DNA from: a virus
Strand: one strand, 5' to 3'
Virus genome (UHGV): UHGV-0209075
Length of the DNA: 41,775 nt
Part shown: positions 1-41,775 of the stretch, in pieces
Layout of the letters: each line of letters begins with the position of its first letter
Position numbering within the stretch: position 1 is the first letter of the stretch
Notes under the pieces: generated by a model
What the model saw: the letters and a program-made list of their open reading frames with translations, nothing else
Database searches by the model: none
What the model was told of the DNA's origin: nothing
Program-made: the position numbers and the translations under genes

Positions 1-58
1 CTGAGGGTGCAGAAATCCCTCCGGTTAAGGATTAAATTTTTAACAGAGCTAAATTTAA

Positions 59-415
59 TTATTCAGTTCTGGATTTTGTCGCCCTGCGTATCCGCGCTTT
101 CGCGTTACGCTCAATCTGAATTAGCTTTTCTATATTTTTTCGCCTTTCCCGCTCCTCCTGGCGCAAGTGCCTTACATCATCTGCCAGTCTGGTTTCTCTT
201 TTCGCCACAGAGAGCATCCAGTCAAATGGCTCCACAACTGCACCGCAGATTTTACAGCGGACCTGACGCTCTTTTTCGTCAACCCGGACAGAGGCGTGAT
301 GACAATATGGTCTTTCCGATGGCTCATAAAGAAAATTAACCTGATTACGTGGGTCATCCTCTTTTACCGGAAATAAAACAATATTACTTAACTCATCTTC
401 TGGATTTATTTCCAC
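59..415 (-). CDS. nin-region small protein with Cys/His cluster (PYCHH...CKIC) and basic coiled-coil C-terminus; function unknown
   Basis: ORF-track ORF 59..496; start placed at GTG 415 preceded by AAGGAG with 6-nt spacer, 1 nt after the TGA of the upstream gene (translational coupling). Confidence 0.5.
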   Translation of the reverse strand: MEINPEDELSNIVLFPVKEDDPRNQVNFLYEPSERPYCHHASVRVDEKERQVRCKICGAVVEPFDWMLSVAKRETRLADDVRHLRQEERERRKNIEKLIQIERNAKARIRRATKSRTE

Positions 416-416
416 G

Positions 417-926
417 TCACTCTCCTTTGATGCGAATGCCAGCGACGCGTGGCACATTAACTTCCACAATGCGCACAGTTGGTTTGTACATCTCAATTGC
501 TGTCAGCCAGTCAGCGCCAGTCATGCGCTTTTCTGCATCGCCATTAGTCCACTTAACCGGTACACCAATAGCCTTCATCGCGATTTCTATTTCCCCGGCA
601 ATGGCGCTTTTTCCGCAACCAGTAAAACCAGAAACAACGACAAGAACTTCGCCTTTGGCTGGTTTTATTTCCCGTGCTTCCAGTTCTGCAATGCGCTTCT
701 CTGCGGCTTCCAGCTCAACACGCAGCTTCCCTACCGTTAGCGCAATTTCCTCGTTCTCCTGATCGCGGCGTTTTATGTATTGCTGGTTTCTTTCCAGTTC
801 ATCCAGTAATGCCAGCACAACCTGAGGTGTGACCTTCATACGAAATGCCAGCAATTTTTGTGGTGTGGCTGCTATTTTTATTGCTTCTGCCGCCCCACGC
901 AGTGCCTGATAGTCAATCTTGCTCAC
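417..926 (-). CDS. coiled-coil protein with Walker-A-like GFTGCGKS motif; function unknown (nin region)
   Basis: ORF-track ORF 417..956; start placed at GTG 926 preceded by AGGAGG with 6-nt spacer, overlapping the stop of the upstream gene by 14 nt. Confidence 0.5.
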
Positions 927-1656
927 TGGTTGCCTCCTGGCAAAGTTGGGCGACAATATCGCGATATTTATTCAGCTCCCGCAGCGCGGCACATACTCGC
1001 TCCCATTTCCGGATATCACTTTTCGCCCGACGCAGTTCGCGGTTTGCCTGTCGCAGCGATGGCAGAACCAGATTATCCACTCGCTTCTCAAGCGGCTGCA
1101 CAATGCCCGCCACAGTTTCTGTTTTAATATCTTCCTGTGTTGCAGCTTCCTGTACTGGTAACGCAACACATGCAGGCTGAGGAAAGGCTTTACCATCAGT
1201 TTCCGCTACCGATGCCGCTTTCGGCTCTGCTGGTAAATTACCGCCCGGCATGCAGTAACGAAATTTACCGTTCTGATTAACACGAATCAGACGACCTTTG
1301 CTGATTGCCATTGCCAGCGTTGAAGCCACTTTGCGGGATGTTGTACCGAACAGCGTAGCCAGTTCATCCGCCGTTTGTGGTCCGCGTTGTTCAATCGTCG
1401 CGGTTAAATCGCACTCTGAGATTTTCGCTACTGTCGCCGTGGTGGTTTCTTCCGGCTGTTCTTCTGGCGCTGGCTGTTCCTGCTGAACGTTGTTATCAGC
1501 CACACGCCAGGTGTATACGCTTTTATCAACGAAGCCAGCCTTTTTCAGTTCCCACAGCTCGTTCAGTACTTCTTCACGACTGATATCAAGTCGCGCAGCC
1601 AGCTCTACCGACGTGGCTTTTCCCATCGCTTTCAGTGCGTCAAAAACAGTCTCCAT
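913..1656 (-). CDS. putative winged-helix DNA-binding protein (resembles DUF1627-type prophage proteins), nin region
   Basis: 247-aa ORF with GGGAGG SD; N-terminal ~60 aa look like a wHTH ([28 protein letters not shown]), Pro/Glu-rich linker, coiled-coil C-terminus. Confidence 0.5.
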
Positions 1657-1688
1657 AAATTTCCTCCCGGTAAAAATTACTTCTCAAC

Positions 1689-2354
1689 TCAAACAAAACC
1701 AGCCGCTTTCCGGCGTTCATACTCCTGTTTCAGCAACTCAATTGGCGTTGGTCCCGACGGGCGTTTGGGTGCCGCCAGTTGTCGCCGGACTGGCGGAATG
1801 CTCAGGCCATTACCAACATGCTTTGCCCATTTCGTCAGTTGCCATTCTGCAAGCCGTTTTAGCTCCCCTTCGGTCATCTGGCGCTCAATCCCCTTTGAAC
1901 GCATCTCGAGGCAAATGTGATACAGCACAGGCTGAGACCACGGGTACTTATCACTTCCGTCATATCGCCAGGACTCATTGCGCCAGCGGCGGTACTCCTC
2001 CATCACAGCATCCACCGTCAGACCGAATGGATTGGCTCCGCTTTCCGAAATCAGTGCGACAAACTCAGCCAGGTCCGGAGGCCATGTTTCACCCGCCCGG
2101 CAGCGGTCCATGCACTGGCGGCAGACCTGTCGGATTTGCTGCTCAGTCATCGCGCCAATCTGTGCAATCCAGAGCTTCGAAGGTGCGGCCCCGTTCTTCT
2201 GGGTCCAGCGGTTCGAATAAACCTCCCCCATGAGCTCCCACAGCTTCCACGCCGTTTCCGTCGCTGATAAATCCGTTTTCACGTTCCCACTGCTCACGTG
2301 CTGCCCGAATTTCCTGAACTGCCCGTGATGCGGTGCCACCTGGTGCGGCTGCAT
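1689..2354 (-). CDS. replication protein P-like (helicase loader)
   Basis: Immediately downstream of O-like gene; C-terminal half resembles lambda P by eye (YPW motif, basic C-terminus); start uncertain (ATG at 2354, 2231 or 2150) because the longest ORF overlaps the O-like ORF by 212 nt. Confidence 0.6.
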   Translation of the reverse strand: MQPHQVAPHHGQFRKFGQHVSSGNVKTDLSATETAWKLWELMGEVYSNRWTQKNGAAPSKLWIAQIGAMTEQQIRQVCRQCMDRCRAGETWPPDLAEFVALISESGANPFGLTVDAVMEEYRRWRNESWRYDGSDKYPWSQPVLYHICLEMRSKGIERQMTEGELKRLAEWQLTKWAKHVGNGLSIPPVRRQLAAPKRPSGPTPIELLKQEYERRKAAGFV

Positions 2355-3156
2355 GGCTCACCCCCTTGCTGACTGGTTTAACCTGTGCCCTGACGTGATT
2401 TACGTGACGGGCGAATTTCTGCTCCCACTGAACCTGCGTGAAAACTTTCCCCTCCGCTGCCCAGTAGTCCCGGAAAGTGGCAAGTTCAGCAGGCGTAAAT
2501 TCCGGCTCCGACAGAGCCACTCCCCACAGTGCAGCCCGCCGTCGAAAATCCGGCGACGGATGCCAGCCATCGGTCATCGGAAATTTCCCGATGGGTTCGC
2601 TCAGGCCTTCCAGGTAATCAGGTTCCGCTGCCTGCAACGGCACGCCATTCGACTCACTGATCGGAGCACTCTCGCGCACGCGCGCGTTATGTGTGGGGTT
2701 TAATTCTTTTAGATCTGTATCTTTATTAGTTGCTTTTGTGTTGGCATCATGTTCAAACACAACACCAACATCTGTTTGAACACCTGTTAAATCTCTCTCT
2801 TGTTTTGTTTGAACATCTGCTTCCTTTCTGCTTCTTCTGGCTTGAACAGATGCTTTTCCGGCGGCTGATTTTTTGGTTAATTTTTCCCTGACTGATGCCA
2901 GATCTTCCTCAATCCGAAGATGCACCCATTCATCGCCGTTATCGCAAAAAAACTCCCTCAAGGATGGTTCCACATCAGCCCATCGCTCGTTAGTCAGACG
3001 GGCAATTTTTGCCAGCCTGTTTTTGGGTATTGGCTTCCCTGTTTGCCAGTAATTGAACATCAGCAACAAATACGCACCGTGCTCCTCTGCTGACAAATGC
3101 ATGGTGTCAGCCAGGTAATCAGCTATGTACAGTTGCATGTATGGTAATGCGGCCAT
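2143..3156 (-). CDS. replication initiator O-like protein with DUF1376/YdaU-type N-terminal domain
   Basis: N-terminus MAALPYMQLYIADYLADTMHLSAEEHGAYLLLMFNYW typical of phage replication-initiation DUF1376 proteins; ATG 3156 preceded by GAGGTGA; synteny cro-cII-O-P. Confidence 0.6.
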   Translation of the reverse strand: MAALPYMQLYIADYLADTMHLSAEEHGAYLLLMFNYWQTGKPIPKNRLAKIARLTNERWADVEPSLREFFCDNGDEWVHLRIEEDLASVREKLTKKSAAGKASVQARRSRKEADVQTKQERDLTGVQTDVGVVFEHDANTKATNKDTDLKELNPTHNARVRESAPISESNGVPLQAAEPDYLEGLSEPIGKFPMTDGWHPSPDFRRRAALWGVALSEPEFTPAELATFRDYWAAEGKVFTQVQWEQKFARHVNHVRAQVKPVSKGVSHAAAPGGTASRAVQEIRAAREQWERENGFISDGNGVEAVGAHGGGLFEPLDPEERGRTFEALDCTDWRDD

Positions 3157-3235
3157 GTTCACCTCATCTGGTGCCGAACCTTCCTCTGGTTATAATCTGT
3201 GATCCCCCAATCAACAGAACCAGAGGAGGTTCGAC

Positions 3236-3631
3236 ATGGATTTTGCAACTATCACAAGTAGCGTTGTGTTGAGTGCATGTGTTGCTGGCGTGGTTTCGCT
3301 GGTTAATGGTGCCTGGCAACGCAAATCGGAACGAACCATTGAAGCGCAACGCCGGGCTGCTGAAGCCAGGGCTAAAATAAGAGAAATGGCTCTCACCCTC
3401 GCATTGAAAGAATGGGAACTTCACCAAACCATATCGAAGACAAAGGGATATGGTGTCAGCGGCCCGGAAGTTTACGTCTTTCGATACTTTCGTATGCTCA
3501 ACCTGATGGAAGAAGACAAATTCACGATTGAAAATCTCAGACTGATCCAGCACGACTCCATGTGCGCCGTCGCAGCGATTCAGGCAGAGATCGAGCGATA
3601 CCGGGAGAAAAACGGCCTCCCGATGCCATAA
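3236..3631 (+). CDS. membrane-anchored protein of unknown function (cargo gene antisense to the replication operon)
   Basis: ATG 3236 preceded by AGAGGAGG (6-nt spacer) and a TATAAT hexamer at 3191-3196; residues ~5-24 hydrophobic helix, then Arg/Glu-rich helix and ~70-aa C-terminal domain. Confidence 0.6.
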   Translation: MDFATITSSVVLSACVAGVVSLVNGAWQRKSERTIEAQRRAAEARAKIREMALTLALKEWELHQTISKTKGYGVSGPEVYVFRYFRMLNLMEEDKFTIENLRLIQHDSMCAVAAIQAEIERYREKNGLPMP

Positions 3632-3635
3632 GCAA

Positions 3636-3836
3636 TCAGTGTTTTTCATCTTTCCAGATCCTCATATCAGGCTTTCGCCCGATGAACCGGCGAAAACAAT
3701 TTAAAATCCATCGGGTGAAGTAATCCCTGAAACCAAAGAGATACCAGGTGAACAGATTCACGATAAAATGTCCGGCCAGAGCCCCACCGATACCACAGGC
3801 AAGAACAGTAAAAAGATCATGTAGATTCACAGGCAT
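3636..3836 (-). CDS. small hydrophobic protein (66 aa, one predicted TM helix, basic C-terminus)
   Basis: ORF 31 nt downstream of cII-like stop, convergent with 3236-3631 (stop codons 4 nt apart); weak SD so coding status uncertain. Confidence 0.3.
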   Translation of the reverse strand: MPVNLHDLFTVLACGIGGALAGHFIVNLFTWYLFGFRDYFTRWILNCFRRFIGRKPDMRIWKDEKH

Positions 3837-3867
3837 CCCCCGTCATTGTTAACACCGTCTCGTACTT

Positions 3868-4293
3868 TTAGTGCATCACCACGGCATTTCCCGCCGGACC
3901 ACCACGATTCATCTGATTGAAACCAGCGATCGCCACTGCAACAAAATCATCAGCGTCTCTCACCAGTCGTTCCCGCGTCTCCACCAGTTCCCGAAACCAG
4001 GCTGAACTGTGGCTGCGCATTCGGGCCACCAGCAGAGGCGGCATTGCTTTTTCGATCGCTGGTAACAACGCCTGAATTTTTTTAACCGCATCAGGGGTGT
4101 CTTTCTCCACCCAGCGGAAAATTTTCTGAGTATTGCGAGCCAGGGCTTCCGGATGGCTGTCGTCATACAGTTCCGGGAACGTCATTCCCAGCTCGAAATA
4201 CGCTTTGGTAATTTTCGCAGCCGGTACTTTTTCGCCGTCCGGATGCGCCCAGGCATTCATCGCCATGCGGATGTGTTCATGCTTGATTTTCAT
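3868..4293 (-). CDS. CII-position regulator, resembles YdaT-family proteins of Rac-like prophages
   Basis: 141-aa ORF translationally coupled to cro-like gene (start/stop overlap at 4290-4293); N-terminus MKIKHEHI; synteny. Confidence 0.5.
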   Translation of the reverse strand: MKIKHEHIRMAMNAWAHPDGEKVPAAKITKAYFELGMTFPELYDDSHPEALARNTQKIFRWVEKDTPDAVKKIQALLPAIEKAMPPLLVARMRSHSSAWFRELVETRERLVRDADDFVAVAIAGFNQMNRGGPAGNAVVMH

Positions 4294-4505
4294 GAATCAT
4301 TCTTTCCTTCGTTCGAGGTGCTATCCTGCTTCTTGTAAAGTTCTGGGTTGTATTTCAATTCACCGTTAGTAATTTCATCCAGTTCCATTGCGCGAAGTTT
4401 GGGAATAACTGCTTGCCACCGCACAACAGCCACATGTGAAATTCCAAGAGCCTCAGCTACTAGTCGCTTTTTTTTGAAATAGCGCAGAACATCATCTTTG
4501 AACAT
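4290..4505 (-). CDS. Cro-like HTH regulator (YdaS/Cro type)
   Basis: 71-aa ORF divergent from repressor; HTH segment KKRLVAEALGISHVAVVRWQ; AGGAGA SD 5 nt upstream of ATG 4505. Confidence 0.7.
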   Translation of the reverse strand: MFKDDVLRYFKKKRLVAEALGISHVAVVRWQAVIPKLRAMELDEITNGELKYNPELYKKQDSTSNEGKNDS

Positions 4506-4534
4506 AAAACTCTCCTGTTATTTCGAGCAGGAGG

Positions 4535-4596
4535 GTAACAATAGTTACATAGCAATGTCAACCATAGCAACATCACTTGGTAGTAACATTGGTTAC
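4535..4596. promoter_or_regulatory. OR-like operator region: two 14-bp dyads GTAAC-N4-GTTAC (4535-4548, 4583-4596) in the repressor/cro intergenic region
   Basis: GTAACAATAGTTAC and GTAACATTGGTTAC, centre-to-centre 48 bp; the second abuts the repressor ATG at 4597. Confidence 0.5.
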
Positions 4597-5271
4597 ATGA
4601 AAAACACTATCAGCGAACGTATTCGGAATCGTCGAAAAGACGTTGGATTAACCCAACAGCAGGTTGCGAAAGCAATCGGCATATCTCGTGTATCCGTAAC
4701 AAAATGGGAAAATGGCTCTTCAAAACCTGACGGTGAGAATTTGCATCTACTGTCAAAATTGCTTTCCAAATCTCCTGAATGGATTCTTTATGGAAAGGAC
4801 GGTCACGATAAAACCGATGATCTGCGTCTGAATCAGTATCTTTACATTAGTGACAACATCGCCCGGTTGCCCGTTTTAACGTGGGAACAGGCTGGTTATT
4901 GGGATATGAGTTGTCCAGTAACCGAGATTCCTGGCATTAAGAATTGGGTTGATGTCATGACAAAAACCGCTGAAAACTCTTTTTTATTGCATGTTGAGGG
5001 AGATGCGATGACAAACTCTAACGGCCTCCCAACCATCCCCGATGGATCTACCGTGCTGATCACACCATGCTCAAGTAACATTAGAGAACTGGTGGGAAAA
5101 ATAATCTTAATCCAATTGGAAGGAACGCCAAACGTAACACTAAAAAAAGTTGCGATTGACGGACCAAACATCTATCTGTTGTCACTGAATCCGCTTTACA
5201 AACCCATCGAACTGAATGGTGGTTACACCATTAAAGGTAAAGTTTCACAAATACATCAATACTTAGACTGA
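4597..5271 (+). CDS. cI: CI-type repressor (HTH_XRE N-domain + LexA/S24-like C-domain) with Ala at the nucleophile position (GDAM instead of GDSM)
   Basis: HTH LTQQQVAKAIGISRVSVTKWENG; C-domain motifs HVEGDAMTNSNG and VTLKKV align by eye with lambda CI EVEGNSM / FTFKKL; start taken at ATG 4597 (ORF-track ORF begins at TTG 4498). Confidence 0.8.
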   Translation: MKNTISERIRNRRKDVGLTQQQVAKAIGISRVSVTKWENGSSKPDGENLHLLSKLLSKSPEWILYGKDGHDKTDDLRLNQYLYISDNIARLPVLTWEQAGYWDMSCPVTEIPGIKNWVDVMTKTAENSFLLHVEGDAMTNSNGLPTIPDGSTVLITPCSSNIRELVGKIILIQLEGTPNVTLKKVAIDGPNIYLLSLNPLYKPIELNGGYTIKGKVSQIHQYLD

Positions 5272-5277
5272 GTCAGA

Positions 5278-5300
5278 ACCCGCATTCATTGCGGGTTTTT
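5278..5300 (+). terminator. rho-independent terminator after repressor gene
   Basis: ACCCGCA-ttcat-TGCGGGT stem followed by TTTTT, 7 nt after the repressor stop. Confidence 0.65.
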
Positions 5301-5333
5301 CACGCTCTCAAATGTACCTTTTGCAACATCGTA

Positions 5334-5362
5334 TTGACTCGAAAGGTAACTCTTGTTACCTT
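5334..5362 (+). promoter_or_regulatory. candidate PL-like promoter with a third operator dyad in the spacer
   Basis: TTGACT (5334-5339), 17-bp spacer containing GTAACTCTTGTTAC (5346-5359), then TACCTT; same dyad as the two OR-like operators. Confidence 0.35.
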
Positions 5363-5682
5363 AACGGCATACCAACCCACCCCGCCCCACAGAATGCAGG
5401 GCAATACTTCGAGTTACCAGGCAGTGGTCAGGGGTTAAGTAGCCAGCCCGAGGCGTAAGAACATGACGGCAGGGTTCAACTTTAATAACTATGCAGCAGG
5501 TTTTTGTTCCGCTACCCCGGCGTTAAGGGGAAACAGAGGATTTCTCAGTGGGCGAAGTCAAACATCAGAATGGAAGGCATCCCGGGATCGGCAAAGAAGC
5601 AGCAATGGCGCTTTATATTGACATCAGCGCCATTGCCGGACAGGTAAGAATTATCAGAGCGGTAACTAAGCGGTATGCGCCT

Positions 5683-5883
5683 TTACTTCAGAAAGTCTCT
5701 GGTGAGTGCACCGAAGATATTGTCAACGATTTCGTCATCGAACTGCGAGGACTCATCTTCAGTTACAAGGTGACCACAATTTTTGCAGATGGCTCCCGCG
5801 AAACTGTCAGAGCCCTGCGGCTTAAAGGATGTGTCAAAGACTTCGCCACCACATTCTGGGCAAGAAAACTTGATTGTACTCAT
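5683..5883 (-). CDS. small zinc-ribbon protein (CPECGG...CKNCGH), acidic C-terminus; function unknown
   Basis: 66-aa ORF from ATG 5883 preceded by AGAGGA (8-nt spacer); two CxxCG pairs; a 9-bp-stem hairpin (about 5603-5634) lies downstream; convergent with repressor. Confidence 0.5.
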   Translation of the reverse strand: MSTIKFSCPECGGEVFDTSFKPQGSDSFAGAICKNCGHLVTEDESSQFDDEIVDNIFGALTRDFLK

Positions 5884-5975
5884 AACCAATTTCCTCTCGA
5901 GTAACAGACCCCTCAGAGGATACCACCTCGCCTGACGTGGTTAAAAGCAGGCAACGCTAACCACAAGGAGCCGAC

Positions 5976-6194
5976 ATGCAGAAACGAGAACCCGTCATCA
6001 TCGCGCCAGACTATACCGATGATGAACTTTATGAGTGGATGCGCCAGAAAATTAATGCAGCGCAGGATCTGAAATGGGCCAATGAAGCCAAGGCTAAGCA
6101 GGCTGAAAATCTGTCCGCTCTGGAGCAGGATATCACCAGGCTGGAAAAAGCAGCGGCATTAAGCATTGCCAGAATGATTACATACCAGCGTTAA
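5976..6194 (+). CDS. small coiled-coil protein (72 aa); function unknown
   Basis: ATG 5976 preceded by AAGGAG (5-nt spacer); divergent from zinc-ribbon gene with 92-bp intergenic region. Confidence 0.5.
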   Translation: MQKREPVIIAPDYTDDELYEWMRQKINAAQDLKWANEAKAKQAENLSALEQDITRLEKAAALSIARMITYQR

Positions 6195-6200
6195 TAGCTA

Positions 6201-6283
6201 ACCAACGAAGCTAAGGTTGGTAATTAAGGAGTTCTCCACGGGTGAAGTGGAGTGCGTGCGCCGGACACGGGTGAACATCCGGC
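6201..6283 (+). other. three tandem stem-loops; the second and third share the motif CACGGGTGAA
   Basis: ACCAAC/GTTGGT (6201-6221), CTCCAC/GTGGAG (6234-6252), GCCGGA/TCCGGC (6260-6283); 10-mer CACGGGTGAA at 6237-6246 and 6266-6275; no U-tracts. Confidence 0.4.
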
Positions 6284-6578
6284 ACTGACAGTTTACTGAA
6301 AGGATATTTCTCTGAAAAGTCAGAGCATAACGCGAAAGCACACGGAGAAGCTCGTCTCTCTGTACTTTGTCGTTAAATTTAATTCGACCGTGCGCTTCCG
6401 GTTGTGGCAATCCGCGAAATGGCGCGGCGGTAAGTATGGCGGGGTTATTCCTTCCCCTTGAGGACACCGGGTTGTCAGGCTGACCATACGCTTAAGTGAC
6501 AGCCACGCCACAATATCCATGTGTAGTCTTTGGTGGCATCAGTTCTACTCCGTGACTGCTCTGCCGCCCTTTTTAAAG

Positions 6579-6732
6579 TGAATTTTGTGATGCGGTGAAT
6601 GCGGCTCAGCGCACGCGGAACAGTTAAAACAAGCGGTCTTTTACGGGCGTAACGGGAATGCTCTGTATCCGGCGTTAATTGTTAACTGGTTAACGTCACC
6701 TGGAGGCACCAGGCACCGCATCACAAAATTCA
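6579..6732. repeat. 154-bp element bounded by a perfect 19-bp inverted repeat (TGAATTTTGTGATGCGGTG / CACCGCATCACAAAATTCA)
   Basis: Arms at 6579-6597 and 6714-6732 are exact reverse complements; right arm ends 5 nt before the GAGGA SD of the 6750 ORF; interior contains GTTAACTGGTTAAC and CCTGGAGGCACCAGG palindromes. Confidence 0.6.
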
Positions 6733-6749
6733 TTGTTGAGGACGCGATA

Positions 6750-6938
6750 ATGGAAACGTTATTACCAAACGTTAATACGTCTGAAGGTTGTTTTGATATT
6801 GGTGTTCTGCTCAGTAACCGGGAGTTTACGGAAGATGCCATTAAGATGAGAAAATATGAACCTTATCTTCTCAATGATAATTCCATACTTTCCAGAATTG
6901 CCCTTCTTGAACTTGGTATTATCGGAGAACAGCAGTGA
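6750..6938 (+). CDS. small protein (62 aa), AT-rich cargo gene; function unknown
   Basis: ATG 6750 preceded by GAGGA (7-nt spacer); lower GC than neighbours. Confidence 0.4.
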   Translation: METLLPNVNTSEGCFDIGVLLSNREFTEDAIKMRKYEPYLLNDNSILSRIALLELGIIGEQQ

Positions 6939-7123
6939 CTTCAGCATTTGCGCTGGTGATGACCGTTTTTCTTATAACGGGTGAGCCACAAAATGTGATT
7001 ACCGGAATTTATGACAGTAAGTCATCCTGCATTCAGGTAAGGGACGAACAAAAAATCCCCGGTGAATGCCTCCCGTTAAAAAAAGTATCGCTGAACCTGA
7101 ATAACGAAATACCGGCTGGATAA
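6935..7123 (+). CDS. small protein (62 aa) with N-terminal hydrophobic segment and two Cys; function unknown
   Basis: GTG 6935 overlaps the upstream stop (GTGA) and is preceded by GGAG (7-nt spacer), indicating translational coupling. Confidence 0.4.
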   Translation: MTSAFALVMTVFLITGEPQNVITGIYDSKSSCIQVRDEQKIPGECLPLKKVSLNLNNEIPAG

Positions 7124-7218
7124 CCCGCCAGCCATATTAACGCCATACCAACGGATTAAAAATGCCAGCAATGGCAGGGATTCGTTCACCCTGAAATCTG
7201 TAATGAGGTTAAAACACA

Positions 7219-9693
7219 ATGAGTAAAATCTTTATTTGCGCTGCTATTCCTGACGAACAGGCCATAAAAGAAGATAGCGCTGTTGCGGTGGCCACTGCCA
7301 TTGAAGCCGGTGATGAACGTCGCGCCCGCGCAAAATTTCACTGGCAATTCCTGGAACATTATCCGGCTGCTCAGGACTGCGCTTATAAATTTCTTGTTTG
7401 CGAGGATAAACCCGGTATACCCCGCCCTGCCCTCGATTCCTGGGATGCTGAATATATGCAGGAAAACCGCTGGGATGAGGAATCCGCTTCCTTTATTCCG
7501 GTCGAACCAGAATCCGATCCGATGAACGTCAATTTTGACAAGCTGTCCCTTGAAGTACAGAACGCGGTCCTGGTTAAGTTCGGTACATGTGAAAACATCA
7601 CCGTTGATATGGCGATTGACGCGCAGGAATTACTGCAGGAAGACGTTGCTACCTTTGACGGGCATATCGTTGAAGCACTGATGAAAACGCCTGAAATTAA
7701 CGCTATGTATCCGGAACGCAAACTGTTCGCTATCGGATGGGTTAAACACAAATGTAATCCGGGTGCCAAATGGCCAGAAATTCAGGCTGAATTACGTAAC
7801 TGGAAAAAACGGCAGGACGCAGAGCGCAAAGAGACTGGAAAATACACGTCTGTTGTTGATCTCGCCCGCGCCAGAGTCAATCAACAGCACACTGAAAACT
7901 CAGCAGGAAAAATCAACCCAGTCACTGCCGCCATTTGTCGCGAATACAAGCAGACATGGAAAACGCTGGATGAAGAACTGGCCTACGCTCTCTGGCCTGG
8001 CGATATTGATACCGGAAACATTGACGGCAGCATCCATCGCTGGGCAAAAAATGAAGTTATCGACAAAGATCGCGAAGACTGGAAGCGCATTTCCGCATCA
8101 ATGCGCAAACAACCCGATGCCGTTCGCTACGACCGTCAGACTATTTTTGGCCTTGTCCGTGAGCGTCCGATCGACATTCACAAAGATCCCGTAGCACTGA
8201 ACAAATACATCACTGAATACCTGACTACCAAGGGCGTGTTTGAAGATGACGAAGGAACAAATCAGGGCACAGCTGGTACTCTCCCGTCACCAGTACCAGA
8301 AACTGATGCAGTGGAAACGGCAATGCCGGACAACGAAAAAACCGAATGCGAAGTGGAAGACGAACCATCTGTAGAGCGTGAGGGACCGTTCTACTTCCTT
8401 TTCACCGATAAGGACGGCGAAAAATACGGTCGCGCAAACAAACTTTCTGGTCTGGAAAAAGCACTGGCCCTGGGAGCTACGGAAATCACAAAAGAGGAAT
8501 ACTTCGCACGTAAAAACGGCACGTACTCAGGTTCACAACAAAATACTGGTGCATCTGACACGATCGCACAACCAGAGCCGGTAAAAGTTACCGCTGACGA
8601 AGTAAACAAAATTATGCAGGCAGCCAATATCAGCCAGCCTGACGCCAATAAGTTGCTTGCTGTATCACGTGGTGAATTTGTTGCAGGGATTAGCGCCCCG
8701 AATGATCCGAAATGGGTGAAGGGGATTGAAACCCGCGATTCAGTGAATCAGAACCAGCAAGAAACGGAACAGAACGGCCAGAAAGCGGAACAAAACAGCC
8801 CAAATGCGTTACAAAACGAGCCAGAAACGAAACATCCTGAACCAGTGGCGCAACAGGAAGTGGAAAAAGTCTGCACCGCCTGCGGTCAGACCGGCGGCGG
8901 CAACTACCCTGATTGTGGCGCGGTGATGGGCGACGCAACATACCAGGAAACATTCGATGAAGAGTATCAGGTTGAAGTTCAGGAAGATGATCCGGAGGAA
9001 ATGGAAGGCGCTGAACATCCACACAAGGAGAACACTGGCGGCAATCAGCATCACGATAGCGATAATGAAACTGGCGAGACGGCAGATCACTCAATTAAGG
9101 TGAACGGTCATCAAGAAATCACATCCACCAGCAGGACGTGTGACCATCTAATGATCGACCTTGAAACCATGGGAAAAAATCCTGATGCCCCGATCATCTC
9201 AATAGGTGCAATATTTTTCGATCCGCAAACCGGAGATATGGGACCGGAATTTAGTAAGACTATCGATCTGGAAACTGCTGGCGGAGTCATTGATCGGGAC
9301 ACCATTAAATGGTGGCTTAAGCAATCACGCGAAGCGCAATCTGCCATTATGACCGATGAAATCCCGTTAGATGATGCACTGTTACAATTGCGGGAATTTA
9401 TCGACGAAAACTCCGGTGAATTTTTTGTTCAGGTCTGGGGAAATGGAGCCAACTTCGACAACACGATTTTGCGCCGTTCATACGAACGGCAGGGGATCCC
9501 CTGCCCGTGGCGTTACTACAACGATCGCGATGTACGCACAATCGTTGAGCTGGGGAAGGCCATAGACTTCGATGCCAGAACGGCTATTCCATTCGAAGGT
9601 GAGCGCCATAATGCACTTGATGACGCCCGTTACCAGGCAAAATACGTTTCAGCTATCTGGCAAAAACTGATCCCGAGTCAGGCTGATTTTTAA
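7219..9693 (+). CDS. large early-left protein with C-terminal DEDDh (DnaQ-like) 3'-5' exonuclease domain
   Basis: Exo motifs MIDLETMG, WGNGANFDNTIL and HNALDDARYQAKY in roughly residues 645-810; Glu/Gln/Asn-rich acidic linker; N-terminal ~340 aa unassigned. Confidence 0.7.
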   Translation: MSKIFICAAIPDEQAIKEDSAVAVATAIEAGDERRARAKFHWQFLEHYPAAQDCAYKFLVCEDKPGIPRPALDSWDAEYMQENRWDEESASFIPVEPESDPMNVNFDKLSLEVQNAVLVKFGTCENITVDMAIDAQELLQEDVATFDGHIVEALMKTPEINAMYPERKLFAIGWVKHKCNPGAKWPEIQAELRNWKKRQDAERKETGKYTSVVDLARARVNQQHTENSAGKINPVTAAICREYKQTWKTLDEELAYALWPGDIDTGNIDGSIHRWAKNEVIDKDREDWKRISASMRKQPDAVRYDRQTIFGLVRERPIDIHKDPVALNKYITEYLTTKGVFEDDEGTNQGTAGTLPSPVPETDAVETAMPDNEKTECEVEDEPSVEREGPFYFLFTDKDGEKYGRANKLSGLEKALALGATEITKEEYFARKNGTYSGSQQNTGASDTIAQPEPVKVTADEVNKIMQAANISQPDANKLLAVSRGEFVAGISAPNDPKWVKGIETRDSVNQNQQETEQNGQKAEQNSPNALQNEPETKHPEPVAQQEVEKVCTACGQTGGGNYPDCGAVMGDATYQETFDEEYQVEVQEDDPEEMEGAEHPHKENTGGNQHHDSDNETGETADHSIKVNGHQEITSTSRTCDHLMIDLETMGKNPDAPIISIGAIFFDPQTGDMGPEFSKTIDLETAGGVIDRDTIKWWLKQSREAQSAIMTDEIPLDDALLQLREFIDENSGEFFVQVWGNGANFDNTILRRSYERQGIPCPWRYYNDRDVRTIVELGKAIDFDARTAIPFEGERHNALDDARYQAKYVSAIWQKLIPSQADF

Positions 9694-9708
9694 TGTTCAA
9701 CCCTAATT

Positions 9709-9734
9709 GCCGCTAACCGTATATAGTTAGCGGC
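9709..9734 (+). other. 9-bp-stem hairpin between exonuclease gene and excisionase-like gene
   Basis: GCCGCTAAC-cgtatata-GTTAGCGGC; no clean U-tract, so attenuator or protein-binding site rather than strong terminator. Confidence 0.3.
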
Positions 9735-9751
9735 GGTTATGAGATATAGCT

Positions 9752-9955
9752 ATGAGTAGCTTATTTTTAACCGAAGATGAATTGCTAATATTAACGGGCT
9801 GCAAATATGCAAGCCACCAGCGAAAATGGTTAACGGAAAACGGGCTTCCGTTCTATACCAATCGTAGTGGCAAACCGATTGTCAGCCGGGATCTATTTAC
9901 CTGCAATAAAACTTTACCACCACGCGAGGTAGAGCCGAATTTTGGTGCAATCTGA
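9752..9955 (+). CDS. excisionase-like small DNA-binding protein (candidate recombination directionality factor)
   Basis: 67-aa ORF whose TGA overlaps the integrase ATG (TGATG at 9953-9957); position immediately upstream of int; weak SD. Confidence 0.45.
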   Translation: MSSLFLTEDELLILTGCKYASHQRKWLTENGLPFYTNRSGKPIVSRDLFTCNKTLPPREVEPNFGAI

Positions 9956-10980
9956 TGGGAAGACGAAGGAAAAATCCTGAACACGAAAAACTACCTCCAA
10001 ATGTATATCCAAATAAATATAGTTATGTATGGAAACCAACATCCAGAGAATCTGTCACACTAACCGCCATCAAGGATGGTTTAGCTGCTTTATGGAAAAG
10101 GTATGAGGAAACTGTAAATAATCGCGATCGCGCAATGACATTCGGTCGCTTGTGGGAAAAATTCCTCGCCAGCGCCTATTACAGTGACCTCAGTCCAAGA
10201 ACACAAAAAGATTATCTGCAACATCAAAAAAAGTTGCTTGCCGTATTCGGTAAGGTGCCGGCAGATTCCATAAAACCAGAACACATCCGTCGATACATGG
10301 ACCAGAGAGGGGGGCAGAGTAAAACGCAAGCCAACCATGAAAAAAGCAGTATGTCCCGCGTTTACAGTTGGGGATATGAGCGAGGGTACGTGAAGGCTAA
10401 CCCATGTGCAGGTGTAAGTAAATTCAAGGCCAAAAACCGCGAACGATATGTAACCGACAAAGAATACCAGGCAGTATTAAGCGTTGCACCTCTTCCTGTT
10501 TTTATCGCAATGGAAATTGCCTATCTGTGTGCAGCGAGGGTTTCCGATGTGTTATCGCTGAAATGGGAGCAGATTGGAAACGACGGGATCTTTATCCAGC
10601 AAGGGAAAACAGGGAAAAAACAGATAAAAGCATGGAGTCCACGATTACAGGCGGCGATCGAAAAAGCAAAACAGTTACCAACATCCGCCTATGTAATCAG
10701 CAATCAATACGGCAACCGATATATGTACAAAGGCTTTAACGAAATGTGGGTAGAAGCAAGAAATCGCGCAGGCAAAATTTCAGGTATTTTAACCGACTTC
10801 ACCTTTCATGATCTGAAGGCGAAAGGAATTTCAGACTATGAAGGAAGCAGCCGGGATAAGCAACTTTTCTCTGGTCACAAAACCGAGGGGCAAGTGCTAA
10901 TCTATGACAGGAAGGTTAAAGTTTCACCGACACTTGATGTCCCGTTACCTGAAAATATTCCAAGAAAATATTCCAAGTAA
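9955..10980 (+). CDS. int: tyrosine integrase, lambda Int family
   Basis: N-terminus MGRRRKNPEHEKLPPNVY resembles lambda Int MGRRRSHERRDLPPNLY; 341 aa; adjacent to att core. Confidence 0.85.
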   Translation: MGRRRKNPEHEKLPPNVYPNKYSYVWKPTSRESVTLTAIKDGLAALWKRYEETVNNRDRAMTFGRLWEKFLASAYYSDLSPRTQKDYLQHQKKLLAVFGKVPADSIKPEHIRRYMDQRGGQSKTQANHEKSSMSRVYSWGYERGYVKANPCAGVSKFKAKNRERYVTDKEYQAVLSVAPLPVFIAMEIAYLCAARVSDVLSLKWEQIGNDGIFIQQGKTGKKQIKAWSPRLQAAIEKAKQLPTSAYVISNQYGNRYMYKGFNEMWVEARNRAGKISGILTDFTFHDLKAKGISDYEGSSRDKQLFSGHKTEGQVLIYDRKVKVSPTLDVPLPENIPRKYSK

Positions 10981-10987
10981 TTCCAAG
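10952..10987 (+). repeat. direct repeats ATTCCAAG (x3, including tandem 13-mer AAAATATTCCAAG x2) at the int 3' end; fourth copy at 11199-11206; candidate Int arm-type sites
   Basis: Copies at 10957-10964, 10970-10977, 10980-10987 and 11199-11206, all in the same orientation, flanking the att core on both sides. Confidence 0.4.
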
Positions 10988-11032
10988 TGTGATTTTTGTC
11001 ACTGACTTAATGATGTGTAAGTGATTGAATTT

Positions 11033-11093
11033 TGGCGGAGAGAGGGGGATTTGAACCCCCGGTGGAGTTGCCCCCACTCCGGTTTTCGAGACC
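11033..11093 (-). other. attP core: 3' ~61 nt of a tRNA-Ser(CGA)-like gene (anticodon loop to CCA) without the 5' half
   Basis: Minus-strand GGTCTCGAAAACCGGAGTGGGGGCAACTCCACCGGGGGTTCAAATCCCCCTCTCTCCGCCA has anticodon loop, long variable arm, T-arm GGTTCAAATCC and acceptor 3' strand plus CCA; sequence 5' of it is not tRNA-like. Confidence 0.6.
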
Positions 11094-11394
11094 GATGATA
11101 CAGAGTCGAAAAATCAAAGAGTTAAAAACTTTTCTTGGAATAAATGTCTTAAAATCGTACACGAAAAATCAATAAATTACATAACATTAAAGAAGAATAT
11201 TCCAAGCCTTCTTGAGGCCACCACCTGTTTTCAGGTGTCATTCAGACGTGATTTACCCCAGATTGGGTAAGCACGCTTTTTTTCTCAGCTTATTCCGTTT
11301 TGCCTGTGTGTTGAATAATTCCACTGCAGTTATATAAAATCGGTAACGGCTGGAAATCATTCAATACTAGCACTATCGAAAGTTAACCAGCCAA

Positions 11395-11440
11395 CCGCAG
11401 TATCCTGTCATGACAAGTTACTGCGGCTTTTTACTTTTTA
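11395..11440 (+). terminator. strong hairpin + U-tract beyond attP (tI/sib-like position)
   Basis: CCGCAGTA...TACTGCGG 8-bp outer stem with internal TGTCA/TGACA pairing, followed by CTTTTTACTTTTTATATTT. Confidence 0.5.
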
Positions 11441-11443
11441 TAT

Positions 11444-11731
11444 TTAACGGATCAACATCCAGATCAGCAGACACGCCACCACCGGCACAGCAAAATCCAT
11501 CAGGCTTGCCACATCCCACGCGCGTGGATCAAAACCGCCCCACCACGGCATGTTAATCCGCTTGCCATGCCCGAACATTTCAATCCAGCGATATTCTGCC
11601 TGGGTGTGTTCACGCGCAATGAAGAACGTACAACCGGCTATCGCCCCGTAAGCCCAGTTTCCGGTAAAAAGACCAGCCAGCCCCTGTACCGCCACAGCAC
11701 AAATTGCATGAAGTATCGGCGTGATATCCAT
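11444..11731 (-). CDS. small integral membrane protein (95 aa); function unknown
   Basis: ATG 11731 preceded by AAGGGGAG; hydrophobic N- and C-terminal segments; last gene of the minus-strand late arm before attP. Confidence 0.5.
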   Translation of the reverse strand: MDITPILHAICAVAVQGLAGLFTGNWAYGAIAGCTFFIAREHTQAEYRWIEMFGHGKRINMPWWGGFDPRAWDVASLMDFAVPVVACLLIWMLIR

Positions 11732-11740
11732 CTGCTCCCC

Positions 11741-12019
11741 TTAAAACCACTCCCTGAGCGGGCGCTCTGGTGTAACCACCCACTCACGGAACACGGAATC
11801 CTCAAATCCATCGTCAAGAAGACGGATATTAACAAAGTACCCTTCGTTTCGCGTGTATTCTGGTTCTCCGTCATCAGAAACATCTGTCTCCCTGAACGTA
11901 AAACCAATCTCATCAACCAGAACGGCATTCTGCAGCTCTTCGTCCTCTTCCCAGTTAAGTTTCCTGAGAAATGCCCTGAAATCTGCTTTATCACTGAAAC
12001 GCAACGTGAAATCTCTCAC
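11741..12019 (-). CDS. small acidic protein (92 aa); function unknown
   Basis: GTG 12019 overlaps the stf stop (GTGA) and is preceded by GGGGAGG (7-nt spacer). Confidence 0.45.
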   Translation of the reverse strand: MRDFTLRFSDKADFRAFLRKLNWEEDEELQNAVLVDEIGFTFRETDVSDDGEPEYTRNEGYFVNIRLLDDGFEDSVFREWVVTPERPLREWF

Positions 12020-14079
12020 TCCACAACCTCCCCAAGCTGCGCATCTGTTAGCTCTTTATGCCAGAGACGAAAATTCCTCACATGCCCAAATAAATGGCGT
12101 AATCCTGCTGTAGTTTGTCCACCAATGCGAATGGTTGCTGTACTCCGGATATATTCCCATTTGGTTTTAGTTTCGCTGCTTAACTTACCGTTACTGACTA
12201 CACATGTGGACCGTTCGGACTTTACCCGCATACCAATAAGCATTTTTTCCAGCCCGGCATTTTCATTTATTCGTCGGTCTGAACCACCTATATCGCAATA
12301 CGGAAAACCGTCGTACCCACCTGATGAACCAAACCCCATTACGATCCCCGCTCCGGTTTGATGACCGCCGGTATCAAAAACACGCGGCGCTACATTTGGC
12401 GTTTTATACCAGTTCTTATGTACCTCACAAAGAACCGTAAAAGGAAGATTATAAAGGTTATTCTTGATTGGGACTGTCACCATATCGCTTGCCCGCGTTG
12501 CCGGTGCCGTCCCCGTAACAATAAAAGATGATGCGCCTGTACCAGCCTCAATCTGTGGAGTGGTTACATCGAGATAATCCCCTGATGTAACCATCTGCCC
12601 TGTATCCGGAGAATACTGGACAAAACCACCAACCGTATTTTCTGTTGTATCTGCTTTTAATGTAGCCTCAAAAAATATCCAGCCAGTTGCATCATCCTTA
12701 ACAGACCTTGCTGTAACACGGCTTGTCTGACCTGTCTTGCTAATTATGCGGGTGGTAAGGTTCAGGTTTGCTGCTCCTATTGATGTCCTTACCTCCCCAT
12801 CATAATGTTCAAATAAAATACGAACGGCGATATTATCAACTTCACTTTTTACCCGACAGGATATAGTTACATGCTTTTCGTCCCCTGAAGTATCAACCCC
12901 TCCGGTACTCGAATACAGTCCGATAATGGTATGCGCTTTACTTGTACCAACAATCGAATCCTGTACGACAAACCGACCATAATTAAACCCGAAACTATCT
13001 GTGCCTGTTTCTGTAACGTCCAGTGAAGTTGACTTATTCCACTTCGAAGGGTCTGTACTGTTCTGGAAGAAGTTCGTTCTTTGTCCCTCAATAAGCAGGC
13101 CATCACACTCAAATCGCGGCTCATTAATTTCCGCCGTTTTCAGTTCGCCAGATTTGTTGATATATGTTGCCGTTGATGCGCGACTGAAATTAACCTGTTT
13201 ATCACTGGCAACCTGAACCACATTATCACCAATCTTCACTTTTTTATAACCCGGAGAATAGCCCGTAATCATATCCAGCGAATCATTAAAGGGTATCCAC
13301 ACATCCGGCAGCGGCTGTAAAACATATCTGTACGGCTCTGCTGTCTGGTTTGCGTATTCTCTGGCAGCATCTTCACTTGCTTTTGCTGCCGTCTGGCTTG
13401 CTGCCGATGCTTTCGCCGAGTTCGCCGCCGCTGTTTCGCTCACCTTTGCGTTGGCTTCACTGTCTTTGGCATTCGTCTCACTGGTTTTCGCTGCCGTCTG
13501 GCTGGATTTTGCGTTTTTTTCGCTGGCCTTTGTGGCTGTCTCGCTATTTTTCGCGCTGGTTTCTGATTTTTTGGCTGCTGTCGCGGAGTTTGCCGATGCA
13601 GTCTGCGAGGCCGCTGCCGCCTGTGCGCTGTTAGCTGCATTCGTTTCTGAGGTTTTCGCCGCATTCTTCGATGAGGCTGCTGCCGTTTCGGATTTCTTTG
13701 CCGCCGCTGCACTCTGTGATGACGCTCCGGCATGACGTGCCACTTCATTCACCATCAGCTCAAAACGGCGCAGTGCCTCCGGACGAACATCATCCTCCGT
13801 CATGGCGCCGAGAAAATCATTCAGCGTACCTGGTCTGGAACCTTCATAGACGGTAATGGTCCCGGCATGTGAAGGCGGAAAATCTTCAACCAGCAGGGTG
13901 ACGCTGTACTGGCCATACTCAACATCCATGCTGTAACGCCCGGCTTCATCCGGATTTTCAGAGGCCACCGTGTTCACCACCACCGTGCTGCTGGTCCGTC
14001 TGGCCTTCAGCACAATGGTGCAGTTCTGTACTGGTTTTCCTGTGCCATCTTTAAGCACGCCAGAAATTTTTACTGTCAT
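12016..14079 (-). CDS. stf: side tail fibre protein
   Basis: N-terminal ~130 aa very close by eye to lambda Stf (VKISGVLKDGTGKPVQNCTI...), Ser/Ala/Lys/Glu-rich repeat shaft, divergent C-terminal domain. Confidence 0.85.
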   Translation of the reverse strand: MTVKISGVLKDGTGKPVQNCTIVLKARRTSSTVVVNTVASENPDEAGRYSMDVEYGQYSVTLLVEDFPPSHAGTITVYEGSRPGTLNDFLGAMTEDDVRPEALRRFELMVNEVARHAGASSQSAAAAKKSETAAASSKNAAKTSETNAANSAQAAAASQTASANSATAAKKSETSAKNSETATKASEKNAKSSQTAAKTSETNAKDSEANAKVSETAAANSAKASAASQTAAKASEDAAREYANQTAEPYRYVLQPLPDVWIPFNDSLDMITGYSPGYKKVKIGDNVVQVASDKQVNFSRASTATYINKSGELKTAEINEPRFECDGLLIEGQRTNFFQNSTDPSKWNKSTSLDVTETGTDSFGFNYGRFVVQDSIVGTSKAHTIIGLYSSTGGVDTSGDEKHVTISCRVKSEVDNIAVRILFEHYDGEVRTSIGAANLNLTTRIISKTGQTSRVTARSVKDDATGWIFFEATLKADTTENTVGGFVQYSPDTGQMVTSGDYLDVTTPQIEAGTGASSFIVTGTAPATRASDMVTVPIKNNLYNLPFTVLCEVHKNWYKTPNVAPRVFDTGGHQTGAGIVMGFGSSGGYDGFPYCDIGGSDRRINENAGLEKMLIGMRVKSERSTCVVSNGKLSSETKTKWEYIRSTATIRIGGQTTAGLRHLFGHVRNFRLWHKELTDAQLGEVVE

Positions 14080-14093
14080 ACTTTTCCACCAAT

Positions 14094-14124
14094 AAAAAAA
14101 GCCCGCAGCAGTGACGCCACGGGC
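14094..14124 (-). terminator. rho-independent terminator downstream of lom
   Basis: GCCCG...CGGGC hairpin followed on the minus strand by U7. Confidence 0.5.
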
Positions 14125-14230
14125 TTCAGGACAGTGTAACTTTACGTTTCCTCAAACGCAGTTCACCCCATAAGGCGGATGAACCTGCGTATCATAACAA
14201 TATTTACAGAAGATAAATCGGCGTCTGTTG

Positions 14231-14830
14231 TCAGAAACGGTATCCGATACCAACAATAAATGCATCCGTTCGCCAGTCGCCACTACCGGAACCTTCATAA
14301 GCAATATCAATGGTCACGGATTCGGTCGGGTTAAACTGCACGCCAGCTCCCCACGCCAGAGACGTGTTGCTGTGGCGATCGTCATCACTTCCGGTCAGCA
14401 CATCGTGCGTTTTCCCCTTGTTGTCAGTTACGCGGAGATAATCCCCGGAGAACGTCGACACACGGCTGTAAGCCACACCTGCCATCGCATAAGCACTGAA
14501 CCATTCATTCACGCGTACAGATGGCCCCGCCATCACGCTGAACCAGCGGTTACGCACGGAATCTTCATGCCAGCGGGTATCGCTGTAGTGCGTTTTTTGC
14601 TCATCTTTGGCATTGGCATAACTGAATGACGTCACCAGCCCCAGCGTGTCCGTAAACTCATAACGGTATTTCACGTTAATCCCGTTCAGATCATCGCTGC
14701 CAGGCATATCAGTATGGGTCTGAAGATACCCGGCGCTTAGTGTGGACTGATGCTCTGCTGCGCTCGCTGGCGTACCAGCGGCAACCAGCCAGACTACTGC
14801 GGACAGAATAACAGCACATAATTTACGCAT
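14231..14830 (-). CDS. lom: Lom/Ail/OmpX-family outer-membrane beta-barrel protein
   Basis: Signal peptide plus alternating beta-strand pattern ending GIGYRF; position between J and stf as in lambda. Confidence 0.85.
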   Translation of the reverse strand: MRKLCAVILSAVVWLVAAGTPASAAEHQSTLSAGYLQTHTDMPGSDDLNGINVKYRYEFTDTLGLVTSFSYANAKDEQKTHYSDTRWHEDSVRNRWFSVMAGPSVRVNEWFSAYAMAGVAYSRVSTFSGDYLRVTDNKGKTHDVLTGSDDDRHSNTSLAWGAGVQFNPTESVTIDIAYEGSGSGDWRTDAFIVGIGYRF

Positions 14831-14854
14831 AATTACCTCTCGCTTTTCTGCAAT

Positions 14855-14878
14855 AAAAAAGGCGCCATTTCTGGCGCC
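14855..14878 (-). terminator. hairpin + U-tract between J and lom
   Basis: GGCGCC-atttct-GGCGCC followed on the minus strand by U6. Confidence 0.55.
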
Positions 14879-14897
14879 CGTATTGGGGTTATAAAAT

Positions 14898-17800
14898 TCA
14901 GCTAATCGTGATGCCTGCAGTGGCTTTCTTCATCACAACAACCAGCAAATCGCTGATACTTGCTGTGGGATACCAGCCATTTACCCACCATGCTGATACA
15001 GAAAACTCCAGCGTCATGTCGCCGCGACCAGCAGGCATATCAATAACACCACTGTAAACCAGCGTATTATCCATCGCGGTACGGTTATAAATTTCAGCAC
15101 CGTTTTTCTTCACTATCAGGCGGCATGACGAATAAGTATCGCTGTTCTCCCGCTCATGTCTGGCACCGCTGAAAGCCACCGCCGGAATAACAATCTGCCG
15201 GTTAAACGGCTGATCGTCATAAACCCTGACGGTAATGGTTCCTGATGGCCAACGCTTCGGTGCACGGGAGTCACGAGGGAAAGCCTTACCCACTGTTTTA
15301 ACGAGATCGCCTTCAATCTGGTTTGCAGACAGTTTCCCTCTGATGACACAGTTCTCGTTAATGGTGACATTATTGAGCGTGCCGGTATTCGCCGTGATGG
15401 CTCCACTGATATCCGCATTGCGGGCTGTCAGCCTGCCATCCGGCGTCAGGGAAAACGTCGGAGGATTGCCGGATGACGTGATGCTCACCGCAAACAGTCG
15501 CTTCAGGAACACGTCGTTCATGAACAGCTGATTCCCCTGCGCCACAAACAGCGGCGTGGTGTTGCCGTTCTCCGGGGTAATCATCGCAATGCGATCGGCC
15601 TGCAGCAGAATGTTACTCAGGGTCTGACCATCAACATCCTCAATCCCCGCACCAATCCCGGCCACATAGGGAATACCGTTTTTTGTTTTCTGCACCTTCA
15701 GCATATACATGGCATTCAGCTCATTGCGCGTGTCTGACTGAACCCGCTGGATTTGCTGTATGGTCACGGCCTGGTCACCCAGTTTTTTATCCGTGGTCGA
15801 GGTAATTTCACTCCCTTTTTTATCCACGTACTGGCGGACCTGTGCTATCTGTCGGGCATTTTCTGACTGCCCCTGGCTGACAGTCTGTGAGATTTCACTG
15901 CTCACCCGGTCCACTTTCTGGCTCACCTGCGCGATGGCCAGTGTCTGGTCCTCATTCTTTTTCGCAACCAGCTGCGTGAGGCTGTTTTCCGCCTCCCCGA
16001 TTTTCCGGGTCACTTCTGCGATATCCGTGTCCATCCGCTGACGGATGTCTTCTTCCAGTTGCGTGACCTCCGTACGCAGCGCTGAAGCATCAATGCGCTC
16101 TTTCAGTGCCTGGCCCAGAAGCGTCTCATCTATCAGCCCCCGGAAAATTTCCAGATACCCTTCACCATCATTGCTGGGCTGCCCGCTGGCTTCCACAAAA
16201 GCAGATTTTCCCACCAGGTTGACGCTTCGCACGTAAAACCAGAAATCCGTCCCCGGCTTAATCCGGCTCCCCTGGACAGTCCACTGACTGCCGGTCCCCA
16301 GATAACGGGCAGATTTTTCCACCTGTGCTGTGTTCGTGATGCGTTTTTCTGAGAACCAGAATTCAAACTGTACCGTCGGGTCATACACCGCAAGACGCGG
16401 GACCGCCGTTATCTGAAAATACCCCGGCGTCAGCTCAATGGTGGCGGGTTTTGCAGGTGCGTTAATCCGGAACGATACCGACGCCGGATCGCCCTGCTGT
16501 CCCCGGGCATTTACCGCCCGGACCGTCAGCGTGTAACGCCCCAGCGCCAGCTGCCTGAAGCGGTAAGTGGTTTCCGCCGTCCGGGCCGTGCTGACCAGCC
16601 GCTCACTGCCGTCATCCGCTGTTACGGTCAGACGGAGCAGGAAGCTCACGCCCTTCACCACCTTCGGCGTGTCCCAGCGCGCCAGCACCTGATATTCCCC
16701 GCTGTCTGCGGTGACTTCGGCGGTCAGGTGCTGCACCGCTGGCGGCGTGACACCATTCACCGTGCCGCTCTGGTCGCCGTCAAAGTGCGCTCCGTTATCC
16801 ACGATGGCCTCTTTTTCCGGTACATGCTGCACGGCGGTGATGGCATACGCACCGTCATCGTTCTCCCGGATACTCACACAGCGGAACAGGCGCTGGCGCA
16901 GCGTCGGCAGCTTCAGCCCCCACACGCTGTATTCGGCAACGCCGTCAGGAATACGGCTCACTTTCACCTTCACGCCGTCGGTGACGGACTGGACCTCCAC
17001 GCTGACCGGATTCCCACTTCCGTCAACCAGGCTTATCAGCGTGGTGCCGGAGGATGACAGCATGATTTCACGGTCGAGCGTCAGCGTCCGGGTCTGGCTG
17101 TTCACCGCCAGCACGCGCCCGCCGGTGCTGATACCGGCATAGTCATCATCACAGATTTCAATGACATCGCCCGGAACATGGCGAAGCCCTTCTGCGCCGA
17201 CGCTGAAGTCCACGGTCTGCGTTTCCAGCAGTTCTGTTTTAATCAGCCACAGCCCGGCGCGGTGTGCCTGCCCCCGGCTGGTACAGCCAAAGGCATCCAT
17301 CTTCGTGACGTTACGACCGTAACGGGCAATGGCCTGCGTGTCCTCCACAAGCTCTGTTGCCGTCTCCCAGCCGTTATCCGGGTCAATCCAGTTCACCTCA
17401 ACGGCATTATGGCGGTCCTTCAGGGCGCTGAAGCTGTAGCGGAACGGCGCGCCATCATCCGGCATCACCACATTACTGCGGTTATAGGTCCACACCTTAT
17501 CCGACGGTCGGTCCTGCACGAACGTCAGCGTCTGCCCGTTCCATACCGGCATACAGCGCATCGCCGAGCAAAAATCACTGAGCACATCCCACGCCTTGCG
17601 CTGTGTGGTCAGGTACGCATTACAGGTGATGCGCGGCTCCGTGCCGCCAAAGCCGTCCGGCACTGACTGGTCGCAGTACTGGCCGATGACATACAGCGCC
17701 CATTTATCCACATCCGCTGCACCAAGACGTTTCCCCATGCCGTAGCGCGGATGGGTCAGCATATCCCACAGACACCAGGCCATGTTGTTGCTGTATGCCG

Positions 17801-18596
17801 GTTTAAACGTTCCGTCCCAGATACCGCTGTATTGCCGCGTCTGCGGGTTATAATTCGACGGCACCTGCAGAATACGCCCGCGCAGATGATAATTACGGCT
17901 CACCTGCTGGCTGCCGAACTGTTCCGAGTCCACCTGTACGCCGACCAGTGCCGTGTTCGGGTAGCACTGTTTCACATCGATGATTTCGGTGTATGACGAC
18001 CAGAGCGTTTTGTTCTGCAGCTGGTCTGTGGTGCTGTCCGGCGTCATCCTGCGCATCCGGATATTAAACGGGCGCGGCGGCAGGTTATCCACCACCACCG
18101 AGGCCAGATACTGCGAGGTGGTTTTGCCTTTAATGGTGATGTCTTTTTCCGTCACCCAGCCACCATTACGCTGTATCTGAACCAGCAGGCGGACTTCCGA
18201 CGGATTCCGGTCACCCTTTGAGGTGGTTTCCACCAGTGCCTGCACACCGAAGGTAAAGCGCAGACGGTCGATGTTTGCCGACGTGATGGTGCGGGTGATC
18301 GGCGTGTCATATTTCACTTCTGTACCGAGCACCGTCTCGGAGCCGGAGGATTCAAAACCTTCCGGCGGTGTCTGCTCCTGCTCACCTGCCCGGAACACCA
18401 CCGTGACGCCGGAGATGTTGGTATTCCCCTCACTGTCCAGCACCGGCGTACTGTTCAGCAGCACGCTTTTTAATCCATCCACCGGACCTTCAATCGGCCC
18501 TTCGCTGATGGCATCAATCACACTCAGCAGTTGCGTGGACTTCAGGTTGTCCTTCGCTTCGCGCGGGGTATGCCCCTTACTGCTTCCTTTGCCCAT
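14898..18596 (-). CDS. J: tail tip host-specificity protein J
   Basis: 1232 aa; N-terminus [43 protein letters not shown] matches lambda J as I recall it. Confidence 0.9.
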
Positions 18597-18656
18597 TCGT
18601 CATGCTCCATAAACGACAAAACCGCCCGGAGGCGGTTTCACATGAAATATTTTGCA

Positions 18657-19304
18657 TCAGCGGCCAATCACCACAACCTGACCACCGTCCCCTTCATCTG
18701 CCGTGCTGATCTCCTGAGAAACCACACGAGACCCCACGCGCATTTCACCGTACAGAACAGGCAGAACATTGCCCTGGGCAACCATGTTATCCAGTGATGA
18801 GAAATAGGTGTTCTGCTTACCGTTATCCGTGCTGGTCGCTGTGGGCGTCCGGGCTTTCGGTGCCAGCATCTGGGCCACACCACCCAGGATCATACTGGCC
18901 CCTGCCGCATACATGCCCGATACAGCCGCGGCACCCAGCCAGCCCACAGGGTTCCACCATGCCACCGCAATCAGCGCCGCCCCCAGCACCACCTGAAACA
19001 CACCGCCACTTTTAGCTCCCGCCAGACGCGGCACGATGTGGATCACGGCACCATTTGCCAGCGGCTCATTAAGACGGGCAGATAATTCGGTTTCACCTGC
19101 ATCACGCCCGGCAATGCGCACCTGATACCAGCCGTCATTCAGTTTCTGACGAAACGCCGGGAGCTGTGTGGACAACGCCCGGATGGCTTCAGCCCCCGTT
19201 TTTACACGAAGGTCGATGCGGCGGCCAAATCGTTGTAAATCCCCGTAAAGGCAGATGCGTGCCATGCCCGGTGACGCCAGAGGGAGTGTGTGCGTCGCTG
19301 CCAT
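18657..19304 (-). CDS. I: tail assembly protein I
   Basis: MAATHTLPLASPGMARICLYGDLQRFGRRIDLRVKTGAEAIRAL matches lambda I. Confidence 0.85.
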   Translation of the reverse strand: MAATHTLPLASPGMARICLYGDLQRFGRRIDLRVKTGAEAIRALSTQLPAFRQKLNDGWYQVRIAGRDAGETELSARLNEPLANGAVIHIVPRLAGAKSGGVFQVVLGAALIAVAWWNPVGWLGAAAVSGMYAAGASMILGGVAQMLAPKARTPTATSTDNGKQNTYFSSLDNMVAQGNVLPVLYGEMRVGSRVVSQEISTADEGDGGQVVVIGR

Positions 19305-19945
19305 TTGTCGGTATACCTCTCTCGTTTGCTCAGTTGTTCAGGAATATGGTGCAACAGCTCACCGTCGCCGCAGTAAATGGCGGCATGATTCGGCACCGAT
19401 GAACCAAAACAGCACAGCAGCACATCGCCCGGCTGCGCCGCTGACAACGGCACCTGATACAGCCCTGTGGCCTCCAGATTATCCAGATAGAGATTCTGGC
19501 CGTTACACCACCAGTCATCCTCACGATGAAAGTCCGGCATCTCAATCCCCGCCAGATGATAAGCATCCCGGAACAGCGTGTAACAGTCCGTCGCCCCGTG
19601 CTCAAAGCGCCGCCCGGTAAGATGCGGCACACAGCGGAATTTATGAATCTCACCCCGGCAGACCAGCCACCAAGGCAAATCGCTCTGCACCTGCAGCCGC
19701 CTGTCAGCCTCACTCAGCCAGGGCAGGCCACCGGGGTGGCTGTGGACCAGCGCCACAATCTCACCCTGCATCTCTGCCCGCAGCCAGTCCTCCGGCGACA
19801 TCCGGAAATACGCCTCCGGCTCACCGGAGATATTCACGCAGGGAAAATATCTTTCCCCTTCCGGCGTTCTCACCACGAAGCCGCACGACTCCGCTGGCGC
19901 ACATCGCCGGGCGTGCGCCAGAATCGCTGATTCTGTCTGTGTCAT
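19202..19945 (-). CDS. K: tail tip assembly protein K (JAMM/MPN + NlpC/P60-like)
   Basis: From ATG 19945: MTQTESAILAHARRCAPAESCGFVV matches lambda K; HSHPGG...SEAD metal-binding motif. Confidence 0.85.
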   Translation of the reverse strand: MTQTESAILAHARRCAPAESCGFVVRTPEGERYFPCVNISGEPEAYFRMSPEDWLRAEMQGEIVALVHSHPGGLPWLSEADRRLQVQSDLPWWLVCRGEIHKFRCVPHLTGRRFEHGATDCYTLFRDAYHLAGIEMPDFHREDDWWCNGQNLYLDNLEATGLYQVPLSAAQPGDVLLCCFGSSVPNHAAIYCGDGELLHHIPEQLSKRERYTDKWQRRTHSLWRHRAWHASAFTGIYNDLAAASTFV

Positions 19946-19949
19946 GGGA

Positions 19950-20648
19950 TTACTGCGAAAGTTTGTTAATGGAAAGGAAGCCGCCAAAGTTGCCGACGTT
20001 ATTGCGAAACTTACAGCCGCTCAGGCATTTGCTGCATTTATCCTTCGTGATATCGGACGTCGGCTGGTCATATTCATCCGCAACCGCCGGACCGTGATAA
20101 CCGCACTCATCACCGCGATAGGTCCAGGTGCAGGTGTTGGCCAGCATGGTACGTCCCGGAAAAACAGCACCATCCGTTTCCGTCGGCGTGGACAGTACAA
20201 AAGAGGCACTCACCGCGCTCAGTTCGCTGCACTGCTCGATGCGCCAGCGGCTGATCACCTCCTGCTCTGGATCGGCTTCGCTGTTTCCGTTGACGAAGTT
20301 CACCACATCCAGAAAACGGGCGTAAACCTTACGCCTGACCACCGTTCCGCCGACCAGACTCTGCAGGTCTTCCGCCATCCCGGTGACCATGCCGTGCAGA
20401 TTAGAGACTTTCAGCGTTGGCCTTGCACTGGCTCCTTTGCCGTTCATCTCAAATCCACTTCCCTGAATGGGATAGGCCTGATACTGCCGCCCCTGCCAGG
20501 TGACTGGTTCACCTTTTTCGTTCTGCTCATTACAGAAGAAATAACGATCTCCGCCGACCTCTGTCAGATCAATTTCCCAGAGCACGACCAGCGCGGATTG
20601 CTCCGTTTTAGTGCACTCATTGAGTGTTTCCTGCTGTATATCCTGCAT
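19950..20648 (-). CDS. L: minor tail protein L
   Basis: MQDIQQETLNECTKTEQSALVVLWEIDLTEVGG matches lambda L. Confidence 0.85.
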   Translation of the reverse strand: MQDIQQETLNECTKTEQSALVVLWEIDLTEVGGDRYFFCNEQNEKGEPVTWQGRQYQAYPIQGSGFEMNGKGASARPTLKVSNLHGMVTGMAEDLQSLVGGTVVRRKVYARFLDVVNFVNGNSEADPEQEVISRWRIEQCSELSAVSASFVLSTPTETDGAVFPGRTMLANTCTWTYRGDECGYHGPAVADEYDQPTSDITKDKCSKCLSGCKFRNNVGNFGGFLSINKLSQ

Positions 20649-20947
20649 CAGTGAGTGACCTCTTCAAAGGTACAGTTAAAATCGGTATACATGGCATTAT
20701 CCGAAATGCTCCACTCCCTGCAGACAACCCGGACAGTCCTGTTGTGTTTTGGCGGACGCCACAAAAAAGCACGAACCCCGGCATGACGGGATAAAAAACT
20801 GTCCAGCGCGGCACGGGAATATTCATCCGTGACACGAAATACCGGTTTAAACGTTTTCAGATCTGCATTCAGACCACCAGCCCGTCGCTGTTCATATCCG
20901 TCACCGAACTTTACCGTAATAACAGATGGCTTTCGTGTCGTCTCCAT
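20648..20947 (-). CDS. M: minor tail protein M
   Basis: From ATG 20947: VKFGDGYEQRRAGGLNADLKT resembles lambda M; ORF-track ORF 20648..21034 trimmed because it overlaps the tape-measure gene. Confidence 0.7.
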   Translation of the reverse strand: METTRKPSVITVKFGDGYEQRRAGGLNADLKTFKPVFRVTDEYSRAALDSFLSRHAGVRAFLWRPPKHNRTVRVVCREWSISDNAMYTDFNCTFEEVTH

Positions 20948-20981
20948 CCCCTCGCGGGGGATCCAGTTAAAAACTTCAGAC

Positions 20982-23900
20982 TCAGGCACTGCATAATCCT
21001 CCGTCCCGACGTGATGACTGCATAATTGACACAACCCTGCTGTCGATCAGATCCACCAGTCCCCTGGCTGAGCGCGCATCTATCTCGCCATTGCTCCCTT
21101 GATTCTGAATGCTGATGTGATACACGGGAGAATAAACAAATCCACCGCCACCATTCACATTTCCAATGGCCCTGACCCCAAGAGAGCCGTCCGCTGCCCG
21201 TGTCAGTGGCATGATTGCTTCAGGCCCGGCCTCGCCCATCAGCCCGGCACCTTTCGCAAAAGCAAAATACGTCGGGGTATCCACAATGGTGTTACTGTAA
21301 GCACTCAGATTTGCCGATGTATAAACACCACCTTTTGCGTTTGCCACTGCACCGGAAAGCCAGTCGCCGACTGTACCAAGCCATCCTCCGGCACCGGACA
21401 TGCTTTTGGAAAGTGACTTCAGCCCGTTAACGATGGCAGCGTTCATCAGAATTTTTGAAACTTCCTGGAGAATTGAACTCCCCCAGTTTCTCCAGTCCAC
21501 AACATTTCCGGCCAGTGCATCGGAAATATTTGATACCAGCCCGTCCATAGTGGAAACGACAGCATCTGCCGCCTGCGAAGCATAATCGGTGGCACTGTCT
21601 GCCCAGTTCGTCAGTCCCTCCTGGAGTCCGGCATTCCAGTTACTGCGTAAAGCATCAGCCTTTGCATAATAATCCTGCTGATCGCTGAGACGCTCTTCCA
21701 GATATTTTTCATTCAGAGATTTTTCCTGTTTCCACAGGGCTTCTTCAATTTCTCCGGCCTGATACTGTCTCAGTAGCTCGTTATTTTTCTGCTCAAACTC
21801 CTGCCGGATGCTCCACATTTCCTGAAGTCGTTCACGCATCCGTGAGCCTTCACCATATCCCAGTAACTGAGCCTCATTTGATGCTCTGACACTGGCATTA
21901 CTGTCCGCCAGACTGCTCTCATACGCAGCAAGCTGCTCACGAATCTTTTTCTGGTCGATGAGTGCTGCATTCTGCAAAAGCGTTTTTTTCTGCGCTTCTG
22001 ACAGGGTTGATAATTCGCCCTGGCTGACCTGATATTTCATCTTAGCCAGTTCAGTATTCTGCCCTGCCAGTGCTATTTGCTCTTTTTGCTGTTTAATCAG
22101 TTGCTTATAAGTATCTTCTATTTTTTCCGCTTCGGTCTTTTTATGCGCTTTGGGTTTATTTGCCTGGTTATTTCGCCATGCATCCAGTGAGTTATTTATA
22201 TAATTCAGTCTTGCTGTCTGATACGCCTCTCCCACAAAGCCGAGATCATCCGCAGCATAACCCAGGCGGGCACGCTCACGAGCTTCCCCCTTCAGGCGGG
22301 ACAGAGCCAGTTCGCGCTCGCTGTTATTCAGTGCGGTCTGCTGTTTATCATCCAGGGTTGCCTGTGGTAGCCGTAACGGTACATTCACCAGCCCCTGTCG
22401 CTGCTGAAGTAATTCATTACCGAGCCCGAGAAGGCGATTAAACTCGGTATGCTGCCCATTCATGATCAACAGGGACTGATACGCTTTGTTTTGTTCCGCT
22501 GCCTGTTGACGGATCAACGCCACCCGTCGCTCCTCCAGCCCGGCAAGCACATCCTGAATGGATTGCGCTTTGCCCTGCATTTGAGTGAGGCGAGACTGTT
22601 CAACTGCCAGTTGATTTGTTGCTTCTGCAAGCCCTTCTGTGACAGTTTTTACCGACGTCATGTGGTTAATCATAAAACCGTTATCGGTTGTCCAGCCCGG
22701 GTTTGCCAGCACATACTGATAGCCAGCAATTTTTTCCTGTAAGGATTTAATCTTACTTTTCTGCTCGTCAATTAACCTGTTTTGCTCCTTCAGTGCCTGT
22801 CGCGTCTTTTCCTCATTATCTGACGCTTCAGGAAGCGACATTGCCGACGTTTTCTGGCGAATTTCGTCGATTGTTGCGGCATACTGTCGTGCAGATTCTC
22901 TGGCCTGCTCCTGATTCTGATACATCGTGTACCAGGCCGCAGCCCCCAGCATGACGAGTCCCGGCACACCACCAACCAGCCCCAGCGCGCCACTTAATAA
23001 ACGACTCCCCACTGACGTAACATTATTCAGCGTTGTCTGTGCCGCTGTTCTGGCCGCAATATTACGGGTAAGTGACACCTGGGCAGCTGTCAGCTTCGCT
23101 TCTGCTGCGGCCTGCCTTTCGGTACCGCGAGCAGCAACAACCGCCTGTTGCGCACGATAAACCGCCGCACGCGCCCTGGCGGTTGCTATCTGTGTCCCCC
23201 GAAGTTGCACTTCAGCAAGAGCCACTTCGTTTCTGGCTGCAGTAATTAATCCGGCAGTTGCAGATCCAGCAGACGACGCCATATTGCCAAAATATCGGGC
23301 TACCCCGACGGCAACCAGAGCACCAGCAGCGGTTGCCACGGTGTCAATATTGCCTGCAATACCATTCAGCACACCGGAGAGCGTCTTCGTCACTCCGCTT
23401 GCCTCGTTCGCACCACCAACCCAGGCCATAAAGGCGTTTTCAACTTTGGTTGCAGAGGATGAAACCGTATCAGGCATTGCTGCATATTCATCACGCAACG
23501 CCCCAAGCTGACTAATCAGTGCAGGAACAACCTTATCGGCGGTCAGTTTTCCGTTATCCGCCATGGCCTTCAGATCCTTACGGGCAACCCCCATTCCCGC
23601 AGCCAGCGCACGAATAACACGATCGCCGTTCTCATTCACCGAGTTAAACTCTTCACCGCGCAGCACTCCCTGCGCCAGTGCCTGACTGAACTGCGTGATC
23701 ACCGAACTGGCTTCTGCTGTACTGGCACCGGATAATTTCAGGCCCGTGGAGATCGCCTCGGTGACTTTCAGTACCTCCTCAGAACTGTAACCATACTCCC
23801 GCATGGAAGCTGCAGAACGGGCAAAAAGGCTGGCGTTATCAGAAAACGCCGTCCCCGTTCTCTGGCTGATCGCCATTAATTCACGCTGTGATGACTGAAA

Positions 23901-24227
23901 ATCATCACTGGACTGTGAGGCCTGCTTCAGACGGGCATTTACTGAATTCCACTCATCGGCGAGAGAAATAAGATGACCGGTAGCAAAAGCCCCGGCAAAT
24001 GCCCCCGCCATGTTCAGTGCCGAAGATTTAGCTGTATTTATCTGATCCGTCACTTCTGCCAGTGCACGCCGCATTTCACGGGATGCAGCAGCGGACTGTC
24101 GGCCTCCGTTCTGCATGGTACGGTAGTAATCCTGCCCCATACGCGAAGCCCGGGAGATCTCTGACTGGAATGACCGGGAATTTGCCGAGATTTTAATAAT
24201 CAGTTCACGTAATGTCGCCACACTCAT
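20982..24227 (-). CDS. tail tape-measure protein
   Basis: 1081-aa ORF between chaperone pair and M; Ala/Gln-rich coiled-coil middle region. Confidence 0.85.
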   Translation of the reverse strand: MSVATLRELIIKISANSRSFQSEISRASRMGQDYYRTMQNGGRQSAAASREMRRALAEVTDQINTAKSSALNMAGAFAGAFATGHLISLADEWNSVNARLKQASQSSDDFQSSQRELMAISQRTGTAFSDNASLFARSAASMREYGYSSEEVLKVTEAISTGLKLSGASTAEASSVITQFSQALAQGVLRGEEFNSVNENGDRVIRALAAGMGVARKDLKAMADNGKLTADKVVPALISQLGALRDEYAAMPDTVSSSATKVENAFMAWVGGANEASGVTKTLSGVLNGIAGNIDTVATAAGALVAVGVARYFGNMASSAGSATAGLITAARNEVALAEVQLRGTQIATARARAAVYRAQQAVVAARGTERQAAAEAKLTAAQVSLTRNIAARTAAQTTLNNVTSVGSRLLSGALGLVGGVPGLVMLGAAAWYTMYQNQEQARESARQYAATIDEIRQKTSAMSLPEASDNEEKTRQALKEQNRLIDEQKSKIKSLQEKIAGYQYVLANPGWTTDNGFMINHMTSVKTVTEGLAEATNQLAVEQSRLTQMQGKAQSIQDVLAGLEERRVALIRQQAAEQNKAYQSLLIMNGQHTEFNRLLGLGNELLQQRQGLVNVPLRLPQATLDDKQQTALNNSERELALSRLKGEARERARLGYAADDLGFVGEAYQTARLNYINNSLDAWRNNQANKPKAHKKTEAEKIEDTYKQLIKQQKEQIALAGQNTELAKMKYQVSQGELSTLSEAQKKTLLQNAALIDQKKIREQLAAYESSLADSNASVRASNEAQLLGYGEGSRMRERLQEMWSIRQEFEQKNNELLRQYQAGEIEEALWKQEKSLNEKYLEERLSDQQDYYAKADALRSNWNAGLQEGLTNWADSATDYASQAADAVVSTMDGLVSNISDALAGNVVDWRNWGSSILQEVSKILMNAAIVNGLKSLSKSMSGAGGWLGTVGDWLSGAVANAKGGVYTSANLSAYSNTIVDTPTYFAFAKGAGLMGEAGPEAIMPLTRAADGSLGVRAIGNVNGGGGFVYSPVYHISIQNQGSNGEIDARSARGLVDLIDSRVVSIMQSSRRDGGLCSA

Positions 24228-24267
24228 TCTCCGGACGAAAAAAAACCGCCGAAGCGGTTATGTTGAC

Positions 24268-24558
24268 TCACTGAGACACTATTAAAAGCGCGTTTTCCAG
24301 TCCAGCAAATGGATCTGATACGCCTTCTGTCTGCTCCTTCTCCCACTGAAGAAGCGCATCATTCAGTGGCACTTTGACCCCCTGCGCACCGTAAACAGCT
24401 GAAACAATCTGGGCAGCCCGGATATCAGCCCGTTCGTCCCCCAGCGGGCTGAACCTGTCAAATTCTGCCCACATCATGATTTCTGATGCGGACATTTCCC
24501 GGCGTAACTCTGACAATGTGCGCCCCATCCTGAGCGCCAGCATCATCAGAAAACGCAT
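24268..24558 (-). CDS. T-frame segment of tail assembly chaperone (expressed as G-T fusion by -1 frameshift)
   Basis: ORF in -1 frame relative to the upstream chaperone ORF; entered from slippery site at 24573-24579. Confidence 0.55.
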   Translation of the reverse strand: MRFLMMLALRMGRTLSELRREMSASEIMMWAEFDRFSPLGDERADIRAAQIVSAVYGAQGVKVPLNDALLQWEKEQTEGVSDPFAGLENALLIVSQ

Positions 24559-24569
24559 CCCCGGAAGCG

Positions 24570-24941
24570 CTACTTTTTTTTAACCTCGCCGGCATCACTG
24601 ATTAGTTCCAGAGACTGCCGAAGAAGCCGCGCATGCACCGGGCCATACACGGCAATCACCTGTTCACGATCATCCTCTGAAAATACAGGTTGCAGTCCGG
24701 TATCACACAGAACATCGATGAACAGTTCAACATCCGCTTCCAGATTTCGGCGGGCGCGCTCCGCAACGGATAACGGTGTCTCATCATCTTTTGCTTTAAC
24801 GATCTCCTGCCAGCGCAACCAGGCTTCTGCAGAAGGTTCCCGTAATACAACCGTTGCCCCTTCCCATTCAGGCACATCAACAGTTTTATGGCGAAACCCC
24901 GACATCGTTGCCAGTGCCAGATTACGGATATTTTTAGTCAT
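24570..24941 (-). CDS. tail assembly chaperone (G-position)
   Basis: ORF between major tail protein and tape measure; ATG 24941 preceded by GAGGAT (7-nt spacer); ends in slippery site. Confidence 0.6.
   Translation of the reverse strand: MTKNIRNLALATMSGFRHKTVDVPEWEGATVVLREPSAEAWLRWQEIVKAKDDETPLSVAERARRNLEADVELFIDVLCDTGLQPVFSEDDREQVIAVYGPVHARLLRQSLELISDAGEVKKK
24573..24579 (-). other. programmed -1 ribosomal frameshift slippery heptamer A_AAA_AAG at the end of the tail chaperone gene
   Basis: Minus-strand GAG GTT AAA AAA AAG TAG; a -1 slip continues as KKVALPGMRFLMM into the 24268-24558 ORF. Confidence 0.6.
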
Positions 24942-24955
24942 CACATCTATCCTCA

Positions 24956-25660
24956 TTAACTGACGGTAACAGTGCAGGAAGTAGAGGTCACTTTGTTAAC
25001 CGGGCTTGCTGAATCAGAAATCTCGCAGGTATATGCACCCGCATCACCGGATACTGCCGATGCCTTACTGAACGTTGCCGCCGTCTGTCCGGAAACAGGA
25101 GAACCACCTTTCTTCCAGACATAAGAATAAGGCGGCACACCACCCGCAGCCTCAACCGCCATTTCAAGTTTCGATCCGGAAGCAACCCGCAGCGTGCTTT
25201 TTAAATCGACCTTCACTTTCAGCGGCTCTGTCGTCAGCACAGGTTTACCTTTCAGGCGCAGAGAAAACGTTGCAGCCACAACACCATTGGTTCCTGCAGA
25301 CCAGGTATGCTGACGCACCTCTGCCATAAAGGTAAATCCGTTGCCTGACGGAAAAATAACTTTAAAGCCATACGTGGTGTCATTGTCATAGGCACTGCGC
25401 AACGCGTTCTGGGCAGCATTGAGGTAAAAGTTGCCTGACATGGAAATCTCTGAAGCAGCACCAAGGCCGTTAATATTTTCCTGCTCAACAGAACACAGCG
25501 TGGTGACATCAATATCCTGCTTTTGTCCTGCAGTAAACTGCACCTCTTTGATTGTACAGCTCAGGCCAAGATAGCTGGCAGAATCCAGGGTTTCTGCTGT
25601 TACCGGTGCAGACGAAATCATAATTTTCGTCAGTTGCGAACGCTCAAAATTAGAGGACAT
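24956..25660 (-). CDS. major tail protein with C-terminal Ig-like domain
   Basis: ATG 25660 preceded by AGGAGA (5-nt spacer); C-terminal ~90 aa has Ig-like pattern (GGVPPYSYVWKKGG...AGAYTCEISD); position upstream of chaperone pair. Confidence 0.8.
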   Translation of the reverse strand: MSSNFERSQLTKIMISSAPVTAETLDSASYLGLSCTIKEVQFTAGQKQDIDVTTLCSVEQENINGLGAASEISMSGNFYLNAAQNALRSAYDNDTTYGFKVIFPSGNGFTFMAEVRQHTWSAGTNGVVAATFSLRLKGKPVLTTEPLKVKVDLKSTLRVASGSKLEMAVEAAGGVPPYSYVWKKGGSPVSGQTAATFSKASAVSGDAGAYTCEISDSASPVNKVTSTSCTVTVS

Positions 25661-25676
25661 ACTCGTCTCCTGAAAA

Positions 25677-25698
25677 TAAAAAACCCGCCAGCGGCGGG
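25677..25698 (-). terminator. hairpin + U-tract between tail-completion gene and major tail gene
   Basis: CCCGCC-agc-GGCGGG followed on minus strand by U-rich tract. Confidence 0.45.
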
Positions 25699-25719
25699 TG
25701 GGTAAAATCATTAACGACC

Positions 25720-26064
25720 TCAGGCTATTACCTGAAATTCAAGCGTGGCTCTGCTCAGACGGGAGTCAGGATCATACCCCTGCGTTTTAGAAATAACGGA
25801 GGGTGCCAGTTTCCTTACTGCATCAAGCGCCTGCTCACGAATATCATCTGCGTCATCAGGTACTGTCGCCCAGACATCGATCTGCACGGTAATTCTGGAT
25901 TCAGCCTGCCCATCAAGCACATCAGATGCCGTGTCAGACACCACAGAAAACACCAGCCACGGCGGAGATACCGCAGGCTTTCCCTCCGTCAGCGGGACCA
26001 CATAAGGATAAACCTGTCCTCCGGCCAGCTGAGACAACAGGGAATACAGTGTGCCCTCCCTCAT
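25720..26064 (-). CDS. tail terminator/completion protein (U-position)
   Basis: 114-aa ORF immediately upstream of major tail gene; 4-nt overlap with upstream neighbour. Confidence 0.6.
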   Translation of the reverse strand: MREGTLYSLLSQLAGGQVYPYVVPLTEGKPAVSPPWLVFSVVSDTASDVLDGQAESRITVQIDVWATVPDDADDIREQALDAVRKLAPSVISKTQGYDPDSRLSRATLEFQVIA

Positions 26065-26510
26065 TTACTTAAGACCTCATCAATAGCCTGATTCATTCGC
26101 TGTATGGCAACCTGCGCCGCCAGCTCCTCTGTCGTATCGAAAGCCGGGCGAATGAATGGATGCGCGGGCATGTTTATCGTTCCCAGCTCCACAAAGCGCC
26201 AGTAAAATGCATTTCGGGGATCGCTGGCTTTCATGCTGTTATCACTGTTTCCGGTTCGCAGGTTCCGTCCGCGAATGTGGACACCCGAGATAATTTCCCC
26301 CCGACGCTTTGAACGCTGAGTGAGAACAACCACATTTTTCTTCAGTTTCCCGGTTCGCTCCGGCGCACGTTCAACAACTGCATCCCGCATAACTTCAGCA
26401 CCGGCACGGGTGGCATCGCGCAGAACCTTATTGTTTTCTGCCCTGCTGAGCGTCTCCAGATCCCGTGCAATATCCGCCAGGCCGGAAAAATCAAGACTGA
26501 AATCCATCAC
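26061..26510 (-). CDS. HK97 gp10-like tail/neck protein
   Basis: 149-aa ORF with C-terminal NMPAHPFIRPAFD motif typical of HK97 gp10 family. Confidence 0.65.
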   Translation of the reverse strand: MMDFSLDFSGLADIARDLETLSRAENNKVLRDATRAGAEVMRDAVVERAPERTGKLKKNVVVLTQRSKRRGEIISGVHIRGRNLRTGNSDNSMKASDPRNAFYWRFVELGTINMPAHPFIRPAFDTTEELAAQVAIQRMNQAIDEVLSK

Positions 26511-26845
26511 ACATTCCCCTTCAGGCTGCAGAGTATTTCAAGCCGGGTAGCGCGTGCATCCGGTATTGGTGGACCTTCTATACCCAGAATGGCCCCTTTA
26601 AATGCACCGGTCAGCACTTTCAGACGTGAAGTCGCTGTCACATCGCGCCGGAATCTCATCCAGACTCTGACCGTAGCCTGAGCGGTTTCTGCTCCGCCTG
26701 AGATTATCTCCCTCCCGCTGATACCCTTAACTTCTGCCCATACGGTAGCTCCCTCCGTCACCGTCTCCACCGGATGCCCTGACGGAGAGCGGGCGGTGGT
26801 GACATTCAGAATAATTACGCGATCACGTAATCTGCCCGCCTGCAT
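26507..26845 (-). CDS. head-tail adaptor / head closure protein
   Basis: 112-aa ORF starting MQAGRLRDRVIIL, typical of phage head-tail joining proteins; synteny. Confidence 0.65.
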   Translation of the reverse strand: MQAGRLRDRVIILNVTTARSPSGHPVETVTEGATVWAEVKGISGREIISGGAETAQATVRVWMRFRRDVTATSRLKVLTGAFKGAILGIEGPPIPDARATRLEILCSLKGNV

Positions 26846-26853
26846 GTCTCCTC

Positions 26854-27171
26854 CTACAAAGGAATAAAACGATAAGGCTCCAGCAGAGAAGAAAAACCAA
26901 ACGGGACTGGTGCCTTGCTGACATCTGAGGAATTTTCCCGGTTTTCGTACCAGTGCCCGACCAGCAACATGAGCGCCAGCAAAACATCATCAGCTATAAG
27001 CACCCCTTCAGGATCACCTTCCGGCACCGTCTCCTCATAAAGCTTACGGTTGATAAAATTTTCTGCCTTGCGGCAGGCAGCCCGGAAATACAGCATCAGT
27101 AACTCATCATCAGTTGCATCATCTGTATCAATACGGCACTGCGCCCTGAGTTTTTCCACTATTGCTGCCAT
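26854..27171 (-). CDS. head-tail connector protein (gp6-like)
   Basis: From ATG 27171 (AGGAG SD): MAAIVEKLRAQCRIDTDDATDDELLMLYFRAA typical of gp6-like connector proteins; ORF-track ORF trimmed because it overlaps the capsid gene. Confidence 0.65.
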   Translation of the reverse strand: MAAIVEKLRAQCRIDTDDATDDELLMLYFRAACRKAENFINRKLYEETVPEGDPEGVLIADDVLLALMLLVGHWYENRENSSDVSKAPVPFGFSSLLEPYRFIPL

Positions 27172-27204
27172 CAGAAACTCCTGCCCGCAACACTGTGCGG
27201 GCAT

Positions 27205-27226
27205 AAAAAAACCGCGTCGGCGCGGT
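27205..27226 (-). terminator. hairpin + U-tract downstream of major capsid gene
   Basis: ACCGCG-tcgg-CGCGGT followed on minus strand by U6; second hairpin GCCCGCA/TGCGGGC adjacent. Confidence 0.55.
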
Positions 27227-27247
27227 CTGTAACTGAACAACGAGTGG

Positions 27248-28465
27248 TTATTTGCCAGTGAGCGCCTTGATGGCTGCCACATCTTCCAGCACACAGTCAA
27301 AACGATGGAAAGCCAGAAATGCCACCTGATCAAACTCAGCATAACGCTCAACCAGACGTTTCAGTTCCATATAAGTAACGCGGCGAATGATAAAGCGGTT
27401 GAAATCCCCCAGGAAAATGAATTTTTTTCCGGTACCAATCCCGTCAATAGCCTGATCAATAACATAAGGGATCCCCAGCACAGTAGCCGGCGTACCGCCT
27501 GCAATATCCGGCAGCCATAACGGGCGTTTCTGCCCATCCTCCATCTCTTCAATAGTCTGCAATGTGGCATCATTGAATGCCCAGCGGTATTTCGGCCCAC
27601 CACGATATGCCGGATCAATGGCATGTTTCAGGGCATTCATTTCTTTCCAGGTGAAAGCGGCAGAGGCTGCAGTCTGGATGGTTCCCGTCACCGACGCTGC
27701 CAGCCCTTTTGGCTGTAACGGTGATCCCGTTCCGGTCCCCTGAACCAGATATTTTGCCTCTCCACGACCAATACGCTGGGCAATACGGTTTGCCAGATAA
27801 GATTCAATATCCACCCCACTGTCCTGGAGCAGCTCATTGGACACACGAATTATTTTTGATGACAGCTTTTTAGCCCCCAGAATAGCGGTCCCGAACGTCA
27901 CATCCTGTTCCGTTGCGGCTGTATTTTCCGCCAGCAGTTCGCCCTCTTCAGTCGTGCCATCAGACGTTGACCAGGTGATATCCTGCCCGGTTGATGTGGT
28001 CAGAAGTTGCGCCACACTGGCAATCCCGCCATAAGCCTTCATGGTGTCAATGATTTTGTTACGCATCTGCGTGGGCACCGTATATCCGCCCTGAGAATCC
28101 GTTGTTACACTCTGAGCCCGCAGTTCACGCATCAGATTACGCTCTTCAGCATTCAGTTCTGCAAATCCGGCACGCAGAAAACGGTTAAATGCCGCAGCGC
28201 GCTTCTCTTCCACCGCCTTTTTCCCGTTCTCCGCCTCATTATTCTGGCGCTCTTCCGGCCCGGACTCATCCACATATGCCTGATCCTGACGGCGCAACTC
28301 TTCTTCACGGGCGATTTGCTCATCCAGCGCATCCAGCTCAGCTTTCGCCCTGTTCCACTCTGCCCGTTGCTCATCAGTCCATGCGTTATCACCAATTTTT
28401 TCATGCAGTGCACGCATATCCTTTGCAATGGTGTTTCGTTTTTGCTTCATCTCATGAAGTTTCAT
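27248..28465 (-). CDS. major capsid protein, HK97 family
   Basis: 405 aa with N-terminal coiled-coil delta-like domain and HK97-fold body; follows prohead protease. Confidence 0.9.
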   Translation of the reverse strand: MKLHEMKQKRNTIAKDMRALHEKIGDNAWTDEQRAEWNRAKAELDALDEQIAREEELRRQDQAYVDESGPEERQNNEAENGKKAVEEKRAAAFNRFLRAGFAELNAEERNLMRELRAQSVTTDSQGGYTVPTQMRNKIIDTMKAYGGIASVAQLLTTSTGQDITWSTSDGTTEEGELLAENTAATEQDVTFGTAILGAKKLSSKIIRVSNELLQDSGVDIESYLANRIAQRIGRGEAKYLVQGTGTGSPLQPKGLAASVTGTIQTAASAAFTWKEMNALKHAIDPAYRGGPKYRWAFNDATLQTIEEMEDGQKRPLWLPDIAGGTPATVLGIPYVIDQAIDGIGTGKKFIFLGDFNRFIIRRVTYMELKRLVERYAEFDQVAFLAFHRFDCVLEDVAAIKALTGK

Positions 28466-28479
28466 CGTCAGTAGTATCC

Positions 28480-29079
28480 TTATGCATTAAGAAGGGTCAA
28501 AAGACGCTCACGCGCCATTCGTTCGTTAACAGCTTTCTTCAGCGCACCACTCGCCCGCGCTTCCTGCCAGGCTTTCATTGAGCGGACACCAGAGTCTGCG
28601 TCCTGATAGGCCGGATATGTCACCGGGCTGACGTCATACAGACGAGAAATGCGCGTGATTTCCCGGATAACAATCCCCTCGTCGTCTTCATACCAGCTCT
28701 CTCCGTCACGGGCGACACGAAACGCGAACGAGGACTGATTAATGTCACCACGCAACATTGGAGACAGCACCAGGTCACAAATAGTCGGAGTATCCGGTGC
28801 AACAATGTCATAACGTAAACCGCGTTCATCCACCGACAATGACAACGTGCCGGCAGAACTTCGTCCGAGAATGAAATTAGGATCATGATTAAACAAGCCA
28901 CGTACATCATCATTCAGTACATCATCAAAAGCCCCCGGCTTGATGATTTCACGAAATCCCCACAGAGGTTCTGAACGACTGTTAAATACCGAGCCATACC
29001 CCAGAATGTGGGTCGGGGCATTATCATATTGTTCCGCCCGCACCTCCCCGCTGTAACAGCGCGTTTCACGGTCATTCAT
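28480..29079 (-). CDS. prohead maturation protease (HK97 family)
   Basis: 199-aa ORF between portal and capsid genes. Confidence 0.8.
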   Translation of the reverse strand: MNDRETRCYSGEVRAEQYDNAPTHILGYGSVFNSRSEPLWGFREIIKPGAFDDVLNDDVRGLFNHDPNFILGRSSAGTLSLSVDERGLRYDIVAPDTPTICDLVLSPMLRGDINQSSFAFRVARDGESWYEDDEGIVIREITRISRLYDVSPVTYPAYQDADSGVRSMKAWQEARASGALKKAVNERMARERLLTLLNA

Positions 29080-30298
29080 CGTTCTTTTCCTCTTTGCCTT
29101 TCGTATCTTTAAAGTTATTCAACGGATTTGCTGCATTTACGCTGACCAGCATTTCATCCAGACCGTCAACCGGGTTCATATCCTCAAATGCCCTGGCTTC
29201 ATTCCGACTCATCCAGCCATCTGTAATGGCAAAGTGATAGAACTGCGCACGCTCCTGTGGGGTCCCACGGAGCAACCCCGTGAGGTTGAAACGAACGTAA
29301 TACCCGGCAGCCCGTTCTGTACGGGTAAACAGGCGACGGTTAAGCTCCTGCTCCCAGTTCGCAACCCAGGGCATCATCGTGTAGCGAACAAACTGAATCG
29401 CCTGCTGCGTAATATTCGAAAATGTGGCTTTTTCCAGGTCATTAATCATGTGCGCCGGGACATTAAAAATCCCGGCAATCATCGACCGGTTCAGCTTGGT
29501 CATATCAATGATCTGAGCATCCACCGGAGAAACTGTCAGAGCGCGGTAATCCAGTTGCGCAGGCAGCAACATGGTTTTATTTTCCTGGCTGCGAAGCGCT
29601 GTCACCGCCCGCTGCCACATATTTTTAAGCCTGCCCCAGCTTTGTTCGTTCAGTTCATTTTTCACAGAAATAATACCGGCAGGACGGGCATTACCGTTAA
29701 AAAAGGCGCTGGTATACTGCTGGCCACTCATTCCCATACCAATGGTTTCAGCATGCTGCATGATCGGGCTCAGTCCCATTTTCTGATTGTTTCCCAGCGC
29801 CCTGATATGGATCATGTCGTCCGGACTTACCGCAAATGCACCCTCTTCGTTATACACCCCGTAAGTATGACGCCCACCGGTGTTAAGTAACGTGGTTTCC
29901 CATGGCATACAGCATTCAAGGCTGGTAACCTCTCCACGACGATTACGTTTTACCCACGTATAACCATTGCCCCACCCCAGCACATGACGCTGCTTCAGTT
30001 CCCGCCACTTATAGCTGGTCTGCCAGGCATTAGGTTCATCATGAACGAGCCAGAACAACGGATGATCGCGTGCCGGCTGAACATGCTCATTCGTTTTTCG
30101 CATCACATGCAGGGGCATCTGAGCCACACTGGATGAAATAACATAAATACAGGCATAGACAGCAGCCAGCTTCATGGATGTTTCCGGACTGACATACACA
30201 TCCCGGGCAAAAATATTATCCGTCTCAGCGGCCTCTCCGGTTACCGGAACCGAGGGATTTTCCAGAGGCTCACTGCGAAACAGAGCATCAAGAAGCAT
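29072..30298 (-). CDS. portal protein
   Basis: 408-aa ORF downstream of TerL; AGGAGAAAAC-ATG RBS. Confidence 0.9.
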   Translation of the reverse strand: MLLDALFRSEPLENPSVPVTGEAAETDNIFARDVYVSPETSMKLAAVYACIYVISSSVAQMPLHVMRKTNEHVQPARDHPLFWLVHDEPNAWQTSYKWRELKQRHVLGWGNGYTWVKRNRRGEVTSLECCMPWETTLLNTGGRHTYGVYNEEGAFAVSPDDMIHIRALGNNQKMGLSPIMQHAETIGMGMSGQQYTSAFFNGNARPAGIISVKNELNEQSWGRLKNMWQRAVTALRSQENKTMLLPAQLDYRALTVSPVDAQIIDMTKLNRSMIAGIFNVPAHMINDLEKATFSNITQQAIQFVRYTMMPWVANWEQELNRRLFTRTERAAGYYVRFNLTGLLRGTPQERAQFYHFAITDGWMSRNEARAFEDMNPVDGLDEMLVSVNAANPLNNFKDTKGKEEKNDE

Positions 30299-30445
30299 GT
30301 TTTCTCCTCATGGACACCACCAGTGCATAAAGCAGCAACAAACAGCCCGACAGCATCAGAGACGCTGGCAGACCTGCATACAGATAAACGCCAGCAGTGA
30401 GCAAACCGAAACCGATCAGCCCGGTCATATCAGTAATAAGCTGTT

Positions 30446-32203
30446 TCACAGAATTAACAGGTCCTCATCAGGATCAAGCGTGGACAGAAAGTCATTCACG
30501 CCCCCTCCATTTACCAGAAAGCGGCTCATGGCTGTAAAAAGCGCAACAGGGCCGTCGATTTTGGCTTCCGGCGTGGATTTATTCGGGAAGATGTTGTCGT
30601 TTTTGTCCGGTTTTACAGTAACGTTAGACATCATCCAGTTCATGACCGGATGATTGCTGTGATGGAAACGCCCGGCATAAACCAGTGATTCCGTTTCCTT
30701 CATGGCCTCTGACAGATTGCGGACCGTCTGCGGAACCTCCACCAGCGGTATCCCTTCTTCAGCCAGTGCCAGGCTGAACTGCATTGCGCTCCACGGGTCA
30801 AATCCCAGTTCCCTGAGGTTTTCACCGCCAATCCATTCCAGTAAGTCACTTTTTATCTGAGCATGATCGATAACATCACCATCCGTCAGGATGAGCTTAT
30901 CCATCTCCGCCCACTTCCGGTAAAGTTCTGCCTGCTGCCGCGAGCATCGTTCCAGCCGTCCTTCCGGAAGCCAGAATTTAAAATCAGCATGAACATGTCC
31001 GTTATCGGTTCGCCAGAGTTTTGCCGCCGCACAGATATCAATCTTATGAGCAAGGTCGACGCCGACCCACATGGGATATGTTTTCAGCTCATGTTGTGGA
31101 GCAATGTATTCGCACTTCTCCCACTTAATCATATCCATCCAGGCAGATTCGGCAGTGACCCACACATTCATGTGTTTGGTAAAAAAATTCACCCGCGCAG
31201 AGACCTGCTCCTTCGCTTTTTTCGCCAGACGACGCAGATCATCCCAGCGTTTACAGATGCCCAGGCCAGGATTCGCTTTCTGCCAGACCGTTTCATCAAA
31301 CGGATCATCTCCCTCATCAAGCGTGTAAATGATCGCAAAGTAAGAGTCGTCTTTTACAGCGCCCTCCACGTCGCTGTTATAGCCTCGCAATACCTTGATG
31401 GCGTAATCACGCTGCTCGTAACAAATCCCTTCCTTGTTAAAGCCAGCCGTGGTGATACCAAATAACAGGGACTGCAGACGGGCACCGGTTGCCGTTTCCA
31501 GAACGTCCCACACGTCGCGGGTTTTATGTGCATGCAGCTCATCAATAATGGCGCAGTGGATGTTCAGACCGTCCAGGTTGTTTGCATCCGAGGAAAGCGG
31601 TTCAAATTTTGATGCGCTCTGCTCCTGGTAAATCGCCAGCTTGTTGAAATCAAACAACCGCCCGAGTGTCGACCGGGCTTTTCTGACCATATTTTTGGCG
31701 TCTTCAAACACGATTCTGGCCTGGTCACGCGTGGTTGCGGCTGAATACACCTCAGCTCCGCCTTCACTATCTGCCCCCGTCATATACAGGCCGATACCCG
31801 ATGACAGTGTTGATTTTGCGTTTTTACGGGCGACTTCGTTGTACGCCGTCCGGAACCGGCGCACCATCACCGGACGTCCGCTGCCATCGCTGCGCATGAC
31901 AACTTCCCCGGTTTCTTCATTGACCAGCGGAATGACAAAACCAAAAATATTAATGAGGATAAATACATGCCAGTCCATCAACTCAATGGGCTGGCCTGCC
32001 AGTGCCCCTTTTACATGAGGCACAAATTTGTAGAAATTCAGGATGTGCTGCGCACGGGGTTCACTGAAATAAATCCCCCGCTTTTCGCCGTACTTCAGAT
32101 CATCAAGAAAACGCTGGCAGGCCAGGCGGACAAATTCGCCAGCAACAATTTCTCCTGCAACAACACGTTCGGCGTAGCGGATCCCGTCAGCCACTTTTGC
32201 CAT
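30446..32203 (-). CDS. terminase large subunit
   Basis: 585 aa; start overlaps TerS stop (TGATG). Confidence 0.9.
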   Translation of the reverse strand: MAKVADGIRYAERVVAGEIVAGEFVRLACQRFLDDLKYGEKRGIYFSEPRAQHILNFYKFVPHVKGALAGQPIELMDWHVFILINIFGFVIPLVNEETGEVVMRSDGSGRPVMVRRFRTAYNEVARKNAKSTLSSGIGLYMTGADSEGGAEVYSAATTRDQARIVFEDAKNMVRKARSTLGRLFDFNKLAIYQEQSASKFEPLSSDANNLDGLNIHCAIIDELHAHKTRDVWDVLETATGARLQSLLFGITTAGFNKEGICYEQRDYAIKVLRGYNSDVEGAVKDDSYFAIIYTLDEGDDPFDETVWQKANPGLGICKRWDDLRRLAKKAKEQVSARVNFFTKHMNVWVTAESAWMDMIKWEKCEYIAPQHELKTYPMWVGVDLAHKIDICAAAKLWRTDNGHVHADFKFWLPEGRLERCSRQQAELYRKWAEMDKLILTDGDVIDHAQIKSDLLEWIGGENLRELGFDPWSAMQFSLALAEEGIPLVEVPQTVRNLSEAMKETESLVYAGRFHHSNHPVMNWMMSNVTVKPDKNDNIFPNKSTPEAKIDGPVALFTAMSRFLVNGGGVNDFLSTLDPDEDLLIL

Positions 32204-32685
32204 CAGTCTCTCGCTTTTAAAAGCTCTGCCAGCGGATCAACATTATCCGGTCCGGCGGTATTTACTTTTGCCCGGCTTGCCGGTGACATACCAAATTCTG
32301 CAAGCATCGCCCGGATCCGCTTCCAGGCATCCGCTTTCATCGCAGCAGCCGGGTGTGCCTTAATCAGCACATCACCGTTCTGCGTTTCCGAGCGGTAGGT
32401 GTACCCCTCAACATCGAGTGTTTCGCAGTGATGCCGGTATTCGGTATAGGCTTCCACCAGTAGCTCAAGCGCACGCGCATCAAGCTGAGAAATGATCCCT
32501 TCCGCATTCAGCTCTTCCGCCATTCGCCTGAACCAGTACTTCCCCTGCGCCCCTAAATGTTGCGGAATTTTAGGGAGACCTTTTTCATCCTTTTTAGCGG
32601 TTTTTTTGAGGTCTTTAACTGGCCGCTTTGAGGGGTTGCCTCGTATCAAATGCAGGCGTGGCGGGATTTTCGGGGGTCCAGACAT
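32203..32685 (-). CDS. terminase small subunit (P27-like)
   Basis: 160-aa basic ORF immediately upstream of TerL. Confidence 0.8.
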   Translation of the reverse strand: MSGPPKIPPRLHLIRGNPSKRPVKDLKKTAKKDEKGLPKIPQHLGAQGKYWFRRMAEELNAEGIISQLDARALELLVEAYTEYRHHCETLDVEGYTYRSETQNGDVLIKAHPAAAMKADAWKRIRAMLAEFGMSPASRAKVNTAGPDNVDPLAELLKARD

Positions 32686-32832
32686 AATCGGTTTTACCTA
32701 TCAATCATTTAATCACATTCCAAAAAAAAGTTTTCGAACCTGCGGCGATGCGAGGAAAGGTCAGGCGGCGGTACTGAGCAGCCAGGGTTGCAGAGATTTG
32801 ACCCGCCCCTCCCCTACAGATGGGAACTGTTA

Positions 32833-33183
32833 TCAATTGATGCGTTCGCGCGCTGTTTTTGCTTTATGACAGGGCCAGCACAGACTCTGCAGGTTACTGT
32901 CTGCATCTGTGCCACCATGAGCTTTCGGAATGATGTGGTCCACAGTTCTGGCTTCAACGGCTCTCCCATTGCGCAGGCAGTTCTGACACAGATGATTATC
33001 ACGCTTCAGTATGCGCGCACGTATGGCATCCCATTTCGAGCCATAGCCACGCTGGTGGCGGCTCAGTCCGCGTTGATGCTGTACCCATCCTTCGCCACGA
33101 TGTTTATCGCAGTAACCAGAACTGTCTGTGGTTGTACCTGCACATCCACGCTTACGGCAGGCGCGTGGGATTAGTGCTGGCAT
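32833..33183 (-). CDS. HNH endonuclease (terminase-associated)
   Basis: DHIIPKAHGGTDADSNLQSLCWPCHKAKT HNH motif plus N-terminal Cys cluster; immediately upstream of TerS as in HK97-like cos phages. Confidence 0.85.
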   Translation of the reverse strand: MPALIPRACRKRGCAGTTTDSSGYCDKHRGEGWVQHQRGLSRHQRGYGSKWDAIRARILKRDNHLCQNCLRNGRAVEARTVDHIIPKAHGGTDADSNLQSLCWPCHKAKTARERIN

Positions 33184-33321
33184 GTTTCGCCCTTATATAA
33201 ATCAAAGGTGACCTGCATTGAGTATCTCCATGGAATAGATTTGCTGCTGATATGAGACAGATCAATAGACTTCATGAGCCAACGGGTGTAGATATTACTT
33301 TTTACTTCAGAGGGTTAACTC

Positions 33322-33861
33322 ATGGATATTAAAGATAAAATCAATACCATTTTGTTATGTGACATTGCCATCCACCTAGGTATCGAAACTGATATTGATC
33401 CACAGCTTGTTAAATATGCTGTGTCATCTGGTAATGATTGGGTTATCAAGGCCGAATATTCACATTTGGATGTTGACGAACCAAGTAAAGAAGATCGTGA
33501 TTTTGTTACTGCTGTCTTGAATATGTATCGCGGACTTTCCAATGCTTTCAGGAAACTTAGTGATGACGAGCAAAAAGAATTAGTCCGTGACCATCATCTA
33601 AAAATACATGATGGGGCAATTCAGCTCCCAGGTTTCGACGGTAATAATGAATGCGATTACTTCAGTATCATTGAGGCATATCAGAAAATTGATCGCTTCC
33701 CCGAACAGAAACAGCCCATTGCCAATACTCATTCACGTACAGAACATCTCTATAACGCAATGCTTGATGAGTTTAAGAAAATTGACGCTGTAAATCGAAG
33801 CTGGGATTTATCGAAGGAAGAACTGGCATCCATTCTTTCCACAGCTCCACGCAGTTTCTAA
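33322..33861 (+). CDS. YfbU-like (UPF0304-like) protein, AT-rich cargo gene antisense to late operon
   Basis: ATG 33322 preceded by AGAGGG (7-nt spacer); by-eye resemblance to E. coli YfbU as I recall it; about 38% GC. Confidence 0.5.
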   Translation: MDIKDKINTILLCDIAIHLGIETDIDPQLVKYAVSSGNDWVIKAEYSHLDVDEPSKEDRDFVTAVLNMYRGLSNAFRKLSDDEQKELVRDHHLKIHDGAIQLPGFDGNNECDYFSIIEAYQKIDRFPEQKQPIANTHSRTEHLYNAMLDEFKKIDAVNRSWDLSKEELASILSTAPRSF

Positions 33862-33866
33862 GTGCT

Positions 33867-34133
33867 TTAGGCGGGTTTCCAACCCGCCTTATTATGCTCG
33901 TATATAGAGAAGGAAGCACCCAAATTAACCAGCGCGGATTTCTTTTCCTCAATACGGCTGTTAAGTTCAGCAACTGCATGCGGGCGTATGGCCTCAAGAA
34001 AAGCACTATATTGATAGGCAGACTGGATTGTCACACCAAGCCCTGCACCACTTTCCAGTATACCTTTCTGTCGCTGTAGCTCTTTCATCTCGTTATAGAT
34101 GTAATGTGCGTTACTTAGGTTTTCTACGTTCAC
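33867..34133 (-). CDS. hypothetical protein (88 aa) downstream of Rz
   Basis: GTG start with weak SD; its 3' end overlaps the hairpin of the convergent gene; coding status uncertain. Confidence 0.3.
   Translation of the reverse strand: MNVENLSNAHYIYNEMKELQRQKGILESGAGLGVTIQSAYQYSAFLEAIRPHAVAELNSRIEEKKSALVNLGASFSIYEHNKAGWKPA
33870..33888 (+). terminator. perfect 8-bp-stem hairpin 9 nt after the YfbU-like stop
   Basis: GGCGGGTT-tcc-AACCCGCC followed by TTATTATG. Confidence 0.4.
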
Positions 34134-34288
34134 GCCCTAAGTTCTTCCTGCAGTTAGCCTGCACTGATTTGTTATGCGCCAATATGTCCCGCTTCGTCTG
34201 TTGCATTATCATAAGTAATAGCGTAGGTTGACACCTTGGCTCTCTTTCGCCACCGGCGAATCTTTAGCGGATTATCCTTGGCCGGTTT

Positions 34289-34756
34289 TTATCTGAGACA
34301 TTGCTCACGAATGTATAGCTGTGCCCCTTCCAGTTGCTTCTGCATCGTCATCAACCGTTCTCTGAGGGTGAAATAATCCCGTTCAGCGGTGTCTGCCAGT
34401 CTGGGGCTGGTTGCATTATCCACGCTGGTGGGTCCGGTGGCTTCACGCACGGCTGCGGAGCAACTGGCATTGACCCGCAGGCGCTTACGACCAGCGGCAA
34501 CATCAGCGCGCAGAGTTTCATTTTCAGCTTTCGCATTGGCTAATTCTCTCGAGTACTTTGCATCGAGCGCAGCAACATCACGCTGACGCTGTTGCATGTC
34601 AGCGATGGTGGCAGTCGCCTGCTTCAGCTCACTGACTTTTTTATCACGCTGTTCTTTGTAGGCGATGGCGTTATCACGGTAATGATTGACCGCCCACGAC
34701 AGGCAGACGATGGTGCAGATAACCAGAGTATAAATAATCGCTGCGACTCTGCTCAC
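34289..34756 (-). CDS. Rz: i-spanin Rz
   Basis: GTG 34756 overlapping endolysin stop (GTGA), GGGGGA SD; N-terminal TM helix, periplasmic coiled-coil; contains embedded Rz1. Confidence 0.8.
34351..34536 (-). CDS. Rz1: o-spanin Rz1 (lipoprotein) embedded in Rz in a different frame
   Basis: [20 protein letters not shown] lipobox followed by Pro-rich mature peptide. Confidence 0.75.
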
Positions 34757-35286
34757 TGATCTATCCCCCAACAGGCTAATGCGCTTTCCTGGTCACGACG
34801 AATAACCTGTCCATAGCAGTTATTTGAACGTATGCGGCAATCGCGCCCACCATCTTTTATCCACCAGCGAATCGCCTCGCATGCGCCCTTACGATCACCG
34901 GCATTCAGCCGCTTATAAAACGTCGACGGGAAACACTTACCGGGGCCAATGTTATAGGGACAGAATGACGCTATACCCGCTTTCTGTGGTTCGGTCAGTG
35001 GTACTTTAATATTGCGCTCTACCCATGCCAGCGCCTTATCACGTTCAATAGCGTTAACCTGGTCGCATTTTTCCTTCGACAGCTTCATTCCCGGTATGAC
35101 GGGCTTACCATCCACCATTGTGGCACCCCGACAGATGGTCCAGATGCCGGCCCCATCGCGGTATGCCGTTGTGTGGTTACCTTCTTTTTCATCCAGAAAC
35201 TGGTCGAGAATATCAGGCGCGGGCGCACCGACGGCAATCAGTGCCAGAACGGCAGCCGACAGGCCGTATCTGATTTTTGCGTTCAT
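34753..35286 (-). CDS. R: SAR endolysin (phage-21-type lysozyme)
   Basis: N-terminal signal-anchor-release helix ([15 protein letters not shown]) and E-x8-D-x5-T catalytic triad ([16 protein letters not shown]). Confidence 0.85.
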
Positions 35287-35349
35287 GGATATTTATCAGG
35301 ATTTATCGGTTTCTGCCCACGGACAGGTTTATCTGTTCCGGTCAGTGAC

Positions 35350-35700
35350 TTAAGGTTGTGATTCCGGAGGAGTCTTCAGAGAACCAGTAATTCTTCCTGG
35401 TAGCTTTCCTTTGTAGGTTATCCACACATTCTGCGCCTCTAAAATTACGGGGCGCTTTTCCGGCGACTGCTCATCCCCTTCACATAACCCGGCAGCAACA
35501 TCCAGGAAGACCTGTCTGATGCTCCTTCTGGCTGCTGCCTCATAAAACCCCAGCGCGGCACCTTCAACACGGTCCAGCGAGATGTCCAGGTCAAAAATTT
35601 CACCGTCAAAGCGTTTTTTGTCCCGTAACGCTAAAGTTACCGTAACTTTATTCTCAAAATTGCGGATCCCTTTCACAATCAGTTCATAGTTTTGAGTCAT
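35350..35700 (-). CDS. hypothetical protein (116 aa) between holin and endolysin
   Basis: ATG 35700 preceded by GGGGAGAG, 4 nt after holin stop; soluble-looking. Confidence 0.5.
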   Translation of the reverse strand: MTQNYELIVKGIRNFENKVTVTLALRDKKRFDGEIFDLDISLDRVEGAALGFYEAAARRSIRQVFLDVAAGLCEGDEQSPEKRPVILEAQNVWITYKGKLPGRITGSLKTPPESQP

Positions 35701-35704
35701 TGAA

Positions 35705-35920
35705 TTACTCTCCCCGTGCAGCCTTACGACGGTCCTCTCTGATTTTGAAATACAGGTTAGTCAGATATGTCAGGAAGCCCAGAACCAGACTCCCCAGTAC
35801 ACCAATCGCAGCCCACTGTGACGGACTGACCTGATCAAGCCACTGTAAAAACCAGTAGCCAGCACTGCCTGCGGAGGTGCCGTAGGCAATGCCCGTTGAA
35901 ATTTTATCCATGGATTTCAT
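35705..35920 (-). CDS. S: pinholin/antiholin S21-type with dual start (MKSM)
   Basis: From ATG 35920 (GGAGGTGA SD): [29 protein letters not shown]; two TM segments; second Met at codon 4. Confidence 0.85.
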
Positions 35921-36055
35921 AGCCTCACCTCCGCAGCGAACGGATGGCGTAGTTATAAGGGGAGCGAAAAAGAAAGAATGCGCGATTGCGCAATATGGTA
36001 ACGTCAGGGTATTATCCACTGGCTGAATAGATCACTTCACGTTTTTTGTTCCTTG

Positions 36056-36085
36056 CCGCCCGTATCCATATGCGGGCTTTTTTTT
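36056..36085 (+). terminator. hairpin + T8 on plus strand upstream of holin
   Basis: GCCCGTAT...ATGCGGGC followed by TTTTTTTT. Confidence 0.4.
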
Positions 36086-36090
36086 GCATG

Positions 36091-36121
36091 TAAAAAGGCC
36101 CCAACACATGTGCGTGGGGCC
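36091..36121 (-). terminator. hairpin + U-tract on minus strand between cargo ORF and holin
   Basis: GGCCCC-13 nt-GGGGCC followed on minus strand by UUUUUAC. Confidence 0.45.
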
Positions 36122-36517
36122 TGAGAGTATACATGGTTTCAGTCAACTGCATGGTGCCGGGTGCCTCCCGGTGAATTCAGTACCAGCACCTGAATCCGCG
36201 ATTATCCCATATACCTACTCGCTGATTGCCCCTCCGCACAGGGGGATTCACCATGCCAGTTTCTTTTAACAAACTCCCCGCAAACCAGACAACAGTCAAC
36301 CGCCTGAATTGTGAAGTATTTAAAAATTTCTCCCGCTAACTGATACCCGGCTAACAGTCTGGCGTTTTCTTTTTCAGCAACGGGAAAGCAACAACCACCA
36401 CACCCGCCACCAGCACACCGTCAGCCAGCACTGACATTATCCGGCTGCTGCAATGCCACTCACAAAAACAGTAAGCAATCACTTTTTACCGTAACAAGTG
36501 ATAATCCAGATATGTAT

Positions 36518-36844
36518 CTACCCCAGATGAGTAATCCGAAGTTCATCCATACCACAGGTCCTGGCTATTCTGTTGTACTCCTGAACAAGAGCAAATAATT
36601 CTGAATTAGCAACCATGAACTCATCGCAAACCCTCTGAATAGCATCACTATTCAGAATAATAACGTCTCTTCCCGAAAGACGATCAGGAGTACAGAACAA
36701 AACTGTCAAACGGCTGAAGGCCTTTGCTCGTGCTGCATTGACTATATCAATACGCTGCCTAAGGATGAAACACCCCGACGCCTCATCAATATTCACTCTA
36801 CCCACACCATATGAATGATAAATATTTAATGCTGAAAAAACCAT
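36518..36844 (-). CDS. hypothetical protein (108 aa), AT-rich cargo ORF at the stx-equivalent position
   Basis: Only ORF >60 aa in the 36126-36984 gap; about 40% GC; no clear SD at either candidate start, so coding status uncertain. Confidence 0.35.
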   Translation of the reverse strand: MVFSALNIYHSYGVGRVNIDEASGCFILRQRIDIVNAARAKAFSRLTVLFCTPDRLSGRDVIILNSDAIQRVCDEFMVANSELFALVQEYNRIARTCGMDELRITHLG

Positions 36845-36984
36845 TGGACCGTATAACAAACACTCAATCAATACTTAACAGAACTTTTATTTTTGACAAA
36901 CATATAATATTTTCAACAATATCCTGAGCCAGGTATATTTCAGTATAAGGCTCTGCCGGAAGGAATCTGGAAGAATGAATATAG

Positions 36985-37058
36985 CGCGCTGTACTGGATT
37001 CGAACCAGTGACCGATTGCTTAGAAGGCAATTGCTCTGTCCGGCTGAGCTAACAACGC
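36985..37058 (-). tRNA. tRNA-Arg (anticodon UCU)
   Basis: Hand-folded cloverleaf: acceptor GCGTTGT/ACAGCGC, D-stem GCTC/GAGC, anticodon stem ATTGC/GCAAT with loop CTTCTAA, T-arm ACTGG-TTCGAAT-CCAGT. Confidence 0.8.
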
Positions 37059-37158
37059 TGAATACCGATAATGGACCGCCATCGGGGACCCGCCCCCGCA
37101 CCAACAACCCTGTTATCGCGTCGTCTGCTCTTCCTGATAAGCTAATGGCGGTTTGTGA

Positions 37159-37234
37159 TGGTGGCCCTTGCTGGATTTGAACCAGCGACCTGGCGATTAT
37201 GAGTCGCTCGCTCTCACCACTGAGCTAAAGGGCC
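37159..37234 (-). tRNA. tRNA with CAU anticodon (Ile2/lysidine-type or Met), CCA encoded
   Basis: Hand-folded cloverleaf: acceptor GGCCCTT/AAGGGCC, anticodon loop CTCATAA, T-arm GCTGG-TTCAAAT-CCAGC; resembles E. coli ileX by eye. Confidence 0.8.
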
Positions 37235-37270
37235 GGGAGCAGAATAATAACGGTCCGTAATTAATTCCGC

Positions 37271-37296
37271 AATAAAAAACCCGCTCGGCGGCGGGT
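37271..37296 (-). terminator. tR'-like terminator about 50 nt downstream of the candidate late promoter
   Basis: ACCCGC-tcggcg-GCGGGT followed on minus strand by UUUUUAUU. Confidence 0.5.
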
Positions 37297-37336
37297 TGTA
37301 GAAACTCTTCTAACGTCAGGCATAAAAGGCCCATCG

Positions 37337-37372
37337 TTATGACGAATTTACCACAGATTCCGGAAAAATCAA
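37337..37372 (-). promoter_or_regulatory. candidate late promoter PR' (Q-dependent) just downstream of Q
   Basis: Minus-strand TTGATT (37372-37367), 16-bp spacer, TAAATT (37350-37345). Confidence 0.4.
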
Positions 37373-37377
37373 CCTTG

Positions 37378-38199
37378 TTACCTAGTTACCTTTTTTAACT
37401 GCCGCTCAGCCCATGCTTCTTCAATATCAAACCGGGTCACCAGCGCATCATAGAATTTCTTAACTGTTTTTTCCCATGACGCGCGTGTTATCTGGTTTGT
37501 CACCTCGCATATAGCATTAAATGCCTCCGTTGATGGCAGCCTTTCACAGCCACGACCACCACAACGCTGGCAATCTCTGATAACAGGCATACCACGTTTT
37601 ACCGACTCTTCACGATGAATGGCGACACCACGCCCACGGCAATCCTTACAGGCGGTGGAAACCTCACCCTTTCCGCCACACTCCGGACAGGCAACTTTTA
37701 CCACCTCCCTGACTTTTTTCCATTCTTCCCAGTAAGACGGATACACGCCTTTTGTGCACTTTGCCCACACTGGTGGCTTACCATCCGGATACTGGATCTT
37801 GTTTGTAAAAACCTCGCTTTCAATAAATTTTTTTCCGTGACAGCAGGGGCACTGTTTTTTGCTCGCCGCGCTACGGGCATAATCTTCAAACGCATACGAA
37901 GCCATAATGCGCATCACTACCGGTTTTATTTCTGCCGGAAGTTTTCTCAACGCCGCCACACGATCGCACCGACTGAGTGCATAATCTGCCAGTAATTCTG
38001 TTGCCCGCGCCCTGTCATTCATACTGATGCCCATTTTCCCCAGGAACGCAGAAAACCCCATCTCAGCCCGATTCTGTGTCATGCCCTGCGCGGCCATCAC
38101 ATCAGTGATACTCAGCGCATCTTTTGACGTTGAGGCCGATACATCGGTCAGGCCAGGGGATTTTGGGGAGTAGTATTTCGGTAAATCTTCCAGTTTCAT
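37378..38199 (-). CDS. late antiterminator Q (zinc-binding, resembles Quu-type prophage antiterminators)
   Basis: N-terminal YSPKSPGLTDVSA...TDVMAAQGM and multiple CxxC pairs; start overlaps rusA stop; followed by PR'/tR' candidates. Confidence 0.75.
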   Translation of the reverse strand: MKLEDLPKYYSPKSPGLTDVSASTSKDALSITDVMAAQGMTQNRAEMGFSAFLGKMGISMNDRARATELLADYALSRCDRVAALRKLPAEIKPVVMRIMASYAFEDYARSAASKKQCPCCHGKKFIESEVFTNKIQYPDGKPPVWAKCTKGVYPSYWEEWKKVREVVKVACPECGGKGEVSTACKDCRGRGVAIHREESVKRGMPVIRDCQRCGGRGCERLPSTEAFNAICEVTNQITRASWEKTVKKFYDALVTRFDIEEAWAERQLKKVTR

Positions 38200-38570
38200 T
38201 TTTTGACCTGCTCTTCATGCATTATGGGGTAAATCTTCACCCCCATACGTCCACCAGATACTGGCTGACCACGAACGATATTGATTTCATCAAACTGCTC
38301 ATCGTCCATTAACACTCCCGCATGCGTCAGCGCATCCAGCGGTGCTTTCAGGATATTGTCCAGGTCGCGACGACGCTTATCCGGTGGCTCTGCAATCACC
38401 TTTATCGCCAGCCTTCCGGACAGGCTTAATTTCAGCCGCTGCTGGCGAACAATAAGCGCCACAGCCCGGCGATAACGCTTTCCCTCCTCCGAGATAAAAT
38501 ATGTGCTGCCACGGCGTCGCCAGTAAGTGTTCACCGTCGGCGGGTAAGGTAAAACCAAATCTATGAGCAT
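38196..38570 (-). CDS. rusA: RusA-family Holliday junction resolvase
   Basis: LPYPPTVNTYW...DKRRRDLDNILKAPLDALT matches RusA motifs. Confidence 0.85.
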   Translation of the reverse strand: MLIDLVLPYPPTVNTYWRRRGSTYFISEEGKRYRRAVALIVRQQRLKLSLSGRLAIKVIAEPPDKRRRDLDNILKAPLDALTHAGVLMDDEQFDEINIVRGQPVSGGRMGVKIYPIMHEEQVKK

Positions 38571-38582
38571 CAGTCACCTCTT

Positions 38583-39629
38583 TTACCCAAGCACGCCAGT
38601 TGCAAAGGCGTGATCAAGAAAACGAAAAATTAAATCAACCTGAGAACCATGCTTTTCTTCGAACGCCAGCGGATCCGCATGAAGCTCGTTGTGATGCTCC
38701 CGACACAGCGGTAGCGTGAAAATATCGTGAGATTTTGTCCCCATTCCGCCCTGACCATGACCAATCAGGTGATGGGGATCGTCGGCTGGCTTACCACAAC
38801 ACGCACACGGCTGTGTCTTCACCCAGCGTGTGTATTTCTCGTTAACCCAGCGGCGACGTTTAGGTCGTTTCATGAAAGATTCCGGAGACTCAGGATCAAC
38901 GGCAATGCTGACCACCGTCTCTTCCTGTGGCGGGTTTTGCTGGTGGGCGTGAGGCAGCGGCGCAAGATTTTTTGTGCGCTGCTTCAGTATGCTGGTGGCG
39001 GTCTGCTCTCCCGGTACGATGTCGCTTTCACGGTACATTGAGCGGATTTTTTCCGCACGCAACCCCAGCGAACGACGTAATACCGCTTCCGGTAGCGCGT
39101 CCGCCACCTGATTGCGGACCGCCCACCAGGATAATTCAGCCAGCGATAATTCCCGTTCCTGCGAGCCATTCATTGCATGGCGTATGACGTCAATCATCCA
39201 TGCAGACAGGTTTTGGTGAGCAAGTTGCCCGAGTGATTCGGAGGTCTGGTCGCGCAGCTGGTTGTCGCAGTGCCAGCACAACACCATTGCGCCGGTACCG
39301 TAACGATGTATGACGATTTCACTGTGATGATAGTCACCATGAGGCCACTGGCAGGATTTGACATGACGCAACAGCCAGTCAGACAGTGCCCCAGCGCCGC
39401 CAGCAGCACGAATCACCCGCTCATCGCTGAAAAATGGCAGTAATGATTTATCCTCCGCCAGCGGCTGGCGAACGGCAGGGACGACTCCGGACGGCAGACC
39501 GCGCATGCTTTTCGGTTCAGGCTCCACCAGCACTCGAGGGTTATGAAATACTTGCATGGATTCACAGCCCGGCCTAAGGACCACCAGCCCGAGTTCCGGT
39601 ACCAGAACAGGTCGAAGTAATACCCGCAC
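38583..39629 (-). CDS. nin-region protein with C-terminal HNH-like zinc motif (resembles DUF968 prophage proteins)
   Basis: CACCGKPADDPHHLIGHGQGGMGTKSHDIFTLPLCREHHNELH; GTG 39629 preceded by GGAGGT. Confidence 0.55.
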   Translation of the reverse strand: MRVLLRPVLVPELGLVVLRPGCESMQVFHNPRVLVEPEPKSMRGLPSGVVPAVRQPLAEDKSLLPFFSDERVIRAAGGAGALSDWLLRHVKSCQWPHGDYHHSEIVIHRYGTGAMVLCWHCDNQLRDQTSESLGQLAHQNLSAWMIDVIRHAMNGSQERELSLAELSWWAVRNQVADALPEAVLRRSLGLRAEKIRSMYRESDIVPGEQTATSILKQRTKNLAPLPHAHQQNPPQEETVVSIAVDPESPESFMKRPKRRRWVNEKYTRWVKTQPCACCGKPADDPHHLIGHGQGGMGTKSHDIFTLPLCREHHNELHADPLAFEEKHGSQVDLIFRFLDHAFATGVLG

Positions 39630-39630
39630 G

Positions 39631-39903
39631 TTACCTCCAGATGCGTTGCTGGAATGTGCGGGACGGACGCGGTGGGCGTTCAGAGTAAGGAAGCCTGACG
39701 GAGATTATCCAGTGACGATAATCGAGGCTGAGGGCTTTCTTAATCTCGTATCCGCGTCTGCGGTAGTTATGAATTAGCCATTCGGCCTGTTCTTCAGTAC
39801 ATGGTGGGTGTTGGTACCAGTCGGTTTTAAATGCGTGTGAACGCCGCTCATGCCGGATGGCAAGGTCGGTATCAGAATTGTGAAATTTGGTTTTGTGCGC
39901 CAT
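39631..39903 (-). CDS. hypothetical nin-region protein (90 aa)
   Basis: ORF with weak SD; stop 2 nt before next gene start. Confidence 0.45.
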   Translation of the reverse strand: MAHKTKFHNSDTDLAIRHERRSHAFKTDWYQHPPCTEEQAEWLIHNYRRRGYEIKKALSLDYRHWIISVRLPYSERPPRPSRTFQQRIWR

Positions 39904-39973
39904 CTGTTTTCTCTGCTGGCGCAGCAGGTGTCAGGTGTTCAGGCTGACGTGCGAATTGTAAACCAGAATGCCA

Positions 39974-40001
39974 GGAAAAAACAAAACCCGCCGAAGCGGG
40001 T
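39974..40001 (-). terminator. rho-independent terminator downstream of hok
   Basis: AACCCGC-cgaa-GCGGGTT followed on minus strand by U-rich tract. Confidence 0.55.
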
Positions 40002-40070
40002 TAAGTGCGGGTGCGTTGAGGATGCCTGACACATCAGAGGCGGCGAGGGATTTCTCCCTCGCCAAGTCTC

Positions 40071-40226
40071 TTACTCCTCAGGTTCGTAGACTGTGAAGAC
40101 AGCGACCTCCGTCTGGCCGGTTCGAATTCGTACCTCGCAGAGGTCTTTCCTCGTTACCAGTGCCGTCACTATGACGGTTAAACAGATGACGATCAGGGCG
40201 ATTAACATCGCCTTTTGCTGCTTCAT
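40071..40226 (-). CDS. hok: Hok/Gef-family type I toxin
   Basis: MKQQKAMLIALIVICLTVIVTALVTRKDLCEVRIRTGQTEVAVFTVYEPEE is near-identical to E. coli HokD/RelF as I recall it; AAGGAG SD. Confidence 0.8.
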   Translation of the reverse strand: MKQQKAMLIALIVICLTVIVTALVTRKDLCEVRIRTGQTEVAVFTVYEPEE

Positions 40227-40283
40227 AGCCTGCTTCTCCTTGCCTTTCGGCACGTAAGAGGCTAACCTAGATTTGCCGTTCAT
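40071..40283 (-). CDS. mok: mok-like in-frame N-terminally extended reading frame over hok
   Basis: ATG 40283 opens a 70-codon frame ending at the hok stop, as I recall for chromosomal mok/hok loci. Confidence 0.5.
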   Translation of the reverse strand: MNGKSRLASYVPKGKEKQAMKQQKAMLIALIVICLTVIVTALVTRKDLCEVRIRTGQTEVAVFTVYEPEE

Positions 40284-40347
40284 AGATTGAGCCTCAGATT
40301 AATGTTAAGCGTCTTGCAGGACGCGTAATGTTAACTGGGGCTTTTCT

Positions 40348-40383
40348 CTATCTGCCTTTGGTGTTCATGCCTGAGGCAGATAG
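40348..40383. other. 10-bp perfect-stem hairpin in the hok/mok upstream region
   Basis: CTATCTGCCT-16 nt-AGGCAGATAG. Confidence 0.4.
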
Positions 40384-40479
40384 CCTCAAGCACCCGCAGC
40401 AATTCTACTTAAGTTAGATAAGCTTTTCTATGGTATTCTCTCAGCGTCCCGTAAATACAGTCTCGGCTCATCATTTTTA

Positions 40480-40737
40480 TCACAGGTGCGAGGAAAATAT
40501 ATAGCGCCCTCCATCAAGCATAACGAAATACATTTTCCATTCATCGCCATTCCTCAATTTAATACGAAGACTTTCCCCGCAAGTGTATTTATTAAACAAC
40601 TGTTCCGATGTGCTAGTAAGAGGTATTTTTACCGTTATTACAACTACTGCCCCACCATTTAACTCTCGAAGTTCAGCATCCGCATCCACAAAAGATGAAT
40701 AAATGTTATGATCTGGGTAATCAACAATTAACTGCAT
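40480..40737 (-). CDS. hypothetical protein (85 aa), AT-rich cargo gene
   Basis: ATG 40737 preceded by AAGGAG (5-nt spacer); about 33% GC. Confidence 0.5.
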   Translation of the reverse strand: MQLIVDYPDHNIYSSFVDADAELRELNGGAVVVITVKIPLTSTSEQLFNKYTCGESLRIKLRNGDEWKMYFVMLDGGRYIFSSHL

Positions 40738-40876
40738 ATTCACTCCTTAAATATAGCAACTAAAACAAACAACGATTTAACAGTAGGAATTGTTTTTATA
40801 ACATATGAACGGTGCAAGATCTATCCAGATGAAGCCTCCCCTCACACCCCCCGTCTCATTACATGCATTTACTATC

Positions 40877-41392
40877 TCACCGTAAAACATCCTCCACGCT
40901 TATCAGTCCGTTTCGCTTCAGGTAGTCCATCGCCTTCTCCGGTAATTTGCAGTCCGGCTTGGCTTTTTTCAGTTGGCTGACCAGTCGTTTAACCCACATT
41001 GTTAATTCGCTAACCTGATTGCCGGAAGCTGGTGGGTTGTCGGCTTTACCCAGAATGACAGCACTGCAGGCCTCTTTGAGTACCCAATCAACAGCATCTT
41101 TCCATGCTCCTGTTTCGACTGGTGGATTCTCACGCTTTACCTGTTCATAAAAGCGCACGGCTTTAACCAGTCCTTCTGATGTCAGTGGCACAGGCGGGGC
41201 AGTGAATAACGCCTGAATTTCATAGCTCGGCCTGTCGTTGCAATCCTCTTTTGTCGGTACATATTTCCAGTCACCAACCCACGGCTCCCCCTGTGAGTCC
41301 GTAATGCCTTTTTTCACGTAGCGATATCGCCATGCAACTGGTTTTGCCTGCCCTGCCGTTTCATGCCCTTCCTGATAATTAATCTCACTCAT
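40877..41392 (-). CDS. hypothetical nin-region protein (171 aa)
   Basis: Start ATG overlaps stop of upstream small ORF (translational coupling). Confidence 0.5.
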   Translation of the reverse strand: MSEINYQEGHETAGQAKPVAWRYRYVKKGITDSQGEPWVGDWKYVPTKEDCNDRPSYEIQALFTAPPVPLTSEGLVKAVRFYEQVKRENPPVETGAWKDAVDWVLKEACSAVILGKADNPPASGNQVSELTMWVKRLVSQLKKAKPDCKLPEKAMDYLKRNGLISVEDVLR

Positions 41393-41565
41393 TCATCGCC
41401 CCACTCATCACAATATGCTTCGACCGGAGTTTTTCCTGCTTCATAATCATCACGCCATGCTTCAGCATCAGCGGCACTTCCACCGCGTAACTCTGCATAA
41501 TCCATTAACAGTTCATGCCATTCTTCAAAACTGGCGTTATATTTAGTTGAACCAAAATCAGCCAT
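41389..41565 (-). CDS. hypothetical small acidic protein (58 aa), not in ORF track
   Basis: Hand-translated MADFGSTKYNASFEEWHELLMDYAELRGGSAADAEAWRDDYEAGKTPVEAYCDEWGDE; start overlaps upstream stop and stop overlaps downstream start. Confidence 0.3.
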   Translation of the reverse strand: MADFGSTKYNASFEEWHELLMDYAELRGGSAADAEAWRDDYEAGKTPVEAYCDEWGDE

Positions 41566-41740
41566 TTTGCTCTTCCTCTTCGTCTTTTATTTCGTGATAT
41601 GAGTAATTGCAGTAGTTAAAGAAAATTTCTTTTGCTTCGTCCTTTATTTCATCTGGTGTCGCATCATCATCCACTTCGAATTCATCCTCGAAATCTCCAC
41701 CGGCTATTTCCGTTTCAATAATTATTTTAAACTTTCGCAT
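41558..41740 (-). CDS. small highly acidic protein (60 aa), AT-rich
   Basis: ATG 41740; about 35% Asp/Glu; upstream AGGAGG separated from the ATG by a GC hairpin CCGCCC-gaaa-GGGCGG. Confidence 0.45.
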   Translation of the reverse strand: MRKFKIIIETEIAGGDFEDEFEVDDDATPDEIKDEAKEIFFNYCNYSYHEIKDEEEEQNG

Positions 41741-41775
41741 TTAACTACCGCCCTTTCGGGCGGCCTCCTGATGTT

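Follow-up and report, generated by a model that had tools for sequence, protein, structure and literature searches.

The stretch of viral DNA analysed here, which is 41,775 nt long and is referred to below as the window (UHGV virus genome UHGV-0209075), carries an integrase gene and an attachment core in its interior, and this raises the question of the form in which the phage was present when it was sequenced. The best explanation, to which we give a probability of roughly 0.84, is that the window covers one temperate lambdoid siphovirus of E. coli over exactly its genome length, as a circle that has been opened between two nin-region genes at an arbitrary place, with its recombination module in the excised form and with a template that was circular or head-to-tail. 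The window is neither a virion map nor a prophage map; it is one arbitrarily opened circle.

That the window is a whole phage genome with an internal attP, as stated in the original prediction, is borne out by the anatomy of the attP, by the breakpoints of related prophages, and by the ends, which abut in relatives. The unit and its modules outside the recombination region are as follows.

1–41775, no single strand: complete lambdoid temperate phage unit in circular permutation, the opening being in the nin region; ends abut in relatives, no repeat exceeds 41 nt, and all modules are present
1689–5271, both strands: immunity and replication, with P-like 1689–2354 (minus), O-like DUF1376/DnaT 2143–3162 (minus), YdaT-like 3868–4293 (minus) and CI-type S24 repressor 4498–5271 (plus), from Pfam
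11444–14079, minus: distal part of the tail genes (two small ORFs plus the side tail fibre), from Pfam phage_tail_N, PHROGs 1443 and 1361, and homologous M15 annotation
29072–33183, minus: packaging module, with HNH endonuclease 32833–33183, small terminase 32203–32685, large terminase 30446–32203 and portal 29072–30298, from Pfam
34289–38199, minus: late control and lysis, with Q antiterminator 37378–38199, tRNA-Met(CAT), tRNA-Arg(TCT), holin, lysozyme and Rz

A CI-type repressor, O/P, nin, Q, lysis, head and tail genes are present in lambda-like order, as identified by Pfam and by homologous RefSeq annotation, which is the organization of a lambdoid temperate phage. The layout combines lambda-type regulation, replication and tail with a head and cos-packaging module of the phiP27/HK97 type. 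The distal tail genes do lie on the opposite strand beyond the attachment core, as had been noted, and the 12016–14079 product (minus strand) matches Pfam phage_tail_N at 1.3e-67.

The position at which the record opens was thought to lie inside minus-strand nin genes at both edges, which is wrong. The joint between positions 41775 and 1 falls in an intergenic nin-region spacer of about 90 nt, between the stop of the ORF at 59–496 (minus strand), 58 nt away, and the ATG of a DUF7167-type gene, 32 nt away, and no plausible minus-strand ORF crosses the joint.

41744–41775, minus: upstream half of the intergenic spacer where the record opens, continuing at 1–58; within it are the hairpin CCGCCCTTTCGGGCGG and a Shine-Dalgarno sequence serving the nin gene that follows

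The proposal that the gene order closes on itself is upheld by the relatives. A 1322 nt query across the joint gives one ungapped match in 1029 E. coli records, and an exact 49-mer over the joint is present in at least 120 IMG/VR contigs. When the window is rotated to open at the attachment core it is collinear throughout with the one prophage that E. coli strain M1/5 has at serU, in which 41,394 bp lie between the core copies, and one alignment block spans the end and the start of the window. The circular closure would thus follow from the relatives, in which the ends are adjacent with no gap, overlap, duplication or host DNA between them, as in a complete circular (or permuted) phage genome. 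There is no terminal overlap between the ends of the window, and a repeat search of the 41,775 nt found no duplicated phage segment; since the longest internal repeat is only 41 nt, the window is exactly one unit, in keeping with the suggestion that about 41.8 kb fits one lambdoid genome. No host genes were found anywhere in the window, edges included.

The recombination region itself has the following parts.

9752–9955, plus: excisionase-like gene with a stop overlapping the int start; Pfam DUF4224 (2.8e-16) and PHROG 1266 'excisionase' (2.4e-21)
9955–10980, plus: tyrosine integrase gene, lambda-Int architecture, 341 aa; predicted nucleophile Tyr317, with Lys at the lambda Arg311 position
10941–11032, plus: P arm, in which three candidate arm-type Int sites in direct orientation (ATTCCAAG at 10957, 10970 and 10980) overlap the 3' end of int
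11033–11094, minus: attP core, which copies serU tRNA-Ser(CGA) from the 5' strand of the anticodon stem through to the terminal CCA, with the tRNA sense strand on the minus strand; as seen when aligned with the K-12 attB and with the two prophage junctions of CFSAN067215
11076–11094, no strand: inferred strand-exchange segment, the anticodon stem-loop ACTCCGGTTTTCGAGACCG, from the segregation of two variable-arm differences
11095–11402, plus: P' arm, with IHF-consensus sites at 11112–11124 and 11167–11179 and candidate arm-type sites at 11134–11141 (inverted) and 11199–11206
11252–11271, plus: terminator-like hairpin and T-run downstream of int beyond attP (z = -2.4), with a function that is only inferred

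The core had been placed about 50 bp after int at 11033–11093. Its position stands, beginning 52 nt past the int stop, but its end is at 11094, so that it is 62 nt in length and not 61. Its reverse complement corresponds to the 3' portion of the E. coli serU tRNA-Ser(CGA) gene, with 60 of 62 nt identical to the K-12 attB (2 mismatches); serU corresponds to the host tRNA-Ser gene that was to be sought as attB. The 62 nt identity block is seen in a four-way alignment of attP, attL, attR and attB, in which two compensatory polymorphisms segregate. It runs from the CGGTC of the anticodon stem to CCA, and prophages have a complete tRNA-Ser annotated where they join the host on the int side, as befits an attP that restores the tRNA gene from the anticodon stem-loop to its 3' end. 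A class of tRNA-gene attP with a sublocation at the anticodon loop is reportedly described by Williams in 2002. ARAGORN finds no full tRNA at the core, the only tRNAs in the window being tRNA-Arg (36984–37058) and tRNA-Met (37159–37234), and a search of the core against Rfam gives no tRNA match, only a sub-threshold plastid element on the plus strand, antisense to the serU fragment. Neither of the two observations named beforehand as refuting the original prediction, host genes flanking an edge or a complete tRNA-Ser overlapping the core, is thus seen.

On the int side, the homology of thousands of related prophages ends at 11094, past which their sequences go on with serU (its 5' half) and mtfA, a tRNA-Ser being annotated at this stop in, for example, all of hits H34–H50. 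On the tail side, the homology of relatives begins only at 11018/11025. That single prophages lose homology exactly at the core block on either side indicates a true attP. Together with the collinearity with M1/5, this supports the reading of the order P arm, core, P' arm as attP, and not as the attL or attR of a single prophage. The integration site of the prophages is between yodB/zinT and mtfA. The same P-core-P' junction is present in 3 IMG/VR contigs, 5 metagenome contigs and 10 of 5426 complete E. coli chromosomes. This attP form is absent from all 50,697 phage genomes.

The two variable-arm differences are compensatory (11064, G vs A; 11075, C vs T), the phage type remaining on the int side of the prophage and the host type on the tail side. 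From this segregation, which is not absolute in that two attP-type contigs (L133 and L135) carry the host-type bases, the crossover would be narrowed only to 11076–11094.

Five of the six copies in the window of the octamer ATTCCAAG are within 10957–11206, where they flank the core; 1.77 copies would be expected by chance over the whole window. The IHF consensus WATCAANNNNTTR has only three matches in 41.8 kb, two of which are in the P' arm and the other in the cos spacer. These distributions suggest roles for the octamers as arm sites and for the consensus matches as IHF-binding sites. Homology between the P' arm and those of other phages extends to 11290–11402. A second hairpin is present at 11395–11426, and both hairpins are placed like lambda tI/sib.

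The third IHF-consensus match falls within the region in which a cos site is predicted.

32686–32832, minus: predicted cos region in the spacer between terS and the HNH gene; the phiP27 cos-site equivalent is at about 32761–32770 and the IHF-consensus site at 32699–32711, from homology to the phiP27 cos-site (AJ298298.1)

An HNH gene is present beside the small and large terminase genes, and the HNH-terS spacer aligns with the annotated cos-site region of phiP27; the predicted cos is placed by the 82.6% identical homology and by the match to the IHF consensus. The sequence of the window is unbroken through attP and through the predicted cos region (32686–32832). This continuity across both sites means that the template was circular or head-to-tail DNA, and neither a single integrated prophage nor a cos-cut virion map.

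The integrase reported at 9955–10980 on the plus strand is indeed a 341 aa ORF, and it matches Pfam Phage_integrase (PF00589) over residues 183–317 with an E-value of 4.5e-11 (43.3 bits, against a gathering cut-off of 27.1) and PHROG 1 'integrase' at 1.2e-53. Its alignment with lambda Int (structures 1z1b and 5j0n) extends over the whole protein, the N-terminal arm-binding region included (phmmer E-value 1.7e-12). The N-terminus, MGRRRKNPEHEKLPPNVY, aligns with MGRRRSHERRDLPPNLY of lambda, which would suggest an arm-binding domain to accompany the repeated candidate arm sites. At the C-terminus, the motif GHKTEGQVLIY(317)DR corresponds to GHKSDTMASQY(342)RDD of lambda; the HMMER alignment includes the GHK, and the motif is conserved in homologues. 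Tyr317, which is past alignment position 313, we take to be the equivalent of lambda Tyr342 from the sequence and from that of lambda Int. Of the catalytic triad, Arg I (AARVSD) and the His are present and Arg II is replaced by Lys (FHDLK vs FHELR in lambda). Of the 120 best homologues, 81 have FHDLK, which would make the Lys a trait of the subfamily and not a lesion. The 341 aa frame and its KYSK tail are kept in homologues down to about 60% identity.

In every relative examined, RefSeq labels the integrase as 'frameshifted', and this label and the Lys at Arg II could be read as signs of an inactive Int. A true frameshift in int is rejected, as the frame 1 ORF runs uninterrupted over 9955–10980, an opening in the alternative frame comes no earlier than 10904, past the codon for Tyr317, and the KYSK tail is conserved in distant homologues. 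The RefSeq label is probably an annotation artefact, and the conserved features of the protein suggest an active Int.

From the topology, att anatomy, breakpoints and gene content established above, a cycle may be proposed. The recombination module is in the un-recombined order xis, int, P arm, 62 bp core, P' arm. Int, with IHF bending the arms, would carry out strand exchange with the chromosomal serU in the anticodon stem-loop part of the core. Integration would leave int beside a reconstituted serU with a phage-derived 3' part, with the displaced host 3' fragment beside the tail-fibre end. Int and the DUF4224 excisionase would then bring about excision, regenerating attP as it is in the window.

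The original prediction named a circular or concatemeric genome, an excised episome and a tandem-lysogen junction as alternatives. The data narrow the physical form to one exact closed unit, for which a free circle, a concatemer and a tandem lysogen collapsed by the assembler would look alike in sequence alone. In the last case, two or more head-to-tail prophage copies at serU would have been reduced to one circular unit and the attP would be an internal junction of the array. Such arrays exist: E. coli strain M15 has the order zinT, prophage 1, int, attP, prophage 2, int, serU, mtfA, with 42,557 bp separating the two occurrences of the terminase genes and with an attP that over 421 nt is 100% identical to the window, and the P-core-P' junction is present in nine further complete chromosomes. 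For STEC O121:H19, both the tandem insertion of two prophages at a single site and prophage integration at serU have been reported (PMC8767318). However, neither the doubling of phage genes around attP nor the host flanks in the same molecule that would mark a chromosomal tandem-lysogen junction are seen in the window, which lacks host DNA and duplicated phage segments and is exactly one unit long. Junction-bearing arrays are also rare (10 of 5426 complete genomes), and that of M15, the sole array here traced to both host flanks, joins two different phages and would not collapse to a clean circle. An assembly graph containing attL, attR and attP would, moreover, normally be expected to break contigs at the core and not in the nin region. 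A collapsed array is therefore unlikely.

It is very improbable that the attP was never a physical junction and was generated in silico, by a predicted prophage being cut out, end-joined and rotated. The window does open at an intergenic point, as it would with gene-boundary-based tools, but manual joining of attL to attR would double the core or leave host bases, and there is exactly one core. Both polymorphic positions are of the phage type, and the same P and P' flanks are found in independent contigs and chromosomes. Maintenance as a stable extrachromosomal replicon, as a phage-plasmid or in a carrier state, in place of integration, might be suggested by the circular topology and by the lack of this attP form from the phage records of the reference collection. 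Against this, no partition or plasmid-replication domain is present among the ORFs scanned, on which ground a phage-plasmid was rejected, the replication genes resemble lambda O/P, nothing is missing from the int-xis-attP module, and the plasmid collection contains no close match. The exact RecE-like exonuclease just upstream of int, with the 341 aa int ORF, is integrated beside mtfA in all 10 contigs inspected, and the int-attP stretch is 100% identical in integrated prophages (H34–H37). Exact-protein matches to the 824 aa exonuclease and to a 131 aa ORF, both of which are common proteins, are in chromosomal prophage contexts only. Such a replicon is hardly to be expected here. A further suggestion is that the source population keeps the phage mostly off the chromosome or in a recombining multi-copy serU array, the attP form being dominant and not a by-product of spontaneous induction, and being maintained by an integrase subfamily with a natural Lys for the second catalytic Arg; this is quite unlikely.

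The preferred reading, one excised genome unit opened in the nin region, involves nothing beyond ordinary biology: the phage is a new mosaic of a well-known kind, and no new biological question arises from it. The window provides an excised-form reference, with attP, candidate arm sites and a predicted cos, for the serU-integrating lambdoid lineage, a very common prophage of E. coli. The practical value is modest, and clean primer design is possible for attP, attB, attL and attR assays.

Among known systems, the tandem double lysogen of E. coli M15 (NZ_CP185789.1) shares the identical attP junction (421/421 nt) and has 97.8% identity over 90% of window positions 1–25000, and in the phage, plasmid and complete E. 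coli collections this array is the only record covering at least 80% of those positions. It differs in its chromosomal location and in consisting of two prophages that are not identical (their immunity and replication genes differ, and there are IS insertions), bounded by zinT and serU-mtfA. Phage phiP27 (AJ298298.1) and the HK97 type share the order HNH endonuclease, cos, P27-family small terminase, large terminase, portal, protease, capsid, but nucleotide similarity to phiP27 is confined to the HNH/cos stretch (82.6%), the 10 nt cos sequence is not conserved, and the cos of the window is predicted.

As in the Int/Xis/IHF system of lambda, int and xis adjoin attP and are transcribed towards it, repeated candidate arm-type sites are present on both arms, IHF-consensus sites are on the P' arm, and beyond attP there is a terminator-like hairpin, placed as tI/sib is in lambda. 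The overall order of tail, attP, int, recombination, immunity, replication, nin, Q, lysis, cos and head is also that of lambda. Unlike lambda, which has a 15 bp core and the gal-bio intergenic region as its site, the window has a core of 62 nt from a tRNA gene. Its Int is a distant relative with Lys at the Arg311 position, its excisionase is a DUF4224 protein, and its arm-site motif, ATTCCAAG, differs, with three copies overlapping the end of the int coding sequence.

The serU lambdoid prophages (M1/5, NZ_CP053296.1; CFSAN067215, NZ_CP028320.1; 'Escherichia phage SerU-LTIIb', KU052038.1) have the prophage order, with attL, attR and a complete serU, where the window has the excised permutation. 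Their immunity/replication and Q-tRNA segments are mosaic replacements, and just 85% of the window aligns with M1/5. They share with it the same core, the same site between yodB/zinT and mtfA, tail and head modules that are 99.3–99.7% identical, and an int-xis-exonuclease block that is up to 100% identical over 2095 nt.

The window is best read as the whole genome, in circularly permuted form, of a lambdoid phage that integrates at serU, with its attP intact. That a whole phage genome with an internal attP is present, as the original prediction had it, is supported by the breakpoints at the att site, by closure in relatives, and by the lack of any duplicated segment. The integrase gene is where it had been placed, and the expected order of int, a core shortly after it, and the distal end of the minus-strand tail module is also seen: TGGCGGAGAGAGGGGGATTTGAACC...TTTTCGAGACCG starts 52 bases past the int stop and the distal tail genes come next. 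In sequence, the core corresponds to the 3' portion of serU tRNA-Ser(CGA), read as its reverse complement.

Features of the att region
9752-9955, + strand: DUF4224 gene, 67 aa, the stop of which overlaps the int start; excisionase PHROG (2.4e-21)
9955-10980, + strand: int, 341-aa ORF
10789-10803: FHDLK codons, residues 283-287, coordinates counted from Tyr317 (10903-10905)
10957-11206: ATTCCAAG candidate arm sites, three direct in the P arm (int side), one inverted and one direct in the P' arm (tail side)
11112-11124 and 11167-11179: IHF-consensus sites in the P' arm
12016-14079, - strand: side tail-fibre ORF with a prophage tail-fibre N-terminal domain

A 4-kb query across the att site matches 5519 E. 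coli records and all but a handful of these matches end at window position 11094, with a tRNA-Ser annotated beneath the end; matches of the other arm start at 11018 or 11025. This marks the site as a real attP. Five of the six copies of the ATTCCAAG octamer in the window are within 10957-11206, with 1.77 expected per 41.8 kb, and the IHF consensus WATCAANNNNTTR has only three matches in the window, two in the P' arm and one in the terS-HNH spacer; the surroundings of the core look like those of a working attP. Downstream of int and past attP are two terminator-like hairpins with T-runs (11252-11285 and 11395-11439, + strand), which are contiguous with int only when the phage is excised and are in the same position as the tI/sib retroregulation of lambda.

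When the window was aligned with both junctions of a near-identical prophage in E. coli CFSAN067215 and with the empty serU site of K-12, the block of identity was 62 nt, 11033-11094, beginning with the 5' strand of the anticodon stem and extending as far as the CCA end. The predicted core (11033-11093, 61 nt) therefore had the correct start, but not the correct end. A complete tRNA-Ser over the core, which had been named as evidence to the contrary, was not found by ARAGORN, which identifies only tRNA-Arg and tRNA-Met in the window, at 36984-37234, or by Rfam. The two mismatches between the window and K-12, at 11064 and 11075, lie in the variable arm and compensate for each other. In the CFSAN067215 prophage, phage-type bases are at the int-side junction and host-type bases at the tail-side one, which would place strand exchange rightward of 11075, inside ACTCCGGTTTTCGAGACCG, though not absolutely. 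Two metagenome contigs with the P-core-P' junction (L133, 5644-5770; L135, 534-660) have the host-type A and T at the variable-arm positions, so the split of the two polymorphisms between the arms is not fixed.

The int product matches Pfam Phage_integrase above threshold in a profile search and aligns over its full length with lambda integrase structures, with Lys in the position of Arg311, the second catalytic Arg of lambda Int. Among the 120 best homologues, which come from many Enterobacterales, 81 carry FHDLK, which would make the Lys a trait of the subfamily and not a lesion; a whole subfamily of integrases thus seems able to function with Lys there. In every relative inspected, int is called "frameshifted" by RefSeq/PGAP (1051 nt, reaching window 11005). 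Against a real frameshift are the 341-aa frame, open from end to end, the alternative frame, which opens only at 10904, past the Tyr317 codon, and the KYSK C-terminal tail, which is kept in homologues to about 60% identity. The annotation is probably misled into this label by the 13-nt repeat AAAATATTCCAAG, present in two copies inside the coding end of int (region 10941-11005) and also a candidate arm site.

The ends of the window do not overlap, and the longest repeat inside it measures 41 nt. A 1322-nt query joining the last and first bases has a single ungapped match in 1029 E. coli records, and at least 120 IMG/VR contigs contain the exact 49-mer over 41775|1. The suggestion that the edges are inside genes was slightly off, as the joint is intergenic, 58 nt past the stop of ORF 59-496 and 32 nt ahead of the next nin gene's ATG; 41775|1 is not spanned by any credible ORF on the minus strand. 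Within this opening spacer (41744-41775 plus 1-58, nin region) a GC hairpin, CCGCCCTTTCGGGCGG, overlaps the Shine-Dalgarno of the downstream gene. When it is opened at the core instead, the window aligns collinearly and all in one orientation with the single serU prophage of E. coli M1/5, whose core copies are 41,394 bp apart. The alignment covers 85% of the window at 85-99.7% identity and includes a 98% block that extends from window 38882 across the end as far as 450.

In the head module, the genes are arranged as HNH endonuclease, P27-family small terminase, large terminase, portal.

Features of the predicted cos region
32686-32832: terS-HNH spacer, 147 nt, aligning with a phiP27 stretch that carries an annotated cos-site
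32699-32711: IHF-consensus site in the spacer predicted to hold cos, the only match outside attP

This alignment places the predicted cos-equivalent position at about 32761-32770, and the IHF-consensus match recalls the IHF site of lambda cosB. A virion map would end at cos and a prophage map at att. The window is unbroken through both the predicted cos region and attP, and is thus neither virion map nor prophage map but an arbitrarily opened circle.

The arrangement had been attributed to a circular or concatemeric phage genome, an excised episome, or the junction of a tandem lysogen. The genuine serU array of E. coli M15 (NZ_CP185789.1, 1264000-1348600) has two different lambdoid prophages head to tail, in the order zinT, prophage 1, int, attP, prophage 2, int, serU, mtfA, with the terminase genes repeated 42,557 bp apart. 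The immunity and replication genes differ between these prophages, as do the IS insertions, the first prophage having IS903B and IS5, and the internal attP stretch is identical to the window (421/421). The P-core-P' junction is in the chromosome of 10 of the 5426 complete E. coli genomes, and in three IMG/VR and five metagenome contigs, with none in the reference phage collection. For STEC O121:H19, prophage integration at serU and the insertion of two prophages in tandem at one site have both been described (PMC8767318). The alternatives are therefore all biologically real. The window amounts to precisely one unit and has neither host DNA nor duplicated genes, which favours a closed circle in the assembly, though an assembler could still collapse two identical tandem copies into such a circle. 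In CFSAN067215, the flank at the tail-side junction (L123, 1-4020; NZ_CP028320.1, 3044000-3048020) is not yodB but an island with H-NS-like, DUF6387, and HTH proteins, and has TGTAAGTGATTGA in common with the phage P arm, which suggests another integrative element in series at serU in this strain.

From tRNA and Pfam searches and homologous annotation in relatives, the window has a full and unremarkable lambdoid gene set: a CI-type S24 repressor, a YdaT-like gene, and O-like (DUF1376/DnaT) and P-like replication genes; the nin genes Ead/Ea22, DUF1627, DUF968, and RusA, with a Q antiterminator; two tRNA genes; holin, lysozyme, and Rz; and the head and tail genes, including J, Lom, and the side tail fibre. 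Neither a transposase nor a host gene was seen in the window. A YfbU-domain ORF (33322-33861, + strand) between the lysis genes and HNH, and a 131-aa ORF of unknown function (3236-3631, + strand) between the O-like and YdaT-like genes, are opposite to the minus-strand operons, apparently in the manner of morons; the exact protein sequence of the latter is widespread in E. coli assemblies. For every module, near-identical counterparts exist among public E. coli genomes. Relative to the reference phage collection, from which both are absent, the particular mosaic of the window and the excised form of its attP are new, while its general kind, the serU-integrating lambdoid phage, is already well known.

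Follow-up and report, generated by a model that had tools for sequence, protein, structure and literature searches.

What is a gene on the plus strand doing in the middle of the early operon of a lambdoid prophage, where its neighbors on both sides are read from the minus strand? The question is raised by the window analyzed here (the whole stretch of 41,775 nucleotides of UHGV virus genome UHGV-0209075), the first 11 kb of which form the early region of a Rac-like lambdoid prophage. The features that bear on it are the following.

1689-2354, minus strand: lambda-P-like gene, located after the DUF1376 replication gene
2143-3162, minus strand: replication initiator with DUF1376 and a DnaT DNA-binding domain (PF07120, E=4.1e-26; PF17948, E=7.2e-18), the downstream neighbor
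3169-3238, plus strand: conserved leader of ~70 bp
3236-3631, plus strand: PD-λ-6 gene, 131 aa (PADLOC PDLC04020; phrog_36733; AlphaFold2 model)
3636-3836, minus strand: small membrane-protein gene, 66 aa from ATG 3836 or 64 aa from GTG 3830, in line with the pR operon
3868-4293, minus strand: ydaT, CII-like transcription factor (PF06254, E=1.4e-9; phrog_163, E=3.4e-45), the upstream neighbor in the pR operon
4290-4505, minus strand: P22-Cro-like gene
4498-5271, plus strand: LexA/S24-type repressor

In a preliminary description of this DNA, the two flanking genes were called cII-like and O-like, both on the minus strand, and the profile searches bear this out, with ydaT on one side (phrog_163 carries the label 'CII-like transcriptional activator') and the DUF1376/DnaT replication gene on the other. 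Since YdaT is described in PMC11879457 as a transcription factor and as the analogue of CII in lambda, both labels hold. The start of the replication gene is placed by PGAP at ATG 3156, as opposed to GTG 3162. The interval around PD-λ-6 is found with 100% identity over 801 bases in E. coli M15 (NZ_CP185789). In the same strain, the nin-Q region is encountered a second time at a distance of ~41.5 kb, a sign that copies of the prophage may lie in tandem.

By sequence, the plus-strand gene at 3236-3631 is a member of the PD-λ-6 family: the PADLOC PD-Lambda-6 model (PDLC04020) matches its product end to end (residues 1-131 on profile positions 1-131 of 131, E=6.9e-90, 296 bits). The sole PHROGs result is phrog_36733, an unannotated family, and neither Pfam nor NCBIfam returned a match for this protein or for that of the small convergent open reading frame (ORF). 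PD-λ-6 has been described (Vassallo et al. 2022, PMC9519451) as a one-gene anti-phage system that was obtained by selection with λvir and then validated experimentally in E. coli K-12. It corresponds to clone λ-64 from E. coli UMB6655, in which the sub-library peak marks a single 'hypothetical' ORF of 396 nt (PMC9519451, Tables S1-S2). In that study, MG1655 received each system on a low-copy plasmid together with the promoter native to it, and no effect on adsorption was seen (PMC9519451, section 7). Restriction of λvir from the native promoter with normal adsorption is published for the UMB6655 allele, and may hold for the allele of the window. Nothing essential sets the gene of the window apart from the published system (PDLC04020; DefenseFinder PD-Lambda-6), with which it shares the length of 131 aa, an N-terminal membrane helix, the lack of any other domain, and the location in an E. 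coli lambdoid prophage; it differs from the commonest allele in 2 of 131 residues. The gene being already catalogued and its family experimentally validated, its novelty is low.

The preliminary description had located the ORF, the Shine-Dalgarno sequence (SD), and the TATAAT hexamer correctly, and had read the gene as a moron-like acquisition, possibly one for defense, that could be assigned to no family. The reading as a moron with a function in defense is supported by the match to a validated system, and the family was already known. We put at roughly 0.85 the probability of the explanation as a whole, according to which PD-λ-6 is cargo of a variable slot, would be expressed in the lysogen and act at the membrane, and is inherited together with the small ORF.

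The protein itself is under strong constraint (dN/dS = 0.03-0.15). It has a single hydrophobic segment, with a Kyte-Doolittle maximum over 19 residues of 2.02 at residues 5-23, and the AlphaFold2 model (mean pLDDT 86) consists of helices only (3-70, 77-92, and 98-125). The N-terminal transmembrane helix proposed in the preliminary description is thus present, with helices following it in the model, and PD-λ-6 is predicted to be a single-pass inner-membrane protein with its membrane helix at about residues 5-27. The N terminus, short and devoid of positive charge, is predicted to be periplasmic, and the three-helix domain of ~100 residues, preceded by a cluster of Arg and Lys, is predicted to be cytoplasmic. 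The protein appears to have no enzymatic domain. A fold search returned generic helices only and no relative at the level of fold or domain, and the HHpred table of the authors (PMC9519451) contains for PD-λ-6 weak matches of a membrane-helix type only (LapA_dom, holins).

Other assignments of this protein were considered and rejected. In a 2024 preprint, PD-Lambda-6 is described as 'related with lipoprotein', and LSAC is indeed found at residues 12-15; the would-be lipobox cysteine, Cys15, is not conserved, however, as the homologues P0008 and P0044-P0048 have Gly, Ile, or Ala at this position, and the N-region, which begins with MD, contains neither Lys nor Arg. An i-spanin is contradicted by the absence of homology and by a charge distribution that predicts the opposite topology. 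No homology of sequence or fold was found between PD-λ-6 and families of superinfection exclusion proteins or spanins (SieA, SieB, Imm, Rz, and others). On the opposite strand, an ORF of 161 aa (3164-3649, minus strand) lies across from PD-λ-6, its codons aligned with those of the gene. This frame is open in four homologous loci (loci are denoted by L numbers below) and broken in L009 and L011, with one stop in Trabulsiella and three in E. albertii, and it is most likely a shadow ORF of PD-λ-6.

That no defense domain can be recognized in PD-λ-6, together with the occurrence of a BssS-like biofilm regulator among the ORFs that follow the same leader, might also point to a lysogenic-conversion effector acting from the membrane on host physiology, with phage resistance as a side effect of overexpression. 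Such a function is quite improbable in view of the defense that a low-copy plasmid conferred with the native promoter (PMC9519451) and of the restriction of the family to phage and prophage contexts.

How this gene came to lie within the early operon is indicated by a comparison of related prophages, which shows PD-λ-6 to be cargo in a variable slot between the CII-like ydaT and the replication initiator. At one site (L006) the slot is empty, and ydaT and the DUF1376 replication gene are only 86 bp apart, so the adjacency of the flanking genes in relatives that is expected for a moron is observed there. Elsewhere, the slot is occupied by the ECs1072 family (L004 and L017) or by other ORFs (L005). 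The cassette is present in 17 of 5,426 complete E. coli genomes and, by tblastn, in none of 50,697 phage records, and its neighbors vary in turn, with either DUF1376 or a 361-aa protein as the replication gene and either a LexA-type repressor or RacR for immunity. The rarity of the cassette, the variability of the slot, and these differing replication and immunity genes exclude a core gene of the replication module, the finding that by the preliminary description would have spoken against its reading. Its delimitation of an insert of ~700 bp (3163-3867) needs to be narrowed, as the cargo extends over ~3236-3867 and the left ~75 bp (3163-3235) are the leader, which is kept at the empty site L006.

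Among lambdoid morons (Hendrix/Juhala) and the defense hotspots of P2 and P4 (Rousset et al.), the same features are encountered of an additional gene inserted between genes adjacent in relatives, of independent expression, which is probable for PD-λ-6, and of a slot that accepts alternative cargo. The slot described here differs from them in that the promoter, SD, and ATG are themselves conserved across unrelated ORFs and slots, in that no terminator was found, and in that PD-λ-6 lies antisense to the host operon.

The wider family is small. A profile search of 1.84 billion representative proteins gave only 27 relatives of PD-λ-6 at E<1e-3, all of them 100-150 aa long, in each of which a Gly/Ala-rich N-terminal membrane helix is combined with a basic stretch and with the motif LAxxxALxEWxxH, after which comes PPxxYxxxY; for the locus search a narrower PD-λ-6 alignment was used, the family-wide one being too divergent. 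Genes like PD-λ-6 are placed antisense to both of their neighbors in all seven of the contexts found.

Context 1 (the window): ydaT and the replication gene
Context 2 (L007, Citrobacter): Cro and CII-CP76
Context 3 (L022): Rha and an 86-aa gene
Context 4 (L009, Trabulsiella): major capsid and packaging FI
Context 5 (L034): Cro-89aa and a CII-like gene
Context 6 (L035): VRR-NUC and DNA polymerase
Context 7: L036

If the placements are independent, the chance of such uniformity is ~0.008, and the orientation fits a gene that is made while the surrounding lytic operon is silent.

Upstream of PD-λ-6 lies the leader (plus strand, TGGTGCCGAACCTTCC...TATAAT...AGAACCAGAGGAGGTTCGACATG), the elements of which are arranged as follows.

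3168-3173, plus strand: -35-like element CTGGTG
3191-3196, plus strand: TATAAT
3222-3229, plus strand: SD AGAGGAGG, 6 nt ahead of the start codon
3236, plus strand: ATG of PD-λ-6

The leader is conserved in 635 of the 5,426 complete E. coli genomes (12%) and can be aligned across 13 loci upstream of different ORFs, with TAnnnT retained in all 13. Behind it are found, in addition to PD-λ-6, the ECs1072 family (the commonest, mostly in EHEC), an unannotated 151-aa ORF in L005, a 97-aa ORF in L016, a BssS-like ORF in L015, and a PD-λ-6 relative of 35% identity in L034, and between unrelated ORFs the similarity stops at the ATG. At the empty site L006, the leader persists at a distance of 5 nt from the stop codon of ydaT, and ATA stands in place of the ATG. 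The -35 element of the window is weak and a promoter-consensus scan made no call there, while the homologous site in L006 was called as a sigma-70-like promoter (TTGTGA-16-GATAAT) directed into ydaT. AGGAGG is not over-represented in the window, with 10 sites against 15 expected.

The position of this leader brings to mind lambda pO and oop: in both cases a promoter beside the start of the replication gene is directed antisense, toward the 3′ end of the cII-like gene. It might therefore be asked whether the functional product is an oop-like antisense RNA which lowers the expression of the CII-like ydaT, with the ORF of secondary importance. The same direction and position of the promoter, and its retention at the empty site, where a transcript would enter the 3′ end of ydaT, are in keeping with such a role, as is the finding that no terminator-like site was detected on the plus strand downstream of 3631, so that the mRNA of PD-λ-6 probably continues, in antisense orientation, into both the small ORF and ydaT. 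On the other hand, the unit of the window has neither similarity to the lambda oop sequence nor an oop-type terminator, no Rfam match was found in the interval, and what it carries is a translated gene behind a strong SD, with a strong protein-level constraint (dN/dS about 0.04). Defense, moreover, is conferred in trans from a plasmid in a host devoid of this prophage (PMC9519451). We regard the RNA as the main product as highly improbable.

The leader is also the site of a long imperfect palindrome around the -10 element that covers the SD and the ATG of PD-λ-6.

3161-3236: imperfect palindrome, with paired arms 3161-3172/3219-3230, 3172-3181/3227-3236, and 3182-3191/3218-3227

In the minus-strand RNA, its folding energy is -43.2 kcal/mol (z = -5.15). 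The region of the replication-gene start is paired in this fold with the antisense of the PD-λ-6 start. In the 13 loci no covariation or compensatory changes were found, by which a hairpin is neither supported nor refuted. The palindrome recurs in the leaders of L003-L022.

Several peculiarities of other occupants of the slot may be recorded here. In L015 (2497-2820), the BssS-like cargo is out of frame with the leader ATG at a run of eight A, which could reflect a frameshift, phase variation, or a sequencing error. In L004 (3136-3832), L005 (3137-3770), and L016 (2568-2942), long ORFs of the plus and the minus strand overlap within the slot, for example ECs1072 (151 aa, plus strand) and a 185-aa ORF on the minus strand, or the 97-aa ORF on the plus strand and a 117-aa ORF on the minus strand. 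The N terminus of the latter matches an in-line 89-aa ORF of L034.

The second gene of the cassette converges on PD-λ-6. An ORF of 66 aa at 3636-3836, with a gap of 4 nt between the two stop codons, had been noted before and is present as described; what had been missed is that it is a conserved traveling companion of PD-λ-6. To judge from its pattern of substitution, it is a real gene under purifying selection. Protein identity is 73% to the Citrobacter orthologue and 60% to that of Trabulsiella, while synonymous sites have reached saturation. The dN/dS ratio amounts to 0.09-0.27, and third codon positions account for 32-35 of 57-63 differences. The motifs LACGIGGxLxGHF, GxRDxFT, and GRKPD are conserved, and every orthologue has an SD properly spaced from its start codon, which in the window favors GTG 3830 or ATG 3836. 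Homologues are annotated by PGAP from the equivalent of GTG 3830 (64 aa), which may be the true start. The AlphaFold2 model is one long, GxxxG-rich helix (residues 5-51). PADLOC gave no match, and the family, with seven clusters, is as narrow as that of PD-λ-6.

The small ORF adjoins PD-λ-6 in five contexts, namely next to ydaT, Cro, Rha, the head module, and in an icd-linked remnant of E. albertii, and in the first four of them it is convergent to PD-λ-6 and in line with the phage operon. Similarity of the cassette between contexts ends on one side at the ribosome-binding site and start of the small ORF and on the other at the -35 region of the leader, and the mobile unit therefore comprises the promoter-leader, PD-λ-6, and the small ORF, ~670 bp in all. 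No terminators were found, and thus the 3′ ends of the two transcripts would overlap, which invites comparison with type I toxin-antitoxin pairs, made up of a small hydrophobic toxin and an antisense RNA.

This companionship touches on the published assignment. According to Table S2 of PMC9519451, the ORF occupies 426209-426605 and the cloned region 425952-426863 (912 bp), leaving a flank of ~257 nt on either side of the ORF, with room for the whole small ORF and ~50 nt upstream of it. The validated clone thus holds the small ORF, and it is therefore not strictly shown that one gene suffices. In the accessible part of that paper, we found no mention of the convergent small gene, the conserved leader, the slot, or the strict antisense placement.

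PD-λ-6 could accordingly be a two-gene module in which defense requires the small protein as an effector, or in which this protein is the toxin of a pair resembling toxin-antitoxin systems, and the one-gene assignment would be incomplete. Besides the content of the clone, the co-inheritance of the two genes in five contexts with tight boundaries, the equally narrow distribution of both families, and the purifying selection on the small ORF point in this direction. We nevertheless consider it unlikely, because the small ORF has no conserved promoter in front of it, the upstream sequences being different in every context; because it is absent beside the distant homologues of PD-λ-6 (35-38% identity; L034-L036); because in the E. 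albertii remnant it is frameshifted next to an intact PD-λ-6; because it stands alone in L018; and because the sub-library peak was mapped by the authors to one ORF (PMC9519451).

Another possibility, to which we give a little under an even chance, is that PD-λ-6 acts alone and that the small ORF, an ordinary early gene unconnected with it, is carried along as a passenger by linkage. The publication as a single-gene system (PMC9519451), the other convergent neighbors of distant PD-λ-6 homologues, and the occurrence of the small ORF apart from PD-λ-6 (L018) agree with this. What a mere passenger leaves unexplained is that adjacency is kept in early-operon, Rha-flanked, head-module, and remnant contexts, that the cassette ends exactly at the start of the small ORF, and that the convergent spacing of 4 nt is retained in three of four contexts.

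Copies and counterparts of the small ORF outside the cassette were also seen. In L018 (3001-3600) and L019, a copy of 78% identity follows NinE without PD-λ-6, and in L018 it is succeeded by AT-rich foreign DNA with a convergent 209-aa ORF, which may represent another exchange of cargo at the same junction. In L034 (3396-3401), the PD-λ-6 relative of 35% identity keeps the convergent gap of 4 nt with a different partner, a non-membrane ORF of 89 aa.

To return to PD-λ-6 as lysogen-expressed cargo, the arrangement suggests how its expression could be governed. Its transcription would start within the conserved leader, at a weak sigma-70 promoter of its own, and run opposite to the repressed pR operon, and the protein should therefore be made in the lysogen. 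Because no promoter-like site was found on the minus strand within 3163-3867, the replication genes would be reached only by pR transcription that passes antisense through PD-λ-6, and upon induction this read-through along the whole gene would be expected to lower its expression. The small membrane protein, in turn, would be expressed with the lytic operon. That timing and its GxxxG-rich helix make it a candidate modulator of PD-λ-6, for example a factor of self-immunity during lytic growth of the prophage itself, a proposal that we offer tentatively.

The site of action can be guessed at from two properties, unaffected adsorption and a bare membrane anchor with a helical bundle, which together make the inner membrane the most likely place. 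There, PD-λ-6 would act during or just after entry of the genome, either by interfering with the injection apparatus (in lambda, ManYZ and the tape-measure protein) or by sensing that apparatus and causing membrane failure. From the predicted structure and by analogy, a direct block at entry or an early stage may be proposed, with odds somewhat short of even, and membrane-level abortive infection is possible with still lower odds. A search of the literature yielded no text on the mechanism of PD-λ-6, the call between abortive and direct action being presented in a figure only.

An analogy is offered by SNIPE/PD-λ-1, a membrane-bound nuclease that acts at ManYZ and the tape-measure protein during lambda injection (PMC13190303). 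SNIPE was obtained in the same λvir screen and has a single N-terminal membrane helix, a periplasmic N terminus, and a cytoplasmic body, a layout predicted also for PD-λ-6, which differs in having neither a nuclease nor another catalytic domain and no sequence similarity to SNIPE. SieA of P22, gp15 of HK97, Imm and Sp of T4, and RexB of lambda are small, prophage-encoded inner-membrane proteins made in the lysogen that block a superinfecting phage after adsorption, a group that PD-λ-6 would resemble if it acts as proposed, but no sequence, Pfam, or PHROG link connects them with it; more generally, no link of sequence or fold was found between PD-λ-6 and known entry-blocking proteins.

Other elements in the early part of the window deserve mention. 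The DicF small RNA is found at 6518-6569 (plus strand; Rfam, 58.3 bits, above the gathering score) and dicB at 6750-6938 (plus strand). Protection against lambda through inhibition of ManYZ has been reported for DicB (PMC6832061), and the prophage may therefore carry two separate anti-lambda functions, PD-λ-6 and DicB. Just beyond a frameshifted integrase and beside the tail-fiber genes, the sequence at 11033-11087 resembles a short piece of tmRNA (E=6.5e-4, below gathering) and probably represents the attachment site.

The main finding is an ordinary one in that the PD-λ-6 gene is already catalogued, and the remaining interest lies in the partner gene within the validated clone, in the leader, which different cargo have in common and which may mark the slot, and in the strict antisense placement. 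The first of these means that the validated PD-λ-6 fragment contains a second conserved gene, unscored so far. We can speculate further that PD-λ-6 is the lysogen half of a two-part cassette, neutralized or retuned by a 64-aa membrane protein made only from the lytic operon, whereby self-exclusion of the prophage would be avoided, and that the leader marks a general slot for cargo in enterobacterial lambdoid prophages, a combination that we hold to be rather doubtful. In practical terms, the leader is a cheap positional handle for harvesting candidate lysogeny-phase cargo, including ECs1072 of EHEC, from hundreds of E. coli prophages; if it does mark a general slot, the ECs1072 family, the BssS-like gene, the 97-aa ORF, and others would be candidates for undiscovered defense or conversion genes. 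Finally, the strict antisense placement suggests a switch, by which PD-λ-6 would be expressed in the lysogen and shut off by read-through once the prophage is induced, and such silencing may be how prophages avoid a defense directed against themselves.

Follow-up and report, generated by a model that had tools for sequence, protein, structure and literature searches.

The 41,775 nucleotides of DNA analysed here (the window) make up one complete, circularly permuted lambdoid genome, which encodes an immunity repressor with alanine at the position of the serine nucleophile of self-cleavage. We consider it likely that this protein is a natural non-cleavable, "ind-" CI repressor and that its prophage is uncoupled from RecA-mediated SOS induction; the loss of cleavage, the non-inducibility and the selective reason for the allele are what we infer from sequence comparisons and genome surveys. 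In textbook lambdoid induction, a CI protein with an S24 domain is assumed to be the sensor of DNA damage; here a canonical CI is predicted to be dead by one residue.

The repressor and its active site

The repressor gene extends from 4597 to 5271 on the plus strand, with the TGA stop at 5269-5271, and codes for 224 residues. In agreement with the original prediction, which had classed the product with the CI/LexA-type repressors, the protein joins an N-terminal helix-turn-helix (HTH) of the DicA/P22 C2 kind to a C-terminal LexA-like S24 domain. Pfam recognised HTH_3 at residues 9-63 (E 2e-16) and Peptidase_S24 (PF00717) at residues 92-216 (E 9e-17), so that a full S24 domain is present. The N-terminal domain (4597-4806) is 54% identical to DicA of Qin. 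DicA itself looks like a relative of this repressor type without the C-terminal domain.

Within this open reading frame, GAT (Asp, 5002-5004) is followed in frame by GCG (Ala, 5005-5007), as had been claimed; the series reads GTT GAG GGA GAT GCG ATG ACA AAC, the DNA around the Ala codon being FLLHVEGDAMTNSNGL and the protein context HVEGDAMTNS. The further claim that this alanine (Ala137, plus strand) replaces the nucleophile, Ser149 in lambda CI and Ser119 in LexA, is borne out by a phmmer search, a multiple alignment and a fold match, all of which agree on the register. Among solved structures, the best phmmer match was the full-length lambda repressor 3bdn (E 1e-13), whose alignment sets 'llhvegdamtnsng' over 'wlevegnsmtaptg' and so places the alanine on Ser149. 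In the same alignment 'tlkkv' lies over 'tfkkl' (Lys192) and 'eqagyw' over 'vqagmf' (Ala111-Gly112). The general base is thus Lys183 (AAA, 5143-5145, plus strand), the first lysine of TLKKV and the counterpart of lambda Lys192 and LexA Lys156, which is the motif (VTLKKV) from which the lysine had been expected to come. The scissile-bond motif is kept as Ala99-Gly100 (GCT GGT, 4891-4896, plus strand; EQAGYW), equivalent to lambda Ala111-Gly112, and it is invariant across the Ala- and Ser-bearing members of the clade.

The multiple alignment was made with MAFFT from 78 database homologues together with lambda CI, P22 C2 and LexA. Its nucleophile column holds Ser (G-[DE]-S-M) nearly throughout, the exceptions being the Ala clade, one degenerate protein and two truncated ones. 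Profile alignment, which had been proposed as a check of the register, places no other serine at the catalytic position, and the serine four residues further on (MTNS) is no relocated nucleophile, because the Ser-bearing sister alleles have it as well. An AlphaFold model of the repressor (mean pLDDT 82) had as its best Foldseek matches in the PDB the lambda repressor, the C-terminal fragment of the latter that contains the cleavage site, the lambda repressor-RecA complex and LexA. In summary of its family features, the protein has the S24 beta-fold domain, the Lys general base and the Ala-Gly scissile bond, and lacks the Ser nucleophile in G-[DNE]-S-M; as a lambdoid CI, it has the N-terminal HTH, a divergent cro and repeated palindromic putative operators at OR and OL.

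Loss of self-cleavage would be the expected result of such a Ser-to-Ala change. This replacement is the standard engineered route to an uncleavable LexA, and Slilaty and Little reportedly found in 1987 that LexA with S119A or K156A loses autodigestion as well as RecA-mediated cleavage. Ser-to-Ala structures of LexA were among the PDB matches of the repressor, namely E. coli S119A (1jhc, 1jhh), M. tuberculosis S160A (6a2s) and P. aeruginosa S125A (8s7g).

We propose the following mechanism. The CI protein of this complete lambdoid temperate phage, with HTH and S24 oligomerisation domain intact, probably binds GTAAC-N4-GTTAC at OR and OL. Alanine stands where a serine would attack the Ala-Gly bond in RecA*-stimulated self-cleavage, and the catalytic lysine and the scissile bond are retained, which would make the repressor a natural equivalent of LexA S119A or lambda CI S149A. 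Such a protein could act as a repressor and form dimers, and would probably continue to dock on RecA filaments, but it would be unable to cut itself. SOS signalling would leave it active, RecA* could not inactivate it, and the prophage would be SOS-blind. The switch to lytic growth might then depend on rare stochastic CI/Cro switching, or it might be triggered in trans, for example through intermolecular cleavage by another S24 protein or by an antirepressor that a co-resident prophage supplies and that targets the DicA-like N-terminal domain.

Operators, prevalence and selection

Exact GTAAC-N4-GTTAC palindromes are found three times in the window (at 4535, 4583 and 5346), all of them inside the immunity region, and 0.58 sites are expected per whole window even with one mismatch allowed. 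The putative operator GTAACAATAGTTAC (4535-4548) is OR1-like and lies on the cro side; GTAACATTGGTTAC (4583-4596) is OR3-like and abuts the cI ATG, and the spacing between them suggests a degenerate middle operator at about 4558-4571. The remaining palindrome, GTAACTCTTGTTAC (5346-5359), is a putative OL operator located downstream of the cI terminator hairpin (about 5277-5300). It overlaps a TTGACT -35-like hexamer (5334-5339) that may be part of a promoter. As far as their arrangement indicates, the three palindromes fit an OR plus OL layout, as two of them border the region between cro and cI and the third comes after the cI terminator.

The start of the repressor bears on this region. The RefSeq form has 238 residues and begins at 4555, that is, 14 codons upstream of the start given here. 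These 14 additional codons show a dN/dS near 1 and overlap a putative operator, which makes the ATG at 4597 the likelier start; the RefSeq start is probably wrong.

Divergent from cI is a cro-like gene of the P22_Cro/DicC-like type (4290-4505, minus strand), known from the RefSeq annotation of identical DNA, whose product is 38% identical to DicC. Also on the minus strand, a ydaT-family gene (3868-4293) is assigned from annotation and from Pfam YdaT_toxin in relatives; YdaT acts as a functional CII equivalent in related prophages (PMC9986795). Only cro and ydaT are constant partners of the window-type cI. The cI-cro-ydaT module is mosaic, being joined to differing replication and left-arm modules.

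The 1-kb immunity segment is present in 702 of 5426 complete E. coli genomes (about 13%); strains D3, HS4 and NCTC10444 are natural lysogens whose module is identical. To count the codon itself we used a 55-mer centred on it, every 28-base seed of which had to span the first codon base: the exact GCG context was present in at least 683 of the 5426 genomes, about one in eight, and the TCG version in none. A Ser-bearing sister allele (WP_028985609.1, about 86-88% identical, RVEGDSMTNS) was found in only 8 complete E. coli genomes, so that in natural E. coli the Ala allele outnumbers the Ser allele by at least 683 genomes to 8. A pattern that leaves the codon open gave a similar picture in IMG/VR, with GCG (Ala) in 87 of 88 cases and TCA (Ser) in the other. 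The Ala substitution is a fixed, widespread allele, neither a sequencing error nor a one-off event.

A scan of the GTDB species representatives returned unrelated HTH matches only, which confines the clade to E. coli and Salmonella strains. When the immunity region was compared by megablast with 50,697 phage records no match was obtained, and the best protein match of the repressor among these records reached 44% identity; therefore no characterised phage carries the window repressor. Its absence from phage records despite a genome prevalence of 13% fits poor inducibility, although as weak evidence, because the rare Ser sister allele is missing there too.

At 90% identity, alanine is found in the cluster of the window type (99% identical to it), in P0002 (89%, E. 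coli, GCG) and in P0005 (70%, Salmonella Enteritidis, GCA), and serine in P0003 (88%, TCA), in P0006 (66%, TCG) and in nearly all remoter relatives. The neighbour-joining tree of these clusters is ((((window, P0002), P0003), P0005), P0006), and whichever Ser outgroup is used to root it, Ser and Ala must have been exchanged at least twice; the presence of alanine in both the 89%-identical E. coli lineage and the 70%-identical Salmonella lineage thus implies two or more switches. Between the window type and P0002, both Ala-bearing and from E. coli, the C-terminal domain has a dS of 0.69 and a dN/dS of 0.053, a constraint equal to that between Ala and Ser lineages. These values indicate purifying selection on a repressor gene that is maintained and functional. 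Strict conservation of Ala-Gly and the lysine in long-standing Ala lineages would be unexpected if cleavage were wholly irrelevant, and it may reflect a structural constraint or an occasional reversion to serine.

As for the selective reason, the Ala allele may persist because a prophage that cannot be induced burdens its host less and still confers immunity. In the mouse gut, 1-2% of wild-type lambda lysogens were induced per generation, and a cI ind- prophage showed 1000-fold less induction, which removed the fitness cost of lysogeny (PMC4752277).

Routes to induction

A LexA box is absent from the whole 41,775-base genome according to scans with CTGT-N8-ACAG, with the 20-mer consensus (up to three mismatches) and with a relaxed pattern, whose sole match, at 29317 inside a structural gene, is a chance one. 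This agrees with the earlier inspection by eye, in which no such box had been seen. In two relatives with the same Ala-cI, a LexA-like box AACTGGATATTTTTACAGTA is present (L076, 3028-3047; L081, 2626-2645). We rejected it as a link to cI since it lies across the start of a phage gene for a DNA methyltransferase and has no linkage to the repressor.

Antirepressors were sought among 20 small ORFs, most of them from the early, nin and left-arm regions. None matched an antirepressor family in PHROGs, nor did the 10 of them that were also compared with Pfam; their matches are to PHROGs of unknown function only, except for one to an excisionase family. It should be noted that small antirepressors are diverse and could escape both PHROGs and Pfam. 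A tblastn search of the window with Rem and Sakai Ant gave nothing. The ORF at 39631-39903 sits where rem is found in Qin, but it was discarded as a Rem candidate given that it has no similarity to Rem.

The zinc-ribbon ORF (5683-5889, minus strand), of the ECs_2282 family (NCBIfam, 1e-15), is present at only about 11 of the 88 related loci that carry the window-type cI. In Sp12 of O157 Sakai the same gene lies beside an unrelated CI-type repressor gene of 372 nt, which is too short for an S24 domain. The ORF belongs to the ydfC-dicB left arm and is not a consistent partner of the repressor. A plus-strand ORF (5548-5904; phrog_21318, E 4e-66) is antisense to it and overlaps it, both being supported by their families, and would be the first gene of a putative PL transcript.

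Since the window is a whole phage genome, the missing SOS link holds for the entire phage, and with neither a LexA box nor a recognisable antirepressor the prophage appears to be uncoupled from SOS as a whole. The phage also stands apart from the antirepressor-controlled class, because no antirepressor gene under a LexA box is present and the repressor does not lack the S24 domain.

The repressor might be non-cleavable and still answer to an unrecognised antirepressor of the phage itself, which would bind CI and could be the zinc-ribbon protein or a small protein of the nin or ea region, as the original prediction proposed. Many small ORFs of the window fall only in PHROGs of unknown function, the cI N-terminal domain is DicA-like, as we mentioned before, and such control of non-cleavable lambdoid repressors is well established for Gifsy (PMC3121763) and for Rem and DicA (PMC10448788). 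However, in a genome without a LexA box the candidate gene would not be under SOS control, no match to an annotated antirepressor family, Rem or Sakai Ant was obtained, and cro and ydaT are the sole constant neighbours of cI. The zinc-ribbon gene, with its low frequency at cI loci and its association with a short unrelated repressor in Sakai Sp12, does not behave as the candidate effector that it had been taken for, and the small nin-region genes named with it match no antirepressor family. We regard this explanation as rather doubtful. Somewhat better, but still improbable in our judgement, is induction in trans by resident prophages, either by antirepressors (Rem-like, P22 Ant-like or Gifsy-type) that would bind the DicA-like domain or through another S24 protein with a functional Ser-Lys dyad that would cleave the Ala-Gly bond intermolecularly. 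The strong constraint under which Ala-Gly and the lysine are retained would be in line with it, although that conservation can be explained structurally. Kim and Little are said to have observed in 1993 that a wild-type C-terminal domain cleaves a LexA active-site mutant intermolecularly; this cleavage in trans is nevertheless slow in vitro. E. coli is usually polylysogenic, and strain M15 carries tandem related prophages. In addition, cross-acting antirepressors are documented (PMC3121763), and Rem derepresses DicA 165-fold (PMC10448788), which may be relevant to a repressor with a DicA-like N-terminal domain.

Two further explanations would remove the peculiarity of the allele altogether. 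Self-cleavage might persist by means of another nucleophile, such as a nearby Thr or Ser or an activated water, leaving the phage normally SOS-inducible. Apart from the nucleophile the active site is intact, as is the cleavage site, and some relatives have Thr at the nucleophile position, but Thr139 and Ser141 are equally present in the Ser sister alleles, so they are not compensatory, and Ser-to-Ala is the accepted cleavage-dead mutation in the LexA proteins of three species. We consider this very improbable. Slighter still is the chance that the substitution has no functional meaning, either having arisen by neutral decay in a prophage remnant that is dead and inherited vertically or being a sequencing artefact. 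Some carriers do seem defective, as the integrase of the M15 prophage is frameshifted and in strain D3 the module lies in a Rac-like element at ttcA. However, the same codon context in 683 genomes, a C-terminal dN/dS of 0.05 across a dS of 0.69, the occurrence of the module on several differing backbones and the intactness of all essential genes of the window phage speak against it, and the explanation thus already conflicts with the observed selection and distribution.

To return to the natural ind- repressor, its module is carried by many prophage backbones and the window phage seems functional; phages of this type therefore still move, and a route of induction probably exists. A more speculative extension, which we put forward tentatively and think unlikely as a whole, is that the Ser/Ala codon is a one-nucleotide evolutionary toggle of SOS-inducibility within one immunity group. 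The Ala form would be a dominant, recombining anti-induction cassette that has swept the lambdoid prophages of E. coli (about 99% of the immunity type), and induction would bypass SOS, by cleavage in trans or by an antirepressor that the prophage community supplies and that targets the DicA-like domain. Ala-Gly and the lysine would be kept because induction is now non-SOS. If this were true, the induction of a phage would depend on which other prophages are present.

Known systems and the surrounding phage genome

The window repressor shares with lambda CI, P22 C2 and LexA the HTH plus S24 fold, the Ala-Gly site and the general-base lysine, and it has the divergent cI-cro arrangement, the palindromic putative operators and the lambdoid context. 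It differs from them in the alanine at the position of the nucleophile, with which the chemistry of self-cleavage should be absent. The behaviour expected of it is that of the lambda cI ind- laboratory mutants, namely a stable repressor that is dominant over cleavable homoimmune ones and a prophage that DNA damage does not induce; unlike those mutants, the window allele is natural, evolutionarily persistent and, among the complete E. coli genomes, fixed in about 13%. The classical lambda ind1 mutation is E117K and does not change the active site.

The repressors GfoR/GtgR of Gifsy, DicA and RacR are lambdoid and are not cleaved, and the window system resembles that of DicA in the N-terminal domain of the repressor (54%) and in the DicC-like cro. 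In contrast, they have no S24 domain, which the window repressor keeps in full. The Gifsy repressors depend on an antirepressor controlled by a LexA box (PMC3121763). The Gifsy, 186 and N15 systems all have a LexA-controlled antirepressor, whereas in the window phage both a LexA box and a known antirepressor are missing. PaaR2 of CP-933P and Sakai Sp12 has been reported to lack a peptidase motif and to be unresponsive to mitomycin C (PMC8630535). It is, like the window protein, a CI-like repressor in an immunity region of the cro/ydaS-ydaT type, but it lacks S24 and is fused to a toxin-antitoxin operon, whereas the window protein would be a pseudo-protease inactivated at a single residue. For this reason CP-933P/Sakai Sp12 was rejected as a published equivalent, PaaR2 being a different protein with no S24 domain. 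HK022 is a poorly inducible phage; its CI was considered as a precedent and set aside, as it has GDSM. A literature search for the RefSeq protein WP_001394126 returned nothing on the biochemistry or induction of the repressor, and within the journals covered, which are fewer than all, we found no paper on the window allele or on a natural serine-less lambdoid CI.

A wider survey of 1.8 billion cluster representatives yielded 103 full-length HTH-S24 relatives at 50%-identity clusters. The nucleophile column contains Ser in 86 of them, Thr in six, Ala in five, another residue in four and a gap in two, which leaves 15 with a residue other than Ser, and most of these non-Ser relatives also lack Ala-Gly. 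Judging from these alignments, pseudo-protease repressors may be a general overlooked class. Non-Ser clusters include P0085, P0107, P0116 and P0151; P0085 has Thr together with an intact Ala-Gly and lysine, and may be a variant with a Thr nucleophile.

If the window repressor is truly non-cleavable, a sizeable share of the apparently intact prophages of E. coli would be missed by mitomycin and UV screens, and the annotation "LexA family/SOS-response repressor" would be misleading. Furthermore, the locus would offer a natural test of host selection for non-inducible prophages.

The last 150 and first 150 bases of the window are contiguous in E. coli M15 (98.7% identity over 298 nt). On the minus strand the genes follow the order cro, ydaT, replication and nin, and on the plus strand cI, ydfC, DicF, dicB, exonuclease, xis and int. 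After int come attP with a partial tRNA and then the tail, head, terminase, lysis, tRNA and Q genes; none of the large structural genes is disrupted, and int, Q and the genes for lysis are likewise intact. Just past int, at about 11030-11090, lies the 3' part of a tRNA gene (GGCGGAGAGAGGGGGATTTGAACCCCC...) that ARAGORN does not call, and genomes that match only from 11025 onward mark the attP junction. Since relatives are integrated next to yccA, the serT tRNA gene is the probable target of attP.

The left arm is Qin-like (ydfC-DicF-dicB-ydfD), and Rfam places the DicF sRNA at 6518-6569 (plus strand), between ydfC and dicB. Rfam also recognises a sok antitoxin RNA at 40221-40395 (minus strand), adjoining a hok-type toxin ORF (40071-40283, minus strand), and STnc100 at 36086-36285 (minus strand), upstream of the lysis genes. 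The gene at the Q position (37378-38199, minus strand) codes for 273 residues with DnaJ-like CxxCxGxG zinc-finger repeats, and its product differs from the Q of the near-identical M15 prophage. An ORF of 131 residues (3236-3631, plus strand; phrog_36733, E 5e-90), annotated as hypothetical in strain M15, is located inside the rightward early operon in antisense orientation, with ydaT on one side and the replication genes on the other. Strain M15 (NZ_CP185789.1, 1291000-1340900) contains two tandem related prophages in which the nin-Q segment is duplicated, and its frameshifted int lies at the internal prophage junction.

Follow-up and report, generated by a model that had tools for sequence, protein, structure and literature searches.

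Downstream of cI in the viral genome analysed here (UHGV-0209075, 41,775 nucleotides, referred to below as the window), two open reading frames (ORFs) occupy the same DNA on opposite strands, raising the question of which of the two is a gene, or whether both are. A sequence-only reading of this stretch had described a zinc-ribbon ORF on the minus strand, a plus-strand ORF overlapping it and a small coiled-coil protein further on, each with its own Shine-Dalgarno (SD) sequence. All three ORFs and their SDs are found exactly as described:

5548–5904, plus strand: operon-direction ORF, PHROG 21318, 118 aa from GTG at 5548 or 99 aa from ATG at 5605, with GAGGA upstream
5683–5883, minus strand: zinc-ribbon gene of the ECs_2282 family, 66 aa, CPEC...CKNC followed by an acidic C-terminal half
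5976–6194, plus strand: ydfC, 72 aa, labelled protein YdfC by PGAP (phrog_1744, E=1e-38), with the SD AAGGAG at 5965–5970

The strand question raised for 5548–5904 is a real one, as annotation pipelines disagree on it. PGAP, which annotates the zinc ribbon, and NCBIfam call the minus ORF; PHROGs and phage records of the Prokka/DFAST type call the plus ORF, which is entered there as a CDS; and where PGAP calls the zinc ribbon, the plus ORF is left unannotated. The two sets of calls are mutually exclusive and each is probably half right. Comparison of relatives supports the view that both frames are real genes, kept in many Enterobacterales prophages.

This region opens the early operon of a lambdoid, Qin-like prophage, an operon of the dicBF type equivalent to that of pL. 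Just past the cI terminator lies a perfect operator palindrome, GGTAAC-N4-GTTACC (GGTAACTCTTGTTACC, 5345–5360), whose only other close matches in the window (4534–4549 and 4582–4597) are both in the cI-cro intergenic region. The palindrome overlaps a promoter-like site, a predicted early promoter that a consensus promoter scan did not report. An operator and a promoter-like site directly after cI place the region downstream of the equivalent of pL or dicBp, inside a dicBF early operon, dicBp having itself been termed the pL equivalent (PMC10448788). The DicF small RNA further downstream identifies the same type of operon:

5334–5362, plus strand: predicted pL/dicBp-like early promoter, TTGACT-17-TACCTT, read directly from the DNA, with the palindrome overlapping it
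6518–6569, plus strand: DicF sRNA (Rfam RF00039, 58.3 bits against a gathering score of 48, E=2e-11)
6750–6938, plus strand: dicB (Pfam DicB, E=4e-38; NCBIfam CellDivInhibDicB, 111 bits)
6935–7123, plus strand: ydfD/DUF1482 (Pfam DUF1482, E=3e-15)

ydfC, dicF, dicB and ydfD, all found downstream of the repressor-controlled promoter, are ordinary members of the operon. We compared it with the dicBF operon of the Qin cryptic prophage (ydfABC-dicF-dicB-ydfDE under DicA; PMC10448788). The order repressor, early promoter, small ORFs, ydfC, DicF, dicB, ydfD, exonuclease is common to both. The window's repressor, however, is of the cI type, with a helix-turn-helix (HTH) and a Peptidase_S24 domain, whereas DicA is short; and where Qin has ydfA (DUF1391) and ydfB as first cistrons, the window has the two-strand cassette instead.

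This setting bears on a further proposal of the sequence-only reading, namely that the zinc ribbon and the coiled-coil protein form a rex-like defence, antirepressor or toxin-antitoxin module in the rex position. Part of that proposal stands: the zinc-ribbon gene is cargo in its own right, points towards cI and lies where it could be expressed from the prophage. Exclusion genes are often prophage-expressed. By our own reading, the combination of an acidic zinc ribbon with a mildly basic protein also loosely recalls toxin-antitoxin pairs, and there is a published analogue in the antisense pair of phage Fc02, where both partners act in exclusion (PMC9936078). The position itself is not that of rex. 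Lambda rexAB likewise lies close to cI, but the operator at 5345–5360 and TTGACT-17-TACCTT stand between cI and the cassette, which is therefore in the early operon, beyond oL/pL and downstream of the pL/dicBp equivalent, rather than in a cI-rex transcription unit between cI and oL/pL; the zinc ribbon and cI are encoded on opposite strands, and no homology to RexA or RexB was found. The supposed partner is YdfC, a standard dicBF-operon gene that accompanies ydfA-ydfB in most genomes independently of the zinc ribbon. Most E. coli carry ydfC in the absence of the zinc ribbon, so YdfC does not belong to a three-part module with it. Searches of Pfam, NCBIfam and PADLOC gave no significant defence, toxin or antitoxin match for either of the two overlapping proteins (best PADLOC hit E=0.002, to an unnamed candidate). 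We consider a module of this kind quite improbable.

The two overlapping ORFs lie in a segment that is exchanged as a unit:

about 5534–5975, no strand: exchangeable cassette in the ydfA-ydfB slot, between the conserved operon leader (to 5533) and ydfC

E. coli genomes of the ydfA-ydfB type match the query 5440–6200 in two pieces covering 42% of it. These pieces would correspond to 5440–5533 and 5976–6200, and ydfA and ydfB are present between them. The ydfC DNA of the window is 97% identical to the K-12 lineage copy. Near-full-length matches to the cassette are found in 922 of 5,426 complete E. coli genomes, O157:H7 strains among them. YdfA, which takes this slot in other genomes, is no relative of the plus ORF (hhalign probability 0.1). 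Our comparison set comprised more than 85 haplotypes in three clades and single loci from six further lineages, and the zinc ribbon runs against the early operon wherever the context suffices to tell, whether the locus lies on the pL side, on the pR side or immediately behind gene N. The plus ORF is intact in relatives from Citrobacter, Klebsiella, Enterobacter, Serratia and Atlantibacter. In a full HMMER scan of 1.84 billion representatives, only 8 clusters with the plus ORF were found; a scan of a genome-contig collection found no relative, and viral scans with the divergent plus-ORF proteins P0039 and P0040 gave no match. One alignment (A5) was too diverse for pattern scanning. Turning to published work, a cell-division screen covered the ydfA-type locus only, a full-text literature search for ECs2282 gave no result, and our search, outside which the supplementary tables of EHEC ribosome profiling lay, yielded no expression data, transcriptional or translational, on either strand.

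The zinc-ribbon protein, MSTIKFSCPECGG...CKNCGH..., carries two CxxCG pairs; the ORF listing also gives an alternative start, TTG at 5889, yielding 68 aa. It matches NCBIfam NF047912 over residues 4–59 (57.3 bits against a cut-off of 37, E=1e-15) and shares with that family the two CxxC pairs about 21 residues apart and the length of about 60–76 aa. NF047912 is a name without a tested function, and the name gives no hint that members lie antisense inside a second conserved ORF. The resemblance to MqsA, which had been proposed by pattern only, proves to be just that: the N-terminal zinc ribbon of the MqsA/YgiT antitoxin has two CxxCG motifs, as here, but the window's protein has an acidic tail, no HTH domain and no adjacent MqsR-like gene, and the MqsA models TIGR03830 and PF15731 match only the HTH of the neighbouring cI. 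On Pfam, the zinc ribbon gave sub-threshold zinc-ribbon noise only. PDB sequence searches gave nothing significant, matches to T4 lysozyme being spurious, and a PHROG match to Lar-like restriction alleviation (E=0.008) was too weak to be credible. In all, the PHROG, PADLOC and PDB sequence searches yielded no functional homologue of either protein. The AlphaFold2 model of the zinc ribbon was too poor (pLDDT 58) for a fold search. In our view the protein would most likely act as a small regulatory or exclusion-type binding protein.

Is the zinc ribbon then a gene, or a chance ORF antisense to the plus gene? The latter is what most GenBank phage records and PHROGs imply by calling the plus ORF alone, and it would agree with the better AlphaFold2 model obtained for the plus ORF and with the stops that interrupt the zinc ribbon in 18 of 99 E. 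coli-clade viral contigs, against none in the plus frame. Nonsense alleles of the zinc ribbon in E. coli are in fact as frequent (4 seen) as expected without selection against them (4.1). Conservation, however, argues strongly against this reading. The four cysteines (C8, C11, C33 and C36) are invariant in alignment A6 and are also kept in the 12 aligned lineage representatives; even A6's most divergent members, at 29–30% identity to the window's protein, keep them together with the start and the stop. Among the sequences compared, the single exception to the four-cysteine rule is K1 haplotype L199, which has Ser at the last of these positions. The zinc-ribbon frame is open in all haplotypes of clades K1 and K2, and three clades give it omega values of 0.38, 0.26 and 0.24 (p between 5e-13 and 3e-9). 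A stratified test of changes that are silent in the plus frame and alter the zinc ribbon places them at 0.42 of the neutral rate (six consistent strata, p=6e-9), a result that already contradicts a chance ORF. In the same direction, third positions of plus codons are invariant at 28 of 65 sites inside the overlap against 3 of 26 outside it, and the zinc ribbon has an SD and a promoter-like element of its own. These comparisons indicate that the zinc-ribbon frame is under clear purifying selection; that it should be a chance antisense ORF is scarcely credible. Translation of the plus strand alone, the outcome that the sequence-only reading had set against its own, is thus not what the evolutionary evidence suggests, the minus frame being the more strongly constrained.

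The signals upstream of the zinc ribbon are as follows:

5890–5898, minus strand: SD of the zinc-ribbon gene, GAGAGGAAA, 6 nt before the ATG, as read by inspection
5917–5952, minus strand: predicted promoter-like element of the zinc-ribbon gene, –35 TTAACC at 5939–5944, 16-nt spacer, extended –10 TGGTATCCT at 5917–5925

A purine-rich SD-like motif (GGAGG, AAGGA or AGGAA) precedes the zinc-ribbon ATG in most lineages, in otherwise unrelated flanks; it is absent from one K1 variant. The promoter-like element contains the inverted repeats GCCTG..CAGGC and CCAC-N10-GTGG. Nearly the same 35–40 nt are found upstream of the zinc ribbon in prophages of E. coli, Citrobacter, Klebsiella and Enterobacter, and the element is kept even in clade K1, where the zinc-ribbon protein is only about 29% identical; it is more conserved than the coding sequence that it precedes. 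It is a candidate promoter that a consensus promoter scan did not report.

The plus ORF was examined where it runs free of the zinc-ribbon gene:

5605–5682, plus strand: region A, MALYIDISAIAGQVRIIRAVTKRYAP, 26 plus codons outside the zinc-ribbon gene

Here the third codon position is variable in 23 of the 26 codons, Gly being retained via four codons and Arg via AGA, CGA and CGC. Omega comes to 0.41 (p=4e-7), and two other clades replicate this with 0.41 and 0.50. In a comparison between deep clades, where nucleotide identity is 31%, the plus frame alone keeps similarity (score 31.1 versus 15.6–21.2). The SD and ATG of the plus ORF are found at the point where homology begins, and residues 1–99 match profile positions 1–99 of phrog_21318 (E=1.9e-66). 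Together, these data show purifying selection on the plus ORF where it does not overlap.

The evidence inside the overlap is of a different strength. The zinc-ribbon gene lies wholly inside the plus ORF and in exact codon register, plus codon 5881–5883 being the reverse complement of the minus ATG. This antisense frame is the one most easily left open by chance, the probability for this 66-codon gene being about 0.22 from its Leu and Ser content; the open frame in the window alone is therefore unremarkable, and it is its persistence in relatives that is remarkable. The plus frame is open in 11 of 12 lineage representatives, with a per-lineage chance of 0.12–0.48, and a single nonsense change was seen where 15.5 were expected (P=3e-6). 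Stops are avoided along the whole length of the plus frame and not at its start alone. For amino acid constraint on the plus frame within the overlap, the clean stratified test gives a borderline result (rate ratio 0.78, CI 0.60–1.01, p=0.056), and clade K1 shows no depletion (1.0). A pooled plus-frame omega of 0.57–0.70 in the overlap was not taken at face value, since it is biased downwards by second-position changes that are radical in both frames. All substitution counts are by parsimony over neighbour-joining trees of recombining prophage DNA.

These values leave room for a reading in which the zinc ribbon is the only functional protein and the plus ORF is translated, or just kept open, to give the initial few hundred bases of the early transcript ribosome cover against Rho-dependent polarity on ydfC-dicF-dicB, its sequence past a short N-terminal peptide being a mirror image of the zinc-ribbon gene. 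The marginal ratio is what one would then expect, as is the behaviour of the K1 sub-clades, in which the zinc-ribbon half is almost identical and the plus protein facing it differs at about a quarter of its residues. In Yersinia, a zinc-ribbon Leu codon CTA makes TAG in the plus frame, cutting the plus ORF to 34 aa and leaving the zinc ribbon intact, and the curated NCBI family and PGAP annotate the minus gene alone. An anti-polarity spacer, however, need not conserve its sequence, whereas the N-terminal third of the plus ORF keeps its protein sequence between clades in which the DNA is randomised, with omega of 0.41–0.50 in three clades. Avoidance of plus stops over the full length, and the compact alpha-alpha-beta-beta-alpha fold of the best AlphaFold2 model (pLDDT 76.7, from only 12 sequences), also speak against it. 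We regard a spacer role as unlikely. Taken with the E. coli contigs that carry a stop in the zinc ribbon and an intact plus ORF, the Yersinia locus shows that either gene can be lost alone; both frames are nevertheless kept across at least nine diverged prophage lineages. One natural zinc-ribbon stop, GAA to TAA at E14, alters the plus protein only from F to L, and in alleles of the L010 type the zinc-ribbon ATG falls past the plus stop.

The reading that we favour, with a probability of roughly 0.6, is that of a mobile cassette of about 370 bp in the early operon that encodes two opposite-strand proteins in codon register and is expressed according to a lysogen/lytic antisense model. The plus product would be a 99–118-aa alpha/beta protein (PHROG 21318), read with the operon from its own SD; the minus product would be the 66-aa acidic zinc ribbon, read towards cI, with its own SD, a 5' hairpin and a sigma-70-like promoter element. 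In the lysogen, with the early promoter repressed, transcription would be limited to the zinc-ribbon gene, an accessory gene expressed by the prophage. Induction would send early transcription head-on through that gene, and the plus-strand protein would be made; this transcription may silence the zinc ribbon, both by transcriptional interference and by pairing of the fully complementary mRNAs. Because the strands would be expressed in opposition, the two products would belong to mutually exclusive states. A bolder version of this model, possible in our view and somewhat doubtful, is that of an ancient two-strand pair, held in codon register across Enterobacterales prophages, that forms a self-contained lysogeny/lytic switch in which the zinc ribbon is made solely with the early operon silent and the plus protein solely once it fires, the mRNAs silence each other, and the products act in opposed or complementary ways, such as exclusion during lysogeny and takeover of the host once the prophage is induced.

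Two groups of known systems invite comparison. The antisense overlapping genes of E. coli O157:H7 are mostly young and narrowly distributed, and are supported mainly by expression data. Among them, laoB, ano, asa and others (PMC5810103, PMC5960689, PMC6294744, PMC9927249) are likewise protein-coding ORFs embedded antisense, laoB arising by overprinting according to the title of its report. In contrast to that group, the pair described here is conserved in both frames across Enterobacterales and is known from sequence alone, and its embedded gene is the better-conserved one. Closer in arrangement is the pair olg1/gene 10 of Pseudomonas phage Fc02, which also overlaps antisense beside the immunity region and in which, as proposed here, one partner is encoded on the strand expressed in the lysogen and its counterpart belongs to the early lytic operon (PMC9936078); both partners were shown experimentally to exclude superinfecting phages (PMC9936078). 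The likeness is one of arrangement: the lysogen-side gene of Fc02 is co-transcribed with the repressor, whereas the zinc-ribbon gene converges on that of the repressor and is preceded by a promoter-like element of its own.

The cassette heads the operon that makes DicF and DicB, and a head-on promoter at this place could affect how much of these two cell-division inhibitors is made, by leakage or on induction. Bacteria offer few examples of protein-coding genes nested entirely antisense within another, and these are often contested, since expression data are mostly their sole basis and evolutionary support is missing. For the present pair the situation is reversed, with sequence-based evolutionary support for both frames. 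As both are kept in at least nine lineages and natural knock-out alleles of each spare the other, the question is directly testable. If the switch interpretation is true, this locus would be among the best comparative cases of a long-lived, fully nested antisense coding pair in bacteria or phages.

The zinc-ribbon ORF, the 72-aa ORF and the enclosing plus-strand ORF were all found where the sequence-only reading had placed them. Together with the surrounding early-operon features, they are arranged as follows:

3868-4293, minus: YdaT-like protein (profile matches)
4290-4505, minus: Cro/DicC-like protein (profile matches)
4597-5271: cI-type repressor (HTH_3, Peptidase_S24 domains)
5334-5362: promoter-like site TTGACT-17 nt-TACCTT, 3' of the cI terminator
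5345-5360: perfect palindrome GGTAACTCTTGTTACC, overlapping the promoter-like site
5463-5621, plus: leader ORF region and plus-ORF start
5548-5904, plus: plus ORF, 118 aa, enclosing the whole zinc-ribbon ORF
5683-5883, minus: zinc-ribbon ORF, 66 aa, MSTIKFSCPECGG...CKNCGH..., with GAGAGGAAA 6 nt 5' of its ATG
35-40 nt, 5' of the zinc-ribbon gene: putative promoter element GCCTGtCTTTTcACCACaTCAGGCtcGGTGGTATC
5976-6194, plus: ydfC ORF, 72 aa, with AAGGAG upstream
between ydfC and dicB: DicF sRNA (Rfam, 58.3 bits)
6750-6938, plus: dicB
6935-7123, plus: ydfD
downstream, same strand as dicB: exonuclease, 824 aa

Other close copies of the palindrome occur in the window only at 4534-4549 and 4582-4597, both between cI and cro, and the palindrome and promoter-like site after cI appear to be the oL/pL equivalent. 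ydfC, DicF, dicB, ydfD and the exonuclease follow 3' of this site on the same strand, in a gene order that agrees with the Qin dicBF operon, whose promoter dicBp has been described as the pL counterpart (PMC10448788). The locus had been read as the rex position; since the oL/pL equivalent precedes it, it belongs instead to the early operon and falls outside the cI-oL interval. The supposed coiled-coil module partner is YdfC (PGAP name; 97% DNA identity to the K-12 copy), outside any three-gene module. The zinc ribbon did hold up as separate cargo facing cI.

Several further features of this operon were recorded. The repressor reading frame extends back to TTG 4498 (257 aa), and ATG 4597 (224 aa) is the start consistent with the HTH domain; the 33 additional codons (4498-4597, plus) would overlap both oR-like operators. 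Immediately 3' of DicF, the Rfam model of the STnc100 sRNA matches below threshold (6567-6782, plus; 37.7 bits, gathering score 47, E=8e-6), and this match extends into the dicB start. Between ydfC and dicF in the related E. coli FY26 locus (L003), PGAP calls a minus-strand hypothetical protein, WP_032147075.1 (4759-5052 and 5443-5736), at a position where the window carries an 89-aa minus ORF (6198-6467), the second instance of a gene call that runs against the early operon. L003 4759-6195 contains a tandem duplication, with partial dicB and the minus hypothetical ORF each present twice, followed by a complete dicB.

In K-12-type E. coli genomes, counterparts of 5440-5533 and of ydfC enclose ydfA (DUF1391) and ydfB; 5534-5975 of the window is an alternative cassette in the ydfA-ydfB slot. 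Among 5,426 complete genomes of E. coli, 922 have a match spanning at least 80% of 5440-6200. The strand ambiguity suspected earlier is real: PGAP annotates the minus ORF, naming it "ECs_2282 family putative zinc-binding protein" (NF047912, 57.3 bits against a cut-off of 37), whereas GenBank phage records call the plus ORF, which is also a PHROGs entry (phrog_21318, E=2e-66). The two frames are in exact codon register, each plus codon being the reverse complement of a minus codon. Because antisense stops in such a register arise from the sense codons TTA, CTA and TCA only, one open antisense frame is unsurprising (chance here ~0.22).

Zinc-ribbon relatives of 60-71% identity are found in Citrobacter, Klebsiella and Enterobacter prophages, and the antisense frame is open at all of these loci. 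Homology among them starts at the plus-strand Shine-Dalgarno and ATG, 78 nt past the zinc-ribbon stop, and ends ~75 nt 5' of the zinc-ribbon ATG; the flanks on either side are unrelated (~70% of positions differ). With tblastn, far more distant homologues came up in phages of Klebsiella and Enterobacter (29-34% identity), again with an annotated 95-102-aa CDS antisense and in codon register. Scans of viral contigs yielded three multi-copy clades: E, which includes the window (170 loci extracted from 99 distinct viral contigs, many found in both scans; 43 usable haplotypes), K1 (57 copies, 26 haplotypes) and K2 (22 copies, 19 haplotypes). A profile search placed the ECs_2282 family also in Serratia, Cronobacter, Hafnia, Yersinia, Atlantibacter and Duffyella. 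The plus ORF is intact, with Shine-Dalgarno and ATG, in Serratia sp., S. fonticola, Atlantibacter and one metagenomic contig; in another (L256; zinc ribbon 42% identical), which stops 125 nt past the zinc-ribbon stop, the antisense frame is open and lacks the family motif. The plus-ORF family is small (8 clusters among 1.84 billion representatives).

Constraint on the zinc ribbon is clear. The three clades give omega values of 0.38, 0.26 and 0.24 (p 5e-13 to 3e-9). In the cleanest test, changes synonymous in the plus frame that alter the zinc ribbon reach 0.42 times the neutral reference rate (CI 0.31-0.56, p=6e-9), consistently across 6/6 strata. Plus-frame third positions are invariant at 28/65 codons within the overlap versus 3/26 outside. 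The four Cys, start and stop are retained in members just 29-30% identical to the window protein, apart from a Ser at the last Cys in one K1 haplotype (L199), and most lineages have a Shine-Dalgarno-like motif 5' of the ATG.

The plus ORF was assessed in region A, its 26 codons at 5605-5682 outside the zinc-ribbon gene. Here third positions vary at 23/26 codons, with Gly preserved via four codons and Arg via AGA, CGA and CGC, a pattern that reads as clearly coding. Omega, obtained from a Poisson model with changes mapped by parsimony, is 0.41 in the window's clade (p=4e-7), replicated in K1 (0.41, p=0.001) and K2 (0.50, p=0.005). Between deep clades, DNA identity in this region is 31%; the plus-frame motif h-x-h-x-[ILV]-[DN]-x-[ST] is retained, the conservation score is 31.1 in the plus frame versus 15.6-21.2 in the other five, and stops per sequence number 0.12 versus 0.9-4.0. 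Across the three clades, 15.5 stop-creating changes are expected in the plus frame if selection acts on the zinc ribbon only (K1 and K2 parts computed by hand); one was seen (P=3e-6), at the extreme C-terminus. AlphaFold2, with 12 sequences, models the protein as alpha-alpha-beta-beta-alpha (best-model pLDDT 76.7).

Within the overlap, plus-frame amino-acid constraint is small. Zinc-ribbon-synonymous changes that alter the plus protein occur at 0.78 of neutral (CI 0.60-1.01, p=0.056), with depletion confined to transversions in clades E and K2; changes at second positions, radical in both frames, pull down the pooled plus-frame omega there (0.57-0.70). K1 sub-clades are nearly identical in the zinc-ribbon half but differ from one another at roughly one in four of the plus residues that face it. 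The embedded zinc-ribbon gene therefore dominates the shared sequence; selection on the plus protein is clear in the N-terminal third that does not overlap, and in the upkeep of an unbroken frame. Its start would be either 5548 or 5605 (99 aa): the extension from GTG 5548 is open and diverges fast among E. coli variants (P0018-P0025). In some E. coli copies the plus ORF is fused with an upstream 52-aa leader ORF (MTAGFNFNNY...), giving a 146-aa product (P0013).

The GCCTGtCTTTTcACCACaTCAGGCtcGGTGGTATC element is shared by the pL-side E lineages and the main K1 group, though their proteins are just ~29% identical. It reads as a putative promoter with -35 TT(A/C)ACC, a 16-nt spacer and extended -10 TGGTATC; a hairpin that shows some compensatory changes comes next. 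Different sequences stand upstream in a divergent K1 sub-clade, the pR-side loci L009 and L010, S. fonticola, Atlantibacter and Yersinia. For the E. coli type (5890-5925, minus), the 5' arm CCTCT just past the -10 can pair with AGAGG, the zinc-ribbon Shine-Dalgarno, and would thereby sequester the ribosome-binding site; in other lineages a CTTGG...CCAAG or GCTGG...CCAGC hairpin ends beside the Shine-Dalgarno. A 37-nt core of the element (window 5918-5952; ~478-514 of the 5440-6200 query) also occurs alone in other E. coli genomes at 97-100% identity. At the one locus opened (L173, 2501-2537), it is flanked by a truncated ydfB on one side and dicB on the other, and both the zinc ribbon and ydfC are missing from the vicinity. 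Such copies may be recombination scars or an independent regulatory/RNA element.

Either gene can be lost without the other. The zinc ribbon carries a stop in 18/99 E-clade viral contigs and the plus frame in 0/99; the common allele, E14 GAA-to-TAA, changes the plus protein just from F to L. The reverse is seen in Yersinia, where a zinc-ribbon Leu CTA is a plus-frame TAG, cutting the plus ORF to 34 aa with the zinc ribbon kept. At all loci with enough context, the plus ORF runs along the early operon and the zinc ribbon against it, whether the pair follows a cI- or DicA-type repressor as first cistron (window, L005-L008, L011-L013, L174, L257), comes immediately behind gene N (L258, L260, L261), lies behind cro on the pR side (L009, L010) or is preceded by Rha and KilA (L175).

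In an Enterobacter prophage (L012, 3323-3823) a SieB superinfection exclusion gene adjoins the cassette, on the strand opposite the early operon like the zinc ribbon; exclusion genes do occur in this neighbourhood. Two relatives, L011 (4930-6084) and L262 (3233-4390), encode a ~385-aa protein with restriction-endonuclease-like HSDR_N domains between repressor and cassette; this true rex-position cargo gene is absent from the window.

The fixed orientation against early operons leads us to propose a lysogen/lytic expression model. While the early operon is repressed, the zinc ribbon would be expressed from its own putative promoter. Upon induction, early transcription would yield the plus protein and would work against the zinc-ribbon gene, through collision as well as through duplex formation between the two complementary mRNAs. 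Pseudomonas phage Fc02 provides a published analogue: a gene of its early operon lies antisense across one that is expressed in the lysogen, and both act to exclude superinfecting phages (PMC9936078). Together, these results suggest that both strands at 5548-5904 are most likely translated, as an antiparallel nested gene pair, with the small plus-frame constraint inside the overlap as the weak point. Arrangements of this kind are already known; what would make this pair unusual is the depth of conservation of both frames and their fixed orientation against prophage early operons.

Follow-up and report, generated by a model that had tools for sequence, protein, structure and literature searches.

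A maintained RNA duplex in the dicF-dicB spacer of a phage genome probably marks an RNase III site and encloses a core resembling STnc100/PasD

What maintains two exactly complementary arms 116 nt apart in a stretch of non-coding phage DNA, and do they act as RNA in the transcript or as DNA? We addressed this question in the genome of virus UHGV-0209075, of which one strand of 41,775 nucleotides was analyzed in full and is referred to here as the window. The original prediction, made from the letters of the DNA, had noted a perfect 19-bp inverted repeat around 116 bp, and this was confirmed: the left arm TGAATTTTGTGATGCGGTG and the right arm are complementary at 19 of 19 positions. A scan of the whole window found it to be the sole perfect inverted repeat of at least 14 nt within 400 nt. 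Among 200 dinucleotide-preserving shuffles the maximum length of such a repeat was 10-14 nt, never above 14 nt, and the analytic expectation for a perfect inverted repeat of at least 19 nt in the window is 6e-5. The arm sequence had no further match with up to three mismatches anywhere in the window. In RNA, A-U and G.U pairs outside the 19-nt arms extend the pairing to a 21-bp duplex of -33.1 kcal/mol.

In this lambda-like prophage the repeat occupies the dicF-dicB spacer of an operon (ydfC-dicF-dicB-ydfD) that follows an immunity region of the cI/Cro type, a setting that the original prediction had not recognized. The gene order is that of the dicBF operon in the K-12 Qin prophage (dicC/dicA, ydfABC, dicF, dicB, ydfD, ydfE) (Table 1). 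The DicF sequence aligns to K-12 dicF (b1574), with a terminator U-tract extending to about 6574, and the first gene downstream of the element is annotated as dicB in matching E. coli genomes. From the DicF GCCGCCC to the 19-nt repeat the distance is 9 nt, and from the end of the repeat to the dicB AUG it is 17 nt; for the 21-bp helix, the distances are 7 nt from the DicF terminator and 15 nt to the AUG. The spacing of 5 nt between the right arm and the Shine-Dalgarno sequence of the next ORF was as predicted, and so was the lack of a credible ORF in 6195-6749, which is the 555-nt untranslated ydfC-dicB spacer containing the DicF gene. Out of 5,426 complete E. coli genomes, 4,730 contain DNA similar to the locus, as do 39 phage records. 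The ydfC-dicF leader is 92% identical to that of K-12 and showed no significant structure by folding (z = -1.2). The 2023 dicBF paper cites an older suggestion of a promoter, and a scan made on that account returned no promoter-like site in the dicF-dicB spacer. We also considered the closing stem as an intrinsic transcription terminator and rejected it: the right arm is followed by UUGUUGAGGAC rather than by the immediate U-tract that goes with a G+C-rich terminator hairpin, and a terminator scan of 6570-6749 was empty.

Table 1 Features of the dicF-dicB locus and the second STnc100 copy in the window
Feature	Position	Strand	Basis and remarks
P22-type Cro (P22_Cro)	4290-4505	-	Pfam
HTH plus S24 repressor	4498-5271		Pfam
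ydfC-like ORF, 72 aa	5976-6194	+	ORF list; K-12 synteny; last coding gene upstream
DicF small RNA	6518-6569	+	Rfam RF00039, 58.3 bits (gathering score 48), full-length model match
5' arm of closing helix	6577-6597	+	Exact inverted repeat; 21-bp duplex; perfect arm 6579-6597
Core domain, multi-branch junction, 116 nt	6598-6713	+	MFE fold; RNAalifold; sub-threshold Rfam STnc100 match
H3	6601-6605/6611-6616	+	Fold/RNAalifold
H4	6617-6619/6668-6670	+	Fold/RNAalifold; encloses hypervariable hairpin 6620-6667
H5	6671-6680/6688-6697	+	Fold/RNAalifold; conserved loop
H6	6699-6703/6709-6713	+	Fold/RNAalifold; loop AGGCA
3' arm of closing helix	6714-6734	+	Exact inverted repeat; 21-bp duplex; perfect arm 6714-6732
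dicB Shine-Dalgarno GAGGA	6738-6742	+	Sequence; 5 nt past perfect arm
dicB, 62-aa cell division inhibitor	6750-6938	+	Pfam PF05358 DicB, E = 3.7e-38, full length
DUF1482/YdfD ORF	next after dicB		Pfam
Rv2179c-like exonuclease	7219-9693		Pfam
Canonical STnc100 copy with own terminator	36086-36285	-	Rfam RF02076, 139 bits

The 162-nt element folds to a minimum free energy of -68.9 kcal/mol (z = -6.97), with the arms closing a junction of four hairpins, in agreement with the smaller palindromes that had been seen inside the 116 bp. The RNAalifold consensus and pair counts revealed compensatory changes in H4, H5 and H6. The core sequence and the H5 loop UGUUAACUG are nearly invariant even in copies with turned-over arms; the H5 loop and the H6 hairpin stay the same also in copies whose H5 stem has been replaced. 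The left GGUG(A) was also observed to be able to pair with either of two CACC motifs.

For comparison, the conserved 3' motif served as a probe to gather copies from viral contigs and from a single genome of each species, and 26 distinct long-stem copies were aligned. RNAalifold recovered the outer helix and H3 to H6 from these copies without constraint. The alignment holds 1,092 pair cells, 98.4% of which are paired, compared with only 34-43% in a control with the partners slid by one to three columns. Double-sided compensatory changes occurred in 11 pairs against 4.5 +/- 1.4 in shuffles, with 0 of 500 shuffles reaching 11. On the minus strand the same columns pair at 88.1%, and since the 119 G.U cells are what lowers the pairing on the opposite strand, the helix belongs to plus-strand RNA. 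Column pairing on the MAFFT alignment mis-registers the copies that lack a bulged A (L142, L188), and an anchored duplex analysis was used for them. In this register-aware comparison, all 16 distinct arm-pair variants keep 18-22 bp at -26 to -34 kcal/mol. The Klebsiella copy L188 retains 18 bp with 10 of 24 left-arm positions changed, and the copies from Scandinavium and Pseudescherichia carry paired substitutions in their arms. Among dicF-dicB spacers in viral contigs, 121 of 121 keep 21 bp; they comprise nine arm variants, whose differences are all transitions through G.U (C-G, U.G, U-A; G-C, G.U). An RNA duplex of about 20 bp or more on the sense transcript is evolutionarily maintained, and its length stays within 18-22 bp in all variants, which speaks for an enzyme that measures length rather than for generic structure.

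In K-12, DicF is described with two 3' ends, a 53-nt species ending at the terminator and a 72-nt species made by RNase III, according to two secondary accounts (PMC5069750, PMC9438474) that cite Faubladier 1990. Counting 19 nt beyond the 53-nt species places the 72-nt end after UUUUUAAAGUGAAUUUUGU, past the tenth nucleotide of the 19-nt arm and between 6588 and 6589 in the window, a position uncertain by a few nucleotides as it rests on these two secondary statements and the 53-nt annotation. A cut there would divide the helix into an outer part of 12 bp and an inner part of 9 bp. In an RNA-seq comparison with an rnc deletion, K-12 position 1649470, listed as 'intergenic dicF-dicB' and flagged as known, had a coverage of 26 in the mutant against 0 in the wild type (Gordon 2017, PMC5371410 Table S1); this signal is a coarsely resolved coverage-ratio peak of 26 reads and lies 17 nt away from the cut position given above. 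The dicA-dicF-dicB intergenic regions also appear among the RNase III substrates named by a 2009 review. Two reported sites were considered for identity with this type of stem and rejected. The 2023 dicBF study mapped its RNase III site upstream of DicF, at the 5' end of a 190-nt DicF species, and this is a separate site. K-12 1418510 (kilR-sieB), considered as the Rac equivalent, lies just 5' of KilS and is the analogue of that upstream site.

Our preferred reading is that the arms pair in the plus-strand transcript and that host RNase III probably cuts there, splitting the DicF precursor from the dicB-ydfD mRNA. Transcripts reading through the DicF terminator would contain both arms, and in the early-left (dicBF-type) transcript these would pair into a duplex of about two helical turns closing the 116-nt core. 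RNase III would cut near the middle of this duplex, in the 5' arm between 6588 and 6589, a position carried over by homology from the rnc-dependent in vivo cleavage that gives the 72-nt DicF end in secondary accounts of the K-12 work; under the 2-nt 3'-overhang rule, the cut in the 3' arm would fall at about 6724/6725. Cleavage would part the upstream DicF precursor ('72-nt DicF'), which would retain its terminator hairpin, from a dicB-ydfD mRNA whose dicB leader would then be 25 nt long, and a 136-nt core would be excised. An RNase III processing site was one half of the first alternative of the original prediction, and it stood on the covariation, the 72-nt end described in the secondary K-12 accounts and the rnc signal; the other half, translational control, did not, as the ribosome-binding site (RBS) is predicted to be equally accessible with and without the stem. 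A DicF-like terminator, counted by eye from CCGCCCTTTT, directly precedes 12 of 18 distinct arm pairs, a set that includes three marginal 15-17-bp copies later set aside. The long-stem copies L137, L142 and L188 have no such terminator upstream, so formation of the DicF 3' end cannot be the sole role of the stem.

A model of the stem as a cleavage site also leaves part of the element unexplained, since the core is conserved far beyond the needs of a mere spacer between the arms and P1-like phages carry copies with an 8-bp stem. A small structured ncRNA had been listed among the initial alternatives, with a covariance-model search as a check, and the search supported this in part. The Rfam model RF02076 (STnc100) matched 6567-6782 over its full length (1-206, E = 9.8e-6), with the 3' hairpin of the model aligning to the start of the dicB coding sequence, but the score of 37.7 bits lies below the gathering score of 47; a likeness of the core to STnc100/PasD thus stood, and a score at the level of the Rfam family did not. 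By cmscan, pairwise alignment and RNAalifold, the spacer copy has the architecture of STnc100, namely a GGUG/CACC closing helix, internal hairpins and a terminal CCNGG-AGGCA-CCNGG hairpin. It does not carry the Rho-independent terminator of its own that stand-alone STnc100 RNAs have at the 3' side. Ten other long-stem or related copies scored 32.5-47.8 bits, and L137 alone passes the threshold. The window itself contains a canonical STnc100 copy in the late region, preceded by genes for tRNA-Met and tRNA-Arg and followed by a holin-like ORF, and the two window copies share a GGUGAAU...UCACC-[CCNGG AGGCA CCNGG]-CACC core with compensatory changes.

Altogether 207 distinct copies with flanks were collected, 38 with a long stem and 169 with a short one. 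Their own terminator follows 30-60 nt downstream in 88 of the 169 short-stem copies but in only 1 of the 38 long-stem copies, 33 of which lead into a Shine-Dalgarno sequence and an ORF within 70 nt. The genes after the long-stem copies are dicB, kilR (Rac type), rha and other small genes; the K-12 Rac copy precedes kilR and has the DicF-like sRNA KilS upstream. P1-like phages have this core as well, there closed by a stem of only 8 bp, with tRNA genes preceding it and terB or a small ORF following. Recurrence of the element at many unrelated loci, which had been named as counting against the original prediction, was found for the inner core only, the long arms being specific to the early-left class. 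Judged by these sequence comparisons, the element is best described as a modular RNA cassette between stable-RNA genes and the next coding gene, and the 21-bp stem as the feature specific to its early-left class.

Relatives of the core have been detected as RNA. In EDL933, 11 STnc100 copies were reported, one of them confirmed by Northern blot, and one copy lies 75 nt downstream of stx2. STnc100 was recently linked to the Hfq-dependent sRNA PasD, which has RIL-seq targets. We found no literature connecting STnc100 or PasD to dicF, dicB or their spacer.

These relatives bear on the alternative that the core is the functional part, a diverged STnc100/PasD member, and that the long stem is there to let RNase III release it as a separate regulatory RNA, about 136 nt long. 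Such a role would be compatible with RNase III separation of DicF from dicB but shifts the purpose of the element, and we regard it as unlikely. It is favored by the full-length STnc100 matches of every long-stem copy (32-48 bits), including the one above the gathering score, by the canonical copy within the same window, by a core and H5 loop that stay nearly invariant where the arms have wholly changed, and by relatives that are Hfq-dependent with RIL-seq targets (PasD) or visible on a Northern blot in EHEC (STnc100). For the excised core, folding also predicts -52 kcal/mol, with 9 bp of the closing stem retained. Against it, the spacer copy of the window scores under the Rfam threshold and does not have the terminator and U-tail of the canonical copies, which Hfq-dependent sRNAs normally need. 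In K-12 the rnc mutant gave 26 reads over the spacer and the wild type zero, which suggests that the core is degraded after cleavage rather than accumulating.

A more specific form of this idea, in our view slightly more doubtful again, would make the core of the dicF-dicB and kilS-kilR spacers an intra-operonic form of STnc100/PasD. The operon would then have a third functional product, cut out of read-through early-left transcripts by RNase III. If true, the excised core could act via the H5 loop or by a register switch between GGUGAAU and UCACC. The family would then have two forms, a terminator-bearing stand-alone sRNA and a cassette released by RNase III, and in lambdoid and P1-like phages throughout Enterobacterales the cassette would have stable-RNA genes on one side and toxic early genes on the other.

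The stem could instead govern dicB translation as in the lambda N leader, with cleavage or binding by RNase III relieving or imposing a block of the RBS. The helix ends only 3-5 nt before the dicB Shine-Dalgarno sequence, and toxic genes are often found downstream, such as dicB, kilR and one for a hydrophobic peptide of 38 aa, which would favor tight post-transcriptional control; duplex predictions also gave some weak extra pairing of the 3' half of the terminator with the Shine-Dalgarno sequence. However, partition-function folding was applied to transcripts with four different starts (upstream of DicF, DicF itself, the element and the predicted processed end) and gave an unpaired probability of 0.12-0.17 for the Shine-Dalgarno sequence, and the window of the AUG and RBS was equally unchanged between read-through and processed transcripts. 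The Shine-Dalgarno sequence lies outside the conserved helix, and the downstream genes and their RBS sequences vary among copies and the stem stays. Control of dicB translation by the stem is thus improbable.

Slightly less probable than that is a structured spacer that mainly shields a long untranslated stretch from Rho loading and RNase E or stabilizes the downstream mRNA, with RNase III cleavage being incidental. The untranslated stretch is indeed about 555 nt, Rho and NusG silence kilR in Rac (PMC5793797), and the element is compact and very stable. Set against this are the rest of the leader, which is not unusually structured by the z-score given above, and the constant 18-22 bp of the helix, which argues against a generic protective structure. 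Protection from Rho or RNase E is at most a candidate role here.

A DNA-level element, either a MITE-like insertion bounded by terminal inverted repeats or a segment that a recombinase flips, would account for a short segment bracketed by perfect inverted repeats and for a core present at several unrelated phage loci, but it has next to no probability: the flanks show no target-site duplication or other direct repeat (AAAG and TTGT, with TTTTTAAAG before the left arm and TTGTTGAGG after the right one) and the ORF list no invertase gene nearby, both as originally noted; for the dicB and kilR arrangements, 2.9 million viral contigs contained at least 120 occupied sites and 0 empty ones, and the inverted allele was absent from 4,642 E. 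coli genomes with the locus and from the 39 phage records; the arms covary, whereas a recognition sequence would be conserved, G.U pairs render the pairing strand-specific, and copies at other loci do not have the long arms. The inversion search used a synthetic allele with the 116-nt segment flipped, whose best match (100% coverage, 81.8% identity) was a read-through alignment to the segment in its native orientation, in genomes that match the native sequence at up to 95%. The comparison of related phages that had been proposed for presence, absence or inversion of the segment hence turned up neither polymorphism, and the MITE or invertible-element reading is refuted as far as sequence data allow.

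What remains is the duplex as a probable RNase III separation point. This finding is well founded but ordinary, as an RNase III stem between dicF and dicB is already known from the literature on the K-12 orthologue, which we cite through secondary accounts. We add formal covariation support for the helix and the exclusion of the DNA-element readings. The modestly new point is that the core appears to be a sub-threshold relative of STnc100/PasD, forming a long-stem subclass that has no terminator. The dicBF and kil modules are means by which prophages arrest host cell division, and they alter metabolism, phage receptor function and EHEC virulence. The amount of DicF relative to DicB hinges on the fate of transcripts that pass the DicF terminator, and the stem is the probable point at which the two products part; intact in 121 of 121 spacers, it offers a clean handle for uncoupling DicF from DicB experimentally. 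The recurrence of the core as STnc100/PasD, beside the tRNA genes of P1-like phages and after stx2 suggests a reusable RNA cassette in temperate phages.

Among known systems, the lambda N leader (nutL-N) also lies in an early-left lambdoid operon, where RNase III acts on a leader structure directly before a small early gene. In lambda this structure involves the RBS of N and controls its translation, whereas the dicB RBS lies outside the helix and, by folding prediction, is not sequestered by the RNase III structure. The dicF-dicB spacer also has no nut site or N-dependent logic, unlike lambda. The T7 early intercistronic RNase III sites split a polycistronic transcript into units, and the dicF-dicB site would likewise divide a phage early polycistronic transcript; the T7 sites are local hairpins with internal loops and single cuts. 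In the stalks of pre-rRNA, distant complementary flanks pair into a duplex of about two turns and the RNase III cut excises the domain between them. The dicF-dicB arms are distant flanks of the same kind, and the domain excised here would be small.

The metY-nusA-infB site (Regnier & Grunberg-Manago 1989, as cited in PMC2777011) has the same arrangement of a stable RNA, an RNase III hairpin and then mRNA, and on this account cleavage frees the stable RNA from the message. The stable RNA is a tRNA there and DicF or tRNAs here. As that source describes it, cleavage leads to decay of the downstream mRNA; the sequence is unrelated, and a simple hairpin stands there in place of the stem that closes a 116-nt multi-hairpin domain here.

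STnc100 and PasD are prophage-encoded, Hfq-associated sRNAs of Salmonella, EHEC and EPEC, and the spacer copy has in common with them the prophage location, the full-length model match and the start of the GGUG/CACC helix. It differs in a closing stem of 21 bp instead of about 8-12 bp with bulges, in the sequences of H3 and H5, and in being embedded as the 5' leader of a coding sequence without its own terminator.

The closest system is the dicF-dicB RNase III site of the K-12 Qin prophage (Faubladier, Cam & Bouche 1990, known here through later accounts), which has the same position and the same 21-bp helix. The two spacers are 91% identical (mean column identity), and each arm is identical at 18 of 19 positions. 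One transition in each K-12 arm gives a G.U pair in plus-strand RNA, and the window copy is perfect over the 19 nt. The central hypervariable hairpin is 6 nt longer in the window copy and of different sequence. The 72-nt DicF 3' end of K-12, as reported in those accounts, falls in the middle of the left arm, and by homology the cleavage site of the window phage would lie at the same place.

Besides the core of the dicF-dicB spacer element, the phage carries a canonical STnc100 RNA with its own terminator, located in the late operon between the tRNA genes and a holin-like ORF (listed below). This RNA and the spacer core are members of one family, so the phage holds two diverged copies, one in the early-left and one in the late operon.

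RNA features of the window, with the holin-like ORF next to the STnc100 copy and a DicF-like locus of K-12 Rac
Feature	Position	Strand	Remark
Canonical STnc100 RNA	36086-36285	-	139 bits; own terminator
tRNA-Met(cat)	37159-37234		STnc100 copy 36086-36285 lies downstream
tRNA-Arg(tct)	36984-37058		STnc100 copy 36086-36285 lies downstream
Holin-like ORF	35705-36019		STnc100 copy lies ~65 nt upstream
DicF sRNA gene	6518-6569	+	
sok-type antitoxin RNA	40221-40395	-	Rfam RF01794; 111.7 bits
KilS region, K-12 Rac (L249)	NC_000913.3 1418230-1418502	-	

Throughout the family the left GGUG(A) of the core is invariant (A3 columns 21-26 and 139-160; window 6598-6713), and it has two possible partners, UCACC just 5' of helix H6 or CACC just 3' of it. 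The two pairings of GGUG(A) are mutually exclusive registers. The H6 hairpin itself contains a perfect SD-like GGAGG, formed by stem and loop, and in canonical STnc100 copies an ATG follows 11 nt 3' of this motif (CACCATG). Ribosome coverage over several STnc100 copies has been reported in EHEC RIBO-seq (PMC5331693). The apical loop of helix H5 (6681-6687, UGUUAACUG), which includes the palindrome GUUAAC, is invariant: it is kept even in the Klebsiella long-stem copy (L188:6200-6364), whose two outer arms and H5 stem are altered. This loop may serve as a seed or take part in a kissing-loop contact.

The core is also shared with P1-like phages (L002, phage P7 72453-72568; L005, plasmid pF374-2), whereas their closing stem is only 8 bp long (TTGCGGTG/CACCGCAA). 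These copies are located in the C1-controlled ban operon, 3' of tRNA genes, and terB or a small ORF begins ~40 nt 3' of them. In a prophage of E. coli FDAARGOS_1260 (L003:1391-1814), the isrK and C4 antisense RNA genes and one Rha-family gene lie 3' of the element as an insertion between it and dicB. A P1/P7-type immunity cassette here sits inside a dicBF operon. Some prophage contigs (L014, L020, L039, L060, L069, L080 and L086) carry two or three STnc100-type core motifs within 0.3-4 kb, several pairs being spaced by exactly 484 nt.

Near the end of the window, the sok-type antitoxin RNA was found, implying a putative hok/sok-like toxin-antitoxin locus. Separately, a palindrome within the repressor gene (4947-4968) and another ~6.4 kb downstream (11395-11426) have the common core TGTCATGACA, which may mark operator-like sites or be a coincidence.

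The DicF sRNA gene had gone unrecognised in the original prediction. Its 5' half (GUAGUCUUUGGUGG) differs in sequence from that of K-12 DicF (GGUGACGUUUGGCGG), and its target pairing may accordingly differ as well. A DicF-like RNA is also found in K-12 Rac, where the annotated sRNA KilS (b4833; Rfam DicF 39 bits) ends in the same CCGCCCTTTTT terminator as DicF. Next comes the same long-stem element, here containing a bulged A, and kilR lies beyond it. An rnc-dependent RNA-seq site at 1418510, 8 nt 5' of KilS, is placed like the upstream DicF site.

Follow-up and report, generated by a model that had tools for sequence, protein, structure and literature searches.

Upon induction, the small early-operon proteins lambda Kil, Rac KilR and T7 Gp0.4 bring about a transient block of host cytokinesis, for which Kil needs ZipA. 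In the Qin (Kim) cryptic prophage of Escherichia coli K-12, the dicBF operon is expressed as a ydfABC-dicFB-ydfD co-transcript from which the small RNA DicF is processed (PMC10448788). DicF uses its 3' region to pair with ftsZ and its 5' end to pair with xylR (PMC5069750). DicB of K-12 binds MinC, and the complex is directed to the septal ring via ZipA, where the Z ring is disassembled; furthermore, DicB inhibits ManYZ in a MinC-dependent manner and thereby blocks the entry of lambda-type DNA (PMC6832061). The N-terminal segment of about 14 residues and L5 are essential for DicB, K2 can be substituted and the last eight amino acids are dispensable; residues other than these eight do contribute to activity, and the protein is highly toxic (PMC4967827). 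The gene that follows dicB encodes YdfD, whose overexpression lyses only cells able to divide, lysis being prevented by co-expression of DicB or SulA. YdfD binds IspG, even when devoid of cysteines, and overexpression of ispG or addition of HMBPP relieves lysis; this mechanism comes from a single study using overexpression and tagged proteins (PMC8835842).

We analysed here a stretch of 41,775 nucleotides (UHGV virus genome UHGV-0209075, hereafter the window), which reads as the circularly permuted and apparently complete genome of a lambdoid phage. An earlier note, made from its sequence, had described two overlapping small ORFs (ORF1 and ORF2) and proposed that they form a two-component cargo module devoted to host takeover, division inhibition, exclusion or toxin/immunity. 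Our analysis indicates that these ORFs are, with very high probability, dicB and a gene of the ydfD family (DUF1482), i.e. the distal small-protein genes of a dicBF-type early-left operon from a lambdoid Escherichia phage. No evidence contradicting this identification was obtained.

Layout of the two overlapping genes

The features of the locus are listed in Table 1. The position and length of both ORFs, their two Shine-Dalgarno sequences and the overlap of the GTG codon with the upstream stop are all found in the sequence as the earlier note described them. The lower GC content that it mentioned was also recovered: 0.404 for the pair (0.376 for ORF1 and 0.434 for ORF2), versus 0.48-0.50 for the flanks and 0.505 for the whole window. 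Only 3% of 374-nt segments have a GC content equal to or below that of the pair.

Table 1. Features of the dicBF-type region and their coordinates in the window
Feature	Coordinates	Strand	Description and basis
DicC/Cro-like gene	4290-4505	-	Divergent from the repressor gene; NCBIfam
Prophage repressor gene	4498-5271	+	DicA-like HTH and LexA/S24-type C-terminal domain; NCBIfam DicA, LexA/UmuD-type models
ydfC homologue	5976-6194	+	Length and position as K-12 ydfC; PHROG 1744, E=1.4e-38
DicF small RNA	6518-6569	+	Rfam RF00039, 58.3 bits (gathering score 48), E=2.3e-10, full model 1-52
Shine-Dalgarno sequence of dicB, GAGGA	6738-6742	+	7 nt 5' of the ATG; read from sequence
dicB (ORF1)	6750-6938	+	Cell-division inhibition protein DicB, 62 aa; 62 codons, ATG start, read from sequence; Pfam PF05358, NCBIfam NF049927, K-12 homology
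Shine-Dalgarno sequence of the ydfD-like gene, GGAG	6924-6927	+	Inside the 3' end of dicB, 7 nt 5' of the GTG
dicB stop/ydfD-like start overlap, GTGA	6935-6938	+	TGA of ORF1 and GTG of ORF2; read from sequence
ydfD-like gene (ORF2)	6935-7123	+	DUF1482 family protein, 62 aa; 62 codons, GTG start, read from sequence; Pfam PF07358, PHROG 1092, K-12 YdfD homology
Gene of an 824-aa protein	7219-9693	+	C-terminal 3'-5' exonuclease domain; PF16473 (Rv2179c-like), E=1.5e-67, residues 643-814

The GTGA overlap suggests that ORF2 is translationally coupled to dicB, and its internal Shine-Dalgarno sequence could also allow independent initiation. K-12 carries AAGGA at the equivalent position, despite a nucleotide identity of about 55% there. 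Folding of the dicB/ydfD junction revealed no notable RNA structure suggesting regulated coupling (z=0.42). Furthermore, no promoter-like site was found on the + strand between positions 5200 and 7400. This agrees with expression being driven by the upstream operon promoter alone, as reported for K-12 (PMC10448788).

ORF1 encodes DicB

ORF1 matches the Pfam DicB profile over its whole length (residues 1-62 of 62, E=3.7e-38, 129.5 bits for a gathering cut-off of 27) and reaches 111 bits with the NCBIfam DicB model, whose cut-off is 100. It shares 61% identity with K-12 DicB (BLASTP). The exact protein is found on at least 1000 public contigs under the name "cell division inhibition protein DicB", and both RefSeq and GenBank label this frame dicB. 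The N-terminal motif LLPNVNTSEG, including L5, is invariant in DicB; in an alignment of 14 diverse members, L5, P6, N7, N9-G13 and F15 are invariant. The N-terminal segment required in K-12 DicB is intact in the protein from the window (METLLPNVNTSEGCF), all essential residues being kept. Hence, all the DicB traits that can be checked on a sequence are present, namely the profile match, the N-terminal segment and the place in a dicBF-type operon. Since the N-terminal functional region is conserved, we firmly expect, by analogy with K-12, that this DicB has the MinC, ZipA and ManYZ activities. A point against such a transfer is that the C-terminal half is another allele than in K-12, where residues other than the last eight add to activity (PMC4967827). 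A HMMER search of PDB sequences with DicB gave no match at E<=1.

ORF2 encodes a YdfD-like protein of the DUF1482 family

Residues 4-61 of ORF2 match the DUF1482 profile from end to end (positions 1-57 of 57, E=2.8e-15, 56.4 bits for a cut-off of 25), and the match with PHROG 1092 has an E-value of 1e-32. ORF2 is 48% identical to K-12 YdfD (E=5e-22), which is named "lysis protein" in RefSeq. Its exact sequence is also found on at least 1000 public contigs, where it is named "DUF1482 family protein". In an alignment of 22 DUF1482 sequences, with identities down to 34%, C32, C45, L7 and G16 are invariant and F5, A6, T10 and V11 are at least 90% conserved, so that a FALVxTV motif is conserved in the family. 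As for DicB, every trait that the sequence can display is found: the profile match, the cysteine pair with the N-terminal motif and the start codon overlapping the dicB stop. In an exhaustive search of representative proteins, the top-scoring long proteins (P0132, 640 aa, and P0136, 838 aa) were treated as spurious, both being tandem-repeat proteins whose scores are summed over 7-10 weak stretches.

YdfD-type activities, i.e. division-dependent lysis and IspG inhibition, may tentatively be carried over to ORF2, with much less confidence than for DicB, since ORF2 and the one characterised member share no more than 48% identity and the link with IspG comes from one study. More generally, functional knowledge of DUF1482 proteins comes from a single allele, which has been the subject of very few studies.

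Operon and phage context

The DicF gene lies 180 nt upstream of ORF1; the 3' two-thirds of the RNA are nearly identical to those of K-12 DicF and about 13 nt at the 5' end are diverged. By homology, DicF would share its transcript with both ORFs and act as a second division inhibitor, antisense to ftsZ. The order ydfC, DicF, dicB, ydfD-like gene and exonuclease gene is that of the K-12 Qin dicBF operon, and the same order with the same 4-nt overlap is found in E. coli TUM13064 and in PPompW phages, where the ydfC homologue is labelled ydfC. The earlier note had treated the two ORFs as a self-contained unit; they instead belong to a ydfC-dicF-dicB-ydfD-exonuclease series with DicF directly upstream. 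Its statement that the pair directly precedes a large exonuclease-domain gene is correct. RefSeq annotates the product of this gene as "3'-5' exonuclease". It is the intact counterpart of ydfE, with which its start region aligns; in K-12 Qin, ydfE is the last gene and a pseudogene cut by IS2.

Upstream of the operon, the repressor matches the NCBIfam DicA model at residues 35-121 (E=4.9e-23) and LexA/UmuD-type models at residues 153-252, and its true start codon is probably located downstream of position 4498. This repressor presumably controls the left operon that includes dicF, dicB and the ydfD-like gene. The rest of the window encodes replication proteins, RusA, antiterminator Q, two tRNAs, morphogenesis proteins and a tail fibre protein, and the integrase and a DUF4224 gene converge on the tail genes. 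A late lysis region, whose functions were assigned by position alone, lies at about 34.3-36.0 kb on the - strand. Since the phage has its own late lysis region, the DUF1482 protein should be viewed as an accessory of the early operon and not as the lysis system.

In the early left operon, the dicB and ydfD-like genes lie after the immunity region and ahead of the recombination/exonuclease genes. They thus form the distal part of this operon, in the positional equivalent of lambda kil, as the earlier note had guessed. This location in a leftward early operon, and the fact that DicB, like Kil, blocks the FtsZ ring in a ZipA-dependent way, might suggest that the two ORFs are homologues of Kil and cIII that occupy the same slot. 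However, a Pfam scan at E<=1 retrieved DicB and DUF1482 alone, so that the resemblance is positional and functional, without homology, and we give almost no credence to a common origin with these lambda genes. The earlier note had considered clear kinship with Kil/cIII-type proteins to be decisive against its proposal: a known Kil-type function was indeed found, that of DicB, and homology with Kil or cIII was absent.

Distribution, conservation and selection

Megablast matched the region in 4730 of 5426 complete E. coli genomes, in which it is annotated as dicB, DUF1482 family protein and 3'-5' exonuclease. It is also present, with 96.5% identity, in PPompW and Stx2a-converting phages. The 4-nt overlap between dicB and the DUF1482 gene was found in all 91 loci compared (K-12, other Escherichia species, Shigella and 80 IMG/VR contigs), as GTGA in 48, ATGA in 40 and ATAA in 3; this sample leans to alleles like those of the window and indicates conservation in the Escherichia dicB lineage, not independent events. 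Among the 89 complete loci, ydfD is frameshifted or truncated in about 5-6, and ATA replaces its start codon in three. These broken copies indicate that the gene is dispensable in some lineages.

Comparison with K-12 DNA reveals a mosaic. Identity with K-12 is 87-100% over the 3' part of DicF, the leader of dicB and the start of this gene, up to about codon 31, the leader (about 6575-6749) being almost identical apart from a short indel block. From the middle of dicB to about 40 nt beyond the ydfD stop, identity drops to 51-59%, and near identity is restored before the exonuclease gene. Codons 32-62 of dicB, with 51% nucleotide identity, correspond to a different allele. Both genes are nevertheless under purifying selection: dN/dS against the K-12 homologues is 0.45 for dicB (0.31 for codons 32-62) and 0.55 for ydfD, and values below 1 across the diverged block indicate that both reading frames are maintained.

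These data also bear on whether the ORFs might be chance open frames in AT-rich non-coding DNA, as their shortness (62 codons), their low GC content and the GTG start of one of them could suggest. This can practically be dismissed, since both ORFs have family matches that exceed curated cut-offs, dN/dS is below 1 over a block in which synonymous change is saturated, length, frame and overlap are kept in the 91 loci, and the K-12 homologues have been characterised experimentally.

Relationship between DicB and the DUF1482 protein

Protein alignments distinguish two types of DicB C-terminal half, with occasional recombinants, the type carried by the window being the commoner one among the sampled phage contigs. 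Within the 91-locus sample, each type is found with its own YdfD type, so that the two alleles are always co-inherited. This association, the divergence of a single block running from mid-dicB through ydfD, the overlap kept in 91 of 91 loci and the prevention of YdfD lysis by DicB in K-12 (PMC8835842) could all be viewed as marks of a dedicated toxin/antidote module, with ORF2 as the toxin and the variable C-terminal half of DicB neutralising it by direct protein contact. We consider such a module very improbable. SulA, which inhibits division and is unrelated to DicB, protects from YdfD lysis as well (PMC8835842), and protection is therefore explained by division arrest itself. Linkage alone would lead neighbouring stretches of DNA to be inherited together, and the putative antidote is itself highly toxic (PMC4967827). 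In addition, a PADLOC scan of both ORFs gave no match at E<=0.01, and Pfam and NCBIfam returned no toxin-antitoxin family for either of them.

The distribution of the DUF1482 family points in the same direction. No DicB motif was detected within 3 kb of distant DUF1482 members (P0149 and P0157 types) in any of 81 other prophage loci, and K-12 harbors a chromosomal DUF1482 gene, yebW, that adjoins yebV and pphA. Since DUF1482 genes are found without dicB, the pairing characterises the Escherichia dicBF operon, not DUF1482 as a family. The toxin/immunity idea of the earlier note thus keeps a loose counterpart in the prevention of YdfD lysis by DicB in K-12, without any match to a toxin-antitoxin or defence model.

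The diverged block might also correspond to a co-adapted pair. Given its identity of only 48% with YdfD and its predicted soluble domain, for which no relative was retrieved among solved structures, ORF2 may have another target than IspG or directly touch the variable C-terminal half of DicB. We regard this as very improbable; if true, the allele pair would act as one genuine toxin/modulator unit, and the two proteins would not be independent effectors.

The hydrophobic N-terminus of the DUF1482 protein

ORF2 does begin with a hydrophobic stretch and contains two cysteines (C32 and C45), as the earlier note stated. The hydrophobic run A4-I14 (AFALVMTVFLI) spans about 11-12 residues; averaged over 11 of them, its Kyte-Doolittle hydropathy is 2.81. 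On this basis, ORF2 could be a membrane-anchored or exported protein (holin-like, involved in superinfection exclusion or carrying a periplasmic disulfide), its N-terminus being a transmembrane helix or a signal peptide. The two cysteines, invariant across the family, would then form the periplasmic disulfide, and the small residue after the run (TG/EP, the slash marking the presumed cut) may resemble a signal-peptidase site. The first paper on K-12 ydfD (Masuda 2016) reportedly called the N-terminal segment a hypothetical transmembrane domain, which also speaks for this possibility.

Nevertheless, export or anchoring appears unlikely. The run is short compared with a membrane span of about 19 residues, and the maximal 19-residue Kyte-Doolittle mean of ORF2 is 1.39, below the classical threshold of 1.6. 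No lysine or arginine precedes the run in ORF2, and most aligned members have no basic residue there either. Moreover, the segment is kept as a sequence motif (F5 A6 L7 T10 V11, then G16) beyond mere hydrophobicity. The AlphaFold2 model, built with the 22-sequence alignment (mean pLDDT 81.4, pTM 0.63), places residues 5-12 in a beta-strand pairing with residues 18-26, followed by a helix (29-39), a strand (43-47) and a second helix (48-56). Finally, the published target of YdfD, IspG, is cytoplasmic, and cysteine-less YdfD still binds it (PMC8835842).

According to the model, ORF2 would be a small soluble beta-beta-alpha-beta domain with the hydrophobic segment as its first strand, which agrees with the cytoplasmic partner reported for YdfD. 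When compared with the PDB by Foldseek, this model retrieved nothing significant (best E=1.7), and a HMMER search of PDB sequences with the DUF1482 profile gave no match at E<=1. The hydrophobic segment is therefore probably neither a signal peptide nor a membrane anchor, as far as hydropathy and the predicted fold indicate, and the signal-peptide or transmembrane character that the earlier note proposed to examine is disfavoured. The predicted fold suggests that what has been called an N-terminal transmembrane segment is a core beta-strand, as would suit a protein with a cytoplasmic target.

Proposed mode of action

The following scheme takes each of its biochemical steps from the work on K-12. 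The operon would be silent as long as the prophage repressor is intact; the S24 domain of this repressor suggests SOS control, in which induction would occur via a cleavable repressor. Upon induction or infection, one transcript would run through ydfC, DicF, dicB, ydfD and the exonuclease gene. DicF would be excised from it and would repress ftsZ translation. DicB would bind MinC, and the complex would reach the septal ring via ZipA and disassemble the Z ring, leading to filamentation without division. The DicB-MinC interaction would also block ManYZ and hence exclude lambda-like phages that inject their DNA through ManYZ. Translation of the DUF1482 protein would rely on reinitiation at the GTG by ribosomes that have just finished dicB, or on ribosome entry at the internal GGAG. 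If this protein behaves like YdfD, it would stay in the cytoplasm, bind IspG of the MEP pathway and deplete the isoprenoid carrier needed for cell-wall and membrane synthesis. As it would lyse dividing cells only, the co-produced DicB would restrain its effect.

Division inhibition and exclusion, two of the functions listed in the earlier note for its cargo module, are thus retained through ORF1, since K-12 DicB does both (PMC6832061). The idea of an uncharacterised cargo is not: homology searches lead to dicB and ydfD, a pair already known from the dicBF operon. RefSeq annotates this pair, public collections contain its exact sequences in large numbers, and experimental work has characterised its K-12 homologues. 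The finding carries little weight as a discovery; its useful outcome is a correct label, that of a dicF-dicB-ydfD segment in a lambdoid phage that appears complete.

Comparison with known systems

Lambda Kil has a slot comparable to that of the pair, in a left operon and ahead of the recombination/exonuclease genes. DicB acts by redirecting MinC and not by direct binding of FtsZ (PMC6832061), and it has no sequence relationship with the phage FtsZ-ring inhibitors Kil, KilR and Gp0.4. The single-gene lysis proteins (phiX174 E, Qbeta A2 and LysM) have been likened to YdfD in that they inhibit an enzyme of cell-wall precursor synthesis and that only growing or dividing cells lyse (PMC8835842). 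However, small phages rely on them alone for lysis, whereas the DUF1482 protein is an accessory, and they share no homology with it.

Within the DUF1482 family, the paralogous YebW (b1837) and prophage members of the P0149 type are not linked to dicB, unlike ORF2. The closest relative with described activity is K-12 YdfD (b1576), which resembles ORF2 in its size (63 aa, against 62 here), its hydrophobic N-terminal motif, its two invariant cysteines, its EQKIPG.C core, its C-terminal EIPAG and its start overlapping the dicB stop. The two differ by their start codon, GTG in ORF2 and ATG in K-12 ydfD, and share 48% protein identity.

DicB of the K-12 Qin (Kim) cryptic prophage (b1575) is similar to ORF1 in its 62-aa length, its full-length profile match and its motif xTLLPNVNTSEGCF. 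The likeness extends to its place 3' of DicF, its nearly identical leader and the 4-nt overlap of its stop with the next gene. The allele of the C-terminal half (codons ~32-62) is different, being 'YEPYLLNDNSILSRIALLELGIIGEQQ' here versus 'QERELLNKICIVSMLARLRLMPKGCAQ' in K-12, and residue 2 is E here versus K in K-12, E being the majority residue in the family. Lastly, K-12 dicB belongs to a cryptic remnant, whereas the dicB gene described here is carried by an apparently complete phage genome with a LexA/S24-type repressor.

Unequal conservation of dicB and ydfD

The two genes of the dicB-ydfD pair are not equally conserved. Among 91 loci (including the IMG/VR contigs L011-L090 and locus L009), decay is more common in ydfD than in dicB, the latter being intact in all 91. 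In three loci, the start codon of ydfD is replaced by ATA at the overlap (ATAA). Furthermore, ydfD is frameshifted or truncated in about 5-6 loci, the Shigella flexneri copy being only 18 aa long, and a few loci encode a YdfD protein that lacks one of its two conserved Cys.

The pair also carries a mosaic block, in which the identity to K-12 falls from ~87-100% to 51-59%. This block starts in the middle of dicB, at about codon 32, and identity to K-12 is regained ~40 nt past the ydfD stop codon. Moreover, the protein alignment includes recombinant DicB proteins with mixed halves, for instance P0227.

Two hairpins are found at the end of ydfD (fold z=-2.39), both devoid of a T-tract on the plus strand. 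Since the longest transcript detected in K-12 stops after ydfD (PMC10448788), these hairpins could indicate where the transcript is processed or where pausing occurs.

Features of the window considered in this section
Feature	Position	Strand	Remarks
Repressor gene	4498-5271	+	start listed as TTG
118-aa ORF	5548-5904	+	PHROG 21318, E=3.6e-66
ECs_2282-family CxxC zinc-ribbon protein, 68 aa	5683-5889	-	NCBIfam, 57 bits versus cut-off of 37
DicF sRNA	6518-6569	+	
Mosaic block	~6845-7165		
Hairpin 1	7114-7133	+	covers ydfD stop codon
Hairpin 2	7151-7185	+	3' of ydfD
Exonuclease-domain gene	7219-9693	+	824 aa
Integrase gene	9955-10980	+	
264-aa ORF	11567-12361		no Pfam match
STnc100 sRNA	36086-36285	-	139 bits
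tRNA-Arg(tct) and tRNA-Met(cat)	36984-37234	-	downstream of Q antiterminator gene
sok antisense RNA (hok/sok-type locus)	40221-40395	-	in nin-like region

DUF1482 genes outside the dicB context

The DUF1482 gene of other enterobacterial prophages lacks dicB as a neighbor and is followed by a gene encoding a small CxxC...C protein (MQK.CGYCRK...), as seen at positions 2956-3354 of locus L091 and 2968-3356 of locus L092. The representative protein P0155 is a DUF1482 member with a C-terminal fusion of a sequence related to this small protein. This fusion and the neighboring gene hint at a different functional partnership for the DUF1482 members that are not associated with dicB. In three divergent members of the DUF1482 alignment (P0157, P0159 and P0162), a further pair of Cys occupies the columns of F12 and P18 of the ydfD product of the window. 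In the AlphaFold2 model, F12 closes the first strand and P18 opens the second one. This pair is consistent with the adjacency of the two strands predicted by the model.

Genome layout and overlapping upstream ORFs

The window appears to be a complete, circularly permuted genome of a lambdoid phage. Since the integrase gene and the tail-fibre genes (minus strand, with their end at ~12016) are convergently oriented, attP should lie between them, in the junction region ~10980-12016.

Downstream of the repressor gene, the 118-aa ORF and the zinc-ribbon ORF overlap on opposite strands, each having family support. Public records are in conflict, RefSeq annotating the minus-strand ORF in the E. coli genome TUM13064 and the PPompW phages carrying an annotation of the plus-strand ORF. 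If the minus-strand gene is real, an antisense gene would be located within the early-left operon.

Comparison with K-12 and related loci

In the repressor, a DicA-like HTH is joined to a C-terminal S24 domain of LexA/UmuD type, whereas DicA from K-12 (135 aa) corresponds to the HTH part only. This S24 domain suggests that the dicBF-type operon of the window may be SOS-inducible. The listed start of the repressor is probably too far upstream.

The sRNA of the window shares with DicF from K-12 (locus L001, 3383-3435) the 3' region used by the latter for pairing with ftsZ, but the first ~13 nt are almost wholly different (CCATGTGTAGTCT in the window versus TTTCTGGTGACGT in K-12). In K-12, xylR pairing involves the 5' end, and pykA also drops out as a target with the DicF3 mutation, which hits this pairing (PMC5069750). 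Since the xylR-pairing part is the one that diverged, the secondary targets of DicF from the window may differ from the K-12 set. The TUM13064 locus, otherwise 97% identical to the window, has a DicF 5' end of K-12 type.

The exonuclease-domain gene encodes an intact protein that aligns at its N-terminus with the pseudogene ydfE of K-12. Its middle part (residues 448-626) partially matches the RecE/exodeoxyribonuclease VIII model, far under the cut-off, and an Rv2179c-like DEDDh 3'-5' exonuclease domain forms the C-terminus. The counterpart of this gene in the PPompW phages is frameshifted.

Follow-up and report, generated by a model that had tools for sequence, protein, structure and literature searches.

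An intact ydfE-type gene of a lambdoid phage encodes a modular early protein with a predicted C-terminal 3'-5' exonuclease domain

We analyzed a complete lambdoid phage of 41.8 kb (UHGV virus genome UHGV-0209075), hereafter the window, i.e., the whole stretch of 41,775 nucleotides. The ORF list and translation show a single long frame in the interval 7219-9693, namely the 824-aa ydfE-type frame, and PHROG 2082 covers the encoded protein over its full length. The genes follow the order repressor ... DicF - dicB - ydfD - ydfE - xis - int, and the features considered here are:

4498..5271, + strand: CI/LexA-type repressor (Pfam HTH_3 and Peptidase_S24), upstream of the early left operon and on the same strand
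6518..6569, + strand: DicF sRNA (Rfam RF00039, 58.3 bits against a gathering score of 48), upstream of ydfE in the same leftward early operon
6750..6938, + strand: dicB, cell-division inhibitor (Pfam DicB, E=3.7e-38), in the DicF/ydfE operon
6935..7123, + strand: ydfD-type gene (DUF1482; Pfam E=2.8e-15), directly 5' of ydfE, the position of ydfD in K-12 Qin
7205..7208, + strand: Shine-Dalgarno GAGG, 10 nt before the ydfE-type ATG, read from the sequence
7219..9693, + strand: intact ydfE-type gene with an ATG start, encoding an 824-aa modular early protein with a predicted C-terminal 3'-5' exonuclease domain
9752..9955, + strand: DUF4224 xis-like gene (Pfam E=2.8e-16), directly 3' of ydfE
9955..10980, + strand: tyrosine integrase gene, int (Pfam Phage_integrase)
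38196-38570: RusA, present in the phage

Expression of ydfE would be driven from the leftward early promoter. Locus comparisons bear out the sequence-only reading of this DNA in placing the gene in the slot of exo/bet or recE/recT. They also agree with its statement that no annealase lies between the gene and xis/int, since the next genes are the DUF4224 xis-like ORF and then int. Identification of the ORF at 11567-12361 (+ strand) as host mtfA (cf. strain AR_0017) was rejected because the window leads on to tail-fibre genes, an arrangement that strain M15 shares.

Comparison of the sequences identifies the gene, from a Qin/mEp460-type lambdoid phage, as the intact counterpart of ydfE, a pseudogene in K-12 Qin. 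K-12 ydfE (b1577, in the Qin cryptic prophage) lies in the same operon, dicF - dicB - ydfD - ydfE - int, with identical gene order, and is 87% identical over aa 1-256, i.e., up to its truncation. IS2 truncates ydfE in K-12 after ~256 codons, so that the exonuclease domain, module C, and the linker (all described below) are missing there, whereas the window gene is complete. The N-terminal domain had been described as unassigned, but precomputed matches to the newer Pfam families YdfE_N (PF27430) and YdfE_C (PF27432) exist for proteins that are 99-100% identical over aa 1-473, some of them full-length 824-aa entries; the family assignment is indirect, made through these near-identical proteins. 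RefSeq genes that are 99.8% identical are labeled 'exonuclease' or '3'-5' exonuclease', copies that span 80% or more of its length are present in 3511 of 5426 complete E. coli genomes (65%), and the gene is also found in the plaque-forming phages mEp460_ev081, Tritos, HannyBb, and Evi. The gene is real, ordinary, and already catalogued in RefSeq, PHROGs, and Pfam. At the locus of the Stx2a_JNE phage (L005), the copy is fragmented and uninformative.

Profile searches, an AlphaFold model, and comparison with the mEp460 copy divide the protein into the following parts:

7219..7863, + strand: module A, aa 1-215, a small alpha/beta sandwich followed by helices, presumably Pfam YdfE_N
7864..8268, + strand: module B, aa 216-350 (folded core 240-345), all-alpha, presumably Pfam YdfE_C, common to RecE-type proteins
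8254..8379, + strand: acidic disordered linker 1, aa 346-387 (pLDDT ~33; dN/dS 0.84)
8380..8553, + strand: module C, aa 388-445, a small domain that combines helices with two beta-hairpin strands
8641..9093, + strand: module D, aa 475-625, mostly disordered, acidic/Gln-rich from near aa 500, common to Rac RecE
8872..8916, + strand: zinc-knuckle-like motif CxxC-x7-(C/Y)xxC, aa 552-566, with Tyr (Y563) as the third Cys in the window allele
9145..9660, + strand: predicted DEDDh 3'-5' exonuclease domain of DexA/Rv2179c type, aa 643-814, with catalytic residues D647, E649, D747, H797, and D802

The Pfam family PF16473 (Rv2179c-like 3'-5' exoribonuclease domain) aligns to aa 643-814 at E=1.5e-67, scoring 227.1 bits where the cutoff is 27, and the match spans profile positions 2-177 of 177. 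The three motifs by which the domain had been recognized are confirmed and together make up the full DEDDh set: DLETMG (aa 647) supplies D647 and E649, GNGANFD (aa 741) supplies D747, and HNALDD (aa 797) supplies H797 and D802 in the H-x4-D arrangement. They are also conserved in homologues: of seven further cluster representatives that contain a DEDDh domain, six keep all five catalytic residues and one, P0233, lacks two. The sole sequence match in the PDB was T4 DexA (E=1.5e-6), with which motif I is aligned. PADLOC returned nothing but a generic CRISPR-associated DEDDh match (E=1.3e-5), and literature on ydfE, PF16473, and lambdoid DEDDh proteins yielded no functional study of a ydfE-type protein. 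Family membership suggests 3'-5' polarity and a preference for DNA, although PF16473 itself is named after the RNase Rv2179c.

In the AlphaFold model, the N-terminal region is folded, with pLDDT above 90 for aa 1-215, 240-345, and 388-440, i.e., in modules A, B, and C. The dN/dS values relative to the mEp460 copy are 0.12 for module A, 0.13 for module B, and 0.05 for module C; the last is the tightest constraint in the protein, and many relatives carry this module. Across all folded domains the values range from 0.05 to 0.27, compared to 0.5-0.8 for the linkers, including 0.52 for the module D region, where pLDDT is ~30 over aa 501-659. The folded modules are under purifying selection and the linkers are relaxed. 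Composition and predicted disorder confirm the acidic low-complexity linker noted earlier: D+E make up 28% of aa 345-390 and 22% of aa 500-640, the latter with 6% K+R, and both acidic stretches are disordered in the model. At the third position of the zinc-knuckle-like motif, a regex search of homologues found Y in 56 and C in 35, with RecE and the cluster representative P0121 having C. The full-length model, run against the PDB in Foldseek, returned nothing at E<2; structure searches matched the N-terminal modules to nothing of known function, with no significant fold match for module A.

These values also speak to whether the gene is a decaying prophage remnant without current function, as the IS2-truncated K-12 pseudogene and the loss of two catalytic residues in the P0233 cluster might suggest. 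The ORF is intact and has a good ribosome-binding site, every folded domain is constrained as described above, and plaque-forming phages as well as nearly two-thirds of complete E. coli genomes carry the gene; we regard decay as extremely improbable.

The sequence comparisons show kinship with RecE through module B and the linker. Residues 475-622 are 72% identical to aa 471-611 of Rac RecE, RecE aa 295-418 match aa 262-384 (E=9e-6), and module B is 66% identical to the same module of the cluster representative P0141, whose N-terminus is of RecE type. Homology between module A and the PF06630 N-domain of RecE is not claimed (hhalign probability 11%). Despite these common parts, the protein scores only 271.7 bits against the RecE equivalog (NCBIfam NF007259), far under the cutoff of 1269, with the alignment limited to aa 448-626. 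In Pfam searches, PF12684 (PD-(D/E)XK) was absent from the window protein and present in RecE, and phmmer found no match to the RecE C-terminal region (aa 612-1048, nuclease included) in any frame of the window. The labels 'exodeoxyribonuclease VIII' on these proteins are misnomers, given that the RecE nuclease and the RecT partner are absent and the equivalog score is below its cutoff.

We dissected the family by using phmmer on 61 cluster representatives. Pfam assigned Exonuc_VIII to 17 of them, DUF3799 (PDDEXK) to 11, and Rv2179c-like to eight, and two further tail families have 21 and 11 members. Module A is present in 30 of the 61 aligned proteins (the window protein counted), ahead of four different C-termini. 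As judged from these alignments, one N-terminal scaffold carries four alternative C-terminal heads, i.e., a RecE PD-(D/E)XK nuclease, a DEDDh domain, a Rad52-fold annealase, and a fourth domain. This swapping of heads on a YdfE/RecE-type scaffold is a new finding of our analysis. The Rad52 assignment rests on a fold search: searching the PDB with an HMM profile of the 21-member tail produced no sequence match, and Pfam Rad52_Rad22 reached at best E=0.12 on a stand-alone homologue. The Rad52-ended paralogues are labeled 'exonuclease' despite their annealase fold and the lack of a recognizable nuclease domain.

The genes that follow differ with the head. Versions ending in PD-(D/E)XK are followed by recT in all three contexts examined (Rac recE, P0130, and P0208), DEDDh-ended versions have xis/int directly 3' and no recT in five of five lineages, and Rad52-type versions are followed by Gp157 in both of the contexts examined. 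When a relative combining module A with the RecE nuclease was used as a tblastn query, no phage record with that full architecture was found.

No recognizable annealase is encoded anywhere in the complete phage. A scan of the early ORFs gave no match to RecT, Bet, Erf, or Rad52 in Pfam or PHROG, and a six-frame search of the whole phage gave none at E<=10 to three RecT sequences, a Rad52-like profile, or Gp157. Nor does the N-terminal region match RecT, Redbeta, Erf, or Rad52 in sequence or fold. The suggestion that this region could itself be an annealase is therefore not upheld: its folded domains were modeled and matched no known SSAP, and in paralogues the same modules precede a separate Rad52-fold domain or a RecE nuclease. 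Annealing by the region is unlikely because it would make the fused Rad52-type domain redundant. Its placement ahead of either head instead points to a shared scaffold or targeting module.

The same results bear on whether the protein could be a true recombination exonuclease with an unrecognized annealase, which might reside in the N-terminal modules or in a small ORF (e.g., 3164-3649, - strand). The gene sits in the exo/bet or recE/recT slot and shares parts with RecE, and several early ORFs are without family assignment. However, digestion from 3' ends would yield 5' tails, a polarity unsuited to known SSAP pathways, as established for Red and RecET. Neither the N-terminus nor any frame of the phage gives an SSAP signal, and paralogues fuse the N-terminus to a Rad52-type annealase of their own. 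We consider this explanation very unlikely. The sequence-only reading was thus right to doubt that the protein is a recombineering exonuclease of the Red/RecET type, given a DEDDh rather than a PD-(D/E)XK domain, a RecE equivalog score below cutoff, no SSAP, and no recT after DEDDh versions. Its possible N-terminal annealase is not supported, its suggestion of action on host or defense nucleic acids might still apply, and it missed both the kinship with RecE and the identity and commonness of ydfE.

We therefore favor, as the probable though not secure reading, that the protein is an intact modular YdfE: a tethered, predicted 3'-5' DNA exonuclease that stands alone in the recombination slot rather than forming half of a Red/RecET pair. 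Modules A, B, and C would be joined via long acidic disordered linkers to a DEDDh head of the DexA/Rv2179c type. Judging from the domain architecture, the N-terminal scaffold may tether or target the protein, and the head would trim free 3' ends, presumably of DNA and not RNA. A DNA substrate is suggested because the nearest characterized relative, T4 DexA, is a DNase and because the alternative heads at that position act on DNA. The protein may thereby contribute to 3'-end processing or degradation alongside host functions and the phage RusA, with no exonuclease-annealase pair.

These two observations also count against an exoribonuclease like Rv2179c that trims RNA 3' ends, e.g., those of host RNAs or of the phage early transcript that yields DicF. 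We know of no way to read the substrate choice of a DEDDh enzyme from its sequence; nevertheless, with a DNase as the sole PDB sequence match and DNA enzymes as the other heads on the scaffold, an RNA substrate seems improbable.

The domain's likeness to DexA raises another role, i.e., that of an inter-phage exclusion or defense nuclease resembling HREX, which would digest the modified DNA of rival phages such as T-evens and so help the lysogen or the developing phage. Neighbors in the dicB operon are host-modifying functions, and DicB is credited with a protective role. DexA, of which the window domain is a homologue, is a 3'-5' DNA exonuclease (PMC12153337). An E. coli homologue, EcD, is reported to degrade T4 DNA that contains 5hmC while leaving unmodified DNA intact, and to confer protection against T4; DexA homologues are reported to be most frequent in Escherichia (2025, PMC12153337). 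Residues W152 and D169 of DexA are said to recognize 5hmC, and loss of the tetramerization residue D90 is said to make EcD host-safe (PMC12153337). In our alignment, however, W152 corresponds to Tyr in the window protein (W, Y, or V among relatives) and D90 is kept as Asp; the aligned part stops short of the D169 region. Its cloning primers show EcD to be a different protein, and a 20-mer scan of viral contigs for EcD matched one unrelated contig. Moreover, the position of the gene downstream of the repressor suggests that it is probably repressor-controlled and therefore silent in the lysogen, and the PADLOC match mentioned above is generic. An exclusion role hence appears unlikely.

Alternatively, the nuclease might act in counter-defense by destroying nucleic acids of host immunity, e.g., retron msDNA, cDNA of defense reverse transcriptases, or oligonucleotide signals. 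Its position in the early operon suits anti-defense genes. Furthermore, retron msDNA is degraded both in vivo and in vitro by Rac RecE (bioRxiv 10.1101/2020.06.22.160242), a protein found in the same slot that has module B and the linker in common with the window protein. In that study, though, RecE triggered the retron toxin and was not an escape factor (bioRxiv 10.1101/2020.06.22.160242). PADLOC gave no sequence link to any defense system, and the annealase and RecE+RecT heads point to DNA recombination. Counter-defense thus seems improbable.

More speculatively, and in our view rather unlikely, the YdfE/RecE N-terminal region, which in RecE can be dispensed with in recombination, could be a general targeting module that brings the four heads, as interchangeable DNA-end effectors, to one common structure of the cell or the phage, e.g., DNA ends, RecBCD, SSB, or the replisome. 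If so, the common DEDDh version would be a stand-alone effector acting outside classical recombination, e.g., in phage exclusion or counter-defense.

The finding of a modular YdfE has consequences for annotation, as DEDDh-ended proteins are often called RecE or exodeoxyribonuclease VIII without having the RecE nuclease or RecT. It also calls for caution in prophage mining, since a large 'exonuclease' beside xis/int does not here amount to a recombineering system. Finally, four heads on the same modules at one genomic position provide a testable handle on the role of the RecE-like N-terminus.

Among known systems, Rac RecE occupies the same early-left-operon slot, between kil-type genes and xis/int, and both it and the window protein are long proteins in which a large N-terminal region precedes the nuclease. 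RecE combines a PF06630 N-domain with a PD-(D/E)XK 5'-3' nuclease and is followed by recT, whereas the window protein combines YdfE_N with a predicted 3'-5' DEDDh domain and has no recT. Annealases of the Rad52/Sak type, which share their fold with human RAD52 and yeast Mgm101, are similar not to the window protein but to the C-terminal domain of its Rad52-ended paralogues; these, gp07 of Pectobacterium phage ZF40 among them, have modules A-C in common with the window protein. Rv2179c of M. tuberculosis (PDB 4hec), the namesake of PF16473, is a small bacterial exoribonuclease, whereas the context and fusion partners in the window point to DNA. EcD/HREX is likewise a DexA homologue encoded in E. 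coli (PMC12153337), but it starts MIDTET, has another C-terminus, and is apparently a short stand-alone protein, set apart from the window protein by its cloning primers. T4 DexA (exonuclease A; PDB 8kel/8ken) is a free-standing protein of 227 aa from a virulent phage with modified DNA, whereas the domain described here occupies the last 180 aa of a temperate-phage protein of 824 aa.

The interval 7219-9693 on the plus strand holds a single long reading frame (ORF listing and translation), which encodes an 824-aa protein and lies 10 nt downstream of the ribosome-binding site GAGG. A Pfam scan of this protein placed PF16473, an Rv2179c-like 3'-5' exoribonuclease domain, at aa 643-814 (E = 1.5e-67), alongside a weak match to RNase_T, and returned no match within aa 1-640. 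The three exonuclease motifs proposed in the sequence-only reading correspond to DEDDh Exo I (D647/E649), Exo II (D747), and Exo III (H797/D802); the feature is real and was accurately described. T4 DexA (8kel/8ken) is the sole solved structure with sequence similarity to the protein (E = 1.5e-6), and the PHROGs 'exonuclease' family phrog_2082 spans its full length. In one related DEDDh-ended cluster representative (P0233, 752 aa), Lys replaces the Exo I Glu and Ala the Exo II Asp; the residues suggest an apparently catalytically dead variant that keeps the remainder of the domain.

The claim that no annealase accompanies this gene also held. RecT, Redbeta, Erf, Rad52, and Sak were unmatched in the scanned early ORFs (Pfam, PHROGs), and six-frame searches of the whole window returned nothing at E ≤ 10 for three RecT proteins, a Rad52-like profile, Gp157, or the RecE C-terminal region (aa 612-1048, nuclease domain included). 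No annealase is listed in the RefSeq annotation of near-identical prophages or in that of phage Tritos. Several unassigned early ORFs leave room for an unrecognised function, including a 161-aa ORF (3164-3649, minus strand) between the replication-initiator and ydaT-like genes that lacks a Pfam or PHROG match.

The window spans the complete genome of a lambdoid phage, with an HK97-type head, lambda-type tail, Q/RusA/DUF968 region (including a DUF968/HNH-like protein), and lysis genes. The exonuclease gene belongs to a leftward early operon, in the order CI-type repressor, DicF, dicB, ydfD-type DUF1482, exonuclease gene, DUF4224 xis-like gene, and int. Landmarks are as follows:

4498-5271, CI-type repressor
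6518-6569, plus strand, DicF sRNA (Rfam RF00039, 58.3 bits), 5' of dicB in the operon shared with the exonuclease gene
37378-38199, minus strand, Q antiterminator gene
38196-38570, RusA gene

Between the exonuclease stop and the xis-like start, a perfect 9-bp inverted repeat with an 8-nt loop (9709-9734; GCCGCTAAC ... GTTAGCGGC) is followed by no T-run and could form a regulatory or processing hairpin. The int gene adjoins the tail-fibre end: opposite-strand tail-fibre genes follow it at 9955-14079 without host DNA, as compared with the E. coli M15 locus (L003), a tandem arrangement with a head-to-lysis block on both sides. The lack of host DNA next to int implies that the window represents a phage genome in circularly permuted or circularised form, or else a segment of a tandem prophage. 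It also encodes a HokD-like type I toxin (40071-40283, minus strand; Pfam HOK_GEF, E = 6e-22) between the replication and DUF968/RusA/Q genes, and tRNA-Arg(TCT) and tRNA-Met(CAT) (36984-37234, minus strand) just downstream of Q, before the lysis genes. A 179-aa ORF encoded opposite to the late genes (33322-33861, plus strand) contains a YfbU domain (E = 6.5e-12), shows faint similarity to Cfr10I/Bse634I restriction endonucleases (E = 1.5e-3), and may be moron or defence cargo.

An AlphaFold model of the protein, built on an alignment from 61 relatives, predicted three N-terminal domains confidently, along with long stretches of disorder:

aa 1-215, module A, a small alpha/beta sandwich followed by helices
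aa 240-345, module B, all-alpha
aa 388-440, module C, two hairpin strands and helices
aa 345-385 and 501-659, disordered

Sparse coverage in the alignment left the DEDDh domain poorly modelled. Relative to the mEp460 copy, dN/dS was 0.12, 0.13, and 0.05 for modules A, B, and C; the exonuclease domain gave 0.27 and the linkers 0.5-0.8. The low values in the modules and exonuclease domain indicate that all folded parts are maintained by selection.

When aa 1-473 were searched exhaustively against 1.84 billion cluster representatives, just 191 relatives emerged. We dissected the architecture of 61 sequences, namely 60 long relatives and the window protein. Each begins with module A or the PF06630 domain of RecE, in most cases with B and C after it, and the C-termini are of four kinds:

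11 of 61, RecE-type nuclease head (Pfam)
8 of 61, DEDDh head
21 of 61, 300-aa tail with the signature KKSLTDAxKKALSxLGFSADVxLGLYD
11 of 61, helical tail of 240 aa, nature unassigned

Module A and PF06630 N-termini each occur with both nuclease types. The helical head (P0126, P0202, and nine others, e.g., L017:5001-7109; PHROG 26058; motif QQLTxAALQGLCANP) shares the scaffold of modules with the window protein and is without family or structural assignment. Proteins with modules A-C that end in a Rad52-fold domain include Pectobacterium phage ZF40 gp07 (L006:2648-4810) and L016:5001-7148. Such relatives are labelled 'exonuclease' (PHROG 2489 and 7838; ZF40 'putative exonuclease'), contain no recognisable nuclease domain, and resemble fusions of the scaffold to an annealase; a Gp157-family gene follows each of them.

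All examined head types occupy the slot after kil/dicB-type genes, and partner genes track the head, not the scaffold. A recT gene follows Rac recE and two A-type proteins ending in a RecE nuclease (39% and 36% identity to Rac RecT), a Gp157-family gene follows the Rad52-ended proteins, and xis/int follows both the helical head and, directly, the DEDDh-ended gene in five mutually divergent lineages (the window protein, P0141, P0250, P0268, and P0244). The earlier interpretation was partly right: it correctly held the protein to be something other than a Red/RecET-type exonuclease and to have no accompanying annealase. Its suggestion that the N-terminus could itself be an annealase is not supported, since this region lacks an SSAP signal and also occurs joined either to a distinct annealase domain or to RecE, with recT as the neighbouring gene. 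It behaves as a shared scaffold.

Our best reading of these sequences is that the window protein would be a DexA-like 3'-5' exonuclease that is tethered and acts on DNA ends, filling the recombination slot as a stand-alone activity. RNA trimming is a candidate role; a DNA substrate is favoured because T4 DexA is a DNase (PMC12153337) and the alternative heads here are DNA enzymes. Other candidate roles are processing of DNA ends together with host functions and RusA, scavenging of nucleotides in the manner of DexA, and exclusion of phages with modified DNA, an activity reported for EcD, an E. coli homologue of DexA (PMC12153337). Counter-defence is a further candidate, the parallel being the action of RecE on retron msDNA (bioRxiv 10.1101/2020.06.22.160242).

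The gene is widespread and already recorded in databases; the modest novelty lies in the survey of architectures and in the misannotations that it brings to light. A search of 5426 complete E. coli genomes found copies at ≥80% coverage in 3511, the median number of matching places being two per genome, and plaque-forming carriers include mEp460_ev081, Tritos, HannyBb, and Evi. The newer Pfam families PF27430 (YdfE_N) and PF27432 (YdfE_C) fall on proteins 99-100% identical to the window protein over aa 1-473, including full-length 824-aa entries. The K-12 Qin prophage has the same gene order as the window, and DicF lies 5' of dicB in the window, Qin, and phage Tritos alike; ydfE in Qin is a pseudogene truncated by IS2, with 87% identity to the window protein across the 256 residues before the truncation.

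Comparison with RecE shows how far the resemblance extends. No counterpart of the RecE N-terminal PF06630 domain or PD-(D/E)XK nuclease was found in the window protein, and module A has no detectable relationship to PF06630. The NCBIfam RecE equivalog aligns solely to aa 448-626 (272 bits; cutoff, 1269 bits). A zinc-knuckle-like CxxC-x7-CxxC motif (8872-8916, aa 552-566) has Tyr instead of its third Cys in the window allele; this position is Tyr in 56 and Cys in 35 retrieved homologues, and metal binding may therefore be dispensable or polymorphic. A weaker phmmer match links RecE 295-418 to aa 262-384 (E = 9e-6). By BLASTP against the 1048-aa RecE of phage Rac-SA53, aa 475-622 alone align, at 72% identity, and this common region contains the CxxC-x7-CxxC motif followed by an acidic tail.
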